Shown here: positions 1-64,000 of the stretch, in pieces | How positions within the stretch are numbered: the stretch's first letter is position 1 | Layout of the letters: each line of letters begins with the position of its first letter | From: Amoebophrya sp. A120 | Taxonomy: Eukaryota > Protista > Dinoflagellata | Assembly (NCBI GenBank): GCA_905178155.1 | Contig: CAJINV010000007.1 | Coordinates: 1,643,341 to 1,707,340, forward strand | Direction: 5' to 3' | Length of the DNA stretch: 64,000 nucleotides | Notes under the pieces: model-generated | Told to the model about the DNA's origin: nothing | Databases searched by the model: none | The model's input: the letters and a program-made list of their open reading frames with translations, nothing else | Made by a program: the position numbers and the translations under genes

Positions 1-807
1 GCGCGCCAACCTCCGCCCACCAATTTCGCTCTACGCGCCTTTCGACAACGGGAGCAGGCTGCGGCGCGGAGGACAACTCCTGGCGAAGATCGCAACAGGG
101 GCTTGGGAAATCTCGAGGCGCTGAGACGTGCGTTACCACCAGACGGCGGTACCCAGGAAAAAACACCCATCCCCATCCATTTTTTGCATGACCGATAGTG
201 GATTTTATGCATGTTCTGCATCACAAATTGGATGGGGATGGGTGTTTTTTCCTGGATAGGCGGGCTGAGCAGTATACAAGAAGAGGAGGAAGAACAACAA
301 GTGGGTGAAGATGTTATTTTTGATACAACCAGTGGCGATGCAGATGCAGATCTACTTCATGCGGAAGACGAAGATGCCGAAGCCGAGCAACAACAGAGAG
401 GAGGCACCAACATTATTCAGCACCAGGACTCCTGGAGGCCAGCGCCAGAGCTACAGTTTCGCCCGCCGGCCCTGCCCACCCTTCTCGCTGTTCCAGAGCA
501 GCTGCAGCATGAACTACATGACTTTCCCTCCCCTGCGCCGCCAGGTGGAGGAGCTCTTGCAGCAAAACCTAACAGCAGAAAAAGACAGCTGGAGCGGTCC
601 CACAACTACCACAACGGGTATCTTCGTCTTCCTGATTTCGTTCCACAGGAAGCAACTACACCTACAGAGCCCGGTGTTGTTTTACCGCCTCCAGGACGCG
701 AATCAACGCAGATGATGAAGTATAGCAATATCGTGCCAAGGCATGCAGGAACAAACCAAGAGTTGTTGCCAAAGTCCTCGACTGAGAGGGTGCATGCCGA
801 AGATTAA
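1..807 (+). CDS. 3' part of a low-complexity acidic/Pro-rich hypothetical protein, interrupted by introner IE1
   Basis: Frame 1 is open from base 1 to the element at 150, hits a stop inside the element, and resumes in the same frame (GLSSIQEEEE...) to TAA at 807. Confidence 0.7.
150..258. mobile_element. Introner/MITE-like element IE1, family A (109 bp)
   Basis: TIR TAcCCAGGAAAAAACACCCATCCCCATCCA ... TGGATGGGGATGGGTGTTTTTTCCTGGATA; direct repeat GGCGG at 145-149 and 259-263. Confidence 0.93.
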
Positions 808-2234
808 CCGTATGCTTGAATCAGGTCGTCGATGTTGCCTTGGACATCACAAAGTGCGGTTGGTAAGATGGCCACGAGGAAATTCCACGGCGGGCAGTTA
901 AAAAAGCGTCCGGACGAACGTTTCCTCACTAATATCTTTTCGATGGAAAATTTTTATCTCTTGTTCACCATCATGTTGTCACACAAAAATCTTTGTATAT
1001 TCATACGCATGGTAGCCATCTCAAGCTTTACCTTTAAGAATTATCGCAAAAACATACAAGTACACGAACAAGCATAAACCATACGATCAGTGAGAATTGT
1101 CGTTGTGTCTGCTTCGTTACCCTCCAGCGTTCGACAGCAAAGGAGCCGTGCAGTTTCGCATTTTTCTGTCGAGATACTGACAACTGATACCCTACATCGT
1201 GCCGATACCGATACAGATTTCGATTTTTTTTCTTTTTTGACTCGGATGAAGAGGAAAAAAGATAGAAATTCGACGAAGCTTTTGCTTCGCCTCTCTTGTT
1301 TTTAGAGAAACTAGGGGCGGTGGAAAATTGCCTCTATACTACAGCAGAGCCTTCCGAGGGGTCAAAAGCAAGGTGTATGATCACGGGAGAAAGACGCTTG
1401 TTGGAGCTGAAAGCATGGAAGCCCTAGCGCTGGAAAATATCAAAAAGAAGAATCGCACTGCATAATCGACATGCCAAAAGTTGTGATGTGGTATAAGGCG
1501 TAAGCGTATCCCTGCAAGAAAAGAAGAAAAAGCAGAAGGAATGTAGCCCCGGTGTGTTACTTACTGGCGTTCTGAGGATAGAGGAAATTGACGACTGCAA
1601 GTTCTGATTTACCGGGTCGCTGCTGAAGAAGATCGTACTTCCCTTTTTACCCCCGTCACGCAAGGCTGCCCTGCTTCAGTGACGCAAGGCCAACGAACCG
1701 GCGTGAGTGTGAGAGTGAGTTCTTCCCATGAAGATCCCTGCTTTCCTCACTAAGGAAAGCTCGATCGTTGCTGTCCTATCAGGATAAAGAAACAACAAGA
1801 TGAAGCTCCTGAGTCTGAGTGATAGACTGCATAATTGTATGGACCCGCGATCAAGAACATGGAAGCCGAAGCGGAAGTACGGGGTGTGGATCTCCAGGAT
1901 CACGGTGTTGAAGTTGTGTTTCGGTTTATTTCCACAACCATGGAACGCAAGTTTTGTTTCATTCTGAGGATCTAGTTTACATGATAGATGATTTCGATAG
2001 TAACAATGGTGGAAGTTGTTCCTGGTTGAAGTTGAAAGGTACCAGTTGTACCGCACAACACGACCAGCAGGAACAAGAGAAAGAGTTCATAGCTCTACAT
2101 ACTTCTGGAACAATCAATGCACATCGCAGGATTCTGTTTCGCCATTCACATTGTGTTGAGTAGCTGCAATAAAGTTAGTTTTACCGGCTTCAGAGCTAAA
2201 TTTGATTTTCAAAAGCTTCAAGAAATAAAACAAG

Positions 2235-4820
2235 ATGCCTCGTTCCACTGCTCATCTCTCACGCCACCGAGTTGTGTCTATCACTTGTGTCGTGGCGTGG
2301 ATATTGCCCGGTTGTAGCTTGTTGACCACACAGCTCCTGCAAAGTGTCCTCGTAGAGGCGAAGTGGAAAAAAGCGAGTTCCTCTAGTACAACTCAGGAAC
2401 AAGCACCACAGCGGGTGCCGGACCACAGCTCGCCGCTTGCTCAGGACGACGTCGGAGATATTTTCGTGTTCGGCGCTACTTCTCCTTCTGGGGGGACAGG
2501 GACAGGCCGTAGCCGTACGTTTGTTCGCCGCGGTCGCAGCTTCAAGAACGGAAGTTCGTCGAGTACAGCAGCTGCAGCCGGTGTCGTGTCCTCCTCGAAT
2601 TACGGCGAGGAATCATTTCTAAGTAGAAACCGGAACAAGAAGAGGGCGGTGTTTTCAGAGCAGGAGCAAAGTCTCCGCCAACTGTACCTGCACCTGCAGC
2701 CGGCGCAATCTGTCTACGTGCCTGAGCCTGGTCCCAATGATTTTCATTTTCGCGGTGAAGATGTTCCTGGTGTTCCGCTCGAAAAGGGAAGTGCTGTTCT
2801 GCTGCACCAACAACACGGTCGTGATGGAGGTGGTTCCCGAGAAGAAGCAGGAGTTTTAGAAGTACCTCGTCCAGCAATTATAGCAGGCGAAGATGGCGCA
2901 TCCGCATCTACTTCTCAGGAACAGCATGAAAACGACGAGGGAATTCAAATTCAGCAGGAACAACAAACTGAAACTTCTGGCATAAATGCTCTGGCGGATT
3001 TGATGCATCAAATGGAAATTTCGCCACGGGACGAGATTGTGGAAGCACAGCATGACGAACCGTCGGAAGTCGATGTTGAAACCGAAAGCACTCCTGAGGA
3101 GGCGGAACACGAAGACGAGCTACATGGTCTGATGAGCCAAGGAAATGTGGAAAACCACGATGACGAAAGTGAAAGAGAGGATGAGGACAATGAAGATCCC
3201 AATAACACGGATCACGATCATGATGAACAAGTAGTCGAACCTGAGCCCTGGAGGTGGTTCCCTCTCGTTTCAAAAAATGGAAGCGGCGGAGATCTCGACG
3301 TTTTGCCGCAAGCCGTGCAGGAGCGTATTGCAAGCCATTTTTTCGAGGAGGAGGTCGACGAAGACGCGTTGGCGGAGATTTTGCCGCTCCCCGCGCCCTG
3401 GGAAGAGCGGAAAGACGAGACCTTTCCCGGCAAGCCGCTCTTTGTCAATCCCGTCACCGGGGAGGCAACTCTGGCCCGACCGCGCCGTCCTCCGCTTGGA
3501 CCTGACTATCTTATCGACAGGGAAGAGCAGAGATATTCATCGCACTAGTAGTCGTGAGCATGCTTGTGGTCTAGTATGTACATGTAGTTGGCAGATGCAT
3601 CTACTTGAGAGGAACCACAAACGCAGTCTGTCTGTCGTGCTGGAAACGTCACATTCACGGTCAAAAAGAGAAAAGAGAAATTTGTGCTGTTGGATTCCAA
3701 GAAAACCTACGATTGCGAGACTTTTGCACAGCATGCGTCGGGCAGTCAAAAGTTTAGGTGGGCGTGTTGCCTACCACAATGTCGTGCACGATCTGTACCA
3801 ATGGGAGCATCCTGGAGAGATGGAAGAAATTGAGTACCTCAATGACGATGAGTATGCTAGAGATGTCAGATGTGTGTAATGAAATCGACAAAATGCAAGT
3901 GCTGGTATGCATCATAAGCATCTGGTGTAATTCTACTCACTGCAAAGTACGTGTTGGTAACCATGACCAGTGGGCGAGCAGATCGTTATTTCGAGGCAAA
4001 CATTTTTCGAGCACCCGATGGGACAAATTGTAGGCCCAAGAAGTACTTCTTGTGTTGCTTTTTTATTGCGATCCCACGACAAGAGGTTTTTTTTGCATTT
4101 TTACGATGTCCACCCACGACCTGACACCTACATACTGTTCTGGCGGAACTCGTACTTCCCGAGCCCTGGGTCCGGGTGGGGACACCACCGGCCGACCCGG
4201 TATCAAATGTAAAAATGTCTGGGTCTGGAAGAATGCAAGATTTGTGATGCAGGTTTTCCATGACCCATGAGGTCTGGAATGCGAGACCCAGCATGACAGA
4301 TTCTTTGAGGTCTCTATCGTGCCTTTCTTGCGTGAGAAACTCCCTCTCAACGTGGTCAAATGCGGACAGCTTTTGGCACTCACGCAACACAGATTTTTGC
4401 ATCATTCAGATTTAGCAAGACAGGTTCTAATCTTCCAGACCCAGACATTTTTGCAATCCATACCCGGAGCTGTATCACAATTCTGTCACGGGCGAGTTGA
4501 CATCGACCCGGCCTCGGCTGCCGCCTCTCATGGGAAGCCCGACCTGGCGTGCCTACCGCACGACCAACCCGGTGGGCCCGATATGGTACTGGAATATGGA
4601 GACCGGACATTGTCAGGCCGAACACCCGGGCGGCCGTGTGGAGGCAGAACGAGCAGAACAAGACCACGTGGTCGCTCCACCGCAGCACGATGTTGACCTT
4701 CAGGGTCAGGCTTCGGAAGAGGACGTCGTGCACGACGTAGCAGCACGAGACCATCGAGAAGGTGGAATAAACCTTCCGGCCGTGCTGGAAGGTCCGGCTC
4801 CGGTCGCGGAGGGGGAATAA
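2235..4820 (+). CDS. Putative secreted acidic protein with about four C-terminal WW-like domains (exons about 2235-3520, 3736-3864, 4137-4200, 4468-4820)
   Basis: Hydrophobic N-terminus. WW-like units: LPAPWEERKD..GKPLFVNPVTGEATLARP, GGRVAYHNVVHDLYQWEHP, LPEPWVRVG..ELYHNSVTGELTSTRP (formed across IE2) and PTWRAY..PIWYWNMETGHCQAEHP. The first two junctions are uncertain. Confidence 0.6.
3519..3735. mobile_element. Decayed family-C introner remnant (left boundary approximate)
   Basis: 3716-3735 CGAGACTTTTGCACAGCATG matches the family-C terminus CGATACTTTTGCACAGCATA. 3538-3551 CATCGCACTAGTAG matches the other arm. No intact TSD. Confidence 0.55.
4201..4462. mobile_element. Introner IE2, family B (262 bp)
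   Basis: TIR core AAAAATGTCTGGGTCTGGAAGA ... TCTTCCAGACCCAGACATTTTT with TAT/ATA ends; TSD CCCGG at 4196-4200 and 4463-4467; removal rebuilds a WW domain. Confidence 0.93.
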
Positions 4821-6735
4821 ACACGAGCGGAGGCCTGGTAGAAACCGGTCCTCCCGGTGGGTCCGACGTATGGTAATTGTATACCTCACTCATAGGTACT
4901 GGCACTCGCACTACAGCTATTTGAAGTGCGAAGGATGAAGTCATGCCATCGTGTTTCCGAACTCAAAATAATGTAAGTATAAAATGAAAATATCGTTATC
5001 GTATTCGTATACCTATACGACGAACAGAAACAGTTGAAGAGAGTGGAAAAGATCAGGAGCAGAACTAGGACCAGTCACAGGCTCTTGTAGAAATAATCGA
5101 GCCAGGATTTTTAGTTCTTGTTGAGCTGTGACATTCAGTGTCTATACATTTACATAGGACTGCAAGCATTCAAATCGGTTGTTATTGACTTTATTTCGAG
5201 TGCTGGAGGCATTCATACGGCCTACACCTACATGCAGACGTCTGCGAGGCATGTTATTGTCGTTGATGTTGTGCGACGAGGATGTTGCGCCACTGAGGTC
5301 CACCAACGGCGAAGCTGTGAAAAGAGTTTTTCCACATGCTCGCCACATATGGATGGACGTTTTGTTTTGCGGCTACAGAAGGACTTACTAGAATTTTCTG
5401 TCTTTGCTTTATTTTTCGAATTCGGCATTGCAGCCTGAAAAAGGAGCAAGAGAAGCATATATTGAACAATTTTTGACGATGATGTTGTACATGGTCATGG
5501 ATTTGGATATGCATAAAGCTTCATTATGGATCGCAGCAAGCGGATCATGTGAAATAGTTTGGAGGAGCGCCACGACCACTCGAAGGCATTGTATGATTGA
5601 AGAACGTAAACAAGACAAAAAGATCAAGATGAATTTGAATGATCGAAGAAAAATAATTGAAGCAAGACGAGAGGGAATAAACGATCCTCAGTGGTTTTTA
5701 TGTGCAAACATTGTTTGCCAGCATGCGTTGCGTGGGAACAAAAGTGGGAAGACCTCCAAGGGCGGTCGGCAGCTATTGTTCATCTTGCAGAAGAACTTCT
5801 GGTAGTATTACAGCCTGTTCTTGGTAGCTCCTCTTAAAGCCTGATGGAGGATTAGCATAGGCTCGTATGCTACGGAGAAAGAAGAAAATGCACTCGATCA
5901 GGACATGATCACGTGTGGACTTGGATCATCCTGAGGAAGATCGCGCTCTTCACCGGATTTTGTCTTTTATTGGACGACGGTAGCAGCACATATGACAATG
6001 ACATCGATCAGGGATCTTCATCTTGTTTATGGTCGAAAACGGTTTCTAATTCTATGTTGGTCTAGTTCTTGTCGAGCCTCCCTCTACTACTCGGTGTCAA
6101 CGTGGTCTACAGGTAGGGCTCTCTCGAACTCCGAGATGGCAAGTACAGTAGAGTTGTTCGAAAATCATCATGACAATAATTGTGGACCGGCACCGCCACG
6201 ACCGGCAGTCAAACTCAAAGGTAAAGGAAAAGCAGACGCAAACAAGCTTTAAGCTCACATACCGAGCCGTGATCATTCTCCTGTGTCGCGCTCGTGGTCA
6301 TGGTGCAGTTGCATTTCGACGATCTACGGATCACTAAACGAAGATCTCAACAGATAAATTCCTTCTGATGGGCCTTTGCCGCTGGCACAGATATACACTG
6401 TTACTTTCTATCTGTCTATTCTCCAACACCACACCACAATCAGTCAAATACGGGTGTTACCATAATTCGTATGTATGGAAAGTTTTTTCCTTTACGAAGT
6501 CTTGTAGCAGTTCTTCCCGAGCTCCTCCTTCATTTTTGATCGACCGCACGACACAAACAGTACAGGTTTTGAAACGCCAGTATTTGGTTCGGTTTTTTAT
6601 TGCTACTCTTGGTCTTGCCAAGTGCAAGTACTTGTATAGGCTTTGTGTATAATATAATCGCGTAAAAAGAACAAGAGAATTTACAACGCAGGAGCACGGG
6701 CAGCTCATCTTCCTTGTTGTATCACTTACTTCACC

Positions 6736-7710
6736 ATGGCGAACCACACTAGTATGGCCAGCCTCTTGAGCACTACATCTACACACAGCTGGCGCAGCTG
6801 CGCTTCTGCGATTCTCCTGCTTAGCGTTTTTTCGGACCCCGCCACCATTTTCGGAAACGCTATGTTCGCGAAGAACAGGAACAACTTGAGGCCGAGACAG
6901 GAAACAACTCCAACTTTTGCGTCGCCTGGTACAGCAGTTCTATCTGCACTCTCGTCGTCCCGCTCCAGCGCTGACGACCTTCAGAGTGGGCGGGGTGGTC
7001 GTGGTATTCGGCTTACACCACATCCCGTGCTACCAGTGAACCACGTTGCCGATCAACCTGGGGAGTTCCTCCGACAGCTTGTTCGGTTGAGTCGCGCCCA
7101 TCACCAGGGAAATCCGCTCCCCGAGATCAACACAAGAAGAGACGCGATGGCCTTCACTGCGCTGAACGAGGGGATTAGATTGAAACCCTACCAGGACCAC
7201 CTTGGCTACTGGACCGTCGGGGTCGGCCACAAGCTGGGTGGCCCGGAGGAACTGGACGCGAAAACTAAGCTGCCGAAGCGAGGAACGAGTGCTTATTCCG
7301 AGGCGGAAATCGAAGCGCTTTTTTTTCGAGACTACGAGGAGCATGCGAGAACTGCTGCGAAAAACGTGCCAATATTCGCTTATCTCAATGAAGCAGGCCA
7401 GGCCGCGCTGGTCGACTTGTACTTTAACATGGGCGCGGGAACGATGGCGAAATTTAGGCAGTTTCACGCGGCGCTGAGAGAAGTGCTCGAACTGAATGAC
7501 GAGAAAGGCGATAGAGCCGTTGAAATCGCGACAAATGCACTTTTGTACAGAGATGCGTTTTATCCGGAAAAGGGTCCATCCGGATACGCGGCGCAGCATC
7601 AGCAGCAGGAGAAGAACGGGCAACTATCACGGCCGAAAAAAGTTGCGAAGATGCTGCGCGACTCACTAGAGAAATTTCGCGAAACAAACAAGAAATCAGT
7701 GCGCGGCTGA
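6736..7710 (+). CDS. Phage T4-type lysozyme (glycoside hydrolase family 24) with N-terminal hydrophobic leader, intronless
   Basis: NEGIRLKPYQDHLGYWTVGVGH gives E-x8-D-x5-T, the T4 lysozyme Glu11/Asp20/Thr26 spacing; QAALVDLYFNMG resembles T4 AALINMVFQMG. Confidence 0.88.
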   Translation: MANHTSMASLLSTTSTHSWRSCASAILLLSVFSDPATIFGNAMFAKNRNNLRPRQETTPTFASPGTAVLSALSSSRSSADDLQSGRGGRGIRLTPHPVLPVNHVADQPGEFLRQLVRLSRAHHQGNPLPEINTRRDAMAFTALNEGIRLKPYQDHLGYWTVGVGHKLGGPEELDAKTKLPKRGTSAYSEAEIEALFFRDYEEHARTAAKNVPIFAYLNEAGQAALVDLYFNMGAGTMAKFRQFHAALREVLELNDEKGDRAVEIATNALLYRDAFYPEKGPSGYAAQHQQQEKNGQLSRPKKVAKMLRDSLEKFRETNKKSVRG

Positions 7711-8491
7711 CGACGCAAGGTAAAGGTAAAGGTAGGTACAAGAGAATTACTCGAGGCTAAGTGGTGTACTAATTTTTTTATTTGGTGCTTGTTATTAATT
7801 TTGCTGAAACACGCACGCAGCTGTTTTTTCTTGAATCGCATTCCTTACCCCGTCGAATTCACAAATTTGTTGTAAAGAAAAAGAGGACACCGTAACGCTG
7901 CTGCAGTATGTAGAATTTTTGTACCACAGCGACCGACGTGTACGTGACACTGACACTAAGAAAAAGAAAAAGCTTCAGCTTGTGGCGAGCAAAGGCCCCC
8001 AACCACAGTGACACACCATGCGATGTTGATATTTCGAAAAACCTTTCACTAGTGTTGACTTTCTTCTATAAAGGGAGCAGCTAAAAAATTGTTCGACCGC
8101 GCACCAGGGCGGCAAAGGAAACATGATCAGACTCAGAGGTTGCCATTCTTACTGTGGAAGATCCTTTGGTATGTTCATCGACGAGCTGGGGGTCTCCAGA
8201 AGTCTTTATGTAATGAGCCACACCGCGATGGATCTTACGCTCAATGGTTGGGTAAATGCATCGGGAGCCTTGCTGATGCGAGATAGTTGTTGTGCGAAAA
8301 GGAGATCGTCGAGATCATCTGGAATTCAGTACGTCACAATCCCATAGATGAAAAACTAGCAACGTATGCTTCGCCTGTAGAAGTGTGAAAAAAAATTAAG
8401 TTATTCCGCTAGAGCGAAAAACAAAAAATAGAACCAGAACAGGAAGTCAAAAACTCCTGCTCTGTTTCAGTTGATCTCGTTCTTTCTGCCA

Positions 8492-8743
8492 GGTCGGACT
8501 TCGGGTTGGAGCGCCCGCCATCAGTTCGCTATATAGCGAACTCATGGCGGGGACCTGGTCGGACCTCGGGGTGGAGTGCCCGCCATCAGTTCGCTATATC
8601 GCGAGCTGATGGCGGGCAGCCGGTCGGGCCTCGGGCTGAGGTGCCCGGGGACCTGGTCGGACCTCGGGGTGGGGCGCCCGCCACCAGTTCGCTATATAGC
8701 GAACTGATGGTGGGCAGCTGGTCGAGCATCGGGTTGGAGTGCC
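8492..8743. repeat. Tandem array of three 38-42 bp palindromes with GC-rich spacer repeats
   Basis: Consensus GCCCGCCATCAGTTCGCTATATAGCGAACTGATGGCGGGC at 8514-8551, 8577-8618 and 8676-8715; spacer GGTCGGACCTCGGGGTGGAGT variants occur about five times. Confidence 0.9.
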
Positions 8744-8924
8744 AGCTGTTTAAGATTTTGAGAGCCTGCGGCGTCGCATTTTCTGCCAGCGCCGAAAACG
8801 CTTTCTTTATCCAGCTTTCACCGCCTTGCGTGCTATTGCTTGTGCAATTCCCCATAAGTTTTTCAAATTCTGCCGTTGGCCTTCTGCTGCACGCTTTGCC
8901 TTTCTCCGCTTGCTTGCAATTTTC

Positions 8925-9446
8925 ATTTTTTGCTTTTACTTTCTACCTTTAGTTTTTACTTTTAGACTTTCCTTTTAGTTTTAAGCTTTTACGTAGTCTT
9001 TACTTATAGTTTTTACTTTTAGCTTTGTTTATGTTTTGCTTTTGCCTTTTACTTTTAGCTTTTACTTTTGGCTTTTACTTTTAGCTTTTCCTTTTAGCTT
9101 TTACTTTTAGCTTTTAGCTTTTAGCTTTTAGCTTTTAGCTTTTAGCTTTTAGCTTTTAGCTTTTAGCTTTTAGCTTTTAGCTTTTAGCTTTTAGCTTTTA
9201 GCTTTTAGCTTTTAGCTTTTAGCTTTTAGCTTTTAGCTTTTAGCTTTTAGCTTTTAGCTTTTAGCTTTTGCTTTTACTTTTGGCTTTCGCTTTTAGTTTT
9301 TAACTTTAGCTTTTACCTTTAGCTTTTACCTTTAGCTTTTACCTTTAGCTTTTGCTTTTAGCTTTTGCTTTTAGTTTTTAGCTTTTGCTTATTACTTTTA
9401 GCTTTTGCTTTTTACTTTTGTTTTTTGTTTTTACTTTTTGGCTTTC
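8925..9446. repeat. (TTTTAGC)n satellite with degenerate flanks
   Basis: 23 perfect TTTTAGC copies at 9105-9265; flanks are TTTTAC/TTTTGC/TTTTACC variants. Confidence 0.97.
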
Positions 9447-9846
9447 ACTTGCGGAATAATAGTTTGGCCATCACACTCTTACTCTTAGCAAGGGATAGAT
9501 TAATATGCGATATTTTACCTCTAGATGGTAAGCCGTCTATCTCAACGACCCGTACCTATTTCATCATCAAAAATTACAATTACCACAGCTAGCGATTCAG
9601 ACACTCGTCGTGGTACTTTGACGCGATAGTTATTTTTCAGAAGTGTGACTTTGAGTTCTATACACTAGTTGTTTAAAAATTCAGTACCGTCTATCGAGGG
9701 TCGTTGGAATAAGAGGCAACGCCAATCACCACGGTATAAAGGAAAGGAAAGTAAAAACCCAAAGTCGCATTAACGCACGGTATTGCTTTCCGATCTTTCG
9801 TTTCTTTTTTCTGACCTAGATTTTTTTCCAGGACTGACACAAAAAA

Positions 9847-10764
9847 ATGGCCTTGTCCGCTACCAAGAAAGCGATTTTCAGCCTTTTCGTGCTGCTAGGA
9901 AGTAGTTCTTCCATGAGCGGCACCAGCATCTGCATCCTGGTGAGCGCTAAAAAATCAGCCTCGCCCACCACGACTGGGTTTCAGAAAAAACTTTCCCGTA
10001 CGGAGTCGGGCGACTCGAACCAAAATTCGACACAGGCTCCAGCGTCGCCTCTGCAGCGCTCGCTGTCTGCCGATCCTTCGCCGCGGAATAATACTGAAGG
10101 GATCAGTGTCGTGTCTTGTGATGAAATTCAAAATCTGGTGACAGATCGCCATCGGCGCAGCGTCAAGGTTCGCTTTGAAATTGTGGAAAAAAATGGGCGG
10201 AAGCTGCACGACAATCCCATCAATGTCACTTTTCCGGACCACCGGCCCATGCGGGCCCTTTACGACACGGCCGCGAGGTTGATCAAAAACTCGGACGTTA
10301 CTAGTGAGCAGATCGAACTTAAGAGAATCGCCACAAAAAATGGCCAGCGTGAGTACAATCTCAGGTGGAACTCTACCAACCGGAGCCTAGCTTTGGCGAA
10401 CTTTCCGACTTTGTTTCCCACGGGGGAGGGAGCGCCGGCTGTTCACCTTCAGGTGAAGGTGAACCCGGATCGGGTTCTTGTGAAGGAACCAAGCACGACG
10501 ACGCATAGTACGGAAATAAAGAACGCAAAGGAAAAATCAAACCTGGTGCAACACCACGCAAACAAGGAAAACATGCAGCAGGACCAAATCGCACACAGGA
10601 TGAAGGTAGAAGAGTGGATGAAGAAGCACGCCGGGGGCAAGTTTCACGTGCGAGGCGAGCGGCCGCCGGTAGAGACGCCAAAGGATAATCTGGCCCGGAT
10701 TCTCTCCATGCGCGGTCCTGATGCGCCCAAGCAGCAATGCCATCCACTTTTGCGGCCGTGCTAA
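9847..10764 (+). CDS. Putative secreted protein with a ubiquitin-like/UBX-like domain, intronless
   Basis: 305-aa ORF; signal-peptide-like start (KKAIFSLFVLLG); beta-grasp-like pattern SVKVRF...VTF....MRALYDTAARL...SLALANF...VHLQVKV. Confidence 0.65.
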   Translation: MALSATKKAIFSLFVLLGSSSSMSGTSICILVSAKKSASPTTTGFQKKLSRTESGDSNQNSTQAPASPLQRSLSADPSPRNNTEGISVVSCDEIQNLVTDRHRRSVKVRFEIVEKNGRKLHDNPINVTFPDHRPMRALYDTAARLIKNSDVTSEQIELKRIATKNGQREYNLRWNSTNRSLALANFPTLFPTGEGAPAVHLQVKVNPDRVLVKEPSTTTHSTEIKNAKEKSNLVQHHANKENMQQDQIAHRMKVEEWMKKHAGGKFHVRGERPPVETPKDNLARILSMRGPDAPKQQCHPLLRPC

Positions 10765-12012
10765 GTACTTACCGATTCATCGTCATGTCATTCAGTAGTA
10801 AACAGTTCTGAGTCTGACGAATCGTGATACGCGGTCGACATCGCTTGATATTTATGATTTTGAATCTAAAGGGAACTACTAGTTTCAAATGTTTTGAGGA
10901 GAGGCGTTGTTGTCTTTCACTACAGCATTACATGTCGAGCACGACAATATCATGATGCATCTCGATAGTTGTTGTACTGTTAAGTTGTATTCATCGAGAA
11001 TTTTAGATAGCACTGGATGGGAGAATACTGGTTTTGAAAACCCCCTGGTTCTCTGCCCGGCGGGAGCAACTTTCTTGCTGCGCAATGGCCATGGCTTGGT
11101 TGCAAGTGCAACAGAGCCTGATGTGATGCTCACTGCGCAAGACCGCAAATGTTTCGCTGTCACCATGCTTATTTCGAGATATGTGCGAAAGACAAGAAAA
11201 AGAATCTGATGAGACAAAGCAGAACCCGAAGCAAGCAGATTCTGCAGATGTGCACCAGCAGTGTATCCAGAATGTTCGCGTCGAAGCTACTATCTGTTTC
11301 TCTTATGGCTTCACTTTCAATTCCAGCATAAAAGTGCTCGCGCTGCAAACACTACTACTAGCAGCAGCAATCTATATCTTATCGTATGAACATGAAGTAG
11401 ATCATGATGAGGAAAATGAAAAATACTTCTGATACTCACTACGTACTCACTATTTCGATTTCCGTGAGAATGAAAAAGATGAAATTTTCGCTTGCTGCTC
11501 TTTAGAGACCGATCGTAATCGATGGAAATGAGGGGTCGTAAAGATTGCATCACGTCATCATGTCGAAGCTCGAGCTCGTAGGGAACGATAGCGATTCCGA
11601 TTCATTCCTTTTGGAATGATGTTGTCACGATTAAGTAATAGCGTACTCCAGGAAACAAGCAACTTCTAGTACTCGAATTTTATTCTGACAGCGACAACAG
11701 AGCTTATGTTTGCTTTATCGTGTTTGATATTGCTGCTGTGTAAAATTCCTATCCCTCATGTGTTGCTGCTCTTGGTTTTGACTTTGACATTGATATGGTA
11801 ACGCTAAAGGTAATGTATGATATAGTTCTAGTTTATCATCTTTCATCATTGATGTTGCAGCAGACTTTTGGTCAGTTTTGTATTTGAGGAGCCATTGGTT
11901 CATATTACAGTGCAAAATTTAAACTTCCCTCGCTCTGGAATGCTACACAGCAACATTATCGATTTTTACAACTACGTCCATCTAGATTTATGTTTGTTGT
12001 ATTGATGCAGTC

Positions 12013-14952
12013 ATGAGCTTTTCCTTTTTCCCATCTTCAGCGCGCAACAAGAAAAGTTCCTGCAAGCAGAAGTTCCTTTCTCGCAAAATGAAATTTCTTC
12101 CAAACTTTTCCAACCAGCTCTCCAGTGTAGCATGTTTCTTGTTTTTGGGCACCATTAGTACAAGGAGTACAGCAACATTGGTAGATGCAAAATCTATGTT
12201 GCTCCCTCCGGACGAAAAAACGAAAACTCGTTTTGATCAGGAAAATCCCACGACGATGGTGCCCATTACGACAGAAAGTAGAACAGCCGCCAGCAGTCTT
12301 GACGAGCAGCGGGGACCGGTAGATGAAACTGCTGGTTGCAGAAAATCCTTCCGGCGAGCTGCGGTTGTAGATAATCAACATTGTGCAACAAGCGACGGCA
12401 ACAAGAGCAGCAGCTCGTCGTCCGACGTACTCTCTTCAGTTGGCGGGTCGCCTGCTGCGAAGCGCCGCAAAGTGGAGTTTTTTCAGGACGAGATTCCCAG
12501 CGAAGCCTTACCCTGGCTAAAGGACCAAATCGGGACGGCGCCGCGGTTGAAACGCGAGAGACCTCCACAGGAAGACGATTGTATTGATGGCAGTTATAGA
12601 TATAGAAGTAGAACCGCTAGTGGTAGTGCCTCCGCGTCATCCTCCTCTTCGGCGCTACTGCTGCGCGAAGGAGCAGAAGTATGTAACCTCGGTCGGGGCT
12701 CCTTCTTGACCAAAAGGCGACGAGTAGAATTCAGCTGCAGCAACACCGGCGGGGTTCCACCAACATCTGGAAGAAGACGCAGTAGAAGATCGTTCTTGGA
12801 GGAAACAAGAGCAGCGTGGGGCGCGGCGAGCAGCAGCACCAGTTCAGGAAGTAGCGCTGCGGGGAGTGGCGACGAACAAGATTATACTAGTTCGCAGCAG
12901 AGACCAGCACAACAACCGGAGCAGGAGCCCGACACTGATACGACGACCGCGAGTCCCGGGAAAAGTCCCGGGGGAGGACAAGACGACCATGGCAATAGAG
13001 ACGCAGATGAGCAAACCAGTACGGAAGTAAACTCGGAAACGGAAGACGACGAGCAGCTTGAGCACGACGATGATCTTTTTCTATCAAGAGTTAAAGGTAG
13101 AGTGGATCAACGTGGCCTAGAAGAACTACAACAATCTGAATCTGCACGACCCGCCTACACCCCTGCCGAGAAGCATCACAGAAAAATTCTGATGACATTA
13201 CGGCAAAAACCGTTGGAGTCCTGCGAAGTGGAAGCGAAAAAAACGGAAAAGTGGGTGGAGCACCAGGAAAAGACCTACATTTATTTTGACGGGAGAAGAC
13301 CATCTTGGCCAAAAATGAGTAGTCCTTCCGGCGCTCTCGCTTCGACCACCGCAGGACGAGCGGCTTCAGCATCTTCCTCGACAGGAGAACCACAAATAGC
13401 CGCTGGGCAGCACAAGCAAGTCTTTTTTGAAAAGTACCCGAGTGCTTTTCAGTTCAAACACGATCAGGAGAGGAAGTGCGAGATTTTCGAAGCGATGGTG
13501 CTGCGGATCGTAAAAGCCGCCAGCTTGGAAGATTACCACCCGTTCCCGTCGATTTGCAATGACTGGGTGCGGATGTGTAATGTGAATGCGCAGCAGGCTG
13601 ACGGAGATGGAGCTGTACCGCGGTCATCTTCATCAACTAGTAGTTTTCCTACAGCACCACAGGCCGCGGGACCACATCGGCCACAGCACGAAAGGGGTAC
13701 AACTGCTGGTAGCCGCCACACCGCGCAAGTGGACTTTCTGCAAAAGCTGGTCGATAAAGCGGAGAGGAAAGTGACCTCGATCATTCACACACGGAAAATC
13801 AATCTAGGGCACGACGATCGACGTCACGTCGTGCCAACAAGTACTACGGACGACGTCGAACAAGATCATGGCGATGACTTTGTGAGCATTCGTTTCGTCG
13901 GCGACCAGTGTTCCAAGGCGGTTCGATTCAACAAAAACGCCCTGGTGGCGGAGTTGTTTCAGGAAGCGGCCCGGTTGTTTGAAAACCCAGAGAACGCGAG
14001 GGAGAACATCGACGAAAGCGTGATTGATTTGTTGTACCCCATGGATAGCAGCGCATCGGCCAGCGGCTCATGGTCCGCCGGAAGTGGGGCGATGTCCTCT
14101 GGAGAAGCTGCACCAGCTGCGCAGCATCAAGTGTTCTACCCCATGCGCGGATTTCTGCAGCAAGACGAGTCGGAGTCTTTGGCTAACTCGGGTCGGTTTG
14201 ACAACTCCATTGCCCTCCACGTCCGGGTGATGAAACCGAGGAGCAAGCGCTCGCGGGGAGATGTTGAAGATGATACAACCACGGGGGCGGTCGTGGGGAT
14301 GCCCTGGTGTGGAAAAATAGTAGACGGCGACCCTCCTGGTTCTGTGGACTTTCACTTTGACGAGGTTGATGAAGAAGATGAAATGGACTACGATATGGAA
14401 GACCAACAGGGTTTGGGTTCGGCGTCACAACAACAGCACGAGCCGACCTCTGCTAGTTCAACAGAAATATTATTACCTGGCAGCGTCGCAACGGCCGCTG
14501 CCGCACCGGCGGAGGCCAATAGCACTATGGCAGCAGCGCATGCGCAGTCAGGACAAGGTGGACGAGATTCGGATCCAATTATTACGACGAGATTGCCACA
14601 CCCGTTGCTGCAACAGGCCCTGAACAATATCAGCATGGCAGCAGCGCAGTCAGGACAAGGTGGAGGACGAGATGATTCGGATCCAATTATTACGACGAGA
14701 TTGCCACACCCGTTGCTGCAACAGGCCCTGAACAATATCAGCAATGAAAACCGCAACCGCGCCGCTAATCTGAATCATGGCAATGGGGTGTCAATGTTCT
14801 TACCCGGTTCGCCTGATAGTAGTACAATGGGAGCAGGTGGAGGTGACTCGTCGCCACCATTGTCCCCGCGTCCGTTTGAACTCGTCGAGGGAACCTACCA
14901 CATCGGGCCGGACATGCGCTTGCACAGGGTGCAGAGGTACCCGCCTGTGTAG
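12013..14952 (+). CDS. Large low-complexity putative secreted protein with NLS-like motif and UBX-like domain (start may be ATG 12088)
   Basis: 979-aa ORF; hydrophobic VACFLFLGTI; PAAKRRKVEF; VSIRF..AVRFNKNALVAELFQEAARL...FYPMRGF...ESLANSG...LHVRV. Confidence 0.75.
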   Translation: MSFSFFPSSARNKKSSCKQKFLSRKMKFLPNFSNQLSSVACFLFLGTISTRSTATLVDAKSMLLPPDEKTKTRFDQENPTTMVPITTESRTAASSLDEQRGPVDETAGCRKSFRRAAVVDNQHCATSDGNKSSSSSSDVLSSVGGSPAAKRRKVEFFQDEIPSEALPWLKDQIGTAPRLKRERPPQEDDCIDGSYRYRSRTASGSASASSSSSALLLREGAEVCNLGRGSFLTKRRRVEFSCSNTGGVPPTSGRRRSRRSFLEETRAAWGAASSSTSSGSSAAGSGDEQDYTSSQQRPAQQPEQEPDTDTTTASPGKSPGGGQDDHGNRDADEQTSTEVNSETEDDEQLEHDDDLFLSRVKGRVDQRGLEELQQSESARPAYTPAEKHHRKILMTLRQKPLESCEVEAKKTEKWVEHQEKTYIYFDGRRPSWPKMSSPSGALASTTAGRAASASSSTGEPQIAAGQHKQVFFEKYPSAFQFKHDQERKCEIFEAMVLRIVKAASLEDYHPFPSICNDWVRMCNVNAQQADGDGAVPRSSSSTSSFPTAPQAAGPHRPQHERGTTAGSRHTAQVDFLQKLVDKAERKVTSIIHTRKINLGHDDRRHVVPTSTTDDVEQDHGDDFVSIRFVGDQCSKAVRFNKNALVAELFQEAARLFENPENARENIDESVIDLLYPMDSSASASGSWSAGSGAMSSGEAAPAAQHQVFYPMRGFLQQDESESLANSGRFDNSIALHVRVMKPRSKRSRGDVEDDTTTGAVVGMPWCGKIVDGDPPGSVDFHFDEVDEEDEMDYDMEDQQGLGSASQQQHEPTSASSTEILLPGSVATAAAAPAEANSTMAAAHAQSGQGGRDSDPIITTRLPHPLLQQALNNISMAAAQSGQGGGRDDSDPIITTRLPHPLLQQALNNISNENRNRAANLNHGNGVSMFLPGSPDSSTMGAGGGDSSPPLSPRPFELVEGTYHIGPDMRLHRVQRYPPV
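14527..14742 (+). repeat. In-frame 2 x 108 bp tandem duplication
   Basis: MAAA..QSGQGG..DSDPIITTRLPHPLLQQALNNIS is encoded twice (14527-14634, 14635-14742), with the 3' parts identical at DNA level. Confidence 0.95.
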
Positions 14953-16152
14953 GTCCGCCTTTCTTAGATTGAGCGATTGCTTCAGGGGGGATGAACGAGG
15001 TGGATGTGCAGGCACGGTCACGGAAGAATCTTCTGAGAGTGGTTCTAGCAGGTCGATTTTTGGATTATGGAAGAAACAAATATACTAAGTACATAAATCA
15101 AGGTCATAATCGCCGGCGGCAGATTCTTTTTCAGACTTAATAACTCAGCAGTTGCGCATACGTGTCTTATTTTGAAAAATTAAACCACGCACCTGCACAG
15201 CTCACCTATCTTGATGTGTCGCGAACCTGTAATGAGACTTGAAAACGTCGAGAAATAAACCGGCACTTTTTATTCGAGAAAGAAAAAATGAATTAGATGA
15301 ATCATTCCTTCGAAATTTGAGAAAGCCAAGTTTTTTCTGCGGTAGGAGAAACACATACACAAGGAGAAAAGAACCATGTTGATGTTGGTTGCGGGATGAA
15401 TAAATAGATTCTATCTAAGCAAAAACCATTATCTTATGACACAGAAGAACGTGCAGAAGTTGTAACCACAGTGTGTTGATTGTGTAGCAAATGGGATTTT
15501 TTTCTCCTTCAACAGCGACAAGACAAAGAACGAGCCCTGATTGCGATGCCATTCTCGCCGGTATTGAGAACTTTCGAACAAGGAAGCGTGTTCGCGAATG
15601 TATCTAGACCTCCTTTTGGAGGTAGTAGCAACTAAAGCACATTAGGACAATGAAGATGTGAAATTCAAATTCGTAGCAGGGATTATAATCTATCTCAACA
15701 TGGTCGTGCAATCGCTTGTGTAGAAAAGCAGAAACACGGCACAGTCAGACACAAGAGTAAGACAGAGGAGGGTGCAAAGAAATGAAAGACCTTCCACCTT
15801 GATGCTGTGATCCATGACCACGAATACTACCACACCAGGGGTCGACGTTGGCGTCTCCGCTCATACATGTATGAACCACATAAACCATAACCATATAGTA
15901 AGTATGTAAGTAGAGTTGTAGTATTAGTTTTTAGTAGTTCATGTTGCGTCTGGAATGACAAAAATAGTGAGAAAATTCCAAGTGTAAGTTCGTCATTCCG
16001 ATGACATACGAAAGAAAGAACCGACCGCTTTAGGAGAACGAGCGTTCGCTGAATTTCATGTACTTAGTTACATCGGCAAGAACCGGAGTTGATAGCTAGC
16101 TTATGTATCGATCCAATCGAGAAAGAAACACAAACAACTATAAGAGAGGAAG

Positions 16153-19100
16153 ATGGACCGGCGTACTCGTGTCGACTTCGTGAACTACTCGTCCATATGA
16201 ACTGCAAAAATGTCTGGGTCTGGAAGATTTCAACTTGTCATGCCGTTTTGGAACTGTAAAAAAATTTGTATTGCATGACCAGCAAGAGGGGTGCAGTTTT
16301 TGCTACGCGGACAGGGCATTTCTCATGCGGAAGGTGCATCAGAAAGCCCTCTAAAAGTCTGCGATGCTAGGTCAAGCATTACAGGCATCATGGGTCATGA
16401 GAAATATGCATGTTGACAAGTCTTGCATTCTTTTTCTTCCAGACCCAGACATTTTTGCATTTGATAGTCCATCGAGTACCGATTCGGCGGCGAGTACTTC
16501 GAGTCCGGGACCTGGCGGGATGCAAAAGTGAAGGAAAACAGCATTCCCAAAGCTGCCGGGCAACAGCAGCAGCAACAGCAGCCGCTTACCGGGAATTCGC
16601 CGGCGAAGTCTAGCACTTCGCCCTCCGTACTACTAAAGAAGGAACAACTGCCGGCGAAGAAGAAGGATGGCAGTTTACCGGGTAGCACGTCGATCTCCTT
16701 CGTGAATAACTCGTGGGTAGCCGGGGTCGCGGGCTACGTCTACTACATCGGCTCGGATGGGAGCTGTATCCACAGAAAAAAACCCATCCACATCCATTTT
16801 TTGCATGGCAAACACATGATTTGATACGTGTTTTGCATCACAAATTGGATGTGGATGGGTTTTTTTCTGTGGATAAGCTGTATCGAAATCGCTTTCAAGC
16901 ACCCCATGATCGGGAGTAACTATGCTGTGCAAAAGTATCGTACTCGTAGTAATCGCAGTCATGCATTACAAATCTCCTTCTTAACCTAAATCCGCATTGC
17001 AAATTCCATTTTTCATGCTGAGGGAATTTGTCATGCGATTTCTACTAGTACGATGCTTTTGCAGTTCATAGTAACTTGTTTACCGCAAGAAGACACTCGA
17101 CCTTTACCGGGAATGCGAAGGTAATATATGATGTCCTGGTGATGTTGCCATTGTCCAGCGTTGCGCTTGCGTATAATTTTTGATGCGGCGCACCCAAACG
17201 CTTGCGCTTTAGTTCGTTGCTTTTCGCATTTATTATTTTCCAGGTCGACAGCAGGCAGTAGATCTAGATTAGCGACTCGGACGAGGCCACATATTCATAA
17301 TCCAAAACCCAGGCTCTTTTCGAGTGCGCCCCGGAAGCCGCTCCGGAAGGTGGCAAGACCCGGTCGAAGCAGTCCAACCTCGGCTGGGTCACAGTGAAGA
17401 ATTCCGCCGAGGACATGCGAATAACCGTGGTGATACCAGACACAGCGACAGACGACTTACAGAATGACGAGGTGTTCAAGATGATCGCGCAGCAACACAT
17501 CCTCTGTCCCTCCTACGCCACCGTGAGCCACCAGGGCACCACCGCCATGACCCCCGGCACGCCGGGGGATTACAACGGAGGAACGAACTTCGACCCGCCA
17601 GACCGACTCTCCCCCGGCGGCGCGGACGGTGCGGCCAGGACGTTTGTGGTGCAAATCGAAAACCGGAGTGAAGAGGAATTCATTTTTGACGGGGATTTCT
17701 TCATCGGCGGGCAGTGGGGCGGGCGGAAACCGCACATCAAGCCAAGTGGTAGTAGTAAGCCTACTAGTTCATCGACGTCTACTACGCCAAGTAGCAGCGC
17801 TGTCGGTGCTGAACAGAGAACGAACAACCCTGCTTCCCCCTCCAAAGCGCGGTCCAAGGACACGACGACACTGACGTTTAAGTCCGACGCGCTAATGCAG
17901 GGAATACAGGGGCTGACGTGGTTTGTCAACGCGAGGAACATGCAGAAATACCTGTGCTTGTGCTTCTCCAATCCCATGTTCGGCGACGGCATTTTCTTCG
18001 CCTCCTGCGGCCACCCACCACACGAATTGAAGGAGGTGCTGGTGGAAAGCCAGGCGACGTTGGCGGGTATTTTTACAATGAGTTCTTTCGTCAGTAGTTT
18101 GAAGATTTCTCGGCTGATGAGTTTGAGTTTATTGGTGATCGTGATGAGTTTGAATATATCATGTCGTGAGGGAACTACAGGTGCAGTCGGTTGGCTCTTG
18201 CTTGGATCCGCTACTTTGAAGTAAGTATTAACGGAAGTAAGAAGAAAACAAAAATCACCTGCACAATAAAACCCAAAAAAACAACTACAACAACAGCGAT
18301 GGGCACGGACAAACTACACTCCCGTCCGGAGCAGGGCGTCGCGTGGCAAGTGGTCGAGATGAGTGCGTCGTGCCACCGCGTGAAGCTCATCATCCTGGAA
18401 AAGCTGCCGTCCATCGACTGGGGCCTCTACCCACCACCCAAGCCCAAAGTCAGGAGAAGAAGCAGCACGGACCAGGTGCCGTCAGGTACTAAGTGTATCA
18501 GATATTAGAAAGTTTGTGTTTGCGGAACTCTATTGCGTGTACTAGCGTCTTTACCGTTCGTCGGTGCTGCAGATCATAAAGCGAGGAGTAAGTACGAAGA
18601 TGGCCGCGTACTTACTATCACACTGAACTATAACAATTTTTCCACACGACAGCCACCTCCACCCCTTCCACAGCCGCTCCGGACGGCAAAACCGAGACGA
18701 TTTCTATCCCTGAAACCCCGCCGGAGCCCTCAGAACCGGAGGTGGAGAACAACTACCAACTGATGCTCCGCAAGGATGACAAGAAGGACGGCGAAGTCGA
18801 CGTGGTCACCGCGACTCTGGATAGTACGCGGCCGCGCGACGCTTTGGACGGATTAGGCCAAGGGTTAATGGCCGCTGGCGGCGGGATTCTGGCCGGGTTC
18901 GCCGCGCTCGTCGCGTCCCCGATCGTCGGCGCGCAGCAGGACGGCGTGTCCGGGTTTTTCACCGGATTGGGCAAAGGAGCGGTCGGCGCGGTGGCGCTCT
19001 CCGCGGGTGGAGTTGTGGCCGGGACGACGCAAATTGTCCGCGGGGTGGCGAACACGCCGGAGGCGCTGTCGCAGGGGAGCAACATGAAGTGGGACAGCAC

Positions 19101-20995
19101 TCTGGGGAAGTGGGTGGACGACACGGTGAATTTGCGGGAATTGGAGTCCGGAAAATTGGAAGAGTCCGAGTCGGAAGAGGAGGAAACAGAGGAGTTGAAG
19201 GATAAGTTCGGGGAGAAAGTTTTAGAAACCGAATACTACGACTTACTCGGCGTCCCCGCGACCGCCACCCCGGGGGAAATCAAGAAAGCCTACTACAAGA
19301 AGGCCCTGGTCTGCCACCCGGACAAGAACCCAAACGATCCAGAAGCGCACAAGAAGTTCCAGGAGCTGAGTCAGGCGTATAAATACATTGTTTTCATCTT
19401 GTGGCTGTGGTTTTAGATTTTTCGTGTATCTATGCTAAAATGAAATGCTTCTTGTGTGTGGTCCCTTCTTTCTCCTATATGTGCACGACTTACCGAAGTC
19501 GAGGAAGTTTTTTTTTTTTTTTATCAACATGATGTGACAAATGTGAATTGATATCGCTTTTAATACTCGTCACAGCTACCAAATCCTGTCCGACCCGCAG
19601 CTTCGCGAGACATACAACCGAGTTGGAAAATCCGGACTCTCCCAGCAAGACATGCCGGACATTGACCCCGCGCTCTTCTTTTCCGTCCTCTTCGGGTCCG
19701 AACAGTTCGAGGGCTACATTGGCAAGTTGTACATCGCATCACAAGCCGAGTCCCTGATGCAGAAACTGCAGAAGAAGGAACAGGTGGACAACTTGGAGCA
19801 GGACATCAAGAACGGCAAAGTTGATTCCCTAGTCACCGACAAGAGCAAGAACACCGCGAAACGGCTGAAGCGGAACCAGGTCCGCCGGGAGATCAAGCTC
19901 GCCATCGCGTTACGCGACCGGCTGAAGCCCTGGGTGTTGCTCCGGGACGAGAAAAACTTTCTCGCCGCCATCGCGGCGGAGGCACAGGAGCTGAAGAAGG
20001 CGAGCTTCGGACAGCGGATGCTTGCGACGATCGGGTTCATCTACGAAAACAAGGCGGAGCAGTACCTCGCGGAGCAGGGCGGTGAATGGAGCCTGTTTTC
20101 CGCCTCCGGGTGGAAGGAAACGGGGGCGAAGACGCAGCGGAACATGCGGTTAGTCGGGCAGTTGACGAACGCGGGTCTAGCACTCAAGAAGCTCCACGCA
20201 GAAGCGCAGAAACTGGACGAGGAAGATTTGAAAGAGGAGGGAGATGAGCAAGCGGATAAAGCTGCAGCAGCAGAGAAGAAGGACGGCGATGTTGGCGGTG
20301 ACAACAAGAAGGACAGCGCCAGTGCAGCTTCTAGTGCATCTGCTGCTCCGGGAGGTGCCGCAGCATCAGCTAGTACATCTTCACCCAGTAAAAGCGCTGC
20401 AGCTGCTGGCGCGACCCCAAAGGGAGGTCCTGCTGGGACGAATACTGCATCAACCTCTTCAACGTCCGCCGGCGCAGCAGGAACAGCATCAGGAGCCCAA
20501 TCTTCATCAACAGGAGCAGCAGCAGGCACTGCAACTACAGGCGGGACAACATCTTCAGCAGCCCAAGCTCCGTCAAAGCCAGCCCTTACCCCAGAAGAGG
20601 AAGCGAAGAAGAAGCAGCAGCAGGAAAGGAAGAAGCAGGAGCGCAAAGCCGCTGCAGCCCGGGAGATGGAACAGTCGCTGCCGATCTTTTTGGAGATCAT
20701 CTGGGAGTTTTCCGCCTCCGACATTGAGTCCACCGTCGCGTCGGTGTGTAAATTCTTCCTCTACGACGTGTCCGTCCCGTGGATTCTGCGCATCCGCCGG
20801 GCCGCGGCGTTGCAGCGCGTGGGACGGATTTTTCAGGACATCGCGACCATGACGGACAAGGAATTAGATTCCGCGGACGCGAAATCAAAGCTGGAGCAGG
20901 CCTTTGTCACCACGATAACGAAGGAAAAAGGGAAAGAGAAGGAGGGCGGCAAGGGGAGTGGTAACACGCCGACCAGCGGCGGGGCGAAGGCGTGA
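16153..20995 (+). CDS. J-domain/DnaJ-X protein with two N-terminal aegerolysin/actinoporin-like repeats and an ATG2/VPS13-C-like Gly-rich amphipathic segment
   Basis: A continuous ORF results after removing IE3, IE4, IE5 and GT-AG introns 17121-17312, 18067-18296, 18486-18652 and 19377-19575. J domain YYDLLGV...[18 protein letters not shown]...[14 protein letters not shown] is followed by [16 protein letters not shown] and an X-domain. Confidence 0.85.
16196..16466. mobile_element. Introner IE3, family B (271 bp), opposite orientation to IE2
   Basis: TIR TGCAAAAATGTCTGGGTCTGGAAGA; TSD GTCCA at 16191-16195 and 16467-16471; removal gives [12 protein letters not shown]. Confidence 0.94.
16767..16875. 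mobile_element. Introner IE4, family A (109 bp)
   Basis: Perfect TIR TATCCACAGAAAAAAACCCATCCACATCCA; TSD AGCTG at 16762-16766 and 16876-16880; removal gives [14 protein letters not shown]. Confidence 0.95.
16921..17070. mobile_element. Introner IE5, family C (150 bp)
   Basis: TIR TATGctgTGCAAAAGtATCGTACTcGTAGtAATCGCA ... TGCGATTTCTACTAGTACGATGCTTTTGCAGTTCATA; TSD GTAAC at 16916-16920 and 17071-17075; removal gives PMIGSNLFTAR. Confidence 0.94.
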
Positions 20996-21559
20996 GCTGT
21001 AGAGGAGTGATGACGATCGTCGTGCGCTTGTTAACCTGTGGTCCCTGTACTGGATAGATAGATCAAATAAACCATGCTGACGCACGATATTTTTGGAGAT
21101 GAAGACTAGCCATTGTATCAGGAGACTACCTAGTAGTCGTGGCGCAGACAGAAAATGGACTTGAAAGCGACTTTTTTTTACAAGAAGATTTTCCGGCAAG
21201 ATTGATTCATACTTTACACATACGCGACTCCGCGGCTATCTTATGTTTTTCCTGCCCTCCCAGTCTACAGACTTCACTCACCTCAATAAAGATAGACGTC
21301 GCCCTTCGTCTGTTTTCATGTCACGACGACGGCGACGCGCAGCTAGCAATAGCATCGCCTGCATCTGCTGCCCCGTTTTCTTCAACCCACGTGAGTGACC
21401 CACAAACAGAAAGAAACCTGCTGCACAGACAACATGACTTCTTAGAGCAGTAACATTTTCCCATGTAGCATTTTATGGCAAAGGCACATGATCATGCGCC
21501 AAAAGGAAAAGCAAGAAGGAGAAAATGAAACTCAGCGCCTTGTTCTACAAAGAAAACGC

Positions 21560-23850
21560 CAACAGCCTCGGGCTCCGGACGGCTGAGCTTGTCTCTGCGC
21601 CGGCCGCACCCCATACGACGGTGGTAGGTCATGTTCTCGCCGCTGGCTTTCTCATGAGGAAGAAGAGCTAGGAGCATGCCACAACCGTGCGCGCGCCTTA
21701 CGACATACATCTTAGGGCTTTTGCCTGTGCAAGCAAGAAAGAAGCCACAGCCAGATGAGCCTGCGCCGGCCGGGCGCGATCGCGTTCGCGCTTTCAACCG
21801 CGGGGCCCCTTTGCGGCTTTATGTCGCGGGCCATCGCCGCCGCCCTTCTCTGTCGCGCGGTGGCCGCTCGCGGTCCTGCCCGCTTTGTTGGAGTTGCGCC
21901 GCTTGGCGGAAGGCCCGGAACCGGAAGCCCCGCGGGAACCCCAGGCGGCCCCGAATCTTTCCCGGATGTTTCGCCGCCGCGCCGAGGGGGCCGGCGGGGG
22001 GCCATGCGCACCGCGAACAGCCGGCGCGCTTGACAGCAATCACTAGCACCGGGCGGCTCGCCCAAGAAGTCAGTCGGGCCAGCCCTGGGAGGGGTGGCCC
22101 TAGCCTTAGGGAGCGCCGCCCCGAGAAAGCGGGCCGCGTGCGTAGTATTGGTGGCGCGCGGGTGCGCGGCCCGTCTCGTAGTCCCGTCCCGAAGGAACGC
22201 GCCGAAGCGCTTCGCTGCGGTGTGTGGGTGCCTGCGCTTTATGTGAGTGCCCGGGCGAGTGGTTTCGAAGATATTGCGCCCGGGCTTTCAACGTACTAAG
22301 CGGGGGCCCTTCCCGCCTACCCCGGAGGTAGGCTCGCCGGCAGCAGTGAAGTCGAGCGACCAGCGCACGGGCTGGCTCTCGTGCGGGGAAAGCTGTTGCC
22401 GCGGCCTCCCGGCGGCCTGTGCATTGGGAGGCTGGCGCTTTGCCTCAGCGTTTACCCGCACCCGCCCGGGCGCGGGTCGACCGGTCTCTCCCGCGTTTCT
22501 ACGCGCGCAGAGACCGGCGAAGCCCAACATCCGGAACGTTTTGGGGACGAGAGCGAAAGCCCAGCCCTATGGCGCCCAAATTTATGGTCGCTGCGGTTGC
22601 GAATTTGCGAGGTTACGGGAAGCGGGCATGGCTTTGGAGAGCTGCAAGCAAATTCGCGCGGACGAGCGAAGTAGCTCGGGCGGTAGCTCCGTCGCCCGCG
22701 GCGTGGGGGCCGGGGCGGGGGGCCTGCCTGCGTGCCAGCTCCCGCCTCGGCGGCCGGGGGCGGAAGCAAACTGAAACGGGGAGGCGGGCGCCGCGGAGCA
22801 ACCGCAACAAGTCGAGGGGGCCGTCGCCCGGGGGAGTCGAAGAAAACGGAGGGGAGCGGGGGCGGAAAGGCCGGCGCCCGCCATCCTTACCCGGCAAGGC
22901 CCGTCCGTCGCGCAGACCGCAAACAGCCGCAGCGGCCGCGTCCTGCCCCGTTCCGTTGGGCGGTATGAAAACGCTGCGCGGTGATTTGTGGCCATCGGTC
23001 TAACAATCTATCACCGCGAGCCTTTGGCAGTAAGTGTGAGTGTAAAACCAAACCCAAGACCACGCCTGGCGCTTTGGTCGGATCTGAACGCCGTGGCATT
23101 TCGTTTTTGTTTGGTTTTTGGCTTGGGCCCGTGGTTGTCTTCGTGTTGTTTATGTTTTCTTATCTATGACAGCCTCGGGCCGGCCAGCGGTGGCTCATTT
23201 TTCAAGCAAGCGACGCCTGCTATTTTTGCCGCCGTCCTGGGCCACGTGGGGAGCAAGCGCATTGACGGCCCTAAAAGTGCGGCAGAGTCCCAAGCGAAGC
23301 AGCTGCAATCCAAGGCGGCCGGCGCAGTGCTCTGGAACGGAAGAGGAGCAGGGGGGCCAGGCGGGCCCCTCCGCGCGCGCGCGCTCCTGTTCTTCGTTCT
23401 ATCCATCCGCGTCCCGCCGCAGCCAGGTCCGCGGGAGGGTGCGCCCTCGCGGCCTCGTTGCCCTCCTTCCATCCGGTGGCGCGGCCGGCCTTGTTCGGTG
23501 TGCCGGGTTGAACTTGTTTTCGTCCGCCCGGCCCCGCCGCAGCCGCGCGGCGCAACTCTGGGAGAAAAGGGGCGGGGCACGCATGTGACCCCCGTACAGC
23601 TACAGGGGCGCGGGCGTGGGCCTTCGTGTGGTAAGTGATTGAGGGCAGGCCGGCGCCTTTTTATCGGCACACCGCGCCGCCAGCACGGTGTCGCCCGCCC
23701 CCCCGGCAATCTCGAGGCACGCGGCTTGCTGCCGGTTTGCCATCCATGTTGCTGGTGCAGACCAGCACGCTCCGCCATGCGTCTACGAATGGGTCCGTGT
23801 GCCATGTGATCGAAGGGAAAAGATAAGAGCACTCGCCAGGCCTCTGCGGC
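21560..23850. other. GC-rich intergenic island 1 (boundaries approximate)
   Basis: Abrupt shift to very high G+C; only spurious Arg/Gly/Pro/Ala ORFs in all frames. Confidence 0.6.
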
Positions 23851-24477
23851 GTTGATTATTCTATCTTTGCAATTGCATTCTAGTGATGGCCATCACCAAG
23901 CGGCACAAGCTCCGTCCTCACCTTCCTATGCCATCTGCAGTTGCTCGATGGATGAATACGAACTGCCGCTCGGCATTTGGATTTGCATCATTTCTAGTAA
24001 GTATGTATTTCGAGACCCCGAGGGAGCCTTTCACAACTCGTTTCGTGCGCCATGAGGGCAAAATAACAAGCCGCAATGCCGCCAGAAGGAAGTAGGACCA
24101 AGGCGCAGCCGTGTTTGCTTTTGTGAAAGCACACGTATGTGAAGCGACAGTGTGGCTCCGGCTCGGCATTGAGAGATAAACTTAAAATAGTAAAGGAAAA
24201 CCCGACGAGAACGTGGTAGACACCAAATCCAAAGAGAGAGCCTTCAAATGAAAAACGTAGAACGAGATGGTGCAGAACTGGCCAAGCCTGCACGTCGAAC
24301 GTAAGCCTCCGGCGCACTTTCTTATTTTCAGTAGTGACGTGCAGCTCCGGCTTCTGTTCCTTTCAGTTTTTCGTTTTTGTCGCAGTGTTCTACATGACCA
24401 ACAAGAGCTAGAACATGGAAGTCCAAGTCTTGTTGTGAAGTTCAGCGCTTTTTCTTTTCACCCATCGCGCATCAACA

Positions 24478-27400
24478 ATGTCAAAGCCGAGAAACATTCG
24501 CGCATCCCTTTCGAGTCCAAGCCAGCAGTTCTCGGACCCTGGCAGCCAGGCCTTGATGAACACGTTTGGCGTCATGATGCCGGATCCCGATCCCGCCCCC
24601 CTTTCCGTCCACGATTTTGAGGGGGTGCCGCTCGATCCAAATGAAGCCGCTGCGCAGAAGCTGTTCCTGGAGCAGCCAGGGCATGGTCTTCATGGGAGCA
24701 ACAAAAGAACAACCCAGCAGAAAGACCAGGAGTTCCTGCTAGGGAATGGCAGTTTCGGGAGTGTGCAGAAAGTCAGGCGGCGCGGGACTAACGATGTCTT
24801 CGCCTTGAAGATCATGAAGAACGCCGATGTTTTATCTGGTATAGCGATCCTCGATAGGAAAGTTGTACGCAGTAAAGATGAAGTTGTTTTTCGGCACGGA
24901 GTTAGCTCGAACTAGCTACATCAGCGCATTTTGACCATCTTGATAAAAATGATGAGTCGTGTCGTGTAGCTGCTAAGTGGTAAAGAAATTACTTACAACC
25001 TCGCACAAGAACGACAAGAAAAGACTCGTCGCAACAACAAGGTAATCTGACAGCCCAAGTGGAGCGCGAAATCGGGATCCAGCGGTCCTGCAACCACGAG
25101 AACGTCCTCCGACTCCACGCGGACTTCAAGGACGAGAACTGCACCTACATGCTGCTGGAGTACTGCCCGAACGGGGAACTGTACCAGATCCTGAAGAAGG
25201 CCACCTTCTTTTCCGAAAGACGGGCCTGCCAGTACTTTCTCCACGTGAGCAACGGACTGCAGCACCTGCACACGAACAACATCATCCACAGAGACTTGAA
25301 GCCGGAAAATCTGTTGGTGTCCAACCATGACGTGATCAAAATCGCGGACTTCGGCTGGTGCGCCGAGTGTGTTTGTGTCAGAAACGGAGCAAGAAGTGCA
25401 ACCTCTGGGACGAGTTTTCATTCAAGTAAGGTGAACAAGAGGAAGCGGAATGTCGACTCGTCTCCGATGCAGAAGGCACGGATTCTGGCACCGCAGTTGA
25501 ATTTGAAGTGGTCGCCGTTGGAGAGAAGGAGAAAGGCAAAGGACGATCAAGGTCGTGGCGAAGCAGGTGATTCCGCTACTTCATCTCCAACTGAAGAGGA
25601 AGCAGGCAAGGAAGATGATCTCTCGGACCACTATCGCGACCCCACTACGAGTTCTGCTTCGTCTCCTCCCCTCCGCCGTTTCACTTTCTGTGGCACGCTG
25701 GACTACCTTGCGCCGGAGATGATCGAGGGCACAGGGCACGACCACAACGTGGATGTGTGGATGGCGGTATCCACAAAAAAGGACCGATTCCCATCCAATT
25801 TGTCATGCAAATCATGCATCAAGTTCAGTGTTTGCCATGCCCATGCGCATGCAGACAATGGTAATGGATGGGGGTTGGTGCTGTTTTTTCCTGGATAGGC
25901 GGGGGTGCTGCTGTACGAAATGGTGAAGGGAAAGCCCCCGTTCTACTCCCCAAACCACGCCCTGCTGATCCAGCGGATTCTGAATCTGCAAATCCAATGG
26001 CAACTGGGGAATCTGCAGATCTCGAAGAGTGTCCGAACCCTGATAACGAAGATGCTGAAGCCGAAAGCGGGTGAGAGGGTGTCGCTAGCGGAGTTAGAGA
26101 CCGACAAGTGGGTGTTGGAAAACACAAGCATGACGCTGCTGGAGGAGCAGACCGGCGTTGGCTCTTTCCGCCCGGCGTCGAGGACGAATTCCGGGTGCGG
26201 TGGAGGGACCGCCGCGGGAAAGGGAAGACAAGGTACAACTAAGCGAGAACTGAGTTTTTTGCAGGTTGTTTGCACGAACGTAGTTTGTGTTGCATGGACA
26301 TGAAGATGTTGTACAACTTAGAACACAAGTCTTTATTGCACCATCGCTAAATCACCTCCTCCGGCATAAGAAAAAAATATCAACATCAGATGTGGACATC
26401 CCAGAAACGCCTACGGTCATGGGTCGCGAACTGAAGGCCACTCCCGCTGCCCCGGCAGCGGTGAATAGCTTGGCAAGTTTTGGAGTGCCGGCTCACGTGC
26501 CGGTCGTGGCCGAAGTGACGGCGGGAGCGGTTGAGAAAGGTAAAGCAAGCGAAATTACTCAGCGTCTTCAGCTTGAGGAGTGAGGTTTATCTTTCTGTGC
26601 TGCTCCTATGTATTGCCTTGAAACTCGAGCTACTTTGTTTTTGATGTTGGATTTTCTCTCCAATAAAACCAGACGCCGGGGACGTAAATCTCTCTGCTCT
26701 TTCGTTACAGGTCTACTCGCGGGTATAGCAGCTTCATCGCAATCGGACGTGGTGCTTGATGTCGCGGAGCAGCCAAAAATGTTCCCGGAAAAGAACTTCG
26801 CCAAATCCACCTCGAGCTCGAAAAACCGTTCCGTGTCGAGGACGAAGCCGGAGACCACGACTCACACGATTAACAACCCAGCAAGTACTTCGGCGATATC
26901 CACATCCTCCTCCAGTACTACAACAGGTACTTGTACCAGTCGAACCAACAGCCGTATCGGCCGCCCGCCACCGACCACAACGAGCACGAACGCGCGACGA
27001 GTGTCGCCGAAACCGGTGGCCAGGTCTTCGCCGAAGCCGATGAACAGGGTCCTATTTCCCTCGCGGGTCGGAGGTGGTGGCGGTGGCGGGGGTTCTTCCT
27101 CTAGCAGCGGGGCGACGTCGTCGAGTGGGCAACACAGTTCCTACCCCAGCCATTCCTCCGGTGCGCAGTCCGTACAGGTGCAGAACCGGGTGCTGGGGGT
27201 TCGAGCGGTGAGGAGTCACACGACCAGCAACTTCGCAGGTGGTCAGGTGGGTGGATCATCTTCAAGCTCATCCTCTACTCCGTCTTCTTCAGGGGCGGCG
27301 GGACAGCAGTTGCAACCTGCTTCGTCCACTGTTGCTGGTGGTGCAAATGGTAATCCGCACAGGAAGAGTCCATTTTTCACCACGACAACGACGACAACAA

Positions 27401-30400
27401 CCACTTCAGCCACCACTGCAGCATCGTCGGCGCAGCAGTCTTCGAAGACAGCCACAGCACCGATCGTCGACGTGAGCTTGCAAGAGGACAAGGCGAATTC
27501 GACCACGTCCATCAAGAGCTTGGTTGGGAATTTGAACACGGAAGCAGCCTTGGAAGCGATATCAGTGTCTAGCGTGGAAGTGGATCACGTAGAAATAGGA
27601 CTTGTGCCAGAGGAACACCAGCCGACGAAGGAAATTCATTTGGTTTCCCCCGAAGATCTTGATGAAGGCATAGACAACGTGAACATCATCAAAGGAGGAG
27701 AGAGCAACAAGAAGGTTGATGAAACAATCTCAATCCAGGAAGATGAAAGAGAACCCGTCTTCGCAAAAATAAAGCCATCTGCCGGTGCAGCAGTCATTCC
27801 TGCTTTTTCCCCAGCGGCGATCTCGCCAAAAATCTTATCGCGCGAGCCGTCTGCAAATTTGAAATCTTTTGGCACTTCGATGCTGCAGGTGCCCGGGTTT
27901 TCGCAACGTGGCAAGTTGGTTTTGAACCACAATGTCGCTGACAGCAGGAGGCCGAAAATTATGGAGCAGATGAAGCTCTTTTCTGCCAAAAATCACGACG
28001 GTGTTATAGCAGGTGGTGGTCCAGCAGGCGAGGCGGAAATTTCATCAAAAAAGAAGGAGCAGACAGGAGATCATACCACCGCCGTCGCGACACAGCTCTT
28101 ACAAAGGAAGAAACTGCACCCGTACCTGCAGGACTTGCTTCAGAAGGACATCGAGGAGCTGGAAGAAAAAAGAAAGGTTCGAGAGGAACAACTTAATCTG
28201 AAAGTCGCGCCGGCAAAAGAAGCGGATGACCAGCAGAAGATGAAGCCACGCTTCGAGTCTGCCGCCCGGTCGCCCATGTTGATCCCCCGCATGGTCCCTT
28301 TCACGCCCCTGGTCGGCGCGAGGGGAATTATCACCCCGCGAGGCGGTGTTGGGATGGGCAATCTAGCGGGAACCGCTGGCGGCGGTGGCGGAGCAGCGAG
28401 TTTTGCGTTCAAAATGGCATCTCCCGCGGGTGGTGGGACTTCAACGCAGCAGCCATTATTGCAGAAAAACCTCCGCGCGAGCGCTGCGCAACTGCAAACC
28501 GTGTCTGAAGCCGCCGCTGCGTCGTCTTCTTCACTGAGCAAAAACGTGATGACACAGGAGGCGCAAAAAATCGGCGCATCGAAGACCCTAAAAATTGCTG
28601 ATGTGAAGAAAGGCGAAAACGAGAGCAACAGGAAAACTTCAAAGGGGGCGTCTCCAGACGGGGAGAACTCTGCAGCGGAAGAAGTTGAGAACAGAGGTCA
28701 CTCGGCGTCAAGTACAACTAGCAGTACGACCAGACACCGGCTAAGTACCTCCGGGAAAGTTCTTTACAACATAAGTCCACAACATTCATCCTCTTCCGAG
28801 GCAGAGCCACAGCAAGAACCCGCGCAACTACTTTCCGCAAGAGCTTCACCGGCTGTTGGCACAACTGCTTCTGCTCAACAGCCTGCCAAAACGCCAGCGG
28901 TGCCACAGTTCGTCCGCGGAGCGACAAGCACGCACGTTTTGTCTTCGTCCTCATCCTCTGCCTCGCTGTATAAAAATTCCGAGCAGCAGAGCTCGCAGCT
29001 ACGACCATGGACCAACAAGCACATCAATCCTGACAACTACGACTCCAGCGGTGGTCGTACTAAGGGTCCCGCCCCCCTCGCGAACAGTTCTTCGACGAAA
29101 TACATCTTAGCCGCAAACGCAATGCAGTCCAGATCGAAGTCCACTGCTTGCCTCCGAGCAGAAAACTACGAAGACGCGAAGAATTACGCGGTGCCGACCC
29201 AAACCTCGCAGTTTCGGAAGTTAGCGGTCGCATCGAGTACGAAACCAACGTGGAAGGCGAAAAGTAGGACAACTGGGTCGGGAGCAGGAACAGCGGTAGC
29301 ATCTTCGAGCAGTTGTAACTGGCCGAGGAGTTTTGCCGCTAGCACAGTGTCGAGCATGGCGAAGATCAAATCGACTAACAGCAACGGGACGTCGTGTTCT
29401 GGCGTAGAAGTAGCGACGTCGTCCATTGCGAGTGGGGCGGCAGAAGTGTTGGCCGCGGGTGGAATTGATCCTGCTGAGCCATCTCTCGATGCAGGAGCGC
29501 TTGCTAGTGCTAGTAGCGGCACTGCCGCACTGCAGCCGCATCGTTCCAGGTCGAGGAGTAAGGAGAAAGAGAAAACCACTGAACAAATTGCGAAGAGGAA
29601 CTTGGATGATGTTCTTGTGGATGGGGCGCAACACAAATCCGACCCGGTAATCGGTCCTAGCTCGGGTTCTTTGGTAGACCGGAACGCGCATGCAGGGAAA
29701 CAAGAAGGTCAACAAGGTCGTAGGACGCAAAGCGATGAACCTGAGACGGTCGTGCCGGCATCTTCAGGTGAAAAACCGGCTGGTGTGGTAGAAAATGATA
29801 GCAGCAATCACGACGATGGACAGGTCGAGATGAAACCTCCCGAGTTTACTGCTCCGAGTACCACGACGAAAGACCACACTAAAGTTGTCCTCGCTCCAAG
29901 CGCAACTTTTTTTCAGCAGGAGCTTTTCGAGGACGAAAAACACAAAACCGATGTTTCTACGCCGCGAGCTAGTGATTCCCGAATGCTAGTAATCAGGCCC
30001 GCCGGCGCGCCAGCAGTGTCCTTTACAGCCTCGGCATCCTCCCGAACGGCCAGCGTCGTTGGGAAAAATCCGCACCACTTGGCTCCTTCGCAAGCCCAGC
30101 TAAACCAGCAGCCGAGACTTGCGCAGAGCAGTGGCCCGCCGTCCTTTAGCACGAGAAGGTACATGACGCCGGTGCAGTTTACGGCAACATCTAGTACAAG
30201 TGCGGCAAGAACGCCGAACCATGCAGCTACTGGCTCCGGCGTGCAACTCCTAGCACACCACCACCACCAGCACCCTTCGGCATCCCCTGGAGGTGGTCAT
30301 CAGCAGCTGCATAATTTTCAGACTATCAAGAAGCCAAATTTCACGACCACGACCCTTGCAACTTCCGCAAGCACTACGGCGTTGCAGAAGATGATGCACA

Positions 30401-30894
30401 GGCCCAGTGGCATTAAGACCAGTGCAGAAGTACTAGAAGACGACGCGCCGGACGACGACCACGCTTTTACCGAAGAACAGCGAGCAAAATCCTCACAGTT
30501 GTCTTCACCAGCGACAGCAAGCTGCGCTGCAACAGCAAAGAACACTGGAACTGGATCTATTACTTCCGGTCTTGTTTTGACATCAAGCAAGTTTCCACAA
30601 AACAAAAGCACGAAGCCGCTCTTCCCCCCGCGCGTGCAGATGCAAATCCGGAGTCCAACGCCGTTTCTCAACGTCACAACGACGCCGACGTCCGCGGCCA
30701 CACCGTTAGTTATGAACAGGCCAATGAACAAACTGGGGACCATGACCAGTCCGATGTTTAGCCAGCGACCGTTGTTAACACCGATGACCCGGACGGTATC
30801 GGTGAGGAGAGGTGGTGGGGACGAGGGAATGGTCAAAGCGGAGGCGTTGGCCGTGGACTTGAGGTTTGATGTCGAGAAAAAAGTGAAAGAATAG
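24478..30894 (+). CDS. Aurora-like Ser/Thr protein kinase with a very long low-complexity C-terminal tail
   Basis: LGNGSFGSV, FALKIM, QVEREIGIQ, IIHRDLKPENLL, KIADFGW, TFCGTLDYLAPEMIEG, VDVWMAGVLLYEM..GKPPF. GT-AG introns 24839-25041, 26233-26389 and 26540-26710 plus IE6 link the frames. Confidence 0.88.
25768..25897. mobile_element. Introner IE6, family A (130 bp, diverged), reverse orientation relative to IE1/IE4
   Basis: Ends TATCCACAAAAAA..CCCATCCA and TGGATGGG..TTTTTTCCTGGATA; TSD GGCGG at 25763-25767 and 25898-25902; lies in kinase subdomain IX. Confidence 0.92.
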
Positions 30895-31559
30895 GTATGA
30901 AAATGAATAGCGAAGATGAATCAAAATTACGGAATATGGAATGGATTCGAGAGCGTCGACATCTAATGATGACTCATCATGAGTAGATCTACTTCATGTT
31001 ATTATCTCATTCACAGACTGTTTCCGGTTCCGCTTCACTGACTGAGTGCCATAGCGGCCGCGGTGGAAGCTATGTAAGAACATCGACTAGAAGAAGCATT
31101 ACGAGAACAAGTATAAATATCTTTCGCGTGGTACCTGATGTGCGCTTGTGATGTATGTGTATCCCCGAGGACCCTACGAATGACCCTCAATTTCTCATTA
31201 CGATATATTTTACTTTTTTTTGTGGCGACACGACATCACGTCGAGGAGCAAAGTATTATGTAATGATGATGTCAACAAAATAAATCAAATCATAGAAACA
31301 AACGATAACAAGATAAAGGCTACCTCCCCATGTAATGACTGACATGAAATTCCCGTTAATGAACAGCATGTATGGAAAAAATGAAGAATCTATTACCCAC
31401 GGAGTGGGATGCCACTCGCTGCCCTTTTTTGGGCGGTCGATTGCGATCAGGTATGAAATAAGGAAGCTGATTTGTACGCCTGTGTTCTTGCGGTTGCGGA
31501 TCCTCTCCACCCGACTTCGGTCGCCAGTGTTGTAGTTATTACAGGGGTCTTCATGCCCA

Positions 31560-33000
31560 TGCGACTGCATAGATCGAGTCGGGCCGACGTTGCAGCGAAT
31601 GAAAGGGGCGGGCGGCAGTGGGTAGATGCGCGCGCGTTCTCCTGCGCGCAGTAGGTAAAGAACCCCGCGCCGGCCCTGCGTCGTCCTCTGCGTGGCGCGC
31701 GGTGCGGCCACCTCTCTCCGCGCCTGTGCGTGGAGCAGCCCGAAGGAAGCAACTGAAGGCGGAGCGAAGGGGCCCGAGGGAATTCCGAAAAGCAGCCGGG
31801 GCGGAGGGCATGCGCGGGCAGCCCGTGCGCGCCCCACCTTCTCAGGGGGGGCAGCAAGCTATGGCCTGCGCGGGCCGGCCCCCCCAAGATCGTTCGATGG
31901 CGTGGGGCGCATGGGGGTGGTGTTGTAATAGCTGGTGGAGCCAACTTTGCTAGATCTTAAGACTACAGCCGCTCCGCAAGACAAAAAGCAACAGCACCCC
32001 GGAAATTCCGACGAACGCAGCGGCTCTCCCGGGGAGCCGCGTGATCCACTGCGGATTTTATCTGGCTCCGGAAAAGGTGGGGCCGGGGCCGGTTGTCATA
32101 CATGCGCTCGCCTTGTATATTGAAACGCACTTGGCAGACGAGTTAGACTGGGACCGTTCCAGCCGCCACCGGGCTGCTTCAATTCACGGGGCGCGGAGCT
32201 GCTGACTTTTTGGCGCTTTCTGGGAGTTGCGCAAAAAGGCACAGTTGGCAGGCACTTGGCGGCCCCAACGCGGCCGCGTTAGTTCTTTGCCAGCCCCTCT
32301 GCCGGCCCCGCCCCCTTCCGGGGGGGCTGGCGTGTGGCCCCGCGCGCATTCTGGCCCCCATTGGGCCGCGCCGGCCATTTGGGGCGTGGGTGCTCCCCCC
32401 GGAAGGGGCTTCTGCGCCGATCGATCTCGCGCGCCTCGTGCGCGAATTATTTTCGAATGCCTTGCAGGCCCGATTCGAAAAAGGCCCCGCCGGAAGCGCG
32501 CTTTGGATGGCGGCCGCCGCCTTGCGAGCAATTGTGGAGGGGACGCAGAGGGGCGCCGACGAGGTGCGTGCTTTGGGGAGGCTTTTGGTTGGTTGGAGGG
32601 CGCGGGGGTGGGGCGGCTTGGCCGCTTGGGCCGCCCGTGCACGTGCTAGCTTTGCGCAGGCACGGCGCGCCTGGGGCCTTTGCCGCGCCCGCGCCCCGGC
32701 GGGCCGGCCTCCTTGAATGGCTGGCGCGCGGTGGGCTTTGGCTCTTCTGCCATAAGTATGGGTCTACCTAGAGGCCGGCCCGCCGGCCGGGCCGCCCCGC
32801 CCCGCCTTGCTTGGCCGTTGCGCCCTTTCATTTTCGGCCGCCCTCGCCCGCTTCGGCCTCTGTTTGTTCGGCCCCGCGGTATTGCTTGGGTGGTGATTTG
32901 CCTCGGCGCGCCGCGCGGATTCTTTTTCGTTCGGTGACTTTGCGTGGTGGGCGCCTCGTCTATTGGGTTGCTCCGCCTGGCTGTAGTGCCCGGCTACCAT
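31560..33000. other. GC-rich intergenic island 2 (boundaries approximate)
   Basis: Same texture as island 1; no credible ORF. Confidence 0.6.
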
Positions 33001-33509
33001 GATTGGGCCTGTTGATTCAGCACGCGTGCCTCTTTTTCGTGTCTGTGGTGTGTGTGCATAGTTTTTGTTGTATAGCTGTCGCCCGCTAGCGATTTATGGC
33101 GGATTGTTGTCGGGGCAGCCGGTCCTTGTCTCTGACAGTGAGTATTGCGCGCCAAACATGTGTTCGTCGGTAGGAGCTAGAAGAAGTGGAAGAAGATTGA
33201 CGAGTCGTGGCAAAATTTTCAATGTCATTGCACCTGATGAACAGCAACTGTCTGAACGCAGCGGCGGGCGCGGAGGCAGCTAAAGTGCATAATTACTGTG
33301 TATGATCTGCTTCGTGCGGTTTCTTGATGTAGTTCACATTGTAGTTTTGATATCCACCAGTTCCGCCAGAAGTGAGTCATCTTCTTGTAGCGGAGGAGCA
33401 TTAGTGTATTGCAGACTGCTTCTTCTTCTTGCAATACGAATACAGTCTTCGTTGCAGCTGCTGTAGCTTTTGGTTTTCCGGTGCGAGGAGTATCAGCATT
33501 TCCCCGACC

Positions 33510-36500
33510 ATGAAAAAGCTCATCTCCAAGTTCACTTCCCCGTCGGGGAAGTCGCCGTCCGCGGTGCATCCGTCTCCCAGCATGGGTGTCATTCCTTCGT
33601 CCACTTCCACCAACGCCTTTGGAGATCGGAACTCCCCGATGAACCCAGGTCACAACAAGCGTGGCAGTTCCGCGAGTTGCAGTGCTTCGCCTGTGATGGA
33701 GCGGAGTGCGTCCTACGCCGGCGCCGGCACAGCAAGCAGTTCCACCAACGCAGCACACCATGACCACAAAGAAGGAACTTCTGCTCAACACCCGCAGCCC
33801 CTGCCTTCCCAGCACATCAACTCGACATCGAAACGGCCACAGGCGCTGTCCTCCTCCTCCAAGCGGAGCTCCGCAGTTGGGACGGGAAATTCCCGACGGC
33901 AGTCCATTGCGGAAACGCAGCAGATGCTCCGGAACATAATCCCGCCGCAGGGGAACAGCACCTTTCCCTCGTCGCAACAACACGCCGGCACGGGCTCAAT
34001 CAACAACAATCTGCTGCTGTCGGCGAATTCGCCGAACCAGTCGAAGAAAGTGGGCGGAAAAATCGAAAACCCGTGCCCGAGCCCCTCCATGAGCATGGTG
34101 TTGCAAAATGGAGGCGCGCTGCCCGGGAACCCAGGGAACAATGCGATGAACGGTGCGGCGGGTGGTGGAAATAGTTCTAATCGGATGATGAACGTCGCGC
34201 CAGCGAACAGCGTCAGAAACTCCATGAACGCAGGAAACAACAACTCCCAGCAACTAGGAGCGGGCACAACTACAGGTTCAAAACCGATGCGGCAGCTATC
34301 CCACGGGGAAATCCACACTGCGTCGAACAAATTGGGGGATGCAATGAAACAGAACGGCGTCGGATCGATTTCTACTTCGAGATCAGCCGGGCAATTTCAG
34401 CGCATGTCGGAATCCACGATGCAGAATCTCACGCCGGATAAGATCGTCAGTCCGCAGAGAGACGAAGGCGGCGGAGATGGACCGAGCAAAACTTTTGCTT
34501 CGGATGGGGGCGACGTGGTGTTCAACATAAACATCGTGGCGCCAAGGTACTTCATTAATTTGAAAAAATGCAACATGCTTTTTGGTGTTTTTTTGCATTT
34601 GCTGCTTTCGACATACAAGAACGCCTGAAACAGAACAAGAAACACTCTGATGCAACAAGGCGCACATCAAATCAAGCGAACACAAAACCAGATCCGGTGC
34701 CTCCCGGAGTAGTAGCTCGGGCATGCTGCGATCCTCCTCAGAATCGGACGACGACGACGAGGACGATGACGACCGAAAATTTCAGATTGAAGACGAGAAA
34801 CGCCGGTCCATCACCGGAGTGGGCAAGCGGTCGTCGATGAATCTGAATGCGAAGGAGACGACCGACCTACAGACGAAAATCAAGACGCAGACGCTGAAGA
34901 TCCAGGAATTAGAAGCGACGAGCAGGAGGGATTCCTTTCGAGCGGACAGTGCGGAAGCAGAAGTGGAAAGATTGCAGATGGAGGAGAAAAGTATATTGGC
35001 GTTGCATTTTTTATCCGAGATTGTTTTCTGTCGTGCCAAGTCTGAGGATCTGCACAGAAAAGGTTGAAAATGAAAAAAAAAAAATGTACTTGCAGCAGCA
35101 GCCTGAGCTTGACCTCACGGGTCAGATTTTTCTTGTCGCGCATGCAAAAGCAAAACGTAAAACAGTGCGCAAGATCCAGATCCAGAAGCTGGAAGAGGAA
35201 TTGAGACGACAGAAACTGGGGGAAAACCCGTACTCAACCACCTCCTCCAGTGACTCGGATGACGACGATGATTACTCGGACGAAGAGAACAACCAAGGGG
35301 GCTTTACGATTGTGCGCACCAACACGGAGGGGAGAGACCAGACGTCCGAAGTGATAACCAGGTAACTTCTTTGTTTTATGTAGCTTTGACGACGTCGTAA
35401 GACTAAGACTACGATGATGAGATGATGACACGACAGTCGTGTCGTCATCTCATCAGTTGTGCCACCATCTGCCTTGTTGTTTAGTCATAGTCATTTTTAT
35501 TTACGAACCAAATTTCCAGGCTCGACCCCACCCGCAGCGTCGACTTGAAAAACAAGGACGGATCCTGCCGCGCCTCCTCCAGTTCGCAAGCACAGAAACA
35601 GAACAAACGGGACAAAAAACGGAACAAAAACAAACCCGGAGGAGGCGTTGGAGGAGCGTCCTCCTCTGCCAATAATCCCAATGCAGTAGCAGGTGCTAGT
35701 GCCGCTAGCGGCGGTGCAGCAGCGTCTGACGCACGGGTGAAGAAATTAGAACGGGAAATCGCTTTGGTGCGCAAGCAGGGGGTAGAGAAGGACCACGAGG
35801 TCATCAGATTGAAATCTGAGGTCGAAGTGTTAAAGAACAAGTGCAAAGCGACGACCCAAACGCGAGTCCAGATCGAGAAAATGCGGAACGAAATGACCGA
35901 GCAGCAGAAGAAAAACGAGCAGAGTGAGCAGAAGCTCAAGCAGCAAATCCAGCATTGGCAAAACCAAGTGGCGAAATTTCGGAAGTTGAATACAGTAGTG
36001 GAGAACGTCCGTGCGGAGTTGAGTGGCAGCGGGAACGGCGGAATTCCCGGGGGAGCAACTGGGCCTGGCGGCAGCGAGGACGGCTGTTTGAGTACAATTT
36101 TTTGTTGCCAATTTTTTCGTGTTGTTCTAGAGCTTAAATTCTTTTCGGTCGTCTGTTGATGTTGGTTTCTCCTATTTTCTCTGTTCTGGTCTTGCCACGG
36201 TTTCTCGTTTCATGCCATACTGGATCTCCGTCAACAAATATTCGAAGGAGTGAAAACTAGTACTAGGAAATCACGTAGTAGTACACCATGGCTGCACTAC
36301 GATTACGATTTGTACTTCATGATCCATGCGTTATTGTACAAACTACAACCACGACATCAGCCCTCGCTTGCCAGAACCTGGTTAGCCACCAGCAAGGCGA
36401 CGAAACGACTACGAACGCACTGTCCTTCGAAATCGCGCGCGACATGAAGGTGTGCGACTACCTGCGCCAAGAGCTCCTGTCCGGGGAGCTCGCCACGCGG

Positions 36501-36947
36501 CGGTCCATCGTTTCCCAGATGCCGTCGGCTTGTCAGAGCCGGATCATGTCTCGCCAGGGCTCGCTCTCCAAGTTAAACAAAAGCGGCGCCGCGACCAAGA
36601 ATAACGGAAGCAAGCTGGGCAGTCGGCTGGGTAGCAGAACGAACAGTAACGACCAGCTTGGCTCTGGCGGCGCTGCAGGTAGTTCTGGGACTACTGCGGG
36701 TGGAGCAGGTGGAACAACGAACACTAGTAGTGCCGGCAATGCTGGAGCAGCACCAGCGGGTGCCGTAGCAAGTGCAGCTGGTGGTGGAGAACAAAATCAC
36801 AATCAGCAGTCCAGTGCGAGTGCTCCTGCCGCAGCTAGTACAACGACTGCAGTGTCGGCAACTTCGAAGCCAGCGGGCGGGAGTACTAGTGCGACAGCTC
36901 CCGCGAATGTCAAAATTACAGCGCCGCAGTCTACTGCATCCAAGTAG
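33510..36947 (+). CDS. Ser/Asn-rich coiled-coil hypothetical protein, five exons
   Basis: Frame-compatible GT-AG introns at about 34547-34691, 34991-35165, 35362-35519 and 36086-36360; heptad segments such as RVKKLEREIALVRKQ...EVIRLKSEVEVLKNK. Confidence 0.7.
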
Positions 36948-38362
36948 ACGAAATGAGATCGCGGCCGTCGACAACATGACCGACTAGTGATAGATAGTGT
37001 TGTACCAAGAAATAGGAGCAATAATTCTTTCAACAGACTGGTGACGAGAAGCTGCTTTTTAGTTTTTATCCAGTGGTTGATCAACAACTCACGTTTGGAA
37101 GCTTCTCCTTTTTATGTTTCGGTTGATGTATGATAGAGATTGCGTTTCATCGCTGCATTTCATTGTTCAGTATCGAGAAGAAATACTGATGGCTAAAAGT
37201 AAAAATTCATACAGTGTCATGAAGTAATACGTGAGGCTGCGGCCGCGAAAGACAAAAGAGAAAGACGCCTCGACTTTGGTGTCATTGACGTGCTGCATCA
37301 TGAAATCCTTTTACTTAATTTCGAAGTGAGAGAAGCGAAGTTCTTGTGTAAAGACATGGACAACTACACCATAAGTGCCCGGAGGTGATGACGAAAACAC
37401 ACTTCACATTGTAGCAGGTATGGATTCGGACGAGTTTTAGAGTTTCAGTTTCACTTTTACATGAACGACAAAGACACCTCCTTTGCGCTAAAAGCATGTG
37501 GTGCGAGATGAAGGAGGATAGAGCAAAACATTCACGCAAAAATGGCTCTATAATCAATGAAGATTCACTTGTTGGTTTTCGAGAACAGGAAAATTTTGCA
37601 ATTGCTCGGTTCTCGTTTTTTTTTTCCTGTTCTGTTTCGGTCTTTTCTACACCCCTGCCCTGGTCGTGCACCAGAATGACGAGAAATAGTAAAGAGCCAG
37701 AGAGGTGTGAGGACCCCTTGGGCTTGGATAGCATCAGATACTGAGAGTGAGGGCGTCAGTGTGAGGAGTTCAATTCTCTTCATCTACGCTTTCCTATGCA
37801 GTTCCGGCTGTTTCATTCTGAGAGGTTGTATGTGCAAATTTCTCAATGAAGACGCGAGAATCTGGACGATGGAATTTCCGTGTCCAGGAGTGAGGCTGCT
37901 GCAATTGTTGGTTACGGAACTCTTAGTTTTCTACATCATATCGTAGAAACGCATGAACCCAACGTAAAATTAAAAACAGGACACAGATACACAGACATTC
38001 GCGCACCCCATGATTTTAGCTACCCTCAAAAACACTCTCTTACTCTTCCATTTTTGTATCGATAGCAATAGCTCTTGCTGGTTCTTTGATTCATCTCTGT
38101 TTTCTCTCACTCTACTGTATAGATCGTAGTTACCCACTTCTCTACCCGCCCTGAAAATGAAGATAGGTGTCTATTCTGCTCCCCATTTTTATTGCCGAAC
38201 GAAAAAAATATAAATCATTCTTGTTCTTCTTCTTTATCTTTCTCCCCGACCCCGTCATGTACATGTTTTCAATCGTGAACTACATCGAGCCAGGTCGAAA
38301 ACGGGTGTTCAATGGTTCTTGGCCTAAATGTTGACGACGCTTTCTTCTCACGACTTCTTCGC

Positions 38363-41300
38363 ATGACCACGGGCCGGATCATGCCACCGGGTGTGATAGA
38401 CCAAGGCGTGGGCCCACCCTGGACGGTGGAATACGATCCGAACAACGGTAGACCCTATTACTACAACACCCAGACCGGCACAGTCTCCTGGACCAAGCCC
38501 GGTGAGCAGTGGAGTTTATGAACTGCAAAAGTATCGTACTAGTCGTAATTGCAATACAAATTAGAAGCTCAGCATGACAAATGGAATTTGTCATGCTGTT
38601 TTGCCTTGGGATGGAGATTTGTAACGCATGATGATGATTGCAATTACTACGAGTACGATACTTTTGCACAGGATAGAGTTTGAGCTACGATAACGTTTCG
38701 AATCAGCAGTACTGGATCGATGCGCAGGGCAACACAAAACCGCTGCAGCCGTACCTTTTTGAGCGATTTTTTTGTGTTGTTTCTAGTATAGGTCGCGCTT
38801 TCTGCATGCCTTGATTTCGTTTCCAGTATCTAAATTCAAATTGCAGACGAGACTATCAGATGGCTGCGAACTTCATTCTCAACATAACATCGTGATGAAA
38901 ACAAAAAACCGATACAAAAACAGGCCCACGGTGGCCTCCGGCTCCCGACCCGCTACCCCACGAGGTGGTGGATCCACGACGCCGCGCCTCACCCCGCGAT
39001 CGTCCATCCCCGACTGGTTTTCCCAGAACAAAGACTCGCTGCTTTCCGCCAAGTCCATGCAGCCGAAAAACCAGTACGCAGCGGAGGAGGAGATGCGGTT
39101 CCAGCAGCAGCTTCTTTTCCAGCAAAATCCGAATCTCATCCCCGGGATGGGGGTAGGGACACCGAGAAATAACCACCGGCCGGACCCGTACCTCTACACA
39201 CCCGAGGACGCCATGGTCGGGCACGGCTACAACGGTGGGCAGCATTCGGTGAGCGACAGTGTCGTGAGTTCCGCCATGGTGCCCAGGAACACCACCCCGC
39301 GGAAGTCGCGGGTGAGCCCCACGGGATCCAATTCTATCGCGGATTCGTTGCAGAGCCCCATCGTCCAGAACGGGCCGCCGGCGCTGCGGTTGTCCAGTAA
39401 TTTGACCACGACCTCGTCGGTTTCGCACAGTCGCAGTTACAACCTCCCGCCGGGCAACCTTCGGGGCGAGGGCGAAAACGCCGGTCCGCTGAGCGGCGCC
39501 ACGACCCCGCAACGGGGGCCGAGTCCGCAGGGAGTGGCGTCGATAGGGAAGACAATCATGTCGCCCGAGGTAGACGGGGCTGCAGGGGAGGACGTGATCT
39601 CCTACAGCCGGTCGCAGTCTCGATCCGTGGTCGAGCTTCTACTTAACGGCCGGCAAACGGTAAATGACAACGATGGAGCAGCATCAGAGGTCGTCACTAC
39701 ACCAAGAGGCAGTACAAGCATAAACCAGAACTACTCGCCTCGGTATGAGAAGGTCGGCACGCCGCGGCAGTCGACGCCGCGAGGAGGGATAAGTAGGAAC
39801 TACGCAAGCAGCGCTGGTGTAGTTCCGAGAATACAGAATCTGAATGGGACACCAATCCATAATCGAAATAGCAACCAGCAAGCGCCGTCCGCCGCGGCGA
39901 TACAGAATTTCAGAAGCGCCTCAATGGTGTCACCACGCAATAGCGCGTCCTCTACGACTGGTGGAGGTGGATCGTACCACTACAATAACGGCTCGTCGGT
40001 TCTTGTGTCCCCGCGGTACAGCAGCTCCACGCACGCCACGTCGACAAAAGACTCCTCCAGTGGCGCACCTGCCTCGTACGCTTCGTCGGCGTCTTTACAG
40101 CAGGAGCAAAGAACGAATGACCCGTACGGTACTTCTAGTAGTACTGTTGCACCAACTACAACCACCTCTACCCACCATCTTCAAGAGCAACAGCACGATC
40201 CTTACGCTACGTCTGCGGCTGCTCAAGGCTCCTCATCCAACGACCCGTATGCAGCTGCACCGGTCAGTCCTACCGCGGCCAGCAACGATCCCTACGCGTA
40301 CAATAATAGCGCAGTGGATGAGCGGCAAGAGGAACAACACCAGCAGCAGCAGCAGTACTACGGTACTAGTGCAGGTGGGGGCTCGCAGAGCAGCACCTAC
40401 TACAACAGTTCGACGTACCATCAGGGAGGTGCTAGTAGTGGTCAGCACCACCAGCAAGAACAGTATAACAGCTACGAGCAACAGAACTACAGCCAGTATC
40501 CGCCTGGGTATAATAATCTTCCAGAGAACTACGACCACTACCAGCAGCAGCAGCAACGGTCTGATTACCATTCTCGCCAGCAGGACTACTACGGCAACAG
40601 CTACCCACCACCTCTGCCAACCGAGCAAGGCTACCACGCAGGAATGGTGCAGCCCCGTCCTTTCGCTGGTGGTCCGGGTCACCAGGCACCAGGTCCAGGA
40701 GGGCAGCTGCCTCCGGGAGGACCGGGACCGCCTCCCGCCTCTCCCCAGTATATGAATAACCATCAGCATCAGCTGCCGCCGCAGCCCGTCCAGCCGCAGC
40801 CGCGCATACCCCTCTCGCAGGTCAATATGTCGGCCGCGGCGAACCTCCGAACGGGGGGGAATTCTTCAACGAGCATGATGCACCAAAACCTCGCAATGCA
40901 CCAGAGAAATAACCTCCAACTCCAGGCGCAGTACTACGCGCCGGCCCAACCGCTGTTCGCCGAGCCGCAGTTCCATCCGGGGTACGGCATGCGCGGGGGT
41001 GGTGGTGGTCCTGTTCATCCCGGGGCAGGAGGTGGTCCACCGGGAGGAGGTAGCGACCGTGTGATGCCCGTCTACAACCAGAGTCGGGCGCCACAGCCGA
41101 GTCTGCAGCAGATGGATTTTGCGGCGGACCACGAAATGATGCACGGTTTAGAGGAGATGATCCGGGACCCCCGGGTCGCGCGCGAGCGGGACTTTTCCCC
41201 CGACGAACGGGACAAAATCAAGCGCTGGGTCCGCAAGGCGCAGGAGTTCAAGGGACAAATTGTCGAGGCTCTCGCCGATTACTTCTCGGACAGTAACCCC

Positions 41301-41769
41301 AACGACATACCCACGCCACAAATCTCGGGGGCGGCCACTTTCGCAGACGTATATACATAGTTCAGAAGTGATTCATCATTTCAACTGCTTGTGTGGAGAT
41401 GCATTTTTTTCAAACCAATGGATAGTAGTCGTAGTGATTTCTCCATATCATTAATCATGATTTTTGTTTCGTGCGGCAATCTCTTCTCGTCGTAGAAAAA
41501 AAAAACAAAAAAATCTCCATTTTACAATACAGATGTACGATCAAGGCGGTTCTCATAACCAGAACGCGGCGCAGCACCGATACGAGCTCCCGGATGACCG
41601 CAGCGGCGGTGCGGACCAAGACAAGTCCAACTTGCGCGTGAAGATCGAGAGCAGTTTGGAGTTCCTCTTTTCGCGATTTCTGAGTGGCAAGAAGGAGAGC
41701 GATCCGGCCTTGCCCGGGGCGGAATACGCGTACAATCGCGGGAGAGCGCCACCAGATCCCTTTCCATAG
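38363..41769 (+). CDS. WW-domain protein with long Ser/Gln/Tyr/Pro-rich region
   Basis: PPWTVEYDPNNGRPYYYNTQTGTVSWTKP; a second WW-like unit QWSLSYDNVSNQQYWID forms across IE7; GT-AG introns 38751-38923 and 41349-41532. Confidence 0.8.
38517..38675. mobile_element. Introner IE7, family C (159 bp), opposite orientation to IE5
   Basis: TIR TATgaacTGCAAAAGTATCGTACTaGTcGTAATTGCAAT ... ATTGCAATTACTACGAGTACGATACTTTTGCACAGGATA; TSD GAGTT at 38512-38516 and 38676-38680. Confidence 0.94.
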
Positions 41770-42686
41770 TTGGAGATCGTGGGAAAAGAACTGCTATGTA
41801 GCCGCTCACATTCTGTTTGTTCTCGTATCATGAAGATCTGAAAGTAGATCTTCAACGAAGGAGAAAAAGATGAACACAAACAGTCGCTGTACAACTTGTG
41901 CGTAATGTTGCTGCCAGAATTTCAGCAGCACTGGGCACGTAACAACTCTGTTCTTCGAGCCATGCGCTGCTGCAGTTCGACTTTCAAGAAGGGATCACGA
42001 GCAAGATCTAGCTTTACGAATACGGAACAAGTTAAGTAATTATTGTTCTGTTTGGAAATCAATGGTAGAGCAGCCGGATCTGAAGATGAGGATCGAGTGT
42101 GCCTGCGCGGCTAGATTCAGACAACCGATCTAACTGTTTCAGCAGATCCCGATCTTTCTGCTTAATGGACCACATATTCACCGCAGTTCCAGATGCAGCG
42201 AGATCTTAGATCGTAGTCCAAAAAGCATCTATCATGTCTGCGATCTCTGTATTAGTCAGTGACACGGCTCCGATGTGGACGAAGCTGTGTCGGGTCTTCT
42301 CGGAATTTTTTTGCACGTTGTACTGATGTACTAGATGTACTTCTACTTGATCTTCATGCCCGTTAATTTCACAATTCTTCCTTCGCTTCTTTTTCTCCAC
42401 AGGCTTCTTCCTAGTAGTCTGTTGCTAGGACCAAGATTATTCTTCACCTTACCGACGAGACTAAAACAACTGGAATTACCGACGGAGAAATATCGCGTTA
42501 CTCGTATGATTCTTGTTTGCATCCCAATCGAAAACTTTGAAAGTTGCTTTTCACGAACGAAACAAAAAAAGAAAAAACGAAAAGTTGAAAGAAAAAAGAA
42601 TAGAGCCAAGGCTCGATCTATCTCAGGTTATCCATATCGAATCTGTATTTAACTCTCCCACTGCCATTCTCTACTAAAGCCACACA

Positions 42687-43618
42687 ATGTTGTCATCTCT
42701 TCTGCAATTTCACTCCCCGCGAGCCCGGCACGCGGAACGCTATGGGAACCGGCGGGACGTCCATAAAAATCTTCATGATTTTATTCCAGGGTCGCCGGCT
42801 CGGGCTCAGACTAGAGGCCTTTTTTGTCGGTATCGGACGCTGCTGGGGCTGGTGGTGGTCTTAGCGAGTGACTTCGGAGGAAGCACTTCTGTCCACGCGT
42901 CGAACGGTGCAGGAGCTGCCTCAACGGTTCACGATTCTACTGCAGAACAAGCACCAGCCGAACCAACCAGCACTGATGACTCGTCCTCCTACTTGGATTC
43001 GGCTTCTGATACCGAAGAATGCAACCCCGGCCTTGCAGCTTTGTTCGATGGTCCTCTACTGCATCCTGTTTCTTTACGACGAGCCTTGAACAAGAAGAAA
43101 GAGCCGGCGGCAAGAACACATCCAAGCGCCGGAGAGGCTAGTGCTGTTGCTGTAGCCGAGCCAGAACATGATCATACCGATGGAAAATCTGATACAACCT
43201 CTCAGGACCCTTTTCGCAGCTTTTTGTCCACCGCGTGGTCGAAGATGAAGCCAACTGAGGCTGAACTAGGTCAAGAAGTAGAACTACAAGCGGGCTGCAA
43301 GTTGAAGATCACTTCTCTCGCAGCGGGACCACCATCTGCTTCACCCCCACCTACAACTTCCGCGTCTCCCACTCGTCGTCGTCGGGGTTCGCCTCCTGCG
43401 CTACGAGCCGCGCCTGGTCTGGTCGCAGCCTTGAACTTAGCTCCAAGCACCATCCGCATCAAAGACGGGGGCCAGCGGATCGGCCCGAATTCGCAACGGA
43501 TTCCGCCCGCGCCGTCCCTGGCCCAGAGCATGGGGGTGGTTGTGAATGTTGACGGAGAAGCAATGTTAGCCGAGAAAAACGCTAGCCGACTGGGCCGTGC
43601 TGGGGGTGGTGATCGGGG

Positions 43619-43649
<31 letters not shown>

Positions 43650-44906
43650 CACTACCCCAGCAGGAGCCTGGTGGATGATGATGAAGTTCTTGAGCCCGGT
43701 GCCAGCGCTGGTGTCGTAGAAAAATCTCTTCCACGTCCCAGTAGTTGTCGTGGAGTATTGTGCGGCGGAAGTCCATCGTCCAGCAGTAGTTGTCGTGGAG
43801 TATTGTACGGCACCCTCCACCGACCGGACGCGGACGCTTTTACTGCGACGAGCCCTGCTCGAATAGAAGACGACACTTTGTCATCCTCGTCTTCAACTTC
43901 ATTTATCAAAACCTCCGTAGGTGGAGGACGAGGGGGCGGGGATCCTCGTGGTCCTGGTCGTCAAAATGCTTCTGCAACGAGCAGCGCGTCCTCATCTTCC
44001 AGGGCTCGGCACAATCACTACGAGTACCTTGGAATTGCCAACAGGGCCGCGGCCGCGACCACATCCACAAGGCCACTACCGGTAGGGGAGTTGCTGCCGC
44101 GACGAGCAGCACGGGCCGTCGCCGTTGGAACTGCTTCTAGTACCCAAGTCGGCTCCTGCAGCGACAAGAACCCTAAGAACGGCAGCTTCATCGCGGACGA
44201 GCGCACGAGACGCAGAGTTACTTTTGCTGCAGGTGAAGGCTGTCATGAGGAGGATATCTTCCAGTCCCGTCACAGTCCTCCACCAGGCATCTGGTCCAGC
44301 CCGACCTATGCAGGGCCTGCTGCACAATCTCGCCGATCATTTCTTGGAAGCCGCGACGAAGTACAACAAGAGAATCGCGGCGCTGTTGGTGTCCTCGAAG
44401 AATCTGAATCCTCTCGATCATCTGCTACAAGAGATACACAGCGACAGCACGACGGCCACGCCGGGACGAGGCAGTATACTGATACAACTTCACCTTCAGG
44501 GATGAGTTATGATGCAGACAATGTTGTTGTTCACGGTGCCCCTCCTGGTCGATTTTGCTCCTCTGCTCCTCGTTCTGTCCCTGCGCTGCACGATTTCGTT
44601 GGGGAGGCGCTAGGACTAGCATCTCCGGATCCACCTCCCGGACCGTTCCACCGAAGTATGTATTTTTTCCCGTATCCAGCACTTGCAGTTGCACCTCCTC
44701 CGGGGCTTGAACACCTACGGCCGCCGCCCGTTAATCGTAATCCGAGTAGGCTACCCCAATACGGAGCAAAGGGGCGTGGGAAAGGAAAAGGCAAGCGTAA
44801 AGCTGGATATGCTGGCAGAAATTCCAGCATAGCGGAAGTAGGCGAAGGCACTAGTTCTTCGAGTCACGCGGGGGCGTCCAGAGACACTATCTTTTCGAGC
44901 AACTAA
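42687..44906 (+). CDS. Intronless low-complexity hypothetical protein with recessed hydrophobic (signal-like) segment
   Basis: 739-aa ORF; LLGLVVVLAS near residue 55; poly-Asp from (GAT)10 at 43620-43649; RRRVTF motif. Confidence 0.7.
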
Positions 44907-46363
44907 CTGCCTTCCAGAGACACTAGTGAGTTTTTCGAGTAACGTGGTGGCTGTGCCGTCCAGACGAGACACTGGTTTTTCGACTAACAACATGTCGGAA
45001 GATTTGTATTCGTTTTGATGACAGCAAAAACAACAAGTCAAAGCTGTATTTCTCTCGAAATGTGGAACGAACTTTGCTCGCGGATGCTGCGTCATCAACT
45101 TCTTAATACACAATTATAGCAGCTACTGAAACCAAAACAGCTTTTCTCTTTGAAGCGCCACGGCTGCTACAACGGAGACTCGACTCATTGCAATTTTTTA
45201 GGGTTTTGTTGACAAGAATTTCATCAAACTCGGCTTCCATGACGCAGAATAGAACGACTTTTGCAGTTTCCACCGAACGTAAAATACATTCGCAATTGAT
45301 ACTACTACTTTCAGACTGAAAATACGAATACCGGAGCTGCAGCTAGCTCGATAACGGTATCAATCTTCAACGCAAGGATTAAGCTTTATAAACCTTATCC
45401 AGGCAGTGCAACATCGCCTACACATCTTCATCTATTGAATACGATCCACAGCACGATCTTGATGGGATAAAAAAACACGAAGAACAACATTCGAAGAAAA
45501 AAATGCCGGGGAGCTGCTTTTGACTTTTTGGACTTGAATGAAAGAAGATGAAGGTAAAAGATATGATAGAACTCCAGACAGAGGTCCTCCAGTCCAGATG
45601 CTGATACAACACTCATAGAAATGAATTTGAATACCGCTACTGCTATAAAGCCACAAAAATATTAACTCGGCCCTCCAGACATAAGGTCGCAGATCAAGGG
45701 TGGTAAGACTAAGACCAGGTCTGCGGTTTTGTTCGTTCCGGTACCTATTACATCTGACGCCTCCAGCAGTCCAATATCATGGTCGAGCGCATCACTCAAG
45801 GATCATCAGACGTGTTGGTGGTGCTTGATCTTGATCTCATGGTGATTGTTTTTGTTCTTCTGAAAGAATAACTGTGGGCGACCGTCGTATCTTGTTCTGT
45901 GTTGTATGGTGCCCGTGGTTTTGTACCTGTTCGTGATCATGCAGAAGGAACGACATTATGCGCTGGCGTAACAAAGAAGCTGGTTCCTTGAGCCAAAGAG
46001 AAGGATCTGATCCTCTACATTGTTCTGTTCGCACAAGCGACACAAGCGGAGATCATACATGATGCCGTCAGAAGAACAGGGCGACGTGTCGACGACAACC
46101 TCAAAGTGTCTGCAAATTTCTCGAAGCAGCTTTTGATTTTACGTCTGTGGTTTGTTTTTCTTTTCTTTCACAGTGCTTCTTGGTCTTTCTGACCACGTCG
46201 AGCTCTACTTCAGCAAGGAAGGGCGGTTTCTACGGTGTTTACTCGTGGTGCGTGACAGACTTCACCGGCATCTTACATCTGCTGCCAGTGATGAAGAAAA
46301 AATGAACGAAGAACTCTCTGGACCGCCCGCGTTCCTGTTCCCAAAGACCGGCAGGAGTATACG

Positions 46364-49300
46364 ATGAAGCGCAGTAGACTCGTTGCCGCGCGGCGATCCG
46401 TGGTAGGGAGTAGCCGCAGTAGCACTACTAGAAGAGCAGCCCTGGAAACGCCTCGTCCTGTGCCACACCTCCCACCACATAGCTCTGTCTACCCAAGTGG
46501 GCGAGCAGTGACTGGCGTACGACAAGAAGTGCAGGATCAGCAGGAGCAGGACCTTCGTTGTCGTTCTAATTCTCATGATATTACACAACCACCTACAAGT
46601 GTTGTACCCCGCGACCAGCCGGACAGGAGCACGCACTTAAACATCCAGCATGACCTCCACCCTTCGCAGCACCGTCGACATCTTCGACACCGCCCGCTCT
46701 TGGGGCCGCCGCGTCTGCCTGCGCACGTCATGGCCCTGCAGACGGTTGGGGACGGGAAGAAGTTGAGTCACATTTTGAAGCAAAACAGCGTGCTGTTTGA
46801 CGCGAACGATTGGGAGCTCGCGAAGTTTCAAATCGACGTACATCTAGATTCCATGGACGGGAAAGACCTGTGTCGGACCATCACGGCGCTGGCGCTGGCA
46901 GATGATGAAGAAGTACGTGATGAACATCATGTCCAAGAAGTAGAAGAACAGCCACAAGAACTAGTGTCCACGATGACAAAATCAAAATCATCATCGCCAG
47001 TTGTACTTCCGGACAAGGATAATGTCAACACCGGCGACGAGGTCCAAACTACACTAAAAGGCGAACAAGTTGGGGGTCTCGCAAGTACGCCAATTGGTTT
47101 CTCCCGACCGAGCAAAGACGAGGAATCTCGCCTTCTGCTCACGGTCGAACTAGGGGAACGGCTAAGCAGCCGCCTCTCTGCGCAGTTGCGACAACTCACC
47201 GTCGCGGAAATCGCAAACCTAGCACTGGTGCTCGGGACAACTTCCAATCGAAAGAATCTTAAAAAAGCCGCCCGCCTGCCGATTCTGGCGACCCTGGGCA
47301 TTTCTGTGGCTATGCGGGCGCTTGAAGCGAAACCGACAGACGTGATCACCATGGCGAAAGCGTACTGCCTAACGGAAATCAAGGACGCTAGCTTGTTTGC
47401 GAGACTGGCCGCGATGGCGTTGCTAACCTTGCCCTTCTTCACCCGCAAGCAGTCGATCGACCTGCTAAAAAGCATGACGGAGCTCGGGTTCCGCCACGAA
47501 GGGCTCTTGCTCAAGGTGGCACAGACGAAGCTTTTTACTAATGGAAATGCAGTGTACAGTGCCGGTTCAGGTTCTTCAAGTACGCAACCAGCTGCATCTT
47601 CCTCTTCTTCTATATCTGCGGAGGAAATTCTCAACGTGGCGTTCGTGTATTCGAACTTTGAGTTGGTTGTGCCACAAGTGTGTCACCTGCTCGAGTCGCA
47701 TTGGACGGTCGCGCTGGACGCGTTCCCACCACTTCTCGTGCCTTTGGAAGAAGAAAATAAAGATCACGTCGAACAAAATATTGGGGCTGCCGAAGATGGC
47801 GTTGATCTTGATGCCAGAAGTAGGCACGACACCAGCGCGGACGAGCAGGTCGAACGAAGTGGAAGTGCACATGTATTTACCAGTTGTCATGTTGGTTCTG
47901 CACCAGTATCAGGATCAGCATCACCTGGACGAGCTGCTGTAGAGCCTAGCCCAGATGAAGATGATGAGGAACTCCGGAGAGGTGGAGACAACGAGCAGCA
48001 GAGCAAATTGTACTGCCAAGATGGTACATCAGGAGCCACTGCCTGGTGCGAGGACACAACAGCCGACATCACAACACTTATATCTCTTTCACTTTCTTGC
48101 TCAGGATCTTCAGCTGATTCTTCCGCATCAGAAAGTGCTGTTTCACTGGCACAATTTCTCGTTTCCATCCACGAACTGGAGTTGTTAGAGATTCTACCGG
48201 ACGTGGCCGCTGCAGTCCGGGCTCGGGTCAAGCTGGAGACTTTAATACTCGGAGGAGAGCAGCAGGTAGCTTTTGGAGAGAAAAGCAAAAGTCCGGATAG
48301 TTTACTCTGGCGATTTTTCGTCGCGTTGGGGGAAGCAGAAGGACGGCAGCGGAGAAATAGAGGAGCAGCTCGGATGAGCTGCTCTAGAGCGACGCATGTT
48401 CATCTTCATGTTCCGTTCGGCGGGACGAGGACCGGGAGGTGTGGGGGAGCTGTCGCTGGATACAAAGCTGAACCTTCGACTCCATCAGAAAAAATTTCAC
48501 CACCTCAGGATAAGCAGAGAACGAGTTTTGATGTTGCTTTTGAACCATCGGAGGACAAGGCGAAGATGAAGGAAGACAGCCTGAAAATTATGTGGAGACG
48601 CTATTACCCGCAAGAGGCCGCTATGAACGAGTTGCTTCGGGAATCCCAAAAGTGGCGTCTTCAAGCTTCTACTGCTACTACTTCGCCGATATTTTCTTCC
48701 ACCAAGGACGACAGCACCGCGCCAGCACAAGCTGCCGATCGCTACTTTCTTGCCGACGGTCGATCTAAAAATCATCCCCGGCTGGTGCACTGTAGTAGGA
48801 GTAGGAGACTGTCGTCATTAAAAAATGTCACAGCACCACACCACCTCCCGCAAATGATGCGCACCTTGGGATTGTGGTCCCAGCACACGCCGGTGGACCT
48901 GCAACCGTTGATTGCTGCTTGCGTGGAAACCTTGGAGGAGGTGGCTACGAGAACCTGTGCACCATCAGCCTCTAGTGATGGCCCTGTTTCGACGCGCTTC
49001 CACTTCCAGAAAGGTACAAACTCCTGGTCTCTGGTCCAACTGTGCCACATAGCAAAGGGTCTCCGGTTGCTTCCGCCGTCGATTAGCGTGAGATTGCGCG
49101 AGCTGGTTGCGCCGCTGCTGCGGAATGCAGTGTTGAGCCGGGCGGGGGTCGAAGATGATGATTTTTCTTCCGGGCTGGAACAGGACAACGTCAACGACAA
49201 AATCTCAAATGTCACAGAACAAACATCTGCACCAGCACGAAGGCCGGTTTCGTCAATGAAAAATGAAAACCTTTACTGGGAAAGCCTGGCACTGTCGGCA

Positions 49301-50191
49301 GTGGCTTTGCAAGTGGAAAAAGAACAAGTTATAAATCAAGAAGTAGAAGATTCATCTGCTCTTCGTGTGGAGGAGATTTGCAAGAGAATCGCAAGGAAAT
49401 CTGCGAACGTACAACTACGGAGGCTGCTGGGGGTTTTCTCAGGAAATGATGATGATGATGACAAAAATTCAGTGCTGCAAGAACATGAACACGAGTCGAC
49501 TTGTTCGTCCACCGCTTCAAATAGAAATAGTACAGCCAGAACTTCTGCTGATGTTGACGAGAGTGGACGACGAAATGCAGCTGCATCTCCTACATCTACT
49601 TCCGCGTCAGTATCATCAATATCATCCGCTCGTCCGACCACTTCATCTCCGAGCAGAAAAAGCCGGCATTTACAAAATTCTCAATTGCACCTGCTTCCGC
49701 CTGCCATGCGTGACTTGGTGCAGAGCCTGCAAAGCCGATCTTTCACCGTAGTTTTTCCGGACCTGCTGCCGCACTACGTTGTAATTGCGTCCTCGTCCTC
49801 CTGGACACGCGGGAGTCCTTCGACCGATGGTTTTATTTCCGGGCTCGGTGCGGACATGGAGAAAAAGAAAATGAAAAATGAGAAGAAGGACACTGATGCA
49901 GTAGACCACACCCACAGTTCCTCGCAGCAGGAACAAGCCCATCAAAATATGAAGCACCTGATCTTGGCTCCCGAGCACTTGATACGAGGTGAAGTGTCCT
50001 ACGAAACGCAAGCGCTGTGTGCGCGATATGATGTAAAAGGACAGATTCGCTATGCTGGGGACATGATGTTCTCGTCCATCTACTCGCGCCGGTCGGAGAA
50101 GAACAAAAGTGCTCAACACGTCGGAACTAGCTGTCAGTCCAAGCTTCTCGCATCAACCGATAGGGGTCTACTTCAGGAGGGGCTTTGTTGA
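46364..50191 (+). CDS. Helical-repeat (RAP/OPR/HPR-like) putative organellar RNA-binding protein
   Basis: 1275-aa ORF; Arg/Ser-rich N-terminus; roughly 37-aa repeats LTVAEIANLALVLG, KPTDVITMAKAYCLTEIKDASLFARLA and FTRKQSIDLLKSMTELGFRHEGLLLKVA. Confidence 0.65.
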   Translation: MKRSRLVAARRSVVGSSRSSTTRRAALETPRPVPHLPPHSSVYPSGRAVTGVRQEVQDQQEQDLRCRSNSHDITQPPTSVVPRDQPDRSTHLNIQHDLHPSQHRRHLRHRPLLGPPRLPAHVMALQTVGDGKKLSHILKQNSVLFDANDWELAKFQIDVHLDSMDGKDLCRTITALALADDEEVRDEHHVQEVEEQPQELVSTMTKSKSSSPVVLPDKDNVNTGDEVQTTLKGEQVGGLASTPIGFSRPSKDEESRLLLTVELGERLSSRLSAQLRQLTVAEIANLALVLGTTSNRKNLKKAARLPILATLGISVAMRALEAKPTDVITMAKAYCLTEIKDASLFARLAAMALLTLPFFTRKQSIDLLKSMTELGFRHEGLLLKVAQTKLFTNGNAVYSAGSGSSSTQPAASSSSSISAEEILNVAFVYSNFELVVPQVCHLLESHWTVALDAFPPLLVPLEEENKDHVEQNIGAAEDGVDLDARSRHDTSADEQVERSGSAHVFTSCHVGSAPVSGSASPGRAAVEPSPDEDDEELRRGGDNEQQSKLYCQDGTSGATAWCEDTTADITTLISLSLSCSGSSADSSASESAVSLAQFLVSIHELELLEILPDVAAAVRARVKLETLILGGEQQVAFGEKSKSPDSLLWRFFVALGEAEGRQRRNRGAARMSCSRATHVHLHVPFGGTRTGRCGGAVAGYKAEPSTPSEKISPPQDKQRTSFDVAFEPSEDKAKMKEDSLKIMWRRYYPQEAAMNELLRESQKWRLQASTATTSPIFSSTKDDSTAPAQAADRYFLADGRSKNHPRLVHCSRSRRLSSLKNVTAPHHLPQMMRTLGLWSQHTPVDLQPLIAACVETLEEVATRTCAPSASSDGPVSTRFHFQKGTNSWSLVQLCHIAKGLRLLPPSISVRLRELVAPLLRNAVLSRAGVEDDDFSSGLEQDNVNDKISNVTEQTSAPARRPVSSMKNENLYWESLALSAVALQVEKEQVINQEVEDSSALRVEEICKRIARKSANVQLRRLLGVFSGNDDDDDKNSVLQEHEHESTCSSTASNRNSTARTSADVDESGRRNAAASPTSTSASVSSISSARPTTSSPSRKSRHLQNSQLHLLPPAMRDLVQSLQSRSFTVVFPDLLPHYVVIASSSSWTRGSPSTDGFISGLGADMEKKKMKNEKKDTDAVDHTHSSSQQEQAHQNMKHLILAPEHLIRGEVSYETQALCARYDVKGQIRYAGDMMFSSIYSRRSEKNKSAQHVGTSCQSKLLASTDRGLLQEGLC

Positions 50192-50562
50192 CAACAGTAA
50201 AAGTACCAGGCAAGAAGTATTAATCTGGTTTATCGAACCTTTTTGGTGTTCCCTAGCTCACGTTTCGGCTGCTCCCATCTGATTGTCTTCGTTATTTTTT
50301 CTCCTTCGAGATCGGGGTTGCAGTTGCTTGTTCGGCGCCGGTGGTACTTCTTCCTCGAACCTCAACCTTTCCCGTTTGTGCGGCCGCTCACTACCGCATA
50401 TCAGCAGGACAGCGGTATTTCGCTTTCGTACAGACTGGCGGTACTAGAAGTAGTTGTCGAGGCAATTTCATTCTTTTGCAGCGGCTACCGGGGTTGCACT
50501 TGCAAGTGCATGTCCAACGGATCTACTTCATTATCATTTACATTAATATACGCAGAGCAATC

Positions 50563-52358
50563 ATGTCGATCGCCTTCCGCTTTGTTTCATCCAGTAGATG
50601 GATCATGCTCTTGGCTTCATCTGCTCCAGAGCTGCGTCAAAAACCTCTTCGGCCGCGCACCTACTACTTTCCACAGGCGCTCTTCTTCCGTGTGTTGTTC
50701 CTTCTTTACGCTTGCCCCGCAGCGAAAGAAACCCAGAATGTCTTTCCGAACGTTGCGGACATGCGGGATGAGCTTCGCGCCGGTGACTACCGGCTGGTCC
50801 GGCCGAGTCCCACGACTAAGACCGCGGAAGTGCAGAAGCGCTACCGGATGGATGGGACAGTTGCTGCGTTCGTAAAGAAGGTGATGGGACGAGTCAACGA
50901 AGCGAAGGAGACCCTGCGCCGAAAAGAGCTGCTCCCAGCGATGAAGGACGATTTGCAAGAGGAAATCAAAGTCACGGACCAGGAACTGCAAGACAACCAG
51001 CAGACGCTCGAAGAGTACCAGGAGGAGTGGCTATCCAGGAAACAACACCCATCCCCATCCAATTTGTCATGCAAAACATGCATGATAAGCTGCAGTGTTT
51101 GTCATGCAAAAAATGGATTGGGATGGTTTTTTTTTTCCTGGACACTGGCGGCAATCCATCTACCGCCAGTATAACGCCACGCTGAAGCAGCACTTCCCCG
51201 AACCAAGGCAACTGGACTTGGAAGTGATCCACCTGCTGACGACGAACAGCCCAGAAAATCGCCGTGCTTTGGAGCCGCTACTGGGCTACGTGGCGCACGG
51301 CCTAACGTCGTTTGGGAACTTCACGAAACACAGCGAAACGATTGCCACTGCCGCGGAGGCCGTTTGGATTCTTAGTTTTAATGACAAGAAAAACCTATCC
51401 TGCGGATCAAATAAAGTATGGTGCGATGCTCGTACTCATTGCGTTGGTGCATGAACGAGATGATCAAAAGGAAAATTGAAATATAATGATCTTTATCCCT
51501 AGCCTGCACTAGCATTCCAAAGGTGTACTTCTCATGTGGAAAACAAGAAATTGTAACGCACTCTAGCATCCGAGTTCGAGTATGTACGAGAAGTGGCGCT
51601 ATTCTTATTCTTTTGCATAAACCCAAGAGATTCTCACATTCGAGTATAACGCGATCGAGAAGTTGGCAGCGGTGCTCGACAATTACTTCACGTACTACGA
51701 CACCACGAGAGATGAGCAAGATACGGCCATGGCGAACCGAAAGGAGATGAAACCGCCGCAAATCAACGTGGAGGCGGCGAAATTCGCCCCGATCGCCGCC
51801 ATGTGGGCGGCGGCGGCCTTGCAGAACTTGGCCGCGAGCTACTGCAGTTCTTCGTCCTCGAGCCGGTGCGAGTGGGCGTGGGATACGAAATCCTCTCTCT
51901 TACAAAACACCACAGCGGTTGTGATCGACAATGCGTTCAACAGGGAGGACATTATGGCCGTGCTCGTGGAGAGCGAGGGGCATCTGTGGGAGAAAATCGC
52001 GGGGCGCATGCTTTGTCAAAACAGCAACAGTAGGAAATTTAGAGACAGTTTGAAACCAGCCACGGTGGAAGATGTGCGGCAGCTAGCAGTTTCGAAAAAG
52101 GAGAAGGCGATGCTGCAGGACCCGAGGTACATGAACCAACTCGCGGTCTGGGCCTTTGCGGGGTTGCTGAAAAATCTGGCGATACGTACGGAGAGCCATC
52201 GCTTTTACGGGGAGGGAGCCTGGAAGTGTTTGTGCGATTTGACGACGAGCGCAGACTGGTTGGAGAGTAGCAAGGCGGAAAAGGCGATTTTGCATTTGGG
52301 CGGGAATGAAACGGACTGTCAGAAACGGATGAAAACCATGCGACAGAGGGAGCTCTGA
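50563..52358 (+). CDS. Armadillo-like helical-repeat protein with hydrophobic leader and coiled coil
   Basis: Frames join after removing IE8 and a GT-AG intron at about 51416-51629; ARM-like helices AAEAVWILSFN, WAAAALQNLAA and FAGLLKNLAI. Confidence 0.65.
51032..51144. mobile_element. Introner IE8, family A (113 bp), reverse orientation relative to IE1/IE4
   Basis: TATCCAGGAAACAACACCCATCCCCATCCA ... TGGATTGGGATGGTTTTTTTTTTCCTGGACA; imperfect TSD GTGGC (51027-51031) / CTGGC (51145-51149); removal of 118 nt gives EEWRQSIYRQY. Confidence 0.9.
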
Positions 52359-52699
52359 CGATGGCAGCGGCAGGTTGTTGGTGGGATTCGATTTGTTGCG
52401 AAGTGGCTGATTGATGGAATGAAAATAAAAACATTATCATGCGACCGCGCCCACTGGGTTTTGGATTCTCAAAGTTAGAGTGCGAGCATCAAGAAAAGGC
52501 ATAAGAAGAAGAACCTTGCTTATGATCGGCCAGGAAAAGTTAGTCCGATCGGTTCGCGGCCTACAAAGTTATTTGAAGTATTGCGAGTTCGGCGCTGCGA
52601 TTTGTTGTTCGTCGTCTTGCTCTGACACCACTGGGACCGAGAGCGTGTTCGAGGACGGAAATGAAGGCAACATGGGAACACAAGGAGTCTGACCGTGAG

Positions 52700-53770
52700 G
52701 CCAATGAGGTCAACCGCCGCGCTTCCGAGACATGCGCCGCGCGCCCTTCCGCCTCTATTATAATCCGCGGCGGCTTATTGCTGGAGGCCTCCGCCGCCGA
52801 TGAAGCGGCGCAAGTGCAGGCCAGGGCGGCGCTGCAGGGGGTGCCGGCGACCCCGGTCACCACAATGACGCAAGTCGCCGAGGGGTCGGCGCGCCGAGGT
52901 CCGCGGCCCCTTCGGAAACGGCGACGGCCCGGCCCGCCGGAGCGAGACGCTCTGCGTCTTGTATACTCTCACGACACGGGTGGAGCTGAGCACCGCCGGC
53001 GACTGGATAACGCCCGCGGCCTGCGCCGCGACTGCGCCAAGCTTCGAGACAGGTCGGCCGCAAAGCACCCGGACGGGCTGGCCACATTTAGCCAGCGGCC
53101 GCGGCCGTCCTTAGATGGCAGTGCGCAGGCCGCTCCTGCTTTGGGCTGTAGACGCCTACAAGTGGACGGCGGCGCGGTTGAAGTGCCGGAGCGATAAGGA
53201 GCGGCCGCGCCGCCGATTGCTGGGGCCGCCCGAAAGCAGTCAGCGCGCGTGGTCTGCCGCGCCGTCCGCCGGCCGGCCCGCTCTTGGGGGCGCGCCGCTC
53301 GGCCTGGGGCGCCGGGGCGGCCGGGCGGCATTTGGTGGAACAGCCGGGCCGCCCGGCCCTTCGTTCCTTCGCCAGCATGGCTCCGCCTGCGTGCGTTCGC
53401 GCCACCTTTGTGGCCGGCCGGCCCGCCGGGTGCTTGTTCATTGTAGATCGGGACTGGCCGGGGGCGGGTAGGGAGCTTGCTTGGCGTCCTGTTTTGTTTT
53501 TTGGGCCGGCACCCGGGGCCGGTCGGTGCGCTGGCTTGATTCGTTAGGTTTGATATGCGCGCCGGCGCTCTTCGGCTGCGTGCCCCTGCCTTTGCCTTCC
53601 ATCCTGGTTTGCGAAGTTCTGCTCTTGCAGCCTCTTCCATCCGGGAACCCACGCACCCTGTCAGGCAGCGCAGTCGGCGGACCAAGTGTTGCCCCAGTGT
53701 TTCCGCGCGCACGCATGATGGAACTCAAGCTCCCGCTGTCGCTTCGCGTTACGTTGCTTGCGGTGAGGCT
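52700..53770. other. GC-rich intergenic island 3 (boundaries approximate)
   Basis: Same texture as islands 1 and 2. Confidence 0.55.
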
Positions 53771-54459
53771 CTGTGGTGCAGTGGTCGTCGGTCTGACTTC
53801 CTTGTTCATAAAAATGAGAATACAGACTACACCGCTCCTTGGTACTCAACACCAGGGGAAGCTCTGCGAATTGAGAGACACATATATGTAGTGCTCGAGG
53901 AGTTGGAGCAGGGCCAGGACTTACAAAAGTATGATCGAGAGGTGGTAGAGCTCTTGCTCAACGCTTTGCAGTCACTTTCCCACATTTTTATTTTTCTGTT
54001 GGTTTTTTATTGCCGCAGAGCCCGCCAAAATCAAAATGACAAGCTTGCCAGAGATTGAGAGACTCAGGAGCGGTAAAGGATGAAGTTAGACTATCAATAT
54101 TACGTATTGCGCTATGTCTCGGTCGATGTTTTTTTTTTATCATGAATATTCAAGATTTTGACTCGATCTCCATTTTGCTCGTGAAATTTGTCTGATGGCT
54201 TTTCATGCGCTTCGACTTTTATTTTACGCCAGGGCCCCAAGCAACTACACGGACGTAGTGAATAGATGCTCGAGTTTTTCTTCCCGACCAGGCATTACAG
54301 TAGCAGCCTGTGCGACTTTATGATTATGAAGATTTTTTATCGCGACTTGACACCTCCGCCTATTCGGCTGTGATACTTCTCGGAAACTACAAACAAACAG
54401 CGTCACATCCCGAGTCAGAGGGGCTTGAAGCTTCACTGGGATGACTTTACAAAAAAAGG

Positions 54460-55853
54460 ATGGGTGAAGACGATCAGGACGGCGCTGGTGGCCGCAAGCC
54501 CCCGCCTTGGAACAATCAGAGCCACACGACGAAAAAACCGGGATCAACGACGTCACAGCGGCCCGGCGAGGAAGCTGAGGAGGAAGATGATGAAGAGGAC
54601 GTTCTTGGCAACATAGAGCTAAACTCCACCGTCACCGCAGAGTCACACCTTCCGGAGCACAGCAATTATCCCACCGCACAGCTACAGCAGGACGCGTTAC
54701 GGCGGTACCAAACCGATGGCAACGATGGGAGCAGTTTGTCCCTCGGTACCGATTTTATTTTCGGTGGAGCAACAGAAAAACCATCGGTGTTGCTGCAACA
54801 GGAAGCGCAGCACCAGTTCGGGCATGGCCACGGTGGGGATCTGCAGCCTGACCCAGGGCCAGGTAACGCTGCAAGAGGAATTTTGATTTTCGTATTCGTC
54901 GTTTCAATGGAATTCTTGCAAGTTTTGAGCATCTTCTTCAATGAGTTCCGGTTTCTGAAGATTTGACCTGTGTTTTCGGCGGCACGCAAAAACTCAAGCG
55001 CGCCAAATAAACATCAAAAACAGGCCAGCGTCCTACCACATCCCTTGAAGACTTCATAGATTGCCTCAACACCGACGACAGTAACCACTATGGGGCGCGC
55101 CCCCCTGCCGTATTACCGCCAACAAATTTATCACACGATCCACGACCCCCACCTCCCAGTGCCCCCTACCCCGGCACAACATCACCGTCCCCACCAACAC
55201 CCCCACGCCCTCCCTCAACAACCACCCAGCAGCATCAACCGAGCGCCTCCTCAACCGCGCCGCACCCTCCCGGCCCGCCGGACGACGGCTTTCAGTGCGA
55301 CGACTGCCCAATCTGTTTCGAACCCATAGACCCCGCGGAGGCGGCGATGCGGTGTAAAAACCGCTCGCACCCGCATTTTTTCCACTCCTCCTGCCTGTCC
55401 GCCTGGATCCAGACCGCGCGGCAACAAAGGATCCGGCCGAGCTGCCCGATTTGTCGGAACGACGTGGAGTTTCACGCGAAAAGGCTGAACCAGTTTCTGC
55501 AAGAGCAGCAACGGGTGAGAAACGGCGGAGCCTCGTCTAGTTCCAGCTCGGGGGATACCATGACGGACGAAGATTTGGGGTTTTTCCAGTCCATTTACCA
55601 GAATCTGGACGACACCGTAAAAGACGGCTGGTCCAACGTGACGTGGGAAAATGTCACCTACGCCGGCGGCTTGATCGCGTGCTTCGGCTGGGGCTTCTAT
55701 TCCGGCTACAACTACGACCGGATGTACGTTCCCTTGGAACTCATCCCGCAGCAAACTGACAACCGAGTCGCGCAGGGTGTGGGCTGGTTTGCCGGGGTGT
55801 TGGCCCGGGAGATAAAGCGCTGGCATGACCGGAAGAGCCGGAGGGACGATTGA
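54460..55853 (+). CDS. RING-H2 zinc-finger protein (putative E3 ligase) with C-terminal hydrophobic segments
   Basis: CPICFE...MRC.....HFFHSSCLSAW......PSCPICR; GT-AG intron 54863-55023; start codon uncertain. Confidence 0.8.
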
Positions 55854-58008
55854 TTACGGTTTCTGGCGGTTGCTTTGTTCTGGTGACATCGGTGTTTATT
55901 TGATTGGGCAGGACGACGACCCGAGGTCCAAAGCACCACTGTCGCCGTGCTTTGCTCTGGCGAAATAGAAACACGAGAACAAGAACGTTGAAGTTGATAT
56001 ACGAGCGACTGTCAAAATTATCCCCAGTTTCCATCTACTGTTGAACGTAAACGAAATCTTCCGCTATGCGGCACCCTGATCCTCTCAACATTTGAAAGTT
56101 GTTCAAAGTCGAACTGCTCAATGCTCGCATCGTCGTCGTCACTTAGACTTACACGTATTATTATCAGGGTGGACAGCATCAGCATGTGCATGTAGCAGGA
56201 GCTGATTGATGCCCCTTGATGATTTTGATTTGGCTTCGTCGTGGTTATTTTTGCCTCCTCGTCCCGGTAGACTGGGCGTCGTTCTTTGAGATGTGAGTGA
56301 AGATCGTTTGAGCTGCAGTGTCCGGAGTTTGAGAGAACATGATTAGACGACCGCGAGGAGGCCATTCTGGGCCGGTATCGTCATTCGTTTTTCAAGATTC
56401 GCTACTAACTCGTCTTCGTCTTTTTCTCTTTATTATAGCGGCATAGTACACAAAAGCACTGCCTCTGGGCGACAATTTAACTTTCTGTTGTGGGTTCGCG
56501 CTGGTCAATTTTTATTCTTATCGATTTAAAGCAGACATCAAAGTGACGTGAACCTTCTAGAGAAGAGGAAAAGCTGTATCTATAGGTCACTCGTGTCAAG
56601 AGGCGTTTTTTCTGTAGCTCCTTCATCAATTGCAACGTCAACGGCCGCCCCCCCAGGCCGAAGTAGGTCTTGCGGACTGTGGGGTAGCGAACACCCCGAC
56701 ATCGAGGGGCGACGTTCAGTGCCGAAGAAACAGCTGCTGCAGGAGCTGAAGTCGAGGTTGAAAGCAGTAGTGACAGTCGTGCCCGCATCTCCTCCTTTAT
56801 CTTCGTCAGAAGTGCGAGGGTCCTACAACGAACTCGTAGCTCAGGCACGGCGACAACGGAGCGCGGGCGGCACTCTTCGCTTAGCGGACAGCACGACCAC
56901 GGCTGCTCATTCTACTCTTCAACCTGCACCAGCACCACCTCCAACGAACTAATTCAGCAAGCTGTTTTGCTGAAAAGAAGGGTGGTCGGAAAGTCATCCG
57001 AGTTTTCCGTAGAAGATTCTTGACCGCGGCCACCGCATCATCAGACCACTACAACTGCTGGTGGAGCTTCAACTGGATCATAGTTGCACGAACGGAGTAG
57101 AACAAGAACGCTTCCTCGCAGCGCCAGTAGAGCTCGCACTTCCTCTTGCAGCGCTTTAGTCGTCGGGGTAGTTGTGTCGCGTGACCGGACATAGAGCAAC
57201 AGGTTGCACCGGTTCAGCAGGCGGAGAACAAATAGCTACGGACACGTGCTGGCTTCGCTTTTCAGCGAGAAAGGCGCGAGGTGGGACGAAGAAGTAGAAA
57301 AATACCACACTGCTGCTCATTTTCCCACTCGTGTTGCCTTTGCAACATCCTTAGTGCGCAGGGCGAGAATTGGTTGCCGGGTCGCATTTTTTCACCAGAG
57401 TCGTTACCCGCACCGTTCGTGACGCATCCAGGAAGATCTCTGCTTTCTACTGGCCGCACAACTGAGCAGAGGAAATAAGCGAAGACAAGTACGGTTGCCA
57501 CGGCGAACAACGAAATCGAGGCGGTTGAGCAAGAGCGCAAGCTTGGTCCAGAATTGCCGTGTCACCACGTTGTTCAACTCTAAAACGTGAAGCCAAAACA
57601 AAGTGTAACGACGACTACCGCAGTGGGGAGCACATACAGACCGCACTCGGCTGCTTCTAATTCCCCGTTTTCTACTAGACCTAGTTGGGAGGTGGAACCA
57701 CATCAACTGAAAACGACAGGATCGATCACCGGGAAGACCGAACAAGCGAGAGCCTTTAGTACTACCTCGCTGTCGTGTCAAACTTCCCTGTAAGTACCTG
57801 CAAGAGGTGTAGCTGCAGCAGCGCAGCAGTCCACCCTGGTTGGATCTCGTCCCGCCGCACCAGAGTCGGGAACTTCTGTACACTACAGACTACCACTGCA
57901 AGTGCGACGTCATCGCGGCTAATCGATCCAGTCACGAGCGGAGGCTAACTAAAACACAGGAGCGTTGAAGCATAACCTGTTCCGCTTCTTCACCCAGGAG
58001 AAGCAAGA

Positions 58009-61000
58009 ATGGCGACGCGCACAATAGTGAAGGAGACCCGGTCGCTTGACCACATCTACGACCCCGTACACACAACTTCCGCGCCCGCGGATCACAACAA
58101 ACTCACGGCCAGGGCACTGGCAGTGCAGTTCGAGAAGGTTCTACGGGACCTGCGTTTTTTTTTGTGATATTTTTAAAATTCAATTGAGTTGCATTGCCAT
58201 TCATTAACACTTGCACATGACACATTGCCATTACAACGTACCTTCGAAAAATATCAGGTTCCTGAAGCTGCGCACTACTTTTCCGAATTGAAGAATTACC
58301 CGAGTGCGACTCTACGACCAGGAAAAGCACGAGACAGCTTCTTACCAAGATATGTGGACCCAAATTGGGTATAGAAGCTTTGAGTTGCTGCACGAGTAGG
58401 GGGAGTTTTTCATCTTCCTTGTTTTTTGTTGTGTCGAATGGTGAGCAGATGCAGATGCTGGTTATGCGACAGCACTTTTGTCAAAATTTGAGACGGGGAT
58501 GTAATGCTAACCGTAGTTTGATATTGATATATAATCAGGCCCCCCGGCTCGACCCGGATGCCAACGCCACGCACGTCTTCGGGTCCGAGCGATTCAAATA
58601 CGACAAGCGACCACTCGTCAAGATGGGCGCATTTAATCCCGGAACGGGGCCGCAGCTTGTCATGTACCGCAACATCGCTTTTTCTGTTGCTGTTGCTAAT
58701 CTATTGTGCTATTTGTTCGTCTCATGCTGCTCATCCGGATCTGCGATGCAAACATTACTAGGGCAGTGGGGTGATCCTTTTCTGTCCCATGACTTTTCAG
58801 GTATGACATCCAGAAGGGCGGGATGATGTCGAAGCAGGGCACCATGCGGGGCAACATGACGATGGGCACGGTCATGCATCACGGGGCCACCAGAACAGTC
58901 GGAACGCAGTCGATGTACCGAGAATCAGAAGCGCAGACGACCCCGTATACACCAGATTTCGTCGCGCAGGACAACCCGGAGGTGTTGACGTTGAGAAATT
59001 TAACCTACGACAACGGCCTGCCCGCGTCGCTCTTCGAAGTGAAAATCATCGAAAGGACACGACAAAAGCGCCTGTTCGAGCAGATGCTGCCCCCAGCGAC
59101 GGACGAATTTAGTTTGAACGTAATTACTTATTCACTGCTGCGATGAGTATGAGTTTCAGGAAAGATGATTTTGATTCGCTCATAAGGCAGATCCACATGG
59201 CAGGTATGTTATGCTGCATAGCAAAATAACATTCTATCTTGCGCGATAATTTGCTTTCGATGCAAGACCAAGACAAATTAAATTTTTAGGTCCGCGCCCA
59301 GCTTCTGGAGCAGCAGGAGTTCAAGGAATGGGCCGAAAGGGAAAGGCAAATCATCCGACTGCAGGAAAGGAGGTTAGAACTCGTCAAACAGCTATTAGCA
59401 GAGCGGGAAGTCAAGAGACAGGTGGGTGCCTTTTTGGTTTATTTGTCGTGTTTCTCCAGGCCTGATCCTGATGAAGATTTGCATACAGCTTGCTTGTGAA
59501 GAGTGTTTTCTTGATCTCGATGGTGCGCAGAATGATTATGATATAACAAACCTCAACTACAACCACGCCAACTACAGTCCCGCAACGAAGCGAAAGTGGA
59601 GCGGCTCCGCGTGAAGAAGGCGGAAGAGAAGGACCGACTCTTCGCCGGGACGCAATACAGGAAAATAAAGCTTCTCCGGAAGATGTATACCGCTATGGCT
59701 AGGAATCAGCGGCCGGAGCACATCGGGGAAACGGTAGCGAGGTATCAGGATAAAGGCAGCACAACCTACGCACCCCTAATGCGGAACGGCCACAAACCAG
59801 ACTCAAATACCGCGAAGATTGAGGTAAGAAGCGATAATGTTTTTGTCGAAGTATTTTTCATCTAGGTGGATTCGATTGTGAATGAGATCTACACTAATAA
59901 GATGACGAGTATATAAAGTAGAGAGCCACAAATTGAAATTACATTTACACATACAGATTCAGCCCTCAGACCTGAAGTCTTACTCCAAGCTGCTCCAGCT
60001 GGAGCGGACCATGCCCGCGAGTGTATTGCTACCGCCAGACGTGCACCAGGAAGCACTTATATCCGAGACAAAGAGACAAGACCTCCCCGTGGTCGCTGCG
60101 CTTAACGAGGCGATGGCGCAAATTTCGGCGCAGTCGCCGGACATACATCTCGGGGAGAGTACTTGTTTTACTTACTGATCATGATTCAAGTTTTTCGGAA
60201 ACACGAGACTGTCGTGTTTCCAAAACAAAAGCGCAGGACACCAATTCAAGATCTGAAGTTTCAACTGCTGGTACCAATTCAAGAGCTAAGAACTTATTTT
60301 GCAGATGCGATGGAAAAAGCATTGGAATTCCATGCAAGAATAAAAATCAAAACTCATCAGCCGTCTACAACAAATCCGCTATTGACTCAACGGCAAAGAG
60401 CCCGAAGAGAAAAGCTAAAGAGACCGCGGTCATTGAAGAGGCGCCGCCAGAGGATGAGGAAAAAGCACAAGCGATTCTCCTGCTTCAAAGGGTGTTGCGC
60501 GGACGAGCAATACAAAATAGGATGTTTGAAGGTATTCTTATAAATTGTGTTTTCTGTAGAAATCTGGTGCGTTGGTTAGGTTGCGTGGAACAACGCGTTA
60601 AGTAACAAGATCGATACGGATATCTGCAGAATCCCAAAGCCACAAAAATGATAAACGCAAACCAGGTAAGGAGAAGAGGCTAGACCTCATCGAGGAGCTC
60701 CGCGCCAGCGAACAGCTGATGCAGTCCGCCGGCGAGGAAGACAAGGCTGCTGTGGAGAAGCTGCAACAACAGATTCTCGCAGAAGAGGAGCAGGACACGT
60801 TTGTCGGCAGCGTCGTTTCCAAAGCGCTGGACGATTTGTCAAAGGAGCTAGAGCGGTATAGAGAACAAGGCGAAATGTTTGCTATAATCAAAATAAATGA
60901 ATTTCTGATGCATCTTCACAATGTCAATGCATCGCACTTACTTTACAGATGTTGGAAGAATTCATCTTCATGCTGTCGTGCTACCATCACTTTGGATTTT

Positions 61001-61670
61001 CATTTATCATCATCCCAGGGTCCAGGAAATGCGCAGAATAGACGCTATGATGAAGCTCGCCGAACGCGAGCGCCGCATGCGACAAGCCGCCGAGGGTGGG
61101 CGAAGGCAGGCGGAAGAGAGGCTGAGAGCAAGAGAGGACGAAGTGTTCAGACAAGTCATGAAGGATGCGCACCAGGTACAGTTTGTGGATGAGTCAATTT
61201 ATTTCATTGGCCACCCATTTTTAAGTAATTTTATTTCCATGAGGATTAGGATGTTGGGTATTTCAACACAACGCAAATAAATGCTCACTTCGGTCTGTCT
61301 ATCATGCATAGCGCGCTGTAATGACGTCTATTGCACTCAAACATACAAACAGGGAACGGTCGACACTTACCTAGAGGAAATCCTCACTTCCTGCGTCGAA
61401 GCAAGCGCAAAGGAGCGCGCTCTCGCGGAGGCCAAAGCACAAGCGGAAAGGATTAACAGCGTCGTGGACGGTCTCGAGAAGGCGGGTGACGACGAAGGTT
61501 GCGTCAAAGAACTCGTCGAGTCCCTGGTCATTCCCCACGCGGAAAGGGAGCTGCTCCAGCGCCGGATCACCATCGAGTCCAAGCGGTTTATCGACGCGGC
61601 ACGCGGGGCGCTGGACTCCACGCTTGGCGAGGTCGAAAACACGCTGCGCGAGGACGGGAGCATCCAGTAA
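58009..61670 (+). CDS. CFAP91: Cilia- and flagella-associated protein 91 (MAATS1/AAT-1 family), multi-exon
   Basis: Family motifs DHIYDP, GSERFKYDKRP, VGTQSMYRESEAQTTPYTPD, PEVLTL..LTY..GLPA...EVKIIERTRQKR and [30 protein letters not shown], then ERERRMRQAAEGGRRQAEERLR; about ten GT-AG introns. Confidence 0.9.
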
Positions 61671-63363
61671 AAACGAAATGCTCAGGTGAGTAGCGTGGTT
61701 CTGGTGTCGTGTGCTATGTTTTTGAAATTAAATGGCAGACCTAGACTGTGAACTACCAAGCACGATTTCGTGGTCTTGTCCCACTTGTCGATTTACTAGC
61801 AACAGTTTCCAAAGAACGCAAACCTAGTGCAAAGGTACAGAATGAGGGCTGTGGTTACCAGCCACAGTTTTTCATCACCTGACTAGACCGAGATAGAAGT
61901 AGAAAATCAAAAGTCAAGAAATAAACCACAGTGAATATTACGTTTGATAGCAACTACGTTATCGCACAACTTTTGAATTGATAGCAATATTGTGTCGAGG
62001 TCTTCGATTTGATTGATAGCTTAAAACCAAATTTAACTCAGAACGGATAAACTACTAAAACCTGTAACAACAGACTGTTAACTCAATAGCTTTACGAGAG
62101 CAGCAGGTGGACGCCTACGATGGATTCGCTAAACGTGTTATCATGATAGCAACAAGATCCATTGTAGTTCTCGGTAGCTGCAACTCGAACAGATTTTATT
62201 TGATTGTGATACGATACGCAAAGCAGACTTCTGCGAAAGGAGCCTCGTAAACCGATTGGAGCGAATGACAGAATAGCACTGTACTTAAACACCTCCTGTA
62301 TAATAGCAGCCTGGAAGAGAGTCGTATCAGCTGAAGCTAAGAAAAATGAAAGGTAAAAACCAATTTTGTAAGGAGCAAGCCACTAGATTCCGAAGAGTTG
62401 TACAGAGGAGCACGACGATGCTGTGTGCCAGCTGCAGTTGCTTTTCTCATTTTGATAGATAGAAGAAAAAAAACAAAAAGCCAATCGGTTTGATTGAAAA
62501 TGCAAAATCTTTCGGTCTTGTCTTGCAGGCTTTCGTGTCTCCTGTTAACGAGAGAGAACGCAAGGTCGGTTCGTGCTGTGATGGAAAAATTGCAAGAAAT
62601 GCAATTCGTATTCGGTTCTATCGCTATCTTCGTTCGAACAGAAGGAGATGGAGAAGTCAGAGCTTTATCAATTCTGAGGAAATTTTTCGGTCTAACTATT
62701 GATGATTCGTCCAGCCGCTTGCTGATGTGATACCAATTCGTACAAAATCACTCATTCGTCGTTCAAGTTTTCACTACTTCGTGCGCGCAGTGGTCCTCCT
62801 GCGCAGGAGCTTCTGTCGACGTTTTCGTTAGAAGCCTACTTCATTTGAAAAATGATTTTCCGTATGATTCCTCGCAGTGTCGCGTGTATCCCATTTCTGG
62901 TACGTACTTTCGCGTATACTTGTTCTCTTCACAAATACCAAACCCAATTATTGTCTTAATTTTTTTGCAAATCCCAAACTCTTCTAAACTTAAATTCAGT
63001 CACCTCAATTGTTTATATTCCTTTCAACGCCAAGCATAGCCGCAACATGAGAAGCACGGCGCGCAAGTCGCCGTTTGCAGCAGGGAGAAATATTGAAGCG
63101 GTGGTGTGAGGAGCAACTAGCTGTACCCAAGAATTTTATTTTCAAGAACCGACGAAGACAGCCCCCACGGTTAGGACAAAACGTCTTCCTCTGTGACCAA
63201 TAGCAAGAAGCAGGCGGCAGCAAGTTCATCTACAGGCCAAGAGCAAGACGCAGCAGCAGCAGCAGCAGCAGCTTCTGGTTTTTTACCACAGGTGGATACA
63301 TCAACTAATTCGTCACAACTTGAAGACCAGTCCCCTCCTTTGAAACAACCCCGAAGCGCCACG

Positions 63364-63740
63364 ATGTTGAAGACAACATTCCTTCCCCAGTTCCAATTTA
63401 AGGGCGAGTCCCTGGCCCACCGGGTGATGTTCGCCGGGAATTTGCAGAAATTTCTGCAGGAGGTTCCCATGTTTAAGACGCTCCCCCCGGGCGACATTAA
63501 CCAGCTCGCGCAGCTGTGCGAGATCAAAACGTTTCCCCCGGGTACGGTATTGTTCAACTCCGGCGACCCCGGTGACTGCTTCTACCTCGTTCTGCAGGGC
63601 GAGGCGGAGGTACGGGTCGCGGACCATTCCTGGTTGAAGGTGGGCCAGGAAGCGCAGTTGGCGTGCCCCACGAAGATCGCGGGGCAAGTGTACCCGAAGG
63701 GAACCAAGGGGATTGTGGATAAATTCGACGGGAAGCGAGG
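63364..63740 (+). CDS. First exon of a cyclic-nucleotide-binding-domain protein (gene runs off the window)
   Basis: FLQEVPMFKTL....INQLA......FPPGTVLFNSGDPGDCFYLVLQGEAEV; probable donor GTATG at 63741. Confidence 0.8.
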
Positions 63741-64000
63741 GTATGATTTCATTTTCAGATTCACGTTTGATTTTCATTTACGTTTCTTCTACTTGCAGAG
63801 TTCGTTCTTGCATAAGCATGATAATTGATAAAGCAAGCAGGGATCTGCATCAAGGAGATACGTGTTGTATTGATCGACGCTTGTAGTCAAGAAGATCTCT
63901 GTGAAGGTGCACAAGAATTATGCGCACAGCACGACGGTACTACTAGTCGAATTACACTCGGAAATTATTAGGTCTAAATTGAAACCCGTTCTTGAATTAT

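Follow-up and report, generated by a model that had tools for sequence, protein, structure and literature searches.

We consider it probable that the elements described here are introner elements of the A120 type that are retained in the DNA and excised with precision at the RNA level, and that the agent is most likely a spliceosome freed of the need for a terminal G and a terminal AG. The phenomenon itself is already known, as such elements were published for Amoebophrya in 2021. The problem that they pose is the base-exact removal of tens of thousands of introns without fixed border letters. Our analysis narrowed this problem to testable statements: neither the insertion site nor the orientation matters, and two specific bases of the element are under a constraint that depends on transcription.

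Elements in the window

The window, which is the whole stretch of 64,000 nucleotides that was analyzed, contained all eight elements that the initial annotation had placed in it (8/8), at exactly those coordinates. The division into three families was borne out (A, IE1, IE4, IE6, and IE8; B, IE2 and IE3; C, IE5 and IE7). The elements and one isolated end are as follows, with no strand assigned to any of them.

150 to 258, no strand: IE1, family A, 109 nt, TAC...ATA; 5-bp repeat at 145 to 149 and 259 to 263; host frame on the plus strand
3707 to 3734, no strand: lone family-C end that lies outside long open frames and has neither a partner nor a repeat
4201 to 4462, no strand: IE2, family B, 262 nt, 5-bp repeat; weak coding context
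16196 to 16466, no strand: IE3, family B, 271 nt, orientation opposite to IE2; RNA contigs skip 276 nt in 4/4 runs
16767 to 16875, no strand: IE4, family A, 109 nt; RNA contigs skip 114 nt in 4/4 runs
16921 to 17070, no strand: IE5, family C, 150 nt; RNA contigs skip 155 nt (not a multiple of 3) in 4/4 runs
25768 to 25897, no strand: IE6, family A, 130 nt, orientation opposite to IE4, within a protein-kinase domain; RNA contigs skip 135 nt in 3/4 runs; retained in a DNA contig
38517 to 38675, no strand: IE7, family C, 159 nt, orientation opposite to IE5; WW domain immediately before it
51032 to 51144, no strand: IE8, family A, 113 nt, TAT...ACA; flanking repeat 4/5, first base mismatched

An exact inverted repeat of TAT, seven nucleotides, and at least three A nucleotides was present at most ends in the window; the exceptions were the start of IE1 (TAC) and the end of IE8 (ACA). 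The TAT...ATA ends ascribed to all of the elements were found in six of the eight, and the 5-bp flanking direct repeat was perfect in seven, with IE8 matching at four of five positions. No element (0/8) could be read as GT-AG in any equivalent register, and GC-AG was possible solely in IE1 and IE6 (2/8), as the annotation had stated. A window-wide scan for terminal inverted repeats (TIRs) with flanking repeats yielded no further intact elements, although it also overlooked IE6 because of an indel in the IE6 TIR. Rfam gave no matches across the window.

The elements are likely to be non-autonomous DNA transposons. Specifically, they have TIRs and a target duplication of fixed length, they are short, and they lack coding capacity, as do MITEs and other non-autonomous TIR DNA transposons. 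Their insertion would have been carried out by a staggered-cut transposase or an integrase. The families recur within the window, and 11,454 DNA contigs of one run fell on a 19.9-kb stretch, with the depth heaped on the elements. Together with their metagenome relatives (see below), the window elements span 109 to 631 nt, the longest seen being 457 to 631 nt.

All of the elements had been assigned to coding sequence. RNA supported this for IE3 to IE6, and open frames on both sides supported it for IE1, IE7, and IE8. The case of IE2 is weak, as its upstream side offers only 23 open codons with a poor codon score. It had also been claimed that removal of an element plus one repeat restores the frame every time; six of the eight removed lengths are divisible by 3, and frame restoration alone therefore tells little for those six. 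As for the restored domains, Pfam searches with unjoined exon pieces placed a kinase on both flanks of IE6 (profile positions 43 to 149 and 184 to 263) and a WW domain directly before IE7. The "aegerolysin-like" domain was not confirmed at an E value of 0.05, and the unjoined pieces beside IE1, IE2, IE3 to IE5, and IE8 had no match at that threshold.

Removal from RNA and retention in DNA

Four of the eight elements, IE3 to IE6, were tested against RNA-derived contigs, and all four (4/4) were absent exactly, meaning the element plus one copy of the repeat. The skips were 276, 114, 155, and 135 nt for IE3, IE4, IE5, and IE6, respectively, and they lay alongside seven canonical introns in the same contigs.

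17121 to 19575, plus strand: four canonical GT-AG introns, spliced in the RNA contig that skips IE3 to IE5
24839 to 26710, plus strand: three canonical GT-AG introns, spliced in the RNA contig that skips IE6

Because these canonical introns were spliced, the contigs were taken to be RNA-derived and the plus strand was fixed; that runs X3 to X6 were RNA is our guess, made because the seven canonical introns were skipped and positions 21584 to 24201 were uncovered. All seven canonical donors with RNA support began with GTA. IE3, IE4, and IE5 were jointly missing from one contig in all four runs, and the IE6 skip was counted in three of the four because the X5 contigs do not bridge IE6. The joints added up without extra letters (88 = 39 + 49 for IE4/IE5 and 483 for IE6), and a cut outside the repeat that swaps a flanking letter was ruled out since the joints contain no other letters. 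These RNA data consist of cDNA contigs from at most two samples of one study. In the raw RNA run X9, no exon of 9700 to 29600 was covered, and just 63 reads were found, on the IE3 ends.

A 21,552-nt DNA contig ran through IE6 with 0 differences, and the DNA depth over IE6 in one run was 44.3, compared to 42.4 to 46.9 in its neighbors. An empty site in the DNA, the mark of a ciliate-type internal eliminated sequence (IES), was not found for IE6 among the joints listed for the contigs of one DNA run. The skipping of IE3 to IE6 in RNA contigs and the presence of IE6 in a DNA contig support the earlier proposal that non-autonomous TIR transposons are precisely removed here, at the RNA level rather than from the DNA.

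Insertion sites and orientations of relatives

We collected 261 related elements in 140 metagenome loci, which may stem from an organism other than that of the window. In these loci, which were picked around elements, the 261 were spread over 308,725 bases, a density of about one per 1.2 kb, and the 5-bp repeat was perfect in 235 of 267 detected elements, where detection required a match at four of five positions. There were no matches to the two end patterns in viral contigs; the sole match in prokaryote genomes (L141) has no TAT end and was judged to be due to chance.

The insertion sites provided no GT or AG above chance. Canonical U2 borders were no rule among the 144 oriented relatives: GT-AG was possible in 7, compared to 6.0 expected, and GC-AG in 4, as by chance. 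None of the repeat positions in these relatives deviated from the phase-matched background, and a G preceding the element, which would yield GT, was not enriched (45/144 versus 44). The elements also functioned in either orientation. The two orientations stood at 28:30 for family B and 8:13 for family C, and IE4 and IE6, which have opposite orientations, were both spliced.

Polar pattern at the element ends

In 205 firmly oriented elements, position 1 had no variants at the 5' end and five at the 3' end, and position 3 had six variants at the 5' end and none at the 3' end. Thus, the T that opens the element and the third base from its 3' end, an A, were invariant, whereas the mirror positions varied. 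Position 2 (two versus two) and the control positions 11 to 13 (9 versus 11) were balanced; an apparent polarity at position 2 was lost when L013, whose strand call differed between runs, was re-oriented. The permutation P value for the polarity was 0.0024 (0.005 in the worst case), for a pattern of 11 variants that was spotted post hoc and re-tested on overlapping data, with L001 as a possible counter-example. The strands of the relatives came from a codon model, in which site and locus calls were concordant in 147 of 153 cases. When 130 unjoined pieces, drawn from 13 of the 14 loci with variants, were compared with Pfam as an independent check of the strand, only L052 and L076 gave clear matches, both concordant with the final strand.

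On the sense strand, T and A each vary at one place but stay fixed at another; a simple strand bias in mutation would not be expected to produce this. Polar ends suggest recognition of sequence rather than pure structure, and the simplest such reader is a spliceosome that uses U+2 together with a branch A located about 7 nt upstream of the cut.

Hairpin structure

The four elements that were folded form strong hairpins, with z-scores (200 shuffles) of -8.8, -11.5, -8.3, and -3.2 for IE3, IE4, IE5, and IE6, respectively, and positions 11 to 30 are paired in most elements. In the predicted IE6 fold, the terminal bases are not paired with each other, yet IE6 is spliced. There was no excess of G-U over A-C in 138 oriented elements (100 versus 116, P = 0.31), and at positions 11 to 20 the relation was the reverse of that expected (16 versus 36). 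The sense strand had the better fold in 90 elements and the worse in 82. Left/right covariation at positions 4 to 10 was absent in 97 family-B elements (481 versus 477 ± 10), and the pairing partners of the two invariant end bases varied freely. The hairpin thus carried no sign of RNA-level selection, but these tests were not decisive because perfect TIRs kept by transposition would hide such selection. The structure-guided removal proposed in the initial annotation found no support at the termini, where G-U excess and covariation were lacking and invariant bases had variable partners; the predicted inner stem may nevertheless keep the ends together.

Possible mechanism and alternatives

In the mechanism that we propose, the first T of the element would be read as donor U+2 (N/TAT, compared to the G/TA donors of the genome). 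The A at the third place from the 3' end would serve as the branch point, and the 3' cut would be measured from it, about 7 nt on, within the right repeat. The identical TIR at both ends means that either orientation would offer both signals, and the inner stem at positions 11 to 30 might keep the two ends close while the outer 10 bp come apart. The element ends fit the branch consensus only in part. Nearly all spliceosomal proteins and U2, U4, U5, and U6, but no U1, were found in A120, according to the portion of Farhat et al. 2021 (PMC7789003) covered here.

We put forward only tentatively the specific version of this mechanism, in which a spliceosome without the +1 G and AG reads nothing but U+2 and the branch A in transposon ends and cuts 7 nt from the branch, like group II introns; the polar pattern would then be the first sequence signature of removal. 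If this branch-A ruler is true, the two most conserved substrate rules of the spliceosome would be dispensable in a living cell. For TAT...ATA elements, insertion would then be free of cost at every coding site and in both orientations, which would explain how a transposon family floods coding sequence.

A non-spliceosomal endonuclease and ligase that recognize the RNA hairpin and cut at set distances, as proposed for the nonconventional introns of euglenids, would suit the strong hairpins of all four folded elements, the pairing of positions 11 to 30, the immaterial orientation and flanks, and a published survey in which U1 snRNA was not found in A25 or A120. We nevertheless regard this as unlikely, given the lack of G-U excess and covariation, the even split of sense-strand folds, the invariant bases with variable partners, and the splicing of IE6 despite its mutually unpaired termini. 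It is improbable that a spliceosome works in another register, such as one that ends at the last A plus repeat base 1 (an A-N acceptor, compare Fritillaria). A cut after base 1 agrees with the direction of 17 of the 24 repeat mismatches, 82 of 144 relatives allow an AG acceptor (about 71 expected), and a G directly follows five of the eight window elements. Against this, the last A is the most variable end base (5/205), and G at repeat base 1 was not enriched once phase was allowed for (P = 0.44). As a requirement, AG formed from the last A and repeat base 1 failed on the counts in the relatives.

All of the RNA evidence here is cDNA, and a hairpin with a short direct repeat is the anatomy of template-switch artifacts. 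The skips could be reverse-transcriptase switches at repeat-flanked hairpins, with the mRNA keeping the elements in pseudogenes or under ribosome hopping from one repeated codon to the other. cDNA-only "falsitrons" are documented (PMC8240250). We judge this very improbable: if the elements were retained, 138 of 144 relatives would introduce an in-frame stop, with about one element in every 1.2 kb, three elements were missing together from one contig in 4/4 runs, and an artifact offers no cause for polar conservation. Ribosome hopping, moreover, should forbid repeat mismatches at positions 1 and 2 of in-frame codons, but 7 of 23 cases had them. Excision from the DNA before transcription is extremely improbable. 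IESs are TA-bounded, TIR-bearing, precisely removed elements, an anatomy that those in the window resemble; in contrast, the DNA contig across IE6 is unbroken with even depth, among the joints listed and in contigs that drop rare variants, and the constraints are polar to transcription.

The U12 donor is RTATCCT. We rejected a U12-type intron, as the commonest ends were TATCAA and TATG, with some TATCC, and minor snRNAs are reported absent in the literature. Separately, the mismatch-direction test of the cut position leaned away from our favored register. With AT-ward mutation assumed, 13 of 24 mismatches fit a cut after base 4, the favored register, and at non-synonymous repeat positions a cut after base 1 or base 4 fit 7 versus 6 of 9.

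Comparison with known systems

The link that the initial annotation drew to Amoebophrya introners was right and is closer than stated, because A120 is matched in end motif, in the lengths of the repeat and of the elements, and in AT content. There is no difference in kind, and the window may well come from A120 itself; one protein search gave a single match, at 47% identity. In the covered parts of Farhat et al. (PMC7789003), A120 introners have an inverted repeat of TAT, seven freer bases, and at least three A nucleotides, direct repeats of 3 to 5 nt, and variable non-canonical borders, and they are mixed with canonical introns. The window elements likewise have the TAT inverted repeat, a direct repeat (here 5 bp), RNA-supported non-GT-AG removal (IE3 to IE6), and repeated copies. 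The AT content of the window is 48.2%, compared to 48.8% for A120 (PMC12005148, in part). The commonest A120 borders all have T second in the same portion of PMC7789003; this may reflect an aligner choosing among equal registers. Unlike our analysis, that portion of the text gives no orientation counts or polar end pattern.

Among the 21 of 58 A120 rows covered in Gozashti et al. 2025 (PMC12130899), TIR DNA-type families of 252 to 260, 106, 149, and 160 bp have hundreds or tens of copies, about half at non-canonical sites; these lengths are those of families B, A, and C here. Splice-site calls in that source vary by family (co-opt both, carry 5', or carry 3') and so do not fix the splice register, and four window motifs were not found in the 12 of its 14 supplements covered. 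In the literature searched, no removal mechanism or branch point was given for the introners of Amoebophrya; Roy et al. 2023 (Curr Biol) and figures S19 to S25 of Farhat et al. may bear on this.

Euglenid nonconventional introns, as described in part of PMC11282704, are similar in that a TIR hairpin joins the ends, the borders vary, and the junctions are repeat-like. Their stem CAG at +4 to +6 and CTG at -8 to -6 are absent here, and the window elements differ from them in their TAT...ATA ends and in a repeat whose length is fixed at 5 bp. Fritillaria borealis has MITE-derived introns removed by an adapted U2 spliceosome, but with preferred AG-AC and AG-AT borders and a conserved U1, whereas there is no preferred border dinucleotide here (PMC11282704 and PMC13326754, covered in part). 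The introners of Micromonas, Aureococcus, and Symbiodinium, according to the covered part of PMC9860276, carry or co-opt canonical splice sites and need a fitting target, which window-type elements do not, but they too are non-autonomous TIR elements with target site duplications that become introns and favor GC-rich coding DNA.

Precise removal of the elements from RNA

The initial annotation described eight short elements with terminal inverted repeats (TIRs) and 5-bp flanking repeats. All eight were located in the sequence, and they fell into three families as claimed:

150-258, IE1, family A
4201-4462, IE2, family B
16196-16466, IE3, family B
16767-16875, IE4, family A
16921-17070, IE5, family C
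25768-25897, IE6, family A
38517-38675, IE7, family C
51032-51144, IE8, family A

The TAT...ATA ends ascribed to all of them were present in six (IE1 starts with TAC and IE8 ends with ACA), and the flanking repeat was perfect in seven, its first base differing in IE8. As proposed, no equivalent register gave GT-AG borders in any of the eight, and GC-AG was possible solely in IE1 and IE6. The four elements that were folded formed hairpins with z values of -3.2 to -11.5 relative to 200 shuffles.

The RNA evidence consisted of contigs from four runs (all cDNA, at most two samples, one study), which were taken to be RNA by guess. IE3, IE4, and IE5 were absent from the contigs in all four runs (skips of 276, 114, and 155 nt), and IE6 was absent in three of the four (skip of 135 nt). 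Each skip equaled the element plus exactly five bases. Because seven canonical GT-AG introns were skipped in the same contigs and a GC-rich island (about 65%) at 21584-24201 was uncovered in all four runs, we infer that the contigs are RNA derived and that the genes are on the + strand. DNA depth was normal across this island; further stretches of similarly high GC content, near 32-34 kb and 52-54 kb, showed no sequence similarity to it or to each other. At three joints the intervening letters were not reported directly, and record coordinates closed the gap: they gave 88 letters (39 + 49) across IE4 and IE5, and the 483 letters at the IE6 joint matched the only model that stays open throughout IE6 and its flanks. 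IE6 was kept without difference in a 21,552-nt DNA contig of ordinary depth. Thus, IE3 to IE6 are removed at the RNA level, as had been claimed. The RNA contigs gave precise, non-GT-AG skips at these four elements, and the suggested search for empty DNA sites found none at IE6, the single element covered.

Run X9, which consists of raw RNA reads under the same species label, had 63 reads on the ends of IE3 (16206-16243) and none on exons. One variant, also present in sequencing runs X1, X3, and X5, accounted for 57 of the 63. Their source would be another strain or a single abundant RNA that carries the element.

Relatives of the elements and their insertion sites

A metagenome scan with the family B end yielded at least 140 loci (at least 308,725 bases, one assembly) with at least 261 distinct elements, each having at least four of five repeat matches. 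Among the matches listed, seven window elements had a full-length match; six of these were 87-93% identical to their nearest locus copy, IE1 was 83% identical to its nearest copy, and the median identity among the loci themselves was 87%. Since the identities were near the within-loci median, the putative source of the loci is the window organism or a close one. The end motif TAT-N7-AAA was common to all three families, and a sub-terminal TGT(C/G)ATGC was found across families in 232 of 261 relatives among the matches listed; because of these common motifs, the families look, by sequence, like one superfamily. In the loci and the window, TGT(C/G)ATGC was usually 28-50 nt from the element end, and it is a candidate binding site for a transposase or other protein. 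The elements at loci L020, L036, L037, and L054 were longer, at 457-631 nt; their ends and repeats were intact, and their interiors look like captured sequence. A lone family C end at 3707-3734, which had no partner or repeat and was outside long open frames, is probably a decayed or truncated copy.

The window served to train the codon model by which the strands of the loci were set. Among the matches listed, 167 of 233 insertion sites passed the coding filter compared to 893 of 2157 random positions, and site and locus strand calls were concordant in 147 of 153. Borders were analyzed in the 144 elements among the matches listed that had a called strand and frame and perfect repeats: GT-AG was possible in 7 (6.0 expected), GC-AG was possible in 4 (3.6 expected), and none of the five repeat positions departed from the phase-matched background. 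Splice borders were not supplied by the insertion site. Retention would create an in-frame stop in 138 of these 144. The two orientations relative to the gene were represented by 28 and 30 family B elements and by 8 and 13 family C elements (82 of 172 assignable, among the matches listed), and IE4 and IE6, which are opposite in orientation, were both spliced. A codon was centered in the repeat more often than by chance (80:46:41 among the matches listed, p=0.0003; random positions, 291:307:295); after local GC preference, which accounts for part of the bias, p was 0.03-0.04.

Polar ends and the removal mechanism

End variants were detected with the terminal bases left free in 205 firmly oriented elements among the matches listed. 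Variants at the 5' and 3' ends numbered 0 and 5 at position 1, 2 and 2 at position 2, and 6 and 0 at position 3, with 9 and 11 at control positions 11-13. This polarity (permutation p=0.0024; p=0.005 with the ambiguous locus L001 counted against it) was noticed post hoc and is carried by 11 variants. Because variants were absent at the 5' first T and at the A three bases from the 3' end and the pairing partners varied, these two bases appear fixed and their would-be partners free. An apparent polarity at position 2 was gone once one locus was re-oriented.

The simplest reading of the polar ends would be a lariat pathway, and we consider it fairly probable that a relaxed spliceosome of this kind removes the elements. 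The last repeat base plus TAT would read like a canonical donor with a free +1 base and the fixed T as U+2; all seven RNA-supported canonical donors start with GTA, the fourth base being free. Under precise removal, the fixed A would be 7 nt before the 3' cut, and because of this spacing it may be a branch point that serves as a ruler. The branch-to-cut spacing of group II introns is 7-8 nt. In our register, the cut follows repeat base 4 and the centered-codon class is phase 0. This register is weakened by the direction of repeat mismatches, which among the matches listed fits a cut after base 1 (17 of 24) more often than after base 4 (13 of 24), and G was not enriched before the element among the matches listed, which also counts against it. 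The mismatch direction would suit a spliceosome acting in another register, an option that we rate as improbable. In the study of Farhat et al. 2021 (PMC7789003), nearly all spliceosomal proteins were found, U1 snRNA was not found, and the commonest A120 borders had T second, perhaps by the aligner's choice.

The initial annotation had favored structure-guided removal, for which an endonuclease would recognize the hairpin. Selection on the hairpin at the RNA level found no support: among the matches listed, G-U pairs were not in excess over reverse-complement A-C mismatches (100 versus 116, 138 elements), the sense strand did not fold better (better in 90 versus 82), and left and right ends did not covary at positions 4-10 (481 versus 477 +/- 10). 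Pairing among the matches listed occurred in only 52-93 of 138 elements at positions 4, 5, 7, and 10 and in 106-138 of 138 at positions 11-30. Because transposition keeps TIRs matched, these results weaken a role of the stem in removal but do not abolish it, and we regard such an endonuclease as rather unlikely. Artefact and DNA excision are, even jointly, very improbable, and the intact IE6 in the DNA contig argues against the latter. Ribosome hopping over retained elements is disfavored because repeat mismatches strike positions 1-2 of the in-frame codon (7 of 23 among the matches listed).

Relationship to known introners and host genes

A120 introners are described as having direct repeats of 3-5 nt and an inverted repeat in which TAT is followed by seven less constrained bases and then three or more A (PMC7789003); Gozashti et al. 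2025 (PMC12130899) list A120 families of 252-260, 106, 149, and 160 bp; and AT content is 48.8% for A120 (PMC12005148) versus 48.2% for the window. The window elements had every structural feature of the A120 class, so the link to Amoebophrya introners held, and both the phenomenon and the class are already known. The observation in the initial annotation was confirmed, and its interpretation was partly supported. The text of the literature searched gave no account of how introners are removed; the value of the finding is that a specific, cheap test is now on offer.

In the case of the host domains, Pfam searches of unjoined pieces bore out the kinase, which is interrupted by IE6, and the WW domain, which lies immediately ahead of IE7; the other claimed domains were not recovered. 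Additional features of the window were as follows:

6658-7707 (+), ORF encoding a phage lysozyme domain (PF00959, E 3.2e-13); it is part of an array of eukaryotic genes and is a possible horizontal transfer
14517-14743, 108-nt tandem duplication within a long ORF
19547-20992 (+), DnaJ-X domain (PF14308, E 1.2e-33), encoded by the final exon of the RNA contig from which IE3 to IE5 are missing
35415-35455, 41-nt palindrome
8483-9490, three palindromic repeats of ~98 nt and then a long TTTTAGC-type tandem array with a putative telomere-like or structural role

Follow-up and report, generated by a model that had tools for sequence, protein, structure and literature searches.

Which signal removes the short repeated elements that interrupt the genes of this locus, if copies of one family lie in both orientations relative to the host transcript? 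The window, the whole stretch of DNA analysed here, comprises 64,000 nt of Amoebophrya sp. A120 (contig CAJINV010000007.1, positions 1,643,341-1,707,340) and carries elements of three families (A, B and C) that are repeated within it; two proteins labelled Amoebophrya sp. A120 match those of the genes hosting IE7 and IE8 at 100% identity. Farhat et al. 2021 (PMC7789003) described introner elements (IEs) among the non-canonical introns of A120 as MITE-like, with inverted repeats of TAT, seven looser bases and AAA and with direct repeats of 3-5 nt, and proposed that a hairpin joins the exon ends. The route by which these tens of thousands of non-GT-AG introns are removed was left open in that paper.

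Table 1. Elements and host genes of the window (positions counted from its first letter).
Feature	Position	Strand	Family and orientation, or gene	Ends and repeat	Removal, domains or source
IE1	150..258	host + (weak)	family A, reference orientation	starts TAC; GGCGG on both sides	
IE2	4201..4462		family B, reference orientation	repeat CCCGG	likely splits WW-like motif on +
IE3	16196..16466		family B, opposite to IE2	repeat GTCCA	276 nt missing from RNA
IE4	16767..16875		family A, oriented as IE1	repeat AGCTG	114 nt missing from RNA
IE5	16921..17070		family C, reference orientation	repeat GTAAC	155 nt missing from RNA
IE6	25768..25897		family A, reversed	repeat GGCGG	135 nt missing from RNA; inside kinase domain
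IE7	38517..38675		family C, opposite to IE5	repeat GAGTT	splits WW-like repeat
IE8	51032..51144		family A, reversed	ends ACA; repeats GTGGC / CTGGC, mismatch at position 1	
IE9	51396..51619			TAT...ATA, decayed arms; repeats AAACC / AACCC, mismatch at position 3	relaxed scan
Host of IE3-IE5	15850..21538	+	DnaJ, DnaJ-X (Pfam)		four GT..AG introns; ~4.3-kb RNA contig per run
Kinase transcript, 5' part, host of IE6	24345..26232	+	runs on past 26390		RNA contigs, Pfam
P0002, host of IE7	38312..41766	+	WW-domain gene		annotated protein
P0001, host of IE8 and IE9	50563..52355	+			annotated protein

Seven of the eight elements listed by the first-pass annotation (IE1-IE7) combine TAY...ATA ends with an exact flanking 5-nt repeat, the exception being IE8 with its ACA end and 4/5 repeat match, and all start with TAT except IE1, which starts with TAC. 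The first-pass annotation had overlooked a ninth element, IE9; across all nine, the direct repeat is an exact 5 nt in seven and matches at four of five positions in two (IE8 and IE9). The TAY...RTA ends may resemble the termini of IS3EU transposons. The element sequence is present in high copy, as judged from a very high summed depth in a DNA run, and the family-B arm was not found in viral contigs.

Every family had been proposed to occur in both orientations, and alignment of the internal regions with the arms removed bore out the eight places and their orientations. In family A, IE1 and IE4 scored 54 forward against 3 reversed, and IE6 and IE8 scored 45 in the called orientation against 6; the family-B pair IE2/IE3 scored 126 reversed against 7.5 forward, and the family-C pair IE5/IE7 scored 75 in the called (reversed) orientation against 18 in the other. 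The called orientation beat the best of 300 shuffles in all eight within-family pairs tested, and the opposite orientation also exceeded the shuffle maximum, with a lower score, in two of them (IE4/IE8 and IE5/IE7). The window offers two to four copies per family, and for families B and C the comparison was extended by 133 outside loci, counted from assembled sequence alone and on these contigs rather than genome-wide. The count of sense versus antisense copies, which the first-pass annotation had called for genome-wide, gave in these loci 44 sense and 56 opposite copies of 100 in family B, and 9 and 15 of 24 in family C. Same-family pairs within one outside locus, for which the strand model is not used, were in the same and in opposite orientations in 15 and 18 cases (B) and in 6 and 3 cases (C). 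No orientation bias was detected in the outside loci for either family.

These orientations are relative to the host strand. The statement that all hosts lie on the plus strand is well backed for IE3-IE8, moderately for IE2 and weakly for IE1. GT..AG introns within the same RNA contigs place the hosts of IE3-IE6 on this strand, Pfam Pkinase matches on both sides do so again for IE6, and annotated proteins for IE7 and IE8. For IE2, a WW-like match on the plus strand scored 62 when the element and 5 nt were taken out, against 51-59 at other removal lengths, with a strand classifier margin of 3.4; for IE1, the classifier gave 2.6 against 0.8. The transcript hosting IE3-IE5 starts slightly to the left of the stretch that was compared with RNA (Table 1). 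Read on the called strand only, 52 exon pieces beside outside elements gave five Pfam confirmations, three of them next to reference-orientation copies and two next to opposite ones. The outside assembly may belong to the strain of the window or to another: one helicase piece from it hit relatives at 71% and at 62%, and an identical protein did not turn up within the lengths searched.

The evidence for removal comes from RNA contigs assembled from four runs on two samples of one study, whose library type is not on record; they were compared at four of the nine elements (IE3-IE6) and record the joints rather than an efficiency for each orientation. At all four, the removed length is exactly the element plus 5 nt, with the joints 16190>16467 (IE3), 16761>16876 (IE4) and 16914>17070 (IE5) found in 4/4 runs and 25762>25898 (IE6) in 3/4. 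The contigs with these joints also lack the GT..AG introns, and their main path, which has full transcript depth (109.5, 103.8, 121.5 and 12.3), is the joined form. Removal in both orientations, as had been supposed, is thus seen within family A, since the forward IE4 and the reversed IE6 are both absent from the RNA contigs. Annotated proteins extend the pattern: P0002 omits 164 nt at IE7, where +5 gives the best alignment of the transcript-derived relative P0003 (232 versus 127-137), and P0001, an annotation rather than reads, omits 118 nt at IE8 and 229 nt (element+5) at IE9, the base retained being that of the left copy in both. In two raw-read RNA runs, which do not represent the strain, the element arms matched 64 and 3 partial reads. 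Keeping the element would cause an in-frame stop or a frameshift in 167 of 168 outside elements, and the frame is open after removal in 161 of them at +5, 157 at +2 and 88-112 otherwise, a count that is partly circular. At locus L005, removal at +5 gave the best alignment to both relatives for a B element, to one of the two for a C element and to neither for a third candidate, whose repeat matches at 3/5.

The landing site probably does not direct the cut. For the repeat statistics we used 168 elements from the outside loci with the flanking coding sequence as the null; in a scan that did not require a repeat, an exact 5-mer was found in 206 of 270 candidates. The repeat has the composition of the flanking coding sequence (first base G in 51 against 50.5 expected, last base G in 53 against 52.3), indicating that the landing site does not supply the splice sites. 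A repeat that would supply the G of a TAG acceptor or of a GT donor was considered from the window, where six of eight left repeats start with G, and this failed in the 168. With an arbitrary 5-mer, one or both cuts lie in signal-free sequence and have to be positioned either by their distance to the element end or by alignment of the repeat copies. This narrows the problem to a symmetric signal in the element ends with at least one cut in arbitrary sequence, and borrowing of splice sites from the landing site is largely ruled out.

The tips of the arms likely carry such a signal. Among 200 outside arms, 172-187 have A at each of positions 11-13 (the search itself fixed the first three bases), and the make-up read in the sense direction is alike for both arms. 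It is likely that the symmetric tips, rather than the inside or the landing site, direct the cut. Our preferred explanation, which we judge to have an even chance of being right, is that short non-autonomous transposons in coding exons are removed together with one 5-nt copy, likely by a relaxed spliceosome that reads the symmetric tips and places one cut by distance. Each arm starts with TAY when read inward, so that N-TAY would stand at either end, and this would equal the usual donor of the genome, GTAY, without its first G; the ordinary donors read GTA in 8/8 and GTAY in 7/8. The cuts would then lie 1 nt upstream and 4 nt downstream of the element, and arm pairing would bring the ends together. 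Most spliceosome proteins were reported as present and U1 as not detected (PMC7789003), and the reported loss of U1 would suit a free first base. The left-copy base retained in P0001 at position 1 (IE8) and position 3 (IE9) of the repeat fits a late cut in the left copy. Several points count against reading by a spliceosome. The likeness to the donor is built on three letters in eight introns, and TAY may serve as a signal for the transposase alone. The 3' arms (T-run, 7 nt, ATA) are unlike the A/C-rich acceptors of ordinary introns, and the missing G-U excess and the synonymous mismatches described below also weigh against it. Branch-like words were not enriched in the sense direction (YTRAY in 89 sense versus 105 antisense of 200); these words are scarce in ordinary introns as well (2/8), and the counts are uninformative.

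It is possible, though we lean against it, that the spliceosome plays no part and that a putative structure-specific nuclease cuts near the arm base and a ligase closes the exons, with a joint possibly floating in the repeat, as proposed for euglenids. Neither end has a fixed dinucleotide, the target repeat is arbitrary, and hairpins are predicted on both strands for IE4 (z -11.5 on + and -12.1 on -), IE1 (-9.0 and -9.7) and IE8 (-5.3 and -6.0). Euglenid introns with paired ends are reported to leave as circles without lariats (PMC11282704, PMC12501133). Mismatches between the repeat copies were synonymous in 22 of 32, above the ceiling of 0.38-0.48 for one copy at a free intron end (p 0.0004-0.015), and in 16 of 25 under a stricter cut (p 0.006-0.08); this test was post hoc with n=32. 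The excess is easier to reconcile with a floating than with a fixed cut and suggests that both repeat copies reach mRNA. The first-pass annotation, to which this mechanism comes closest, held that removal depends on the hairpin of the arms together with the direct repeat. The symmetry of the arms stood up; pairing may or may not be what is read. In sense arms, G-U pairs are not in excess over A-C pairs (179 versus 196, p=0.44; under one of six settings the difference ran the other way with p=0.039), which gives no support for sense-strand tuning of the stem, and pairing is frequently missing at arm positions 4, 5 and 7 (paired in 97, 105 and 69 of 180). IE6 is cut exactly despite a weak fold (z -3.2) whose predicted structure does not join its two ends by pairing, and IE9 is annotated as removed despite its decayed arms. 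A symmetric sequence signal accounts for the data as well as the hairpin does.

A second, fully symmetric system that excises any TAT...ATA element plus 5 nt, whatever its orientation or landing site, with the exon joint floating inside the repeat, is in our view unlikely; if it existed, each exonic insertion would be harmless without GT, AG or a branch point.

Ordinary introner logic, in which one site comes from the element end and the other (GT, GC, GA or AG) from the target duplication, is largely refuted and we consider it very improbable. Either-orientation introners of this kind are published (bioRxiv 10.1101/2020.10.14.339549), a GC..AG reading is possible for IE1 and IE6, and an AG end is possible in 6/8 window elements. 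However, no GT..AG placement exists in any of the eight, and IE3, IE4 and IE5 are removed though none has a GT/GC..AG placement. Among the 168 outside elements, G is not over-represented at either end of the repeat, a GT-AG placement is possible in 7 in the sense and 8 in the antisense direction, which is the chance level, G[TCA]-AG is possible in 19 and 15, and 35 have neither GT/GC nor AG available. Neither set points to a need for AG or GT at a set position. RNA polymerase might instead skip the element, with the nascent RNA realigning from the left to the right repeat across a DNA hairpin and no splicing step; this would be indifferent to orientation and repeat sequence and would permit a floating junction, but the same runs hold element-bearing RNA-type contigs (which may be other copies, unspliced RNA or DNA), and we regard it as more doubtful still. 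Least probable of all is that the joints are not cellular splicing but a reverse transcriptase jump in vitro, for which a hairpin with a direct repeat is the classic template-switching setting, or DNA excision in some life stage, since, even with evidence from assembled contigs of unrecorded library type, the joined form is the main path at full depth, retention would break 167/168 frames and a kinase domain, and a DNA contig crosses IE6 unchanged at a single-copy depth of 44.

The system itself is already known. The window elements fit the A120 introners of PMC7789003 in their TAT-start arms, A at positions 11-13, 5-nt repeat and repeated families, and they are likewise removed from RNA with non-GT-AG ends (4/4). 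The available portion of that paper gives no count of copy orientation, leaves the intron borders open and uses 'orientation' for genes; relative to it, our analysis adds the orientation counts, the constant 5-nt repeat abutting both ends and the lack of base preference in the repeat. The accessible parts of PMC13326754, PMC12005148 and PMC11453091 hold nothing further on orientation. The constraint on signal and cut, which we did not find in print, is useful, and if removal were non-spliceosomal, alveolates would have a second chemistry of mRNA splicing, and with it a cassette that is scarless and independent of site.

The introners of Polarella, and of Aureococcus as related in the same preprint (Roy et al., bioRxiv 10.1101/2020.10.14.339549), are DNA transposons with target duplications, and several classes make introns in either orientation. 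The spliceosome is credited with their removal, and the earlier argument from occurrence in both orientations to removal without spliceosomal signals is on this account not supported. Their target is constrained (GHNN, GHN6, AGGH, NAGGH) and gives GT/GC/GA or AG, and their either-orientation classes favour one orientation, whereas the Amoebophrya elements show no detected bias, an unconstrained repeat and GT-AG at chance, without recruitment from the target. Nonconventional introns of euglenids (PMC12501133, PMC11282704) share non-GT-AG ends, inverted repeats that join the ends, short direct repeats at the junction and a suspected MITE origin; they differ in a CAG/CTG pair near the ends and reported circles, where the Amoebophrya termini are TAT...ATA. 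With MITEs, the elements have in common that they are short, non-coding and of high copy, with terminal inverted repeats and a target duplication of constant length; unlike plain MITEs, they leave the mRNA exactly, together with one copy of the repeat.

Comparing the window with itself and scanning it for inverted repeats recovered all eight introner elements and three families of the first-pass annotation, and the orientations assigned within families (A, IE1 and IE4 against IE6 and IE8; B, IE2 against IE3; C, IE5 against IE7) were borne out in 8/8 pairs after removal of the terminal inverted repeats (arms), each exceeding the best of 300 shuffles. With refined borders, seven of the eight have TAY...ATA ends and an abutting 5-nt repeat on both sides, IE8 showing an ACA end and a 4/5 repeat. 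A relaxed scan, which gave 0-1 matches in five shuffled windows and missed IE1, added a ninth element, IE9, which the annotated protein of its gene (P0001) skips together with one repeat copy. Pieces of the genes hosting IE7 and IE8 are 100% identical to database proteins named Amoebophrya sp. A120, and Farhat et al. (PMC7789003) describe matching elements there, with inverted repeats of TAT, seven looser bases and AAA, 3-5 nt direct repeats, hairpins and 29,850 copies; we therefore assign the window elements to this published class. The observation is real, was correctly made and belongs to a known system.

Removal was followed in assembled contigs of runs X1-X4 (two samples, one study) mapped on 15850-26400, which were called RNA by their behaviour, namely that GT..AG introns are skipped, also in the X4 contigs, and that 21834-24297 has no cover; the raw reads of X8 and X9 do not come from this strain. 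Nine joints were listed, five at GT..AG introns and four at IE3-IE6 (276, 114, 155 and 135 nt), each of the latter equal to the element plus one repeat copy. IE3, IE4 and IE5 were joined in all four runs and IE6 in three, X4 having no contig spanning it. Since contigs lose rare forms, these joints say nothing of removal efficiency. IE4 and IE6 belong to family A, lie in opposite orientations in + transcripts and are both skipped, confirming removal in both orientations. The annotated protein of the WW-domain gene (P0002) skips IE7 plus one repeat copy, an annotation that may derive from the same RNA and so is not independent support. A transcript-derived relative gives its best alignment at this removal (232 vs 127-137); family C is therefore likely removed in both orientations too. 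Family-B-like arms also occur in raw RNA runs that share the species label and differ in sequence, which indicates that family B extends to other strains.

For a larger sample, the exact 24-nt family-B arm retrieved at least 133 outside loci, all from one metagenome assembly and sharing no long match with the window. In these loci lie 243 distinct elements, of which 208 carry an exact repeat and 35 a 4/5 repeat, against two false calls in shuffled loci. To assign the host strand we used a coding model built from exons of the window, correct in 96% of cases at a margin above 2 (leave-one-gene-out); among the matches listed, 200 of 243 elements passed and 43 were dropped, and calls inside one locus agree in 155/169 pairs. 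Pfam matches, found for 5/52 exon pieces beside outside elements, all lie on the called strand, and repeat mismatches, masked in strand scoring, fall at the third codon position in 23/32. At 4/5-repeat loci including L003, L008, L014, L051, L061 and L079, mismatches look as if both copies were coding-constrained, and of the 11 pairs that differ A/T vs G/C at repeat positions 1-2, 10 have the A/T base in the left copy. Both orientations, counted relative to the host transcript, are present among the matches listed for family B (44 reference vs 56 opposite, p=0.27, being 100 of about 136 B copies passing filters; 16 vs 30 at the strictest margin, p=0.054) and family C (9 vs 15, n=24), with family A at 0 vs 2. 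Same-family neighbours in one locus, which need no strand model, were 15 same and 18 opposite for B and 6 and 3 for C among the matches listed. From reading frames alone, we infer that the outside elements are removed, as retention would break the frame in 167/168 of them among the matches listed.

Coordinates of features in the window and in one outside locus
Feature	Position	Description
IE9	51396-51619	decayed arms, 4/5 repeat; same gene as IE8
Weak candidate element	18496-18578	decayed TAT...ATA element, 4/5 repeat, inside GT..AG intron; chance possible
Outside locus L079	140-2458	seven elements in 2.3 kb, families B and C, mixed orientations; six called minus, clear margins
Ordinary introns	17121, 18067, 18486, 19377, 24839, 26233, 38751, 41349	about 157-230 nt; GTA(Y) donors; 3' ends A/C-rich, without pyrimidine tract
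Family-B-like arms	16207-16243, 16466	in raw RNA runs with same species label, other sequence
ORF	6658-7710 (+)	phage lysozyme domain (Pfam PF00959, E 3e-13) in a eukaryotic parasite
GC-rich repeats	8483-8743	three, about 98 nt, each with 40-nt palindrome
Tandem array	8900-9450	T-rich, TTTTAGC-like; units 6-7 and 13 nt
Tandem duplication	14517-14743	108 nt, in long ORF; identical core 70 nt
GC-rich stretches	21540-24340, 31200-33200, 52600-53800	intergenic; first without RNA contig cover (X1-X4)
Palindrome	35415-35455	near-perfect, 41 nt, within probable intron

No GT..AG placement of the element plus one repeat copy exists on either strand for the eight window elements, and GC..AG is possible for IE1 and IE6. 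Among the matches listed, 168 outside exact-repeat elements have a repeat whose composition equals that of phase-matched flanking coding sequence at all five positions; GT-AG placement is possible for 7 in sense and 8 in antisense, GT/GC-AG for 10 and 13, and neither GT/GC nor AG in sense for 35, while an AG end is possible somewhere for 85 in sense vs 71 in antisense, an apparent mild lean. The two arms, read in the sense direction, are alike in composition, and branch-like words occur no more often in sense than in antisense. Neither element interior nor landing site therefore holds any directional signal that removal requires, and we infer that at least one cut falls in arbitrary sequence. 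The earlier proposal stands in that removal needs no directional signal inside the element; its other part, that hairpin and repeat act without spliceosomal logic, is unproven. Either base-pairing or the sequence of the tips may be what is read: hairpins are predicted on both strands, but G-U pairs do not exceed A-C pairs in sense arms (179 vs 196, 180 elements) and IE6 is cut exactly despite a weak predicted fold.

Our preferred reading, at roughly even odds, is that a relaxed spliceosome removes the elements. The eight ordinary donors found in the window, six of them from RNA and two from the annotated P0002, all start with GTA, seven of them with GTAY, so that N-TAY at either element end resembles a donor whose first base is free. 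In the annotated P0001 it is the left repeat copy that is kept at positions 1 and 3, in line with this donor reading. U1 is reported as undetected in A120 (PMC7789003). Repeat-copy mismatches are synonymous in 22/32 cases, above the ceiling of 0.38-0.48 that would hold with one copy free, a post hoc and small comparison that weakens at a stricter margin. This excess speaks against a fixed cut and would fit the main rival, in which a nuclease and a ligase make a junction floating within the repeat. Template switching or DNA excision is unlikely, given the RNA joints, the broken frames upon retention and one contig running through IE6 unchanged in X5, a DNA-like run of even depth near 45-50.

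In the searched literature we found neither orientation nor target-site bias counted for Amoebophrya; such counts could stand in figures S19-S25 of Farhat et al., the Gozashti datasets, Huff 2016 or the journal version of Roy. Gozashti 2022 describes a method that made room for opposite-orientation copies (PMC9860276), and Gozashti 2025 reports a diversity of TIR introners for A120 (PMC12130899). Several Polarella classes are reported to create introns in either orientation, as are, by citation in the same preprint, those of Aureococcus, and these introners take their splice sites from constrained target sites (bioRxiv 10.1101/2020.10.14.339549). The nearest working analogue of the window elements is the nonconventional introns of euglenids, as described in PMC11282704 and PMC12501133.
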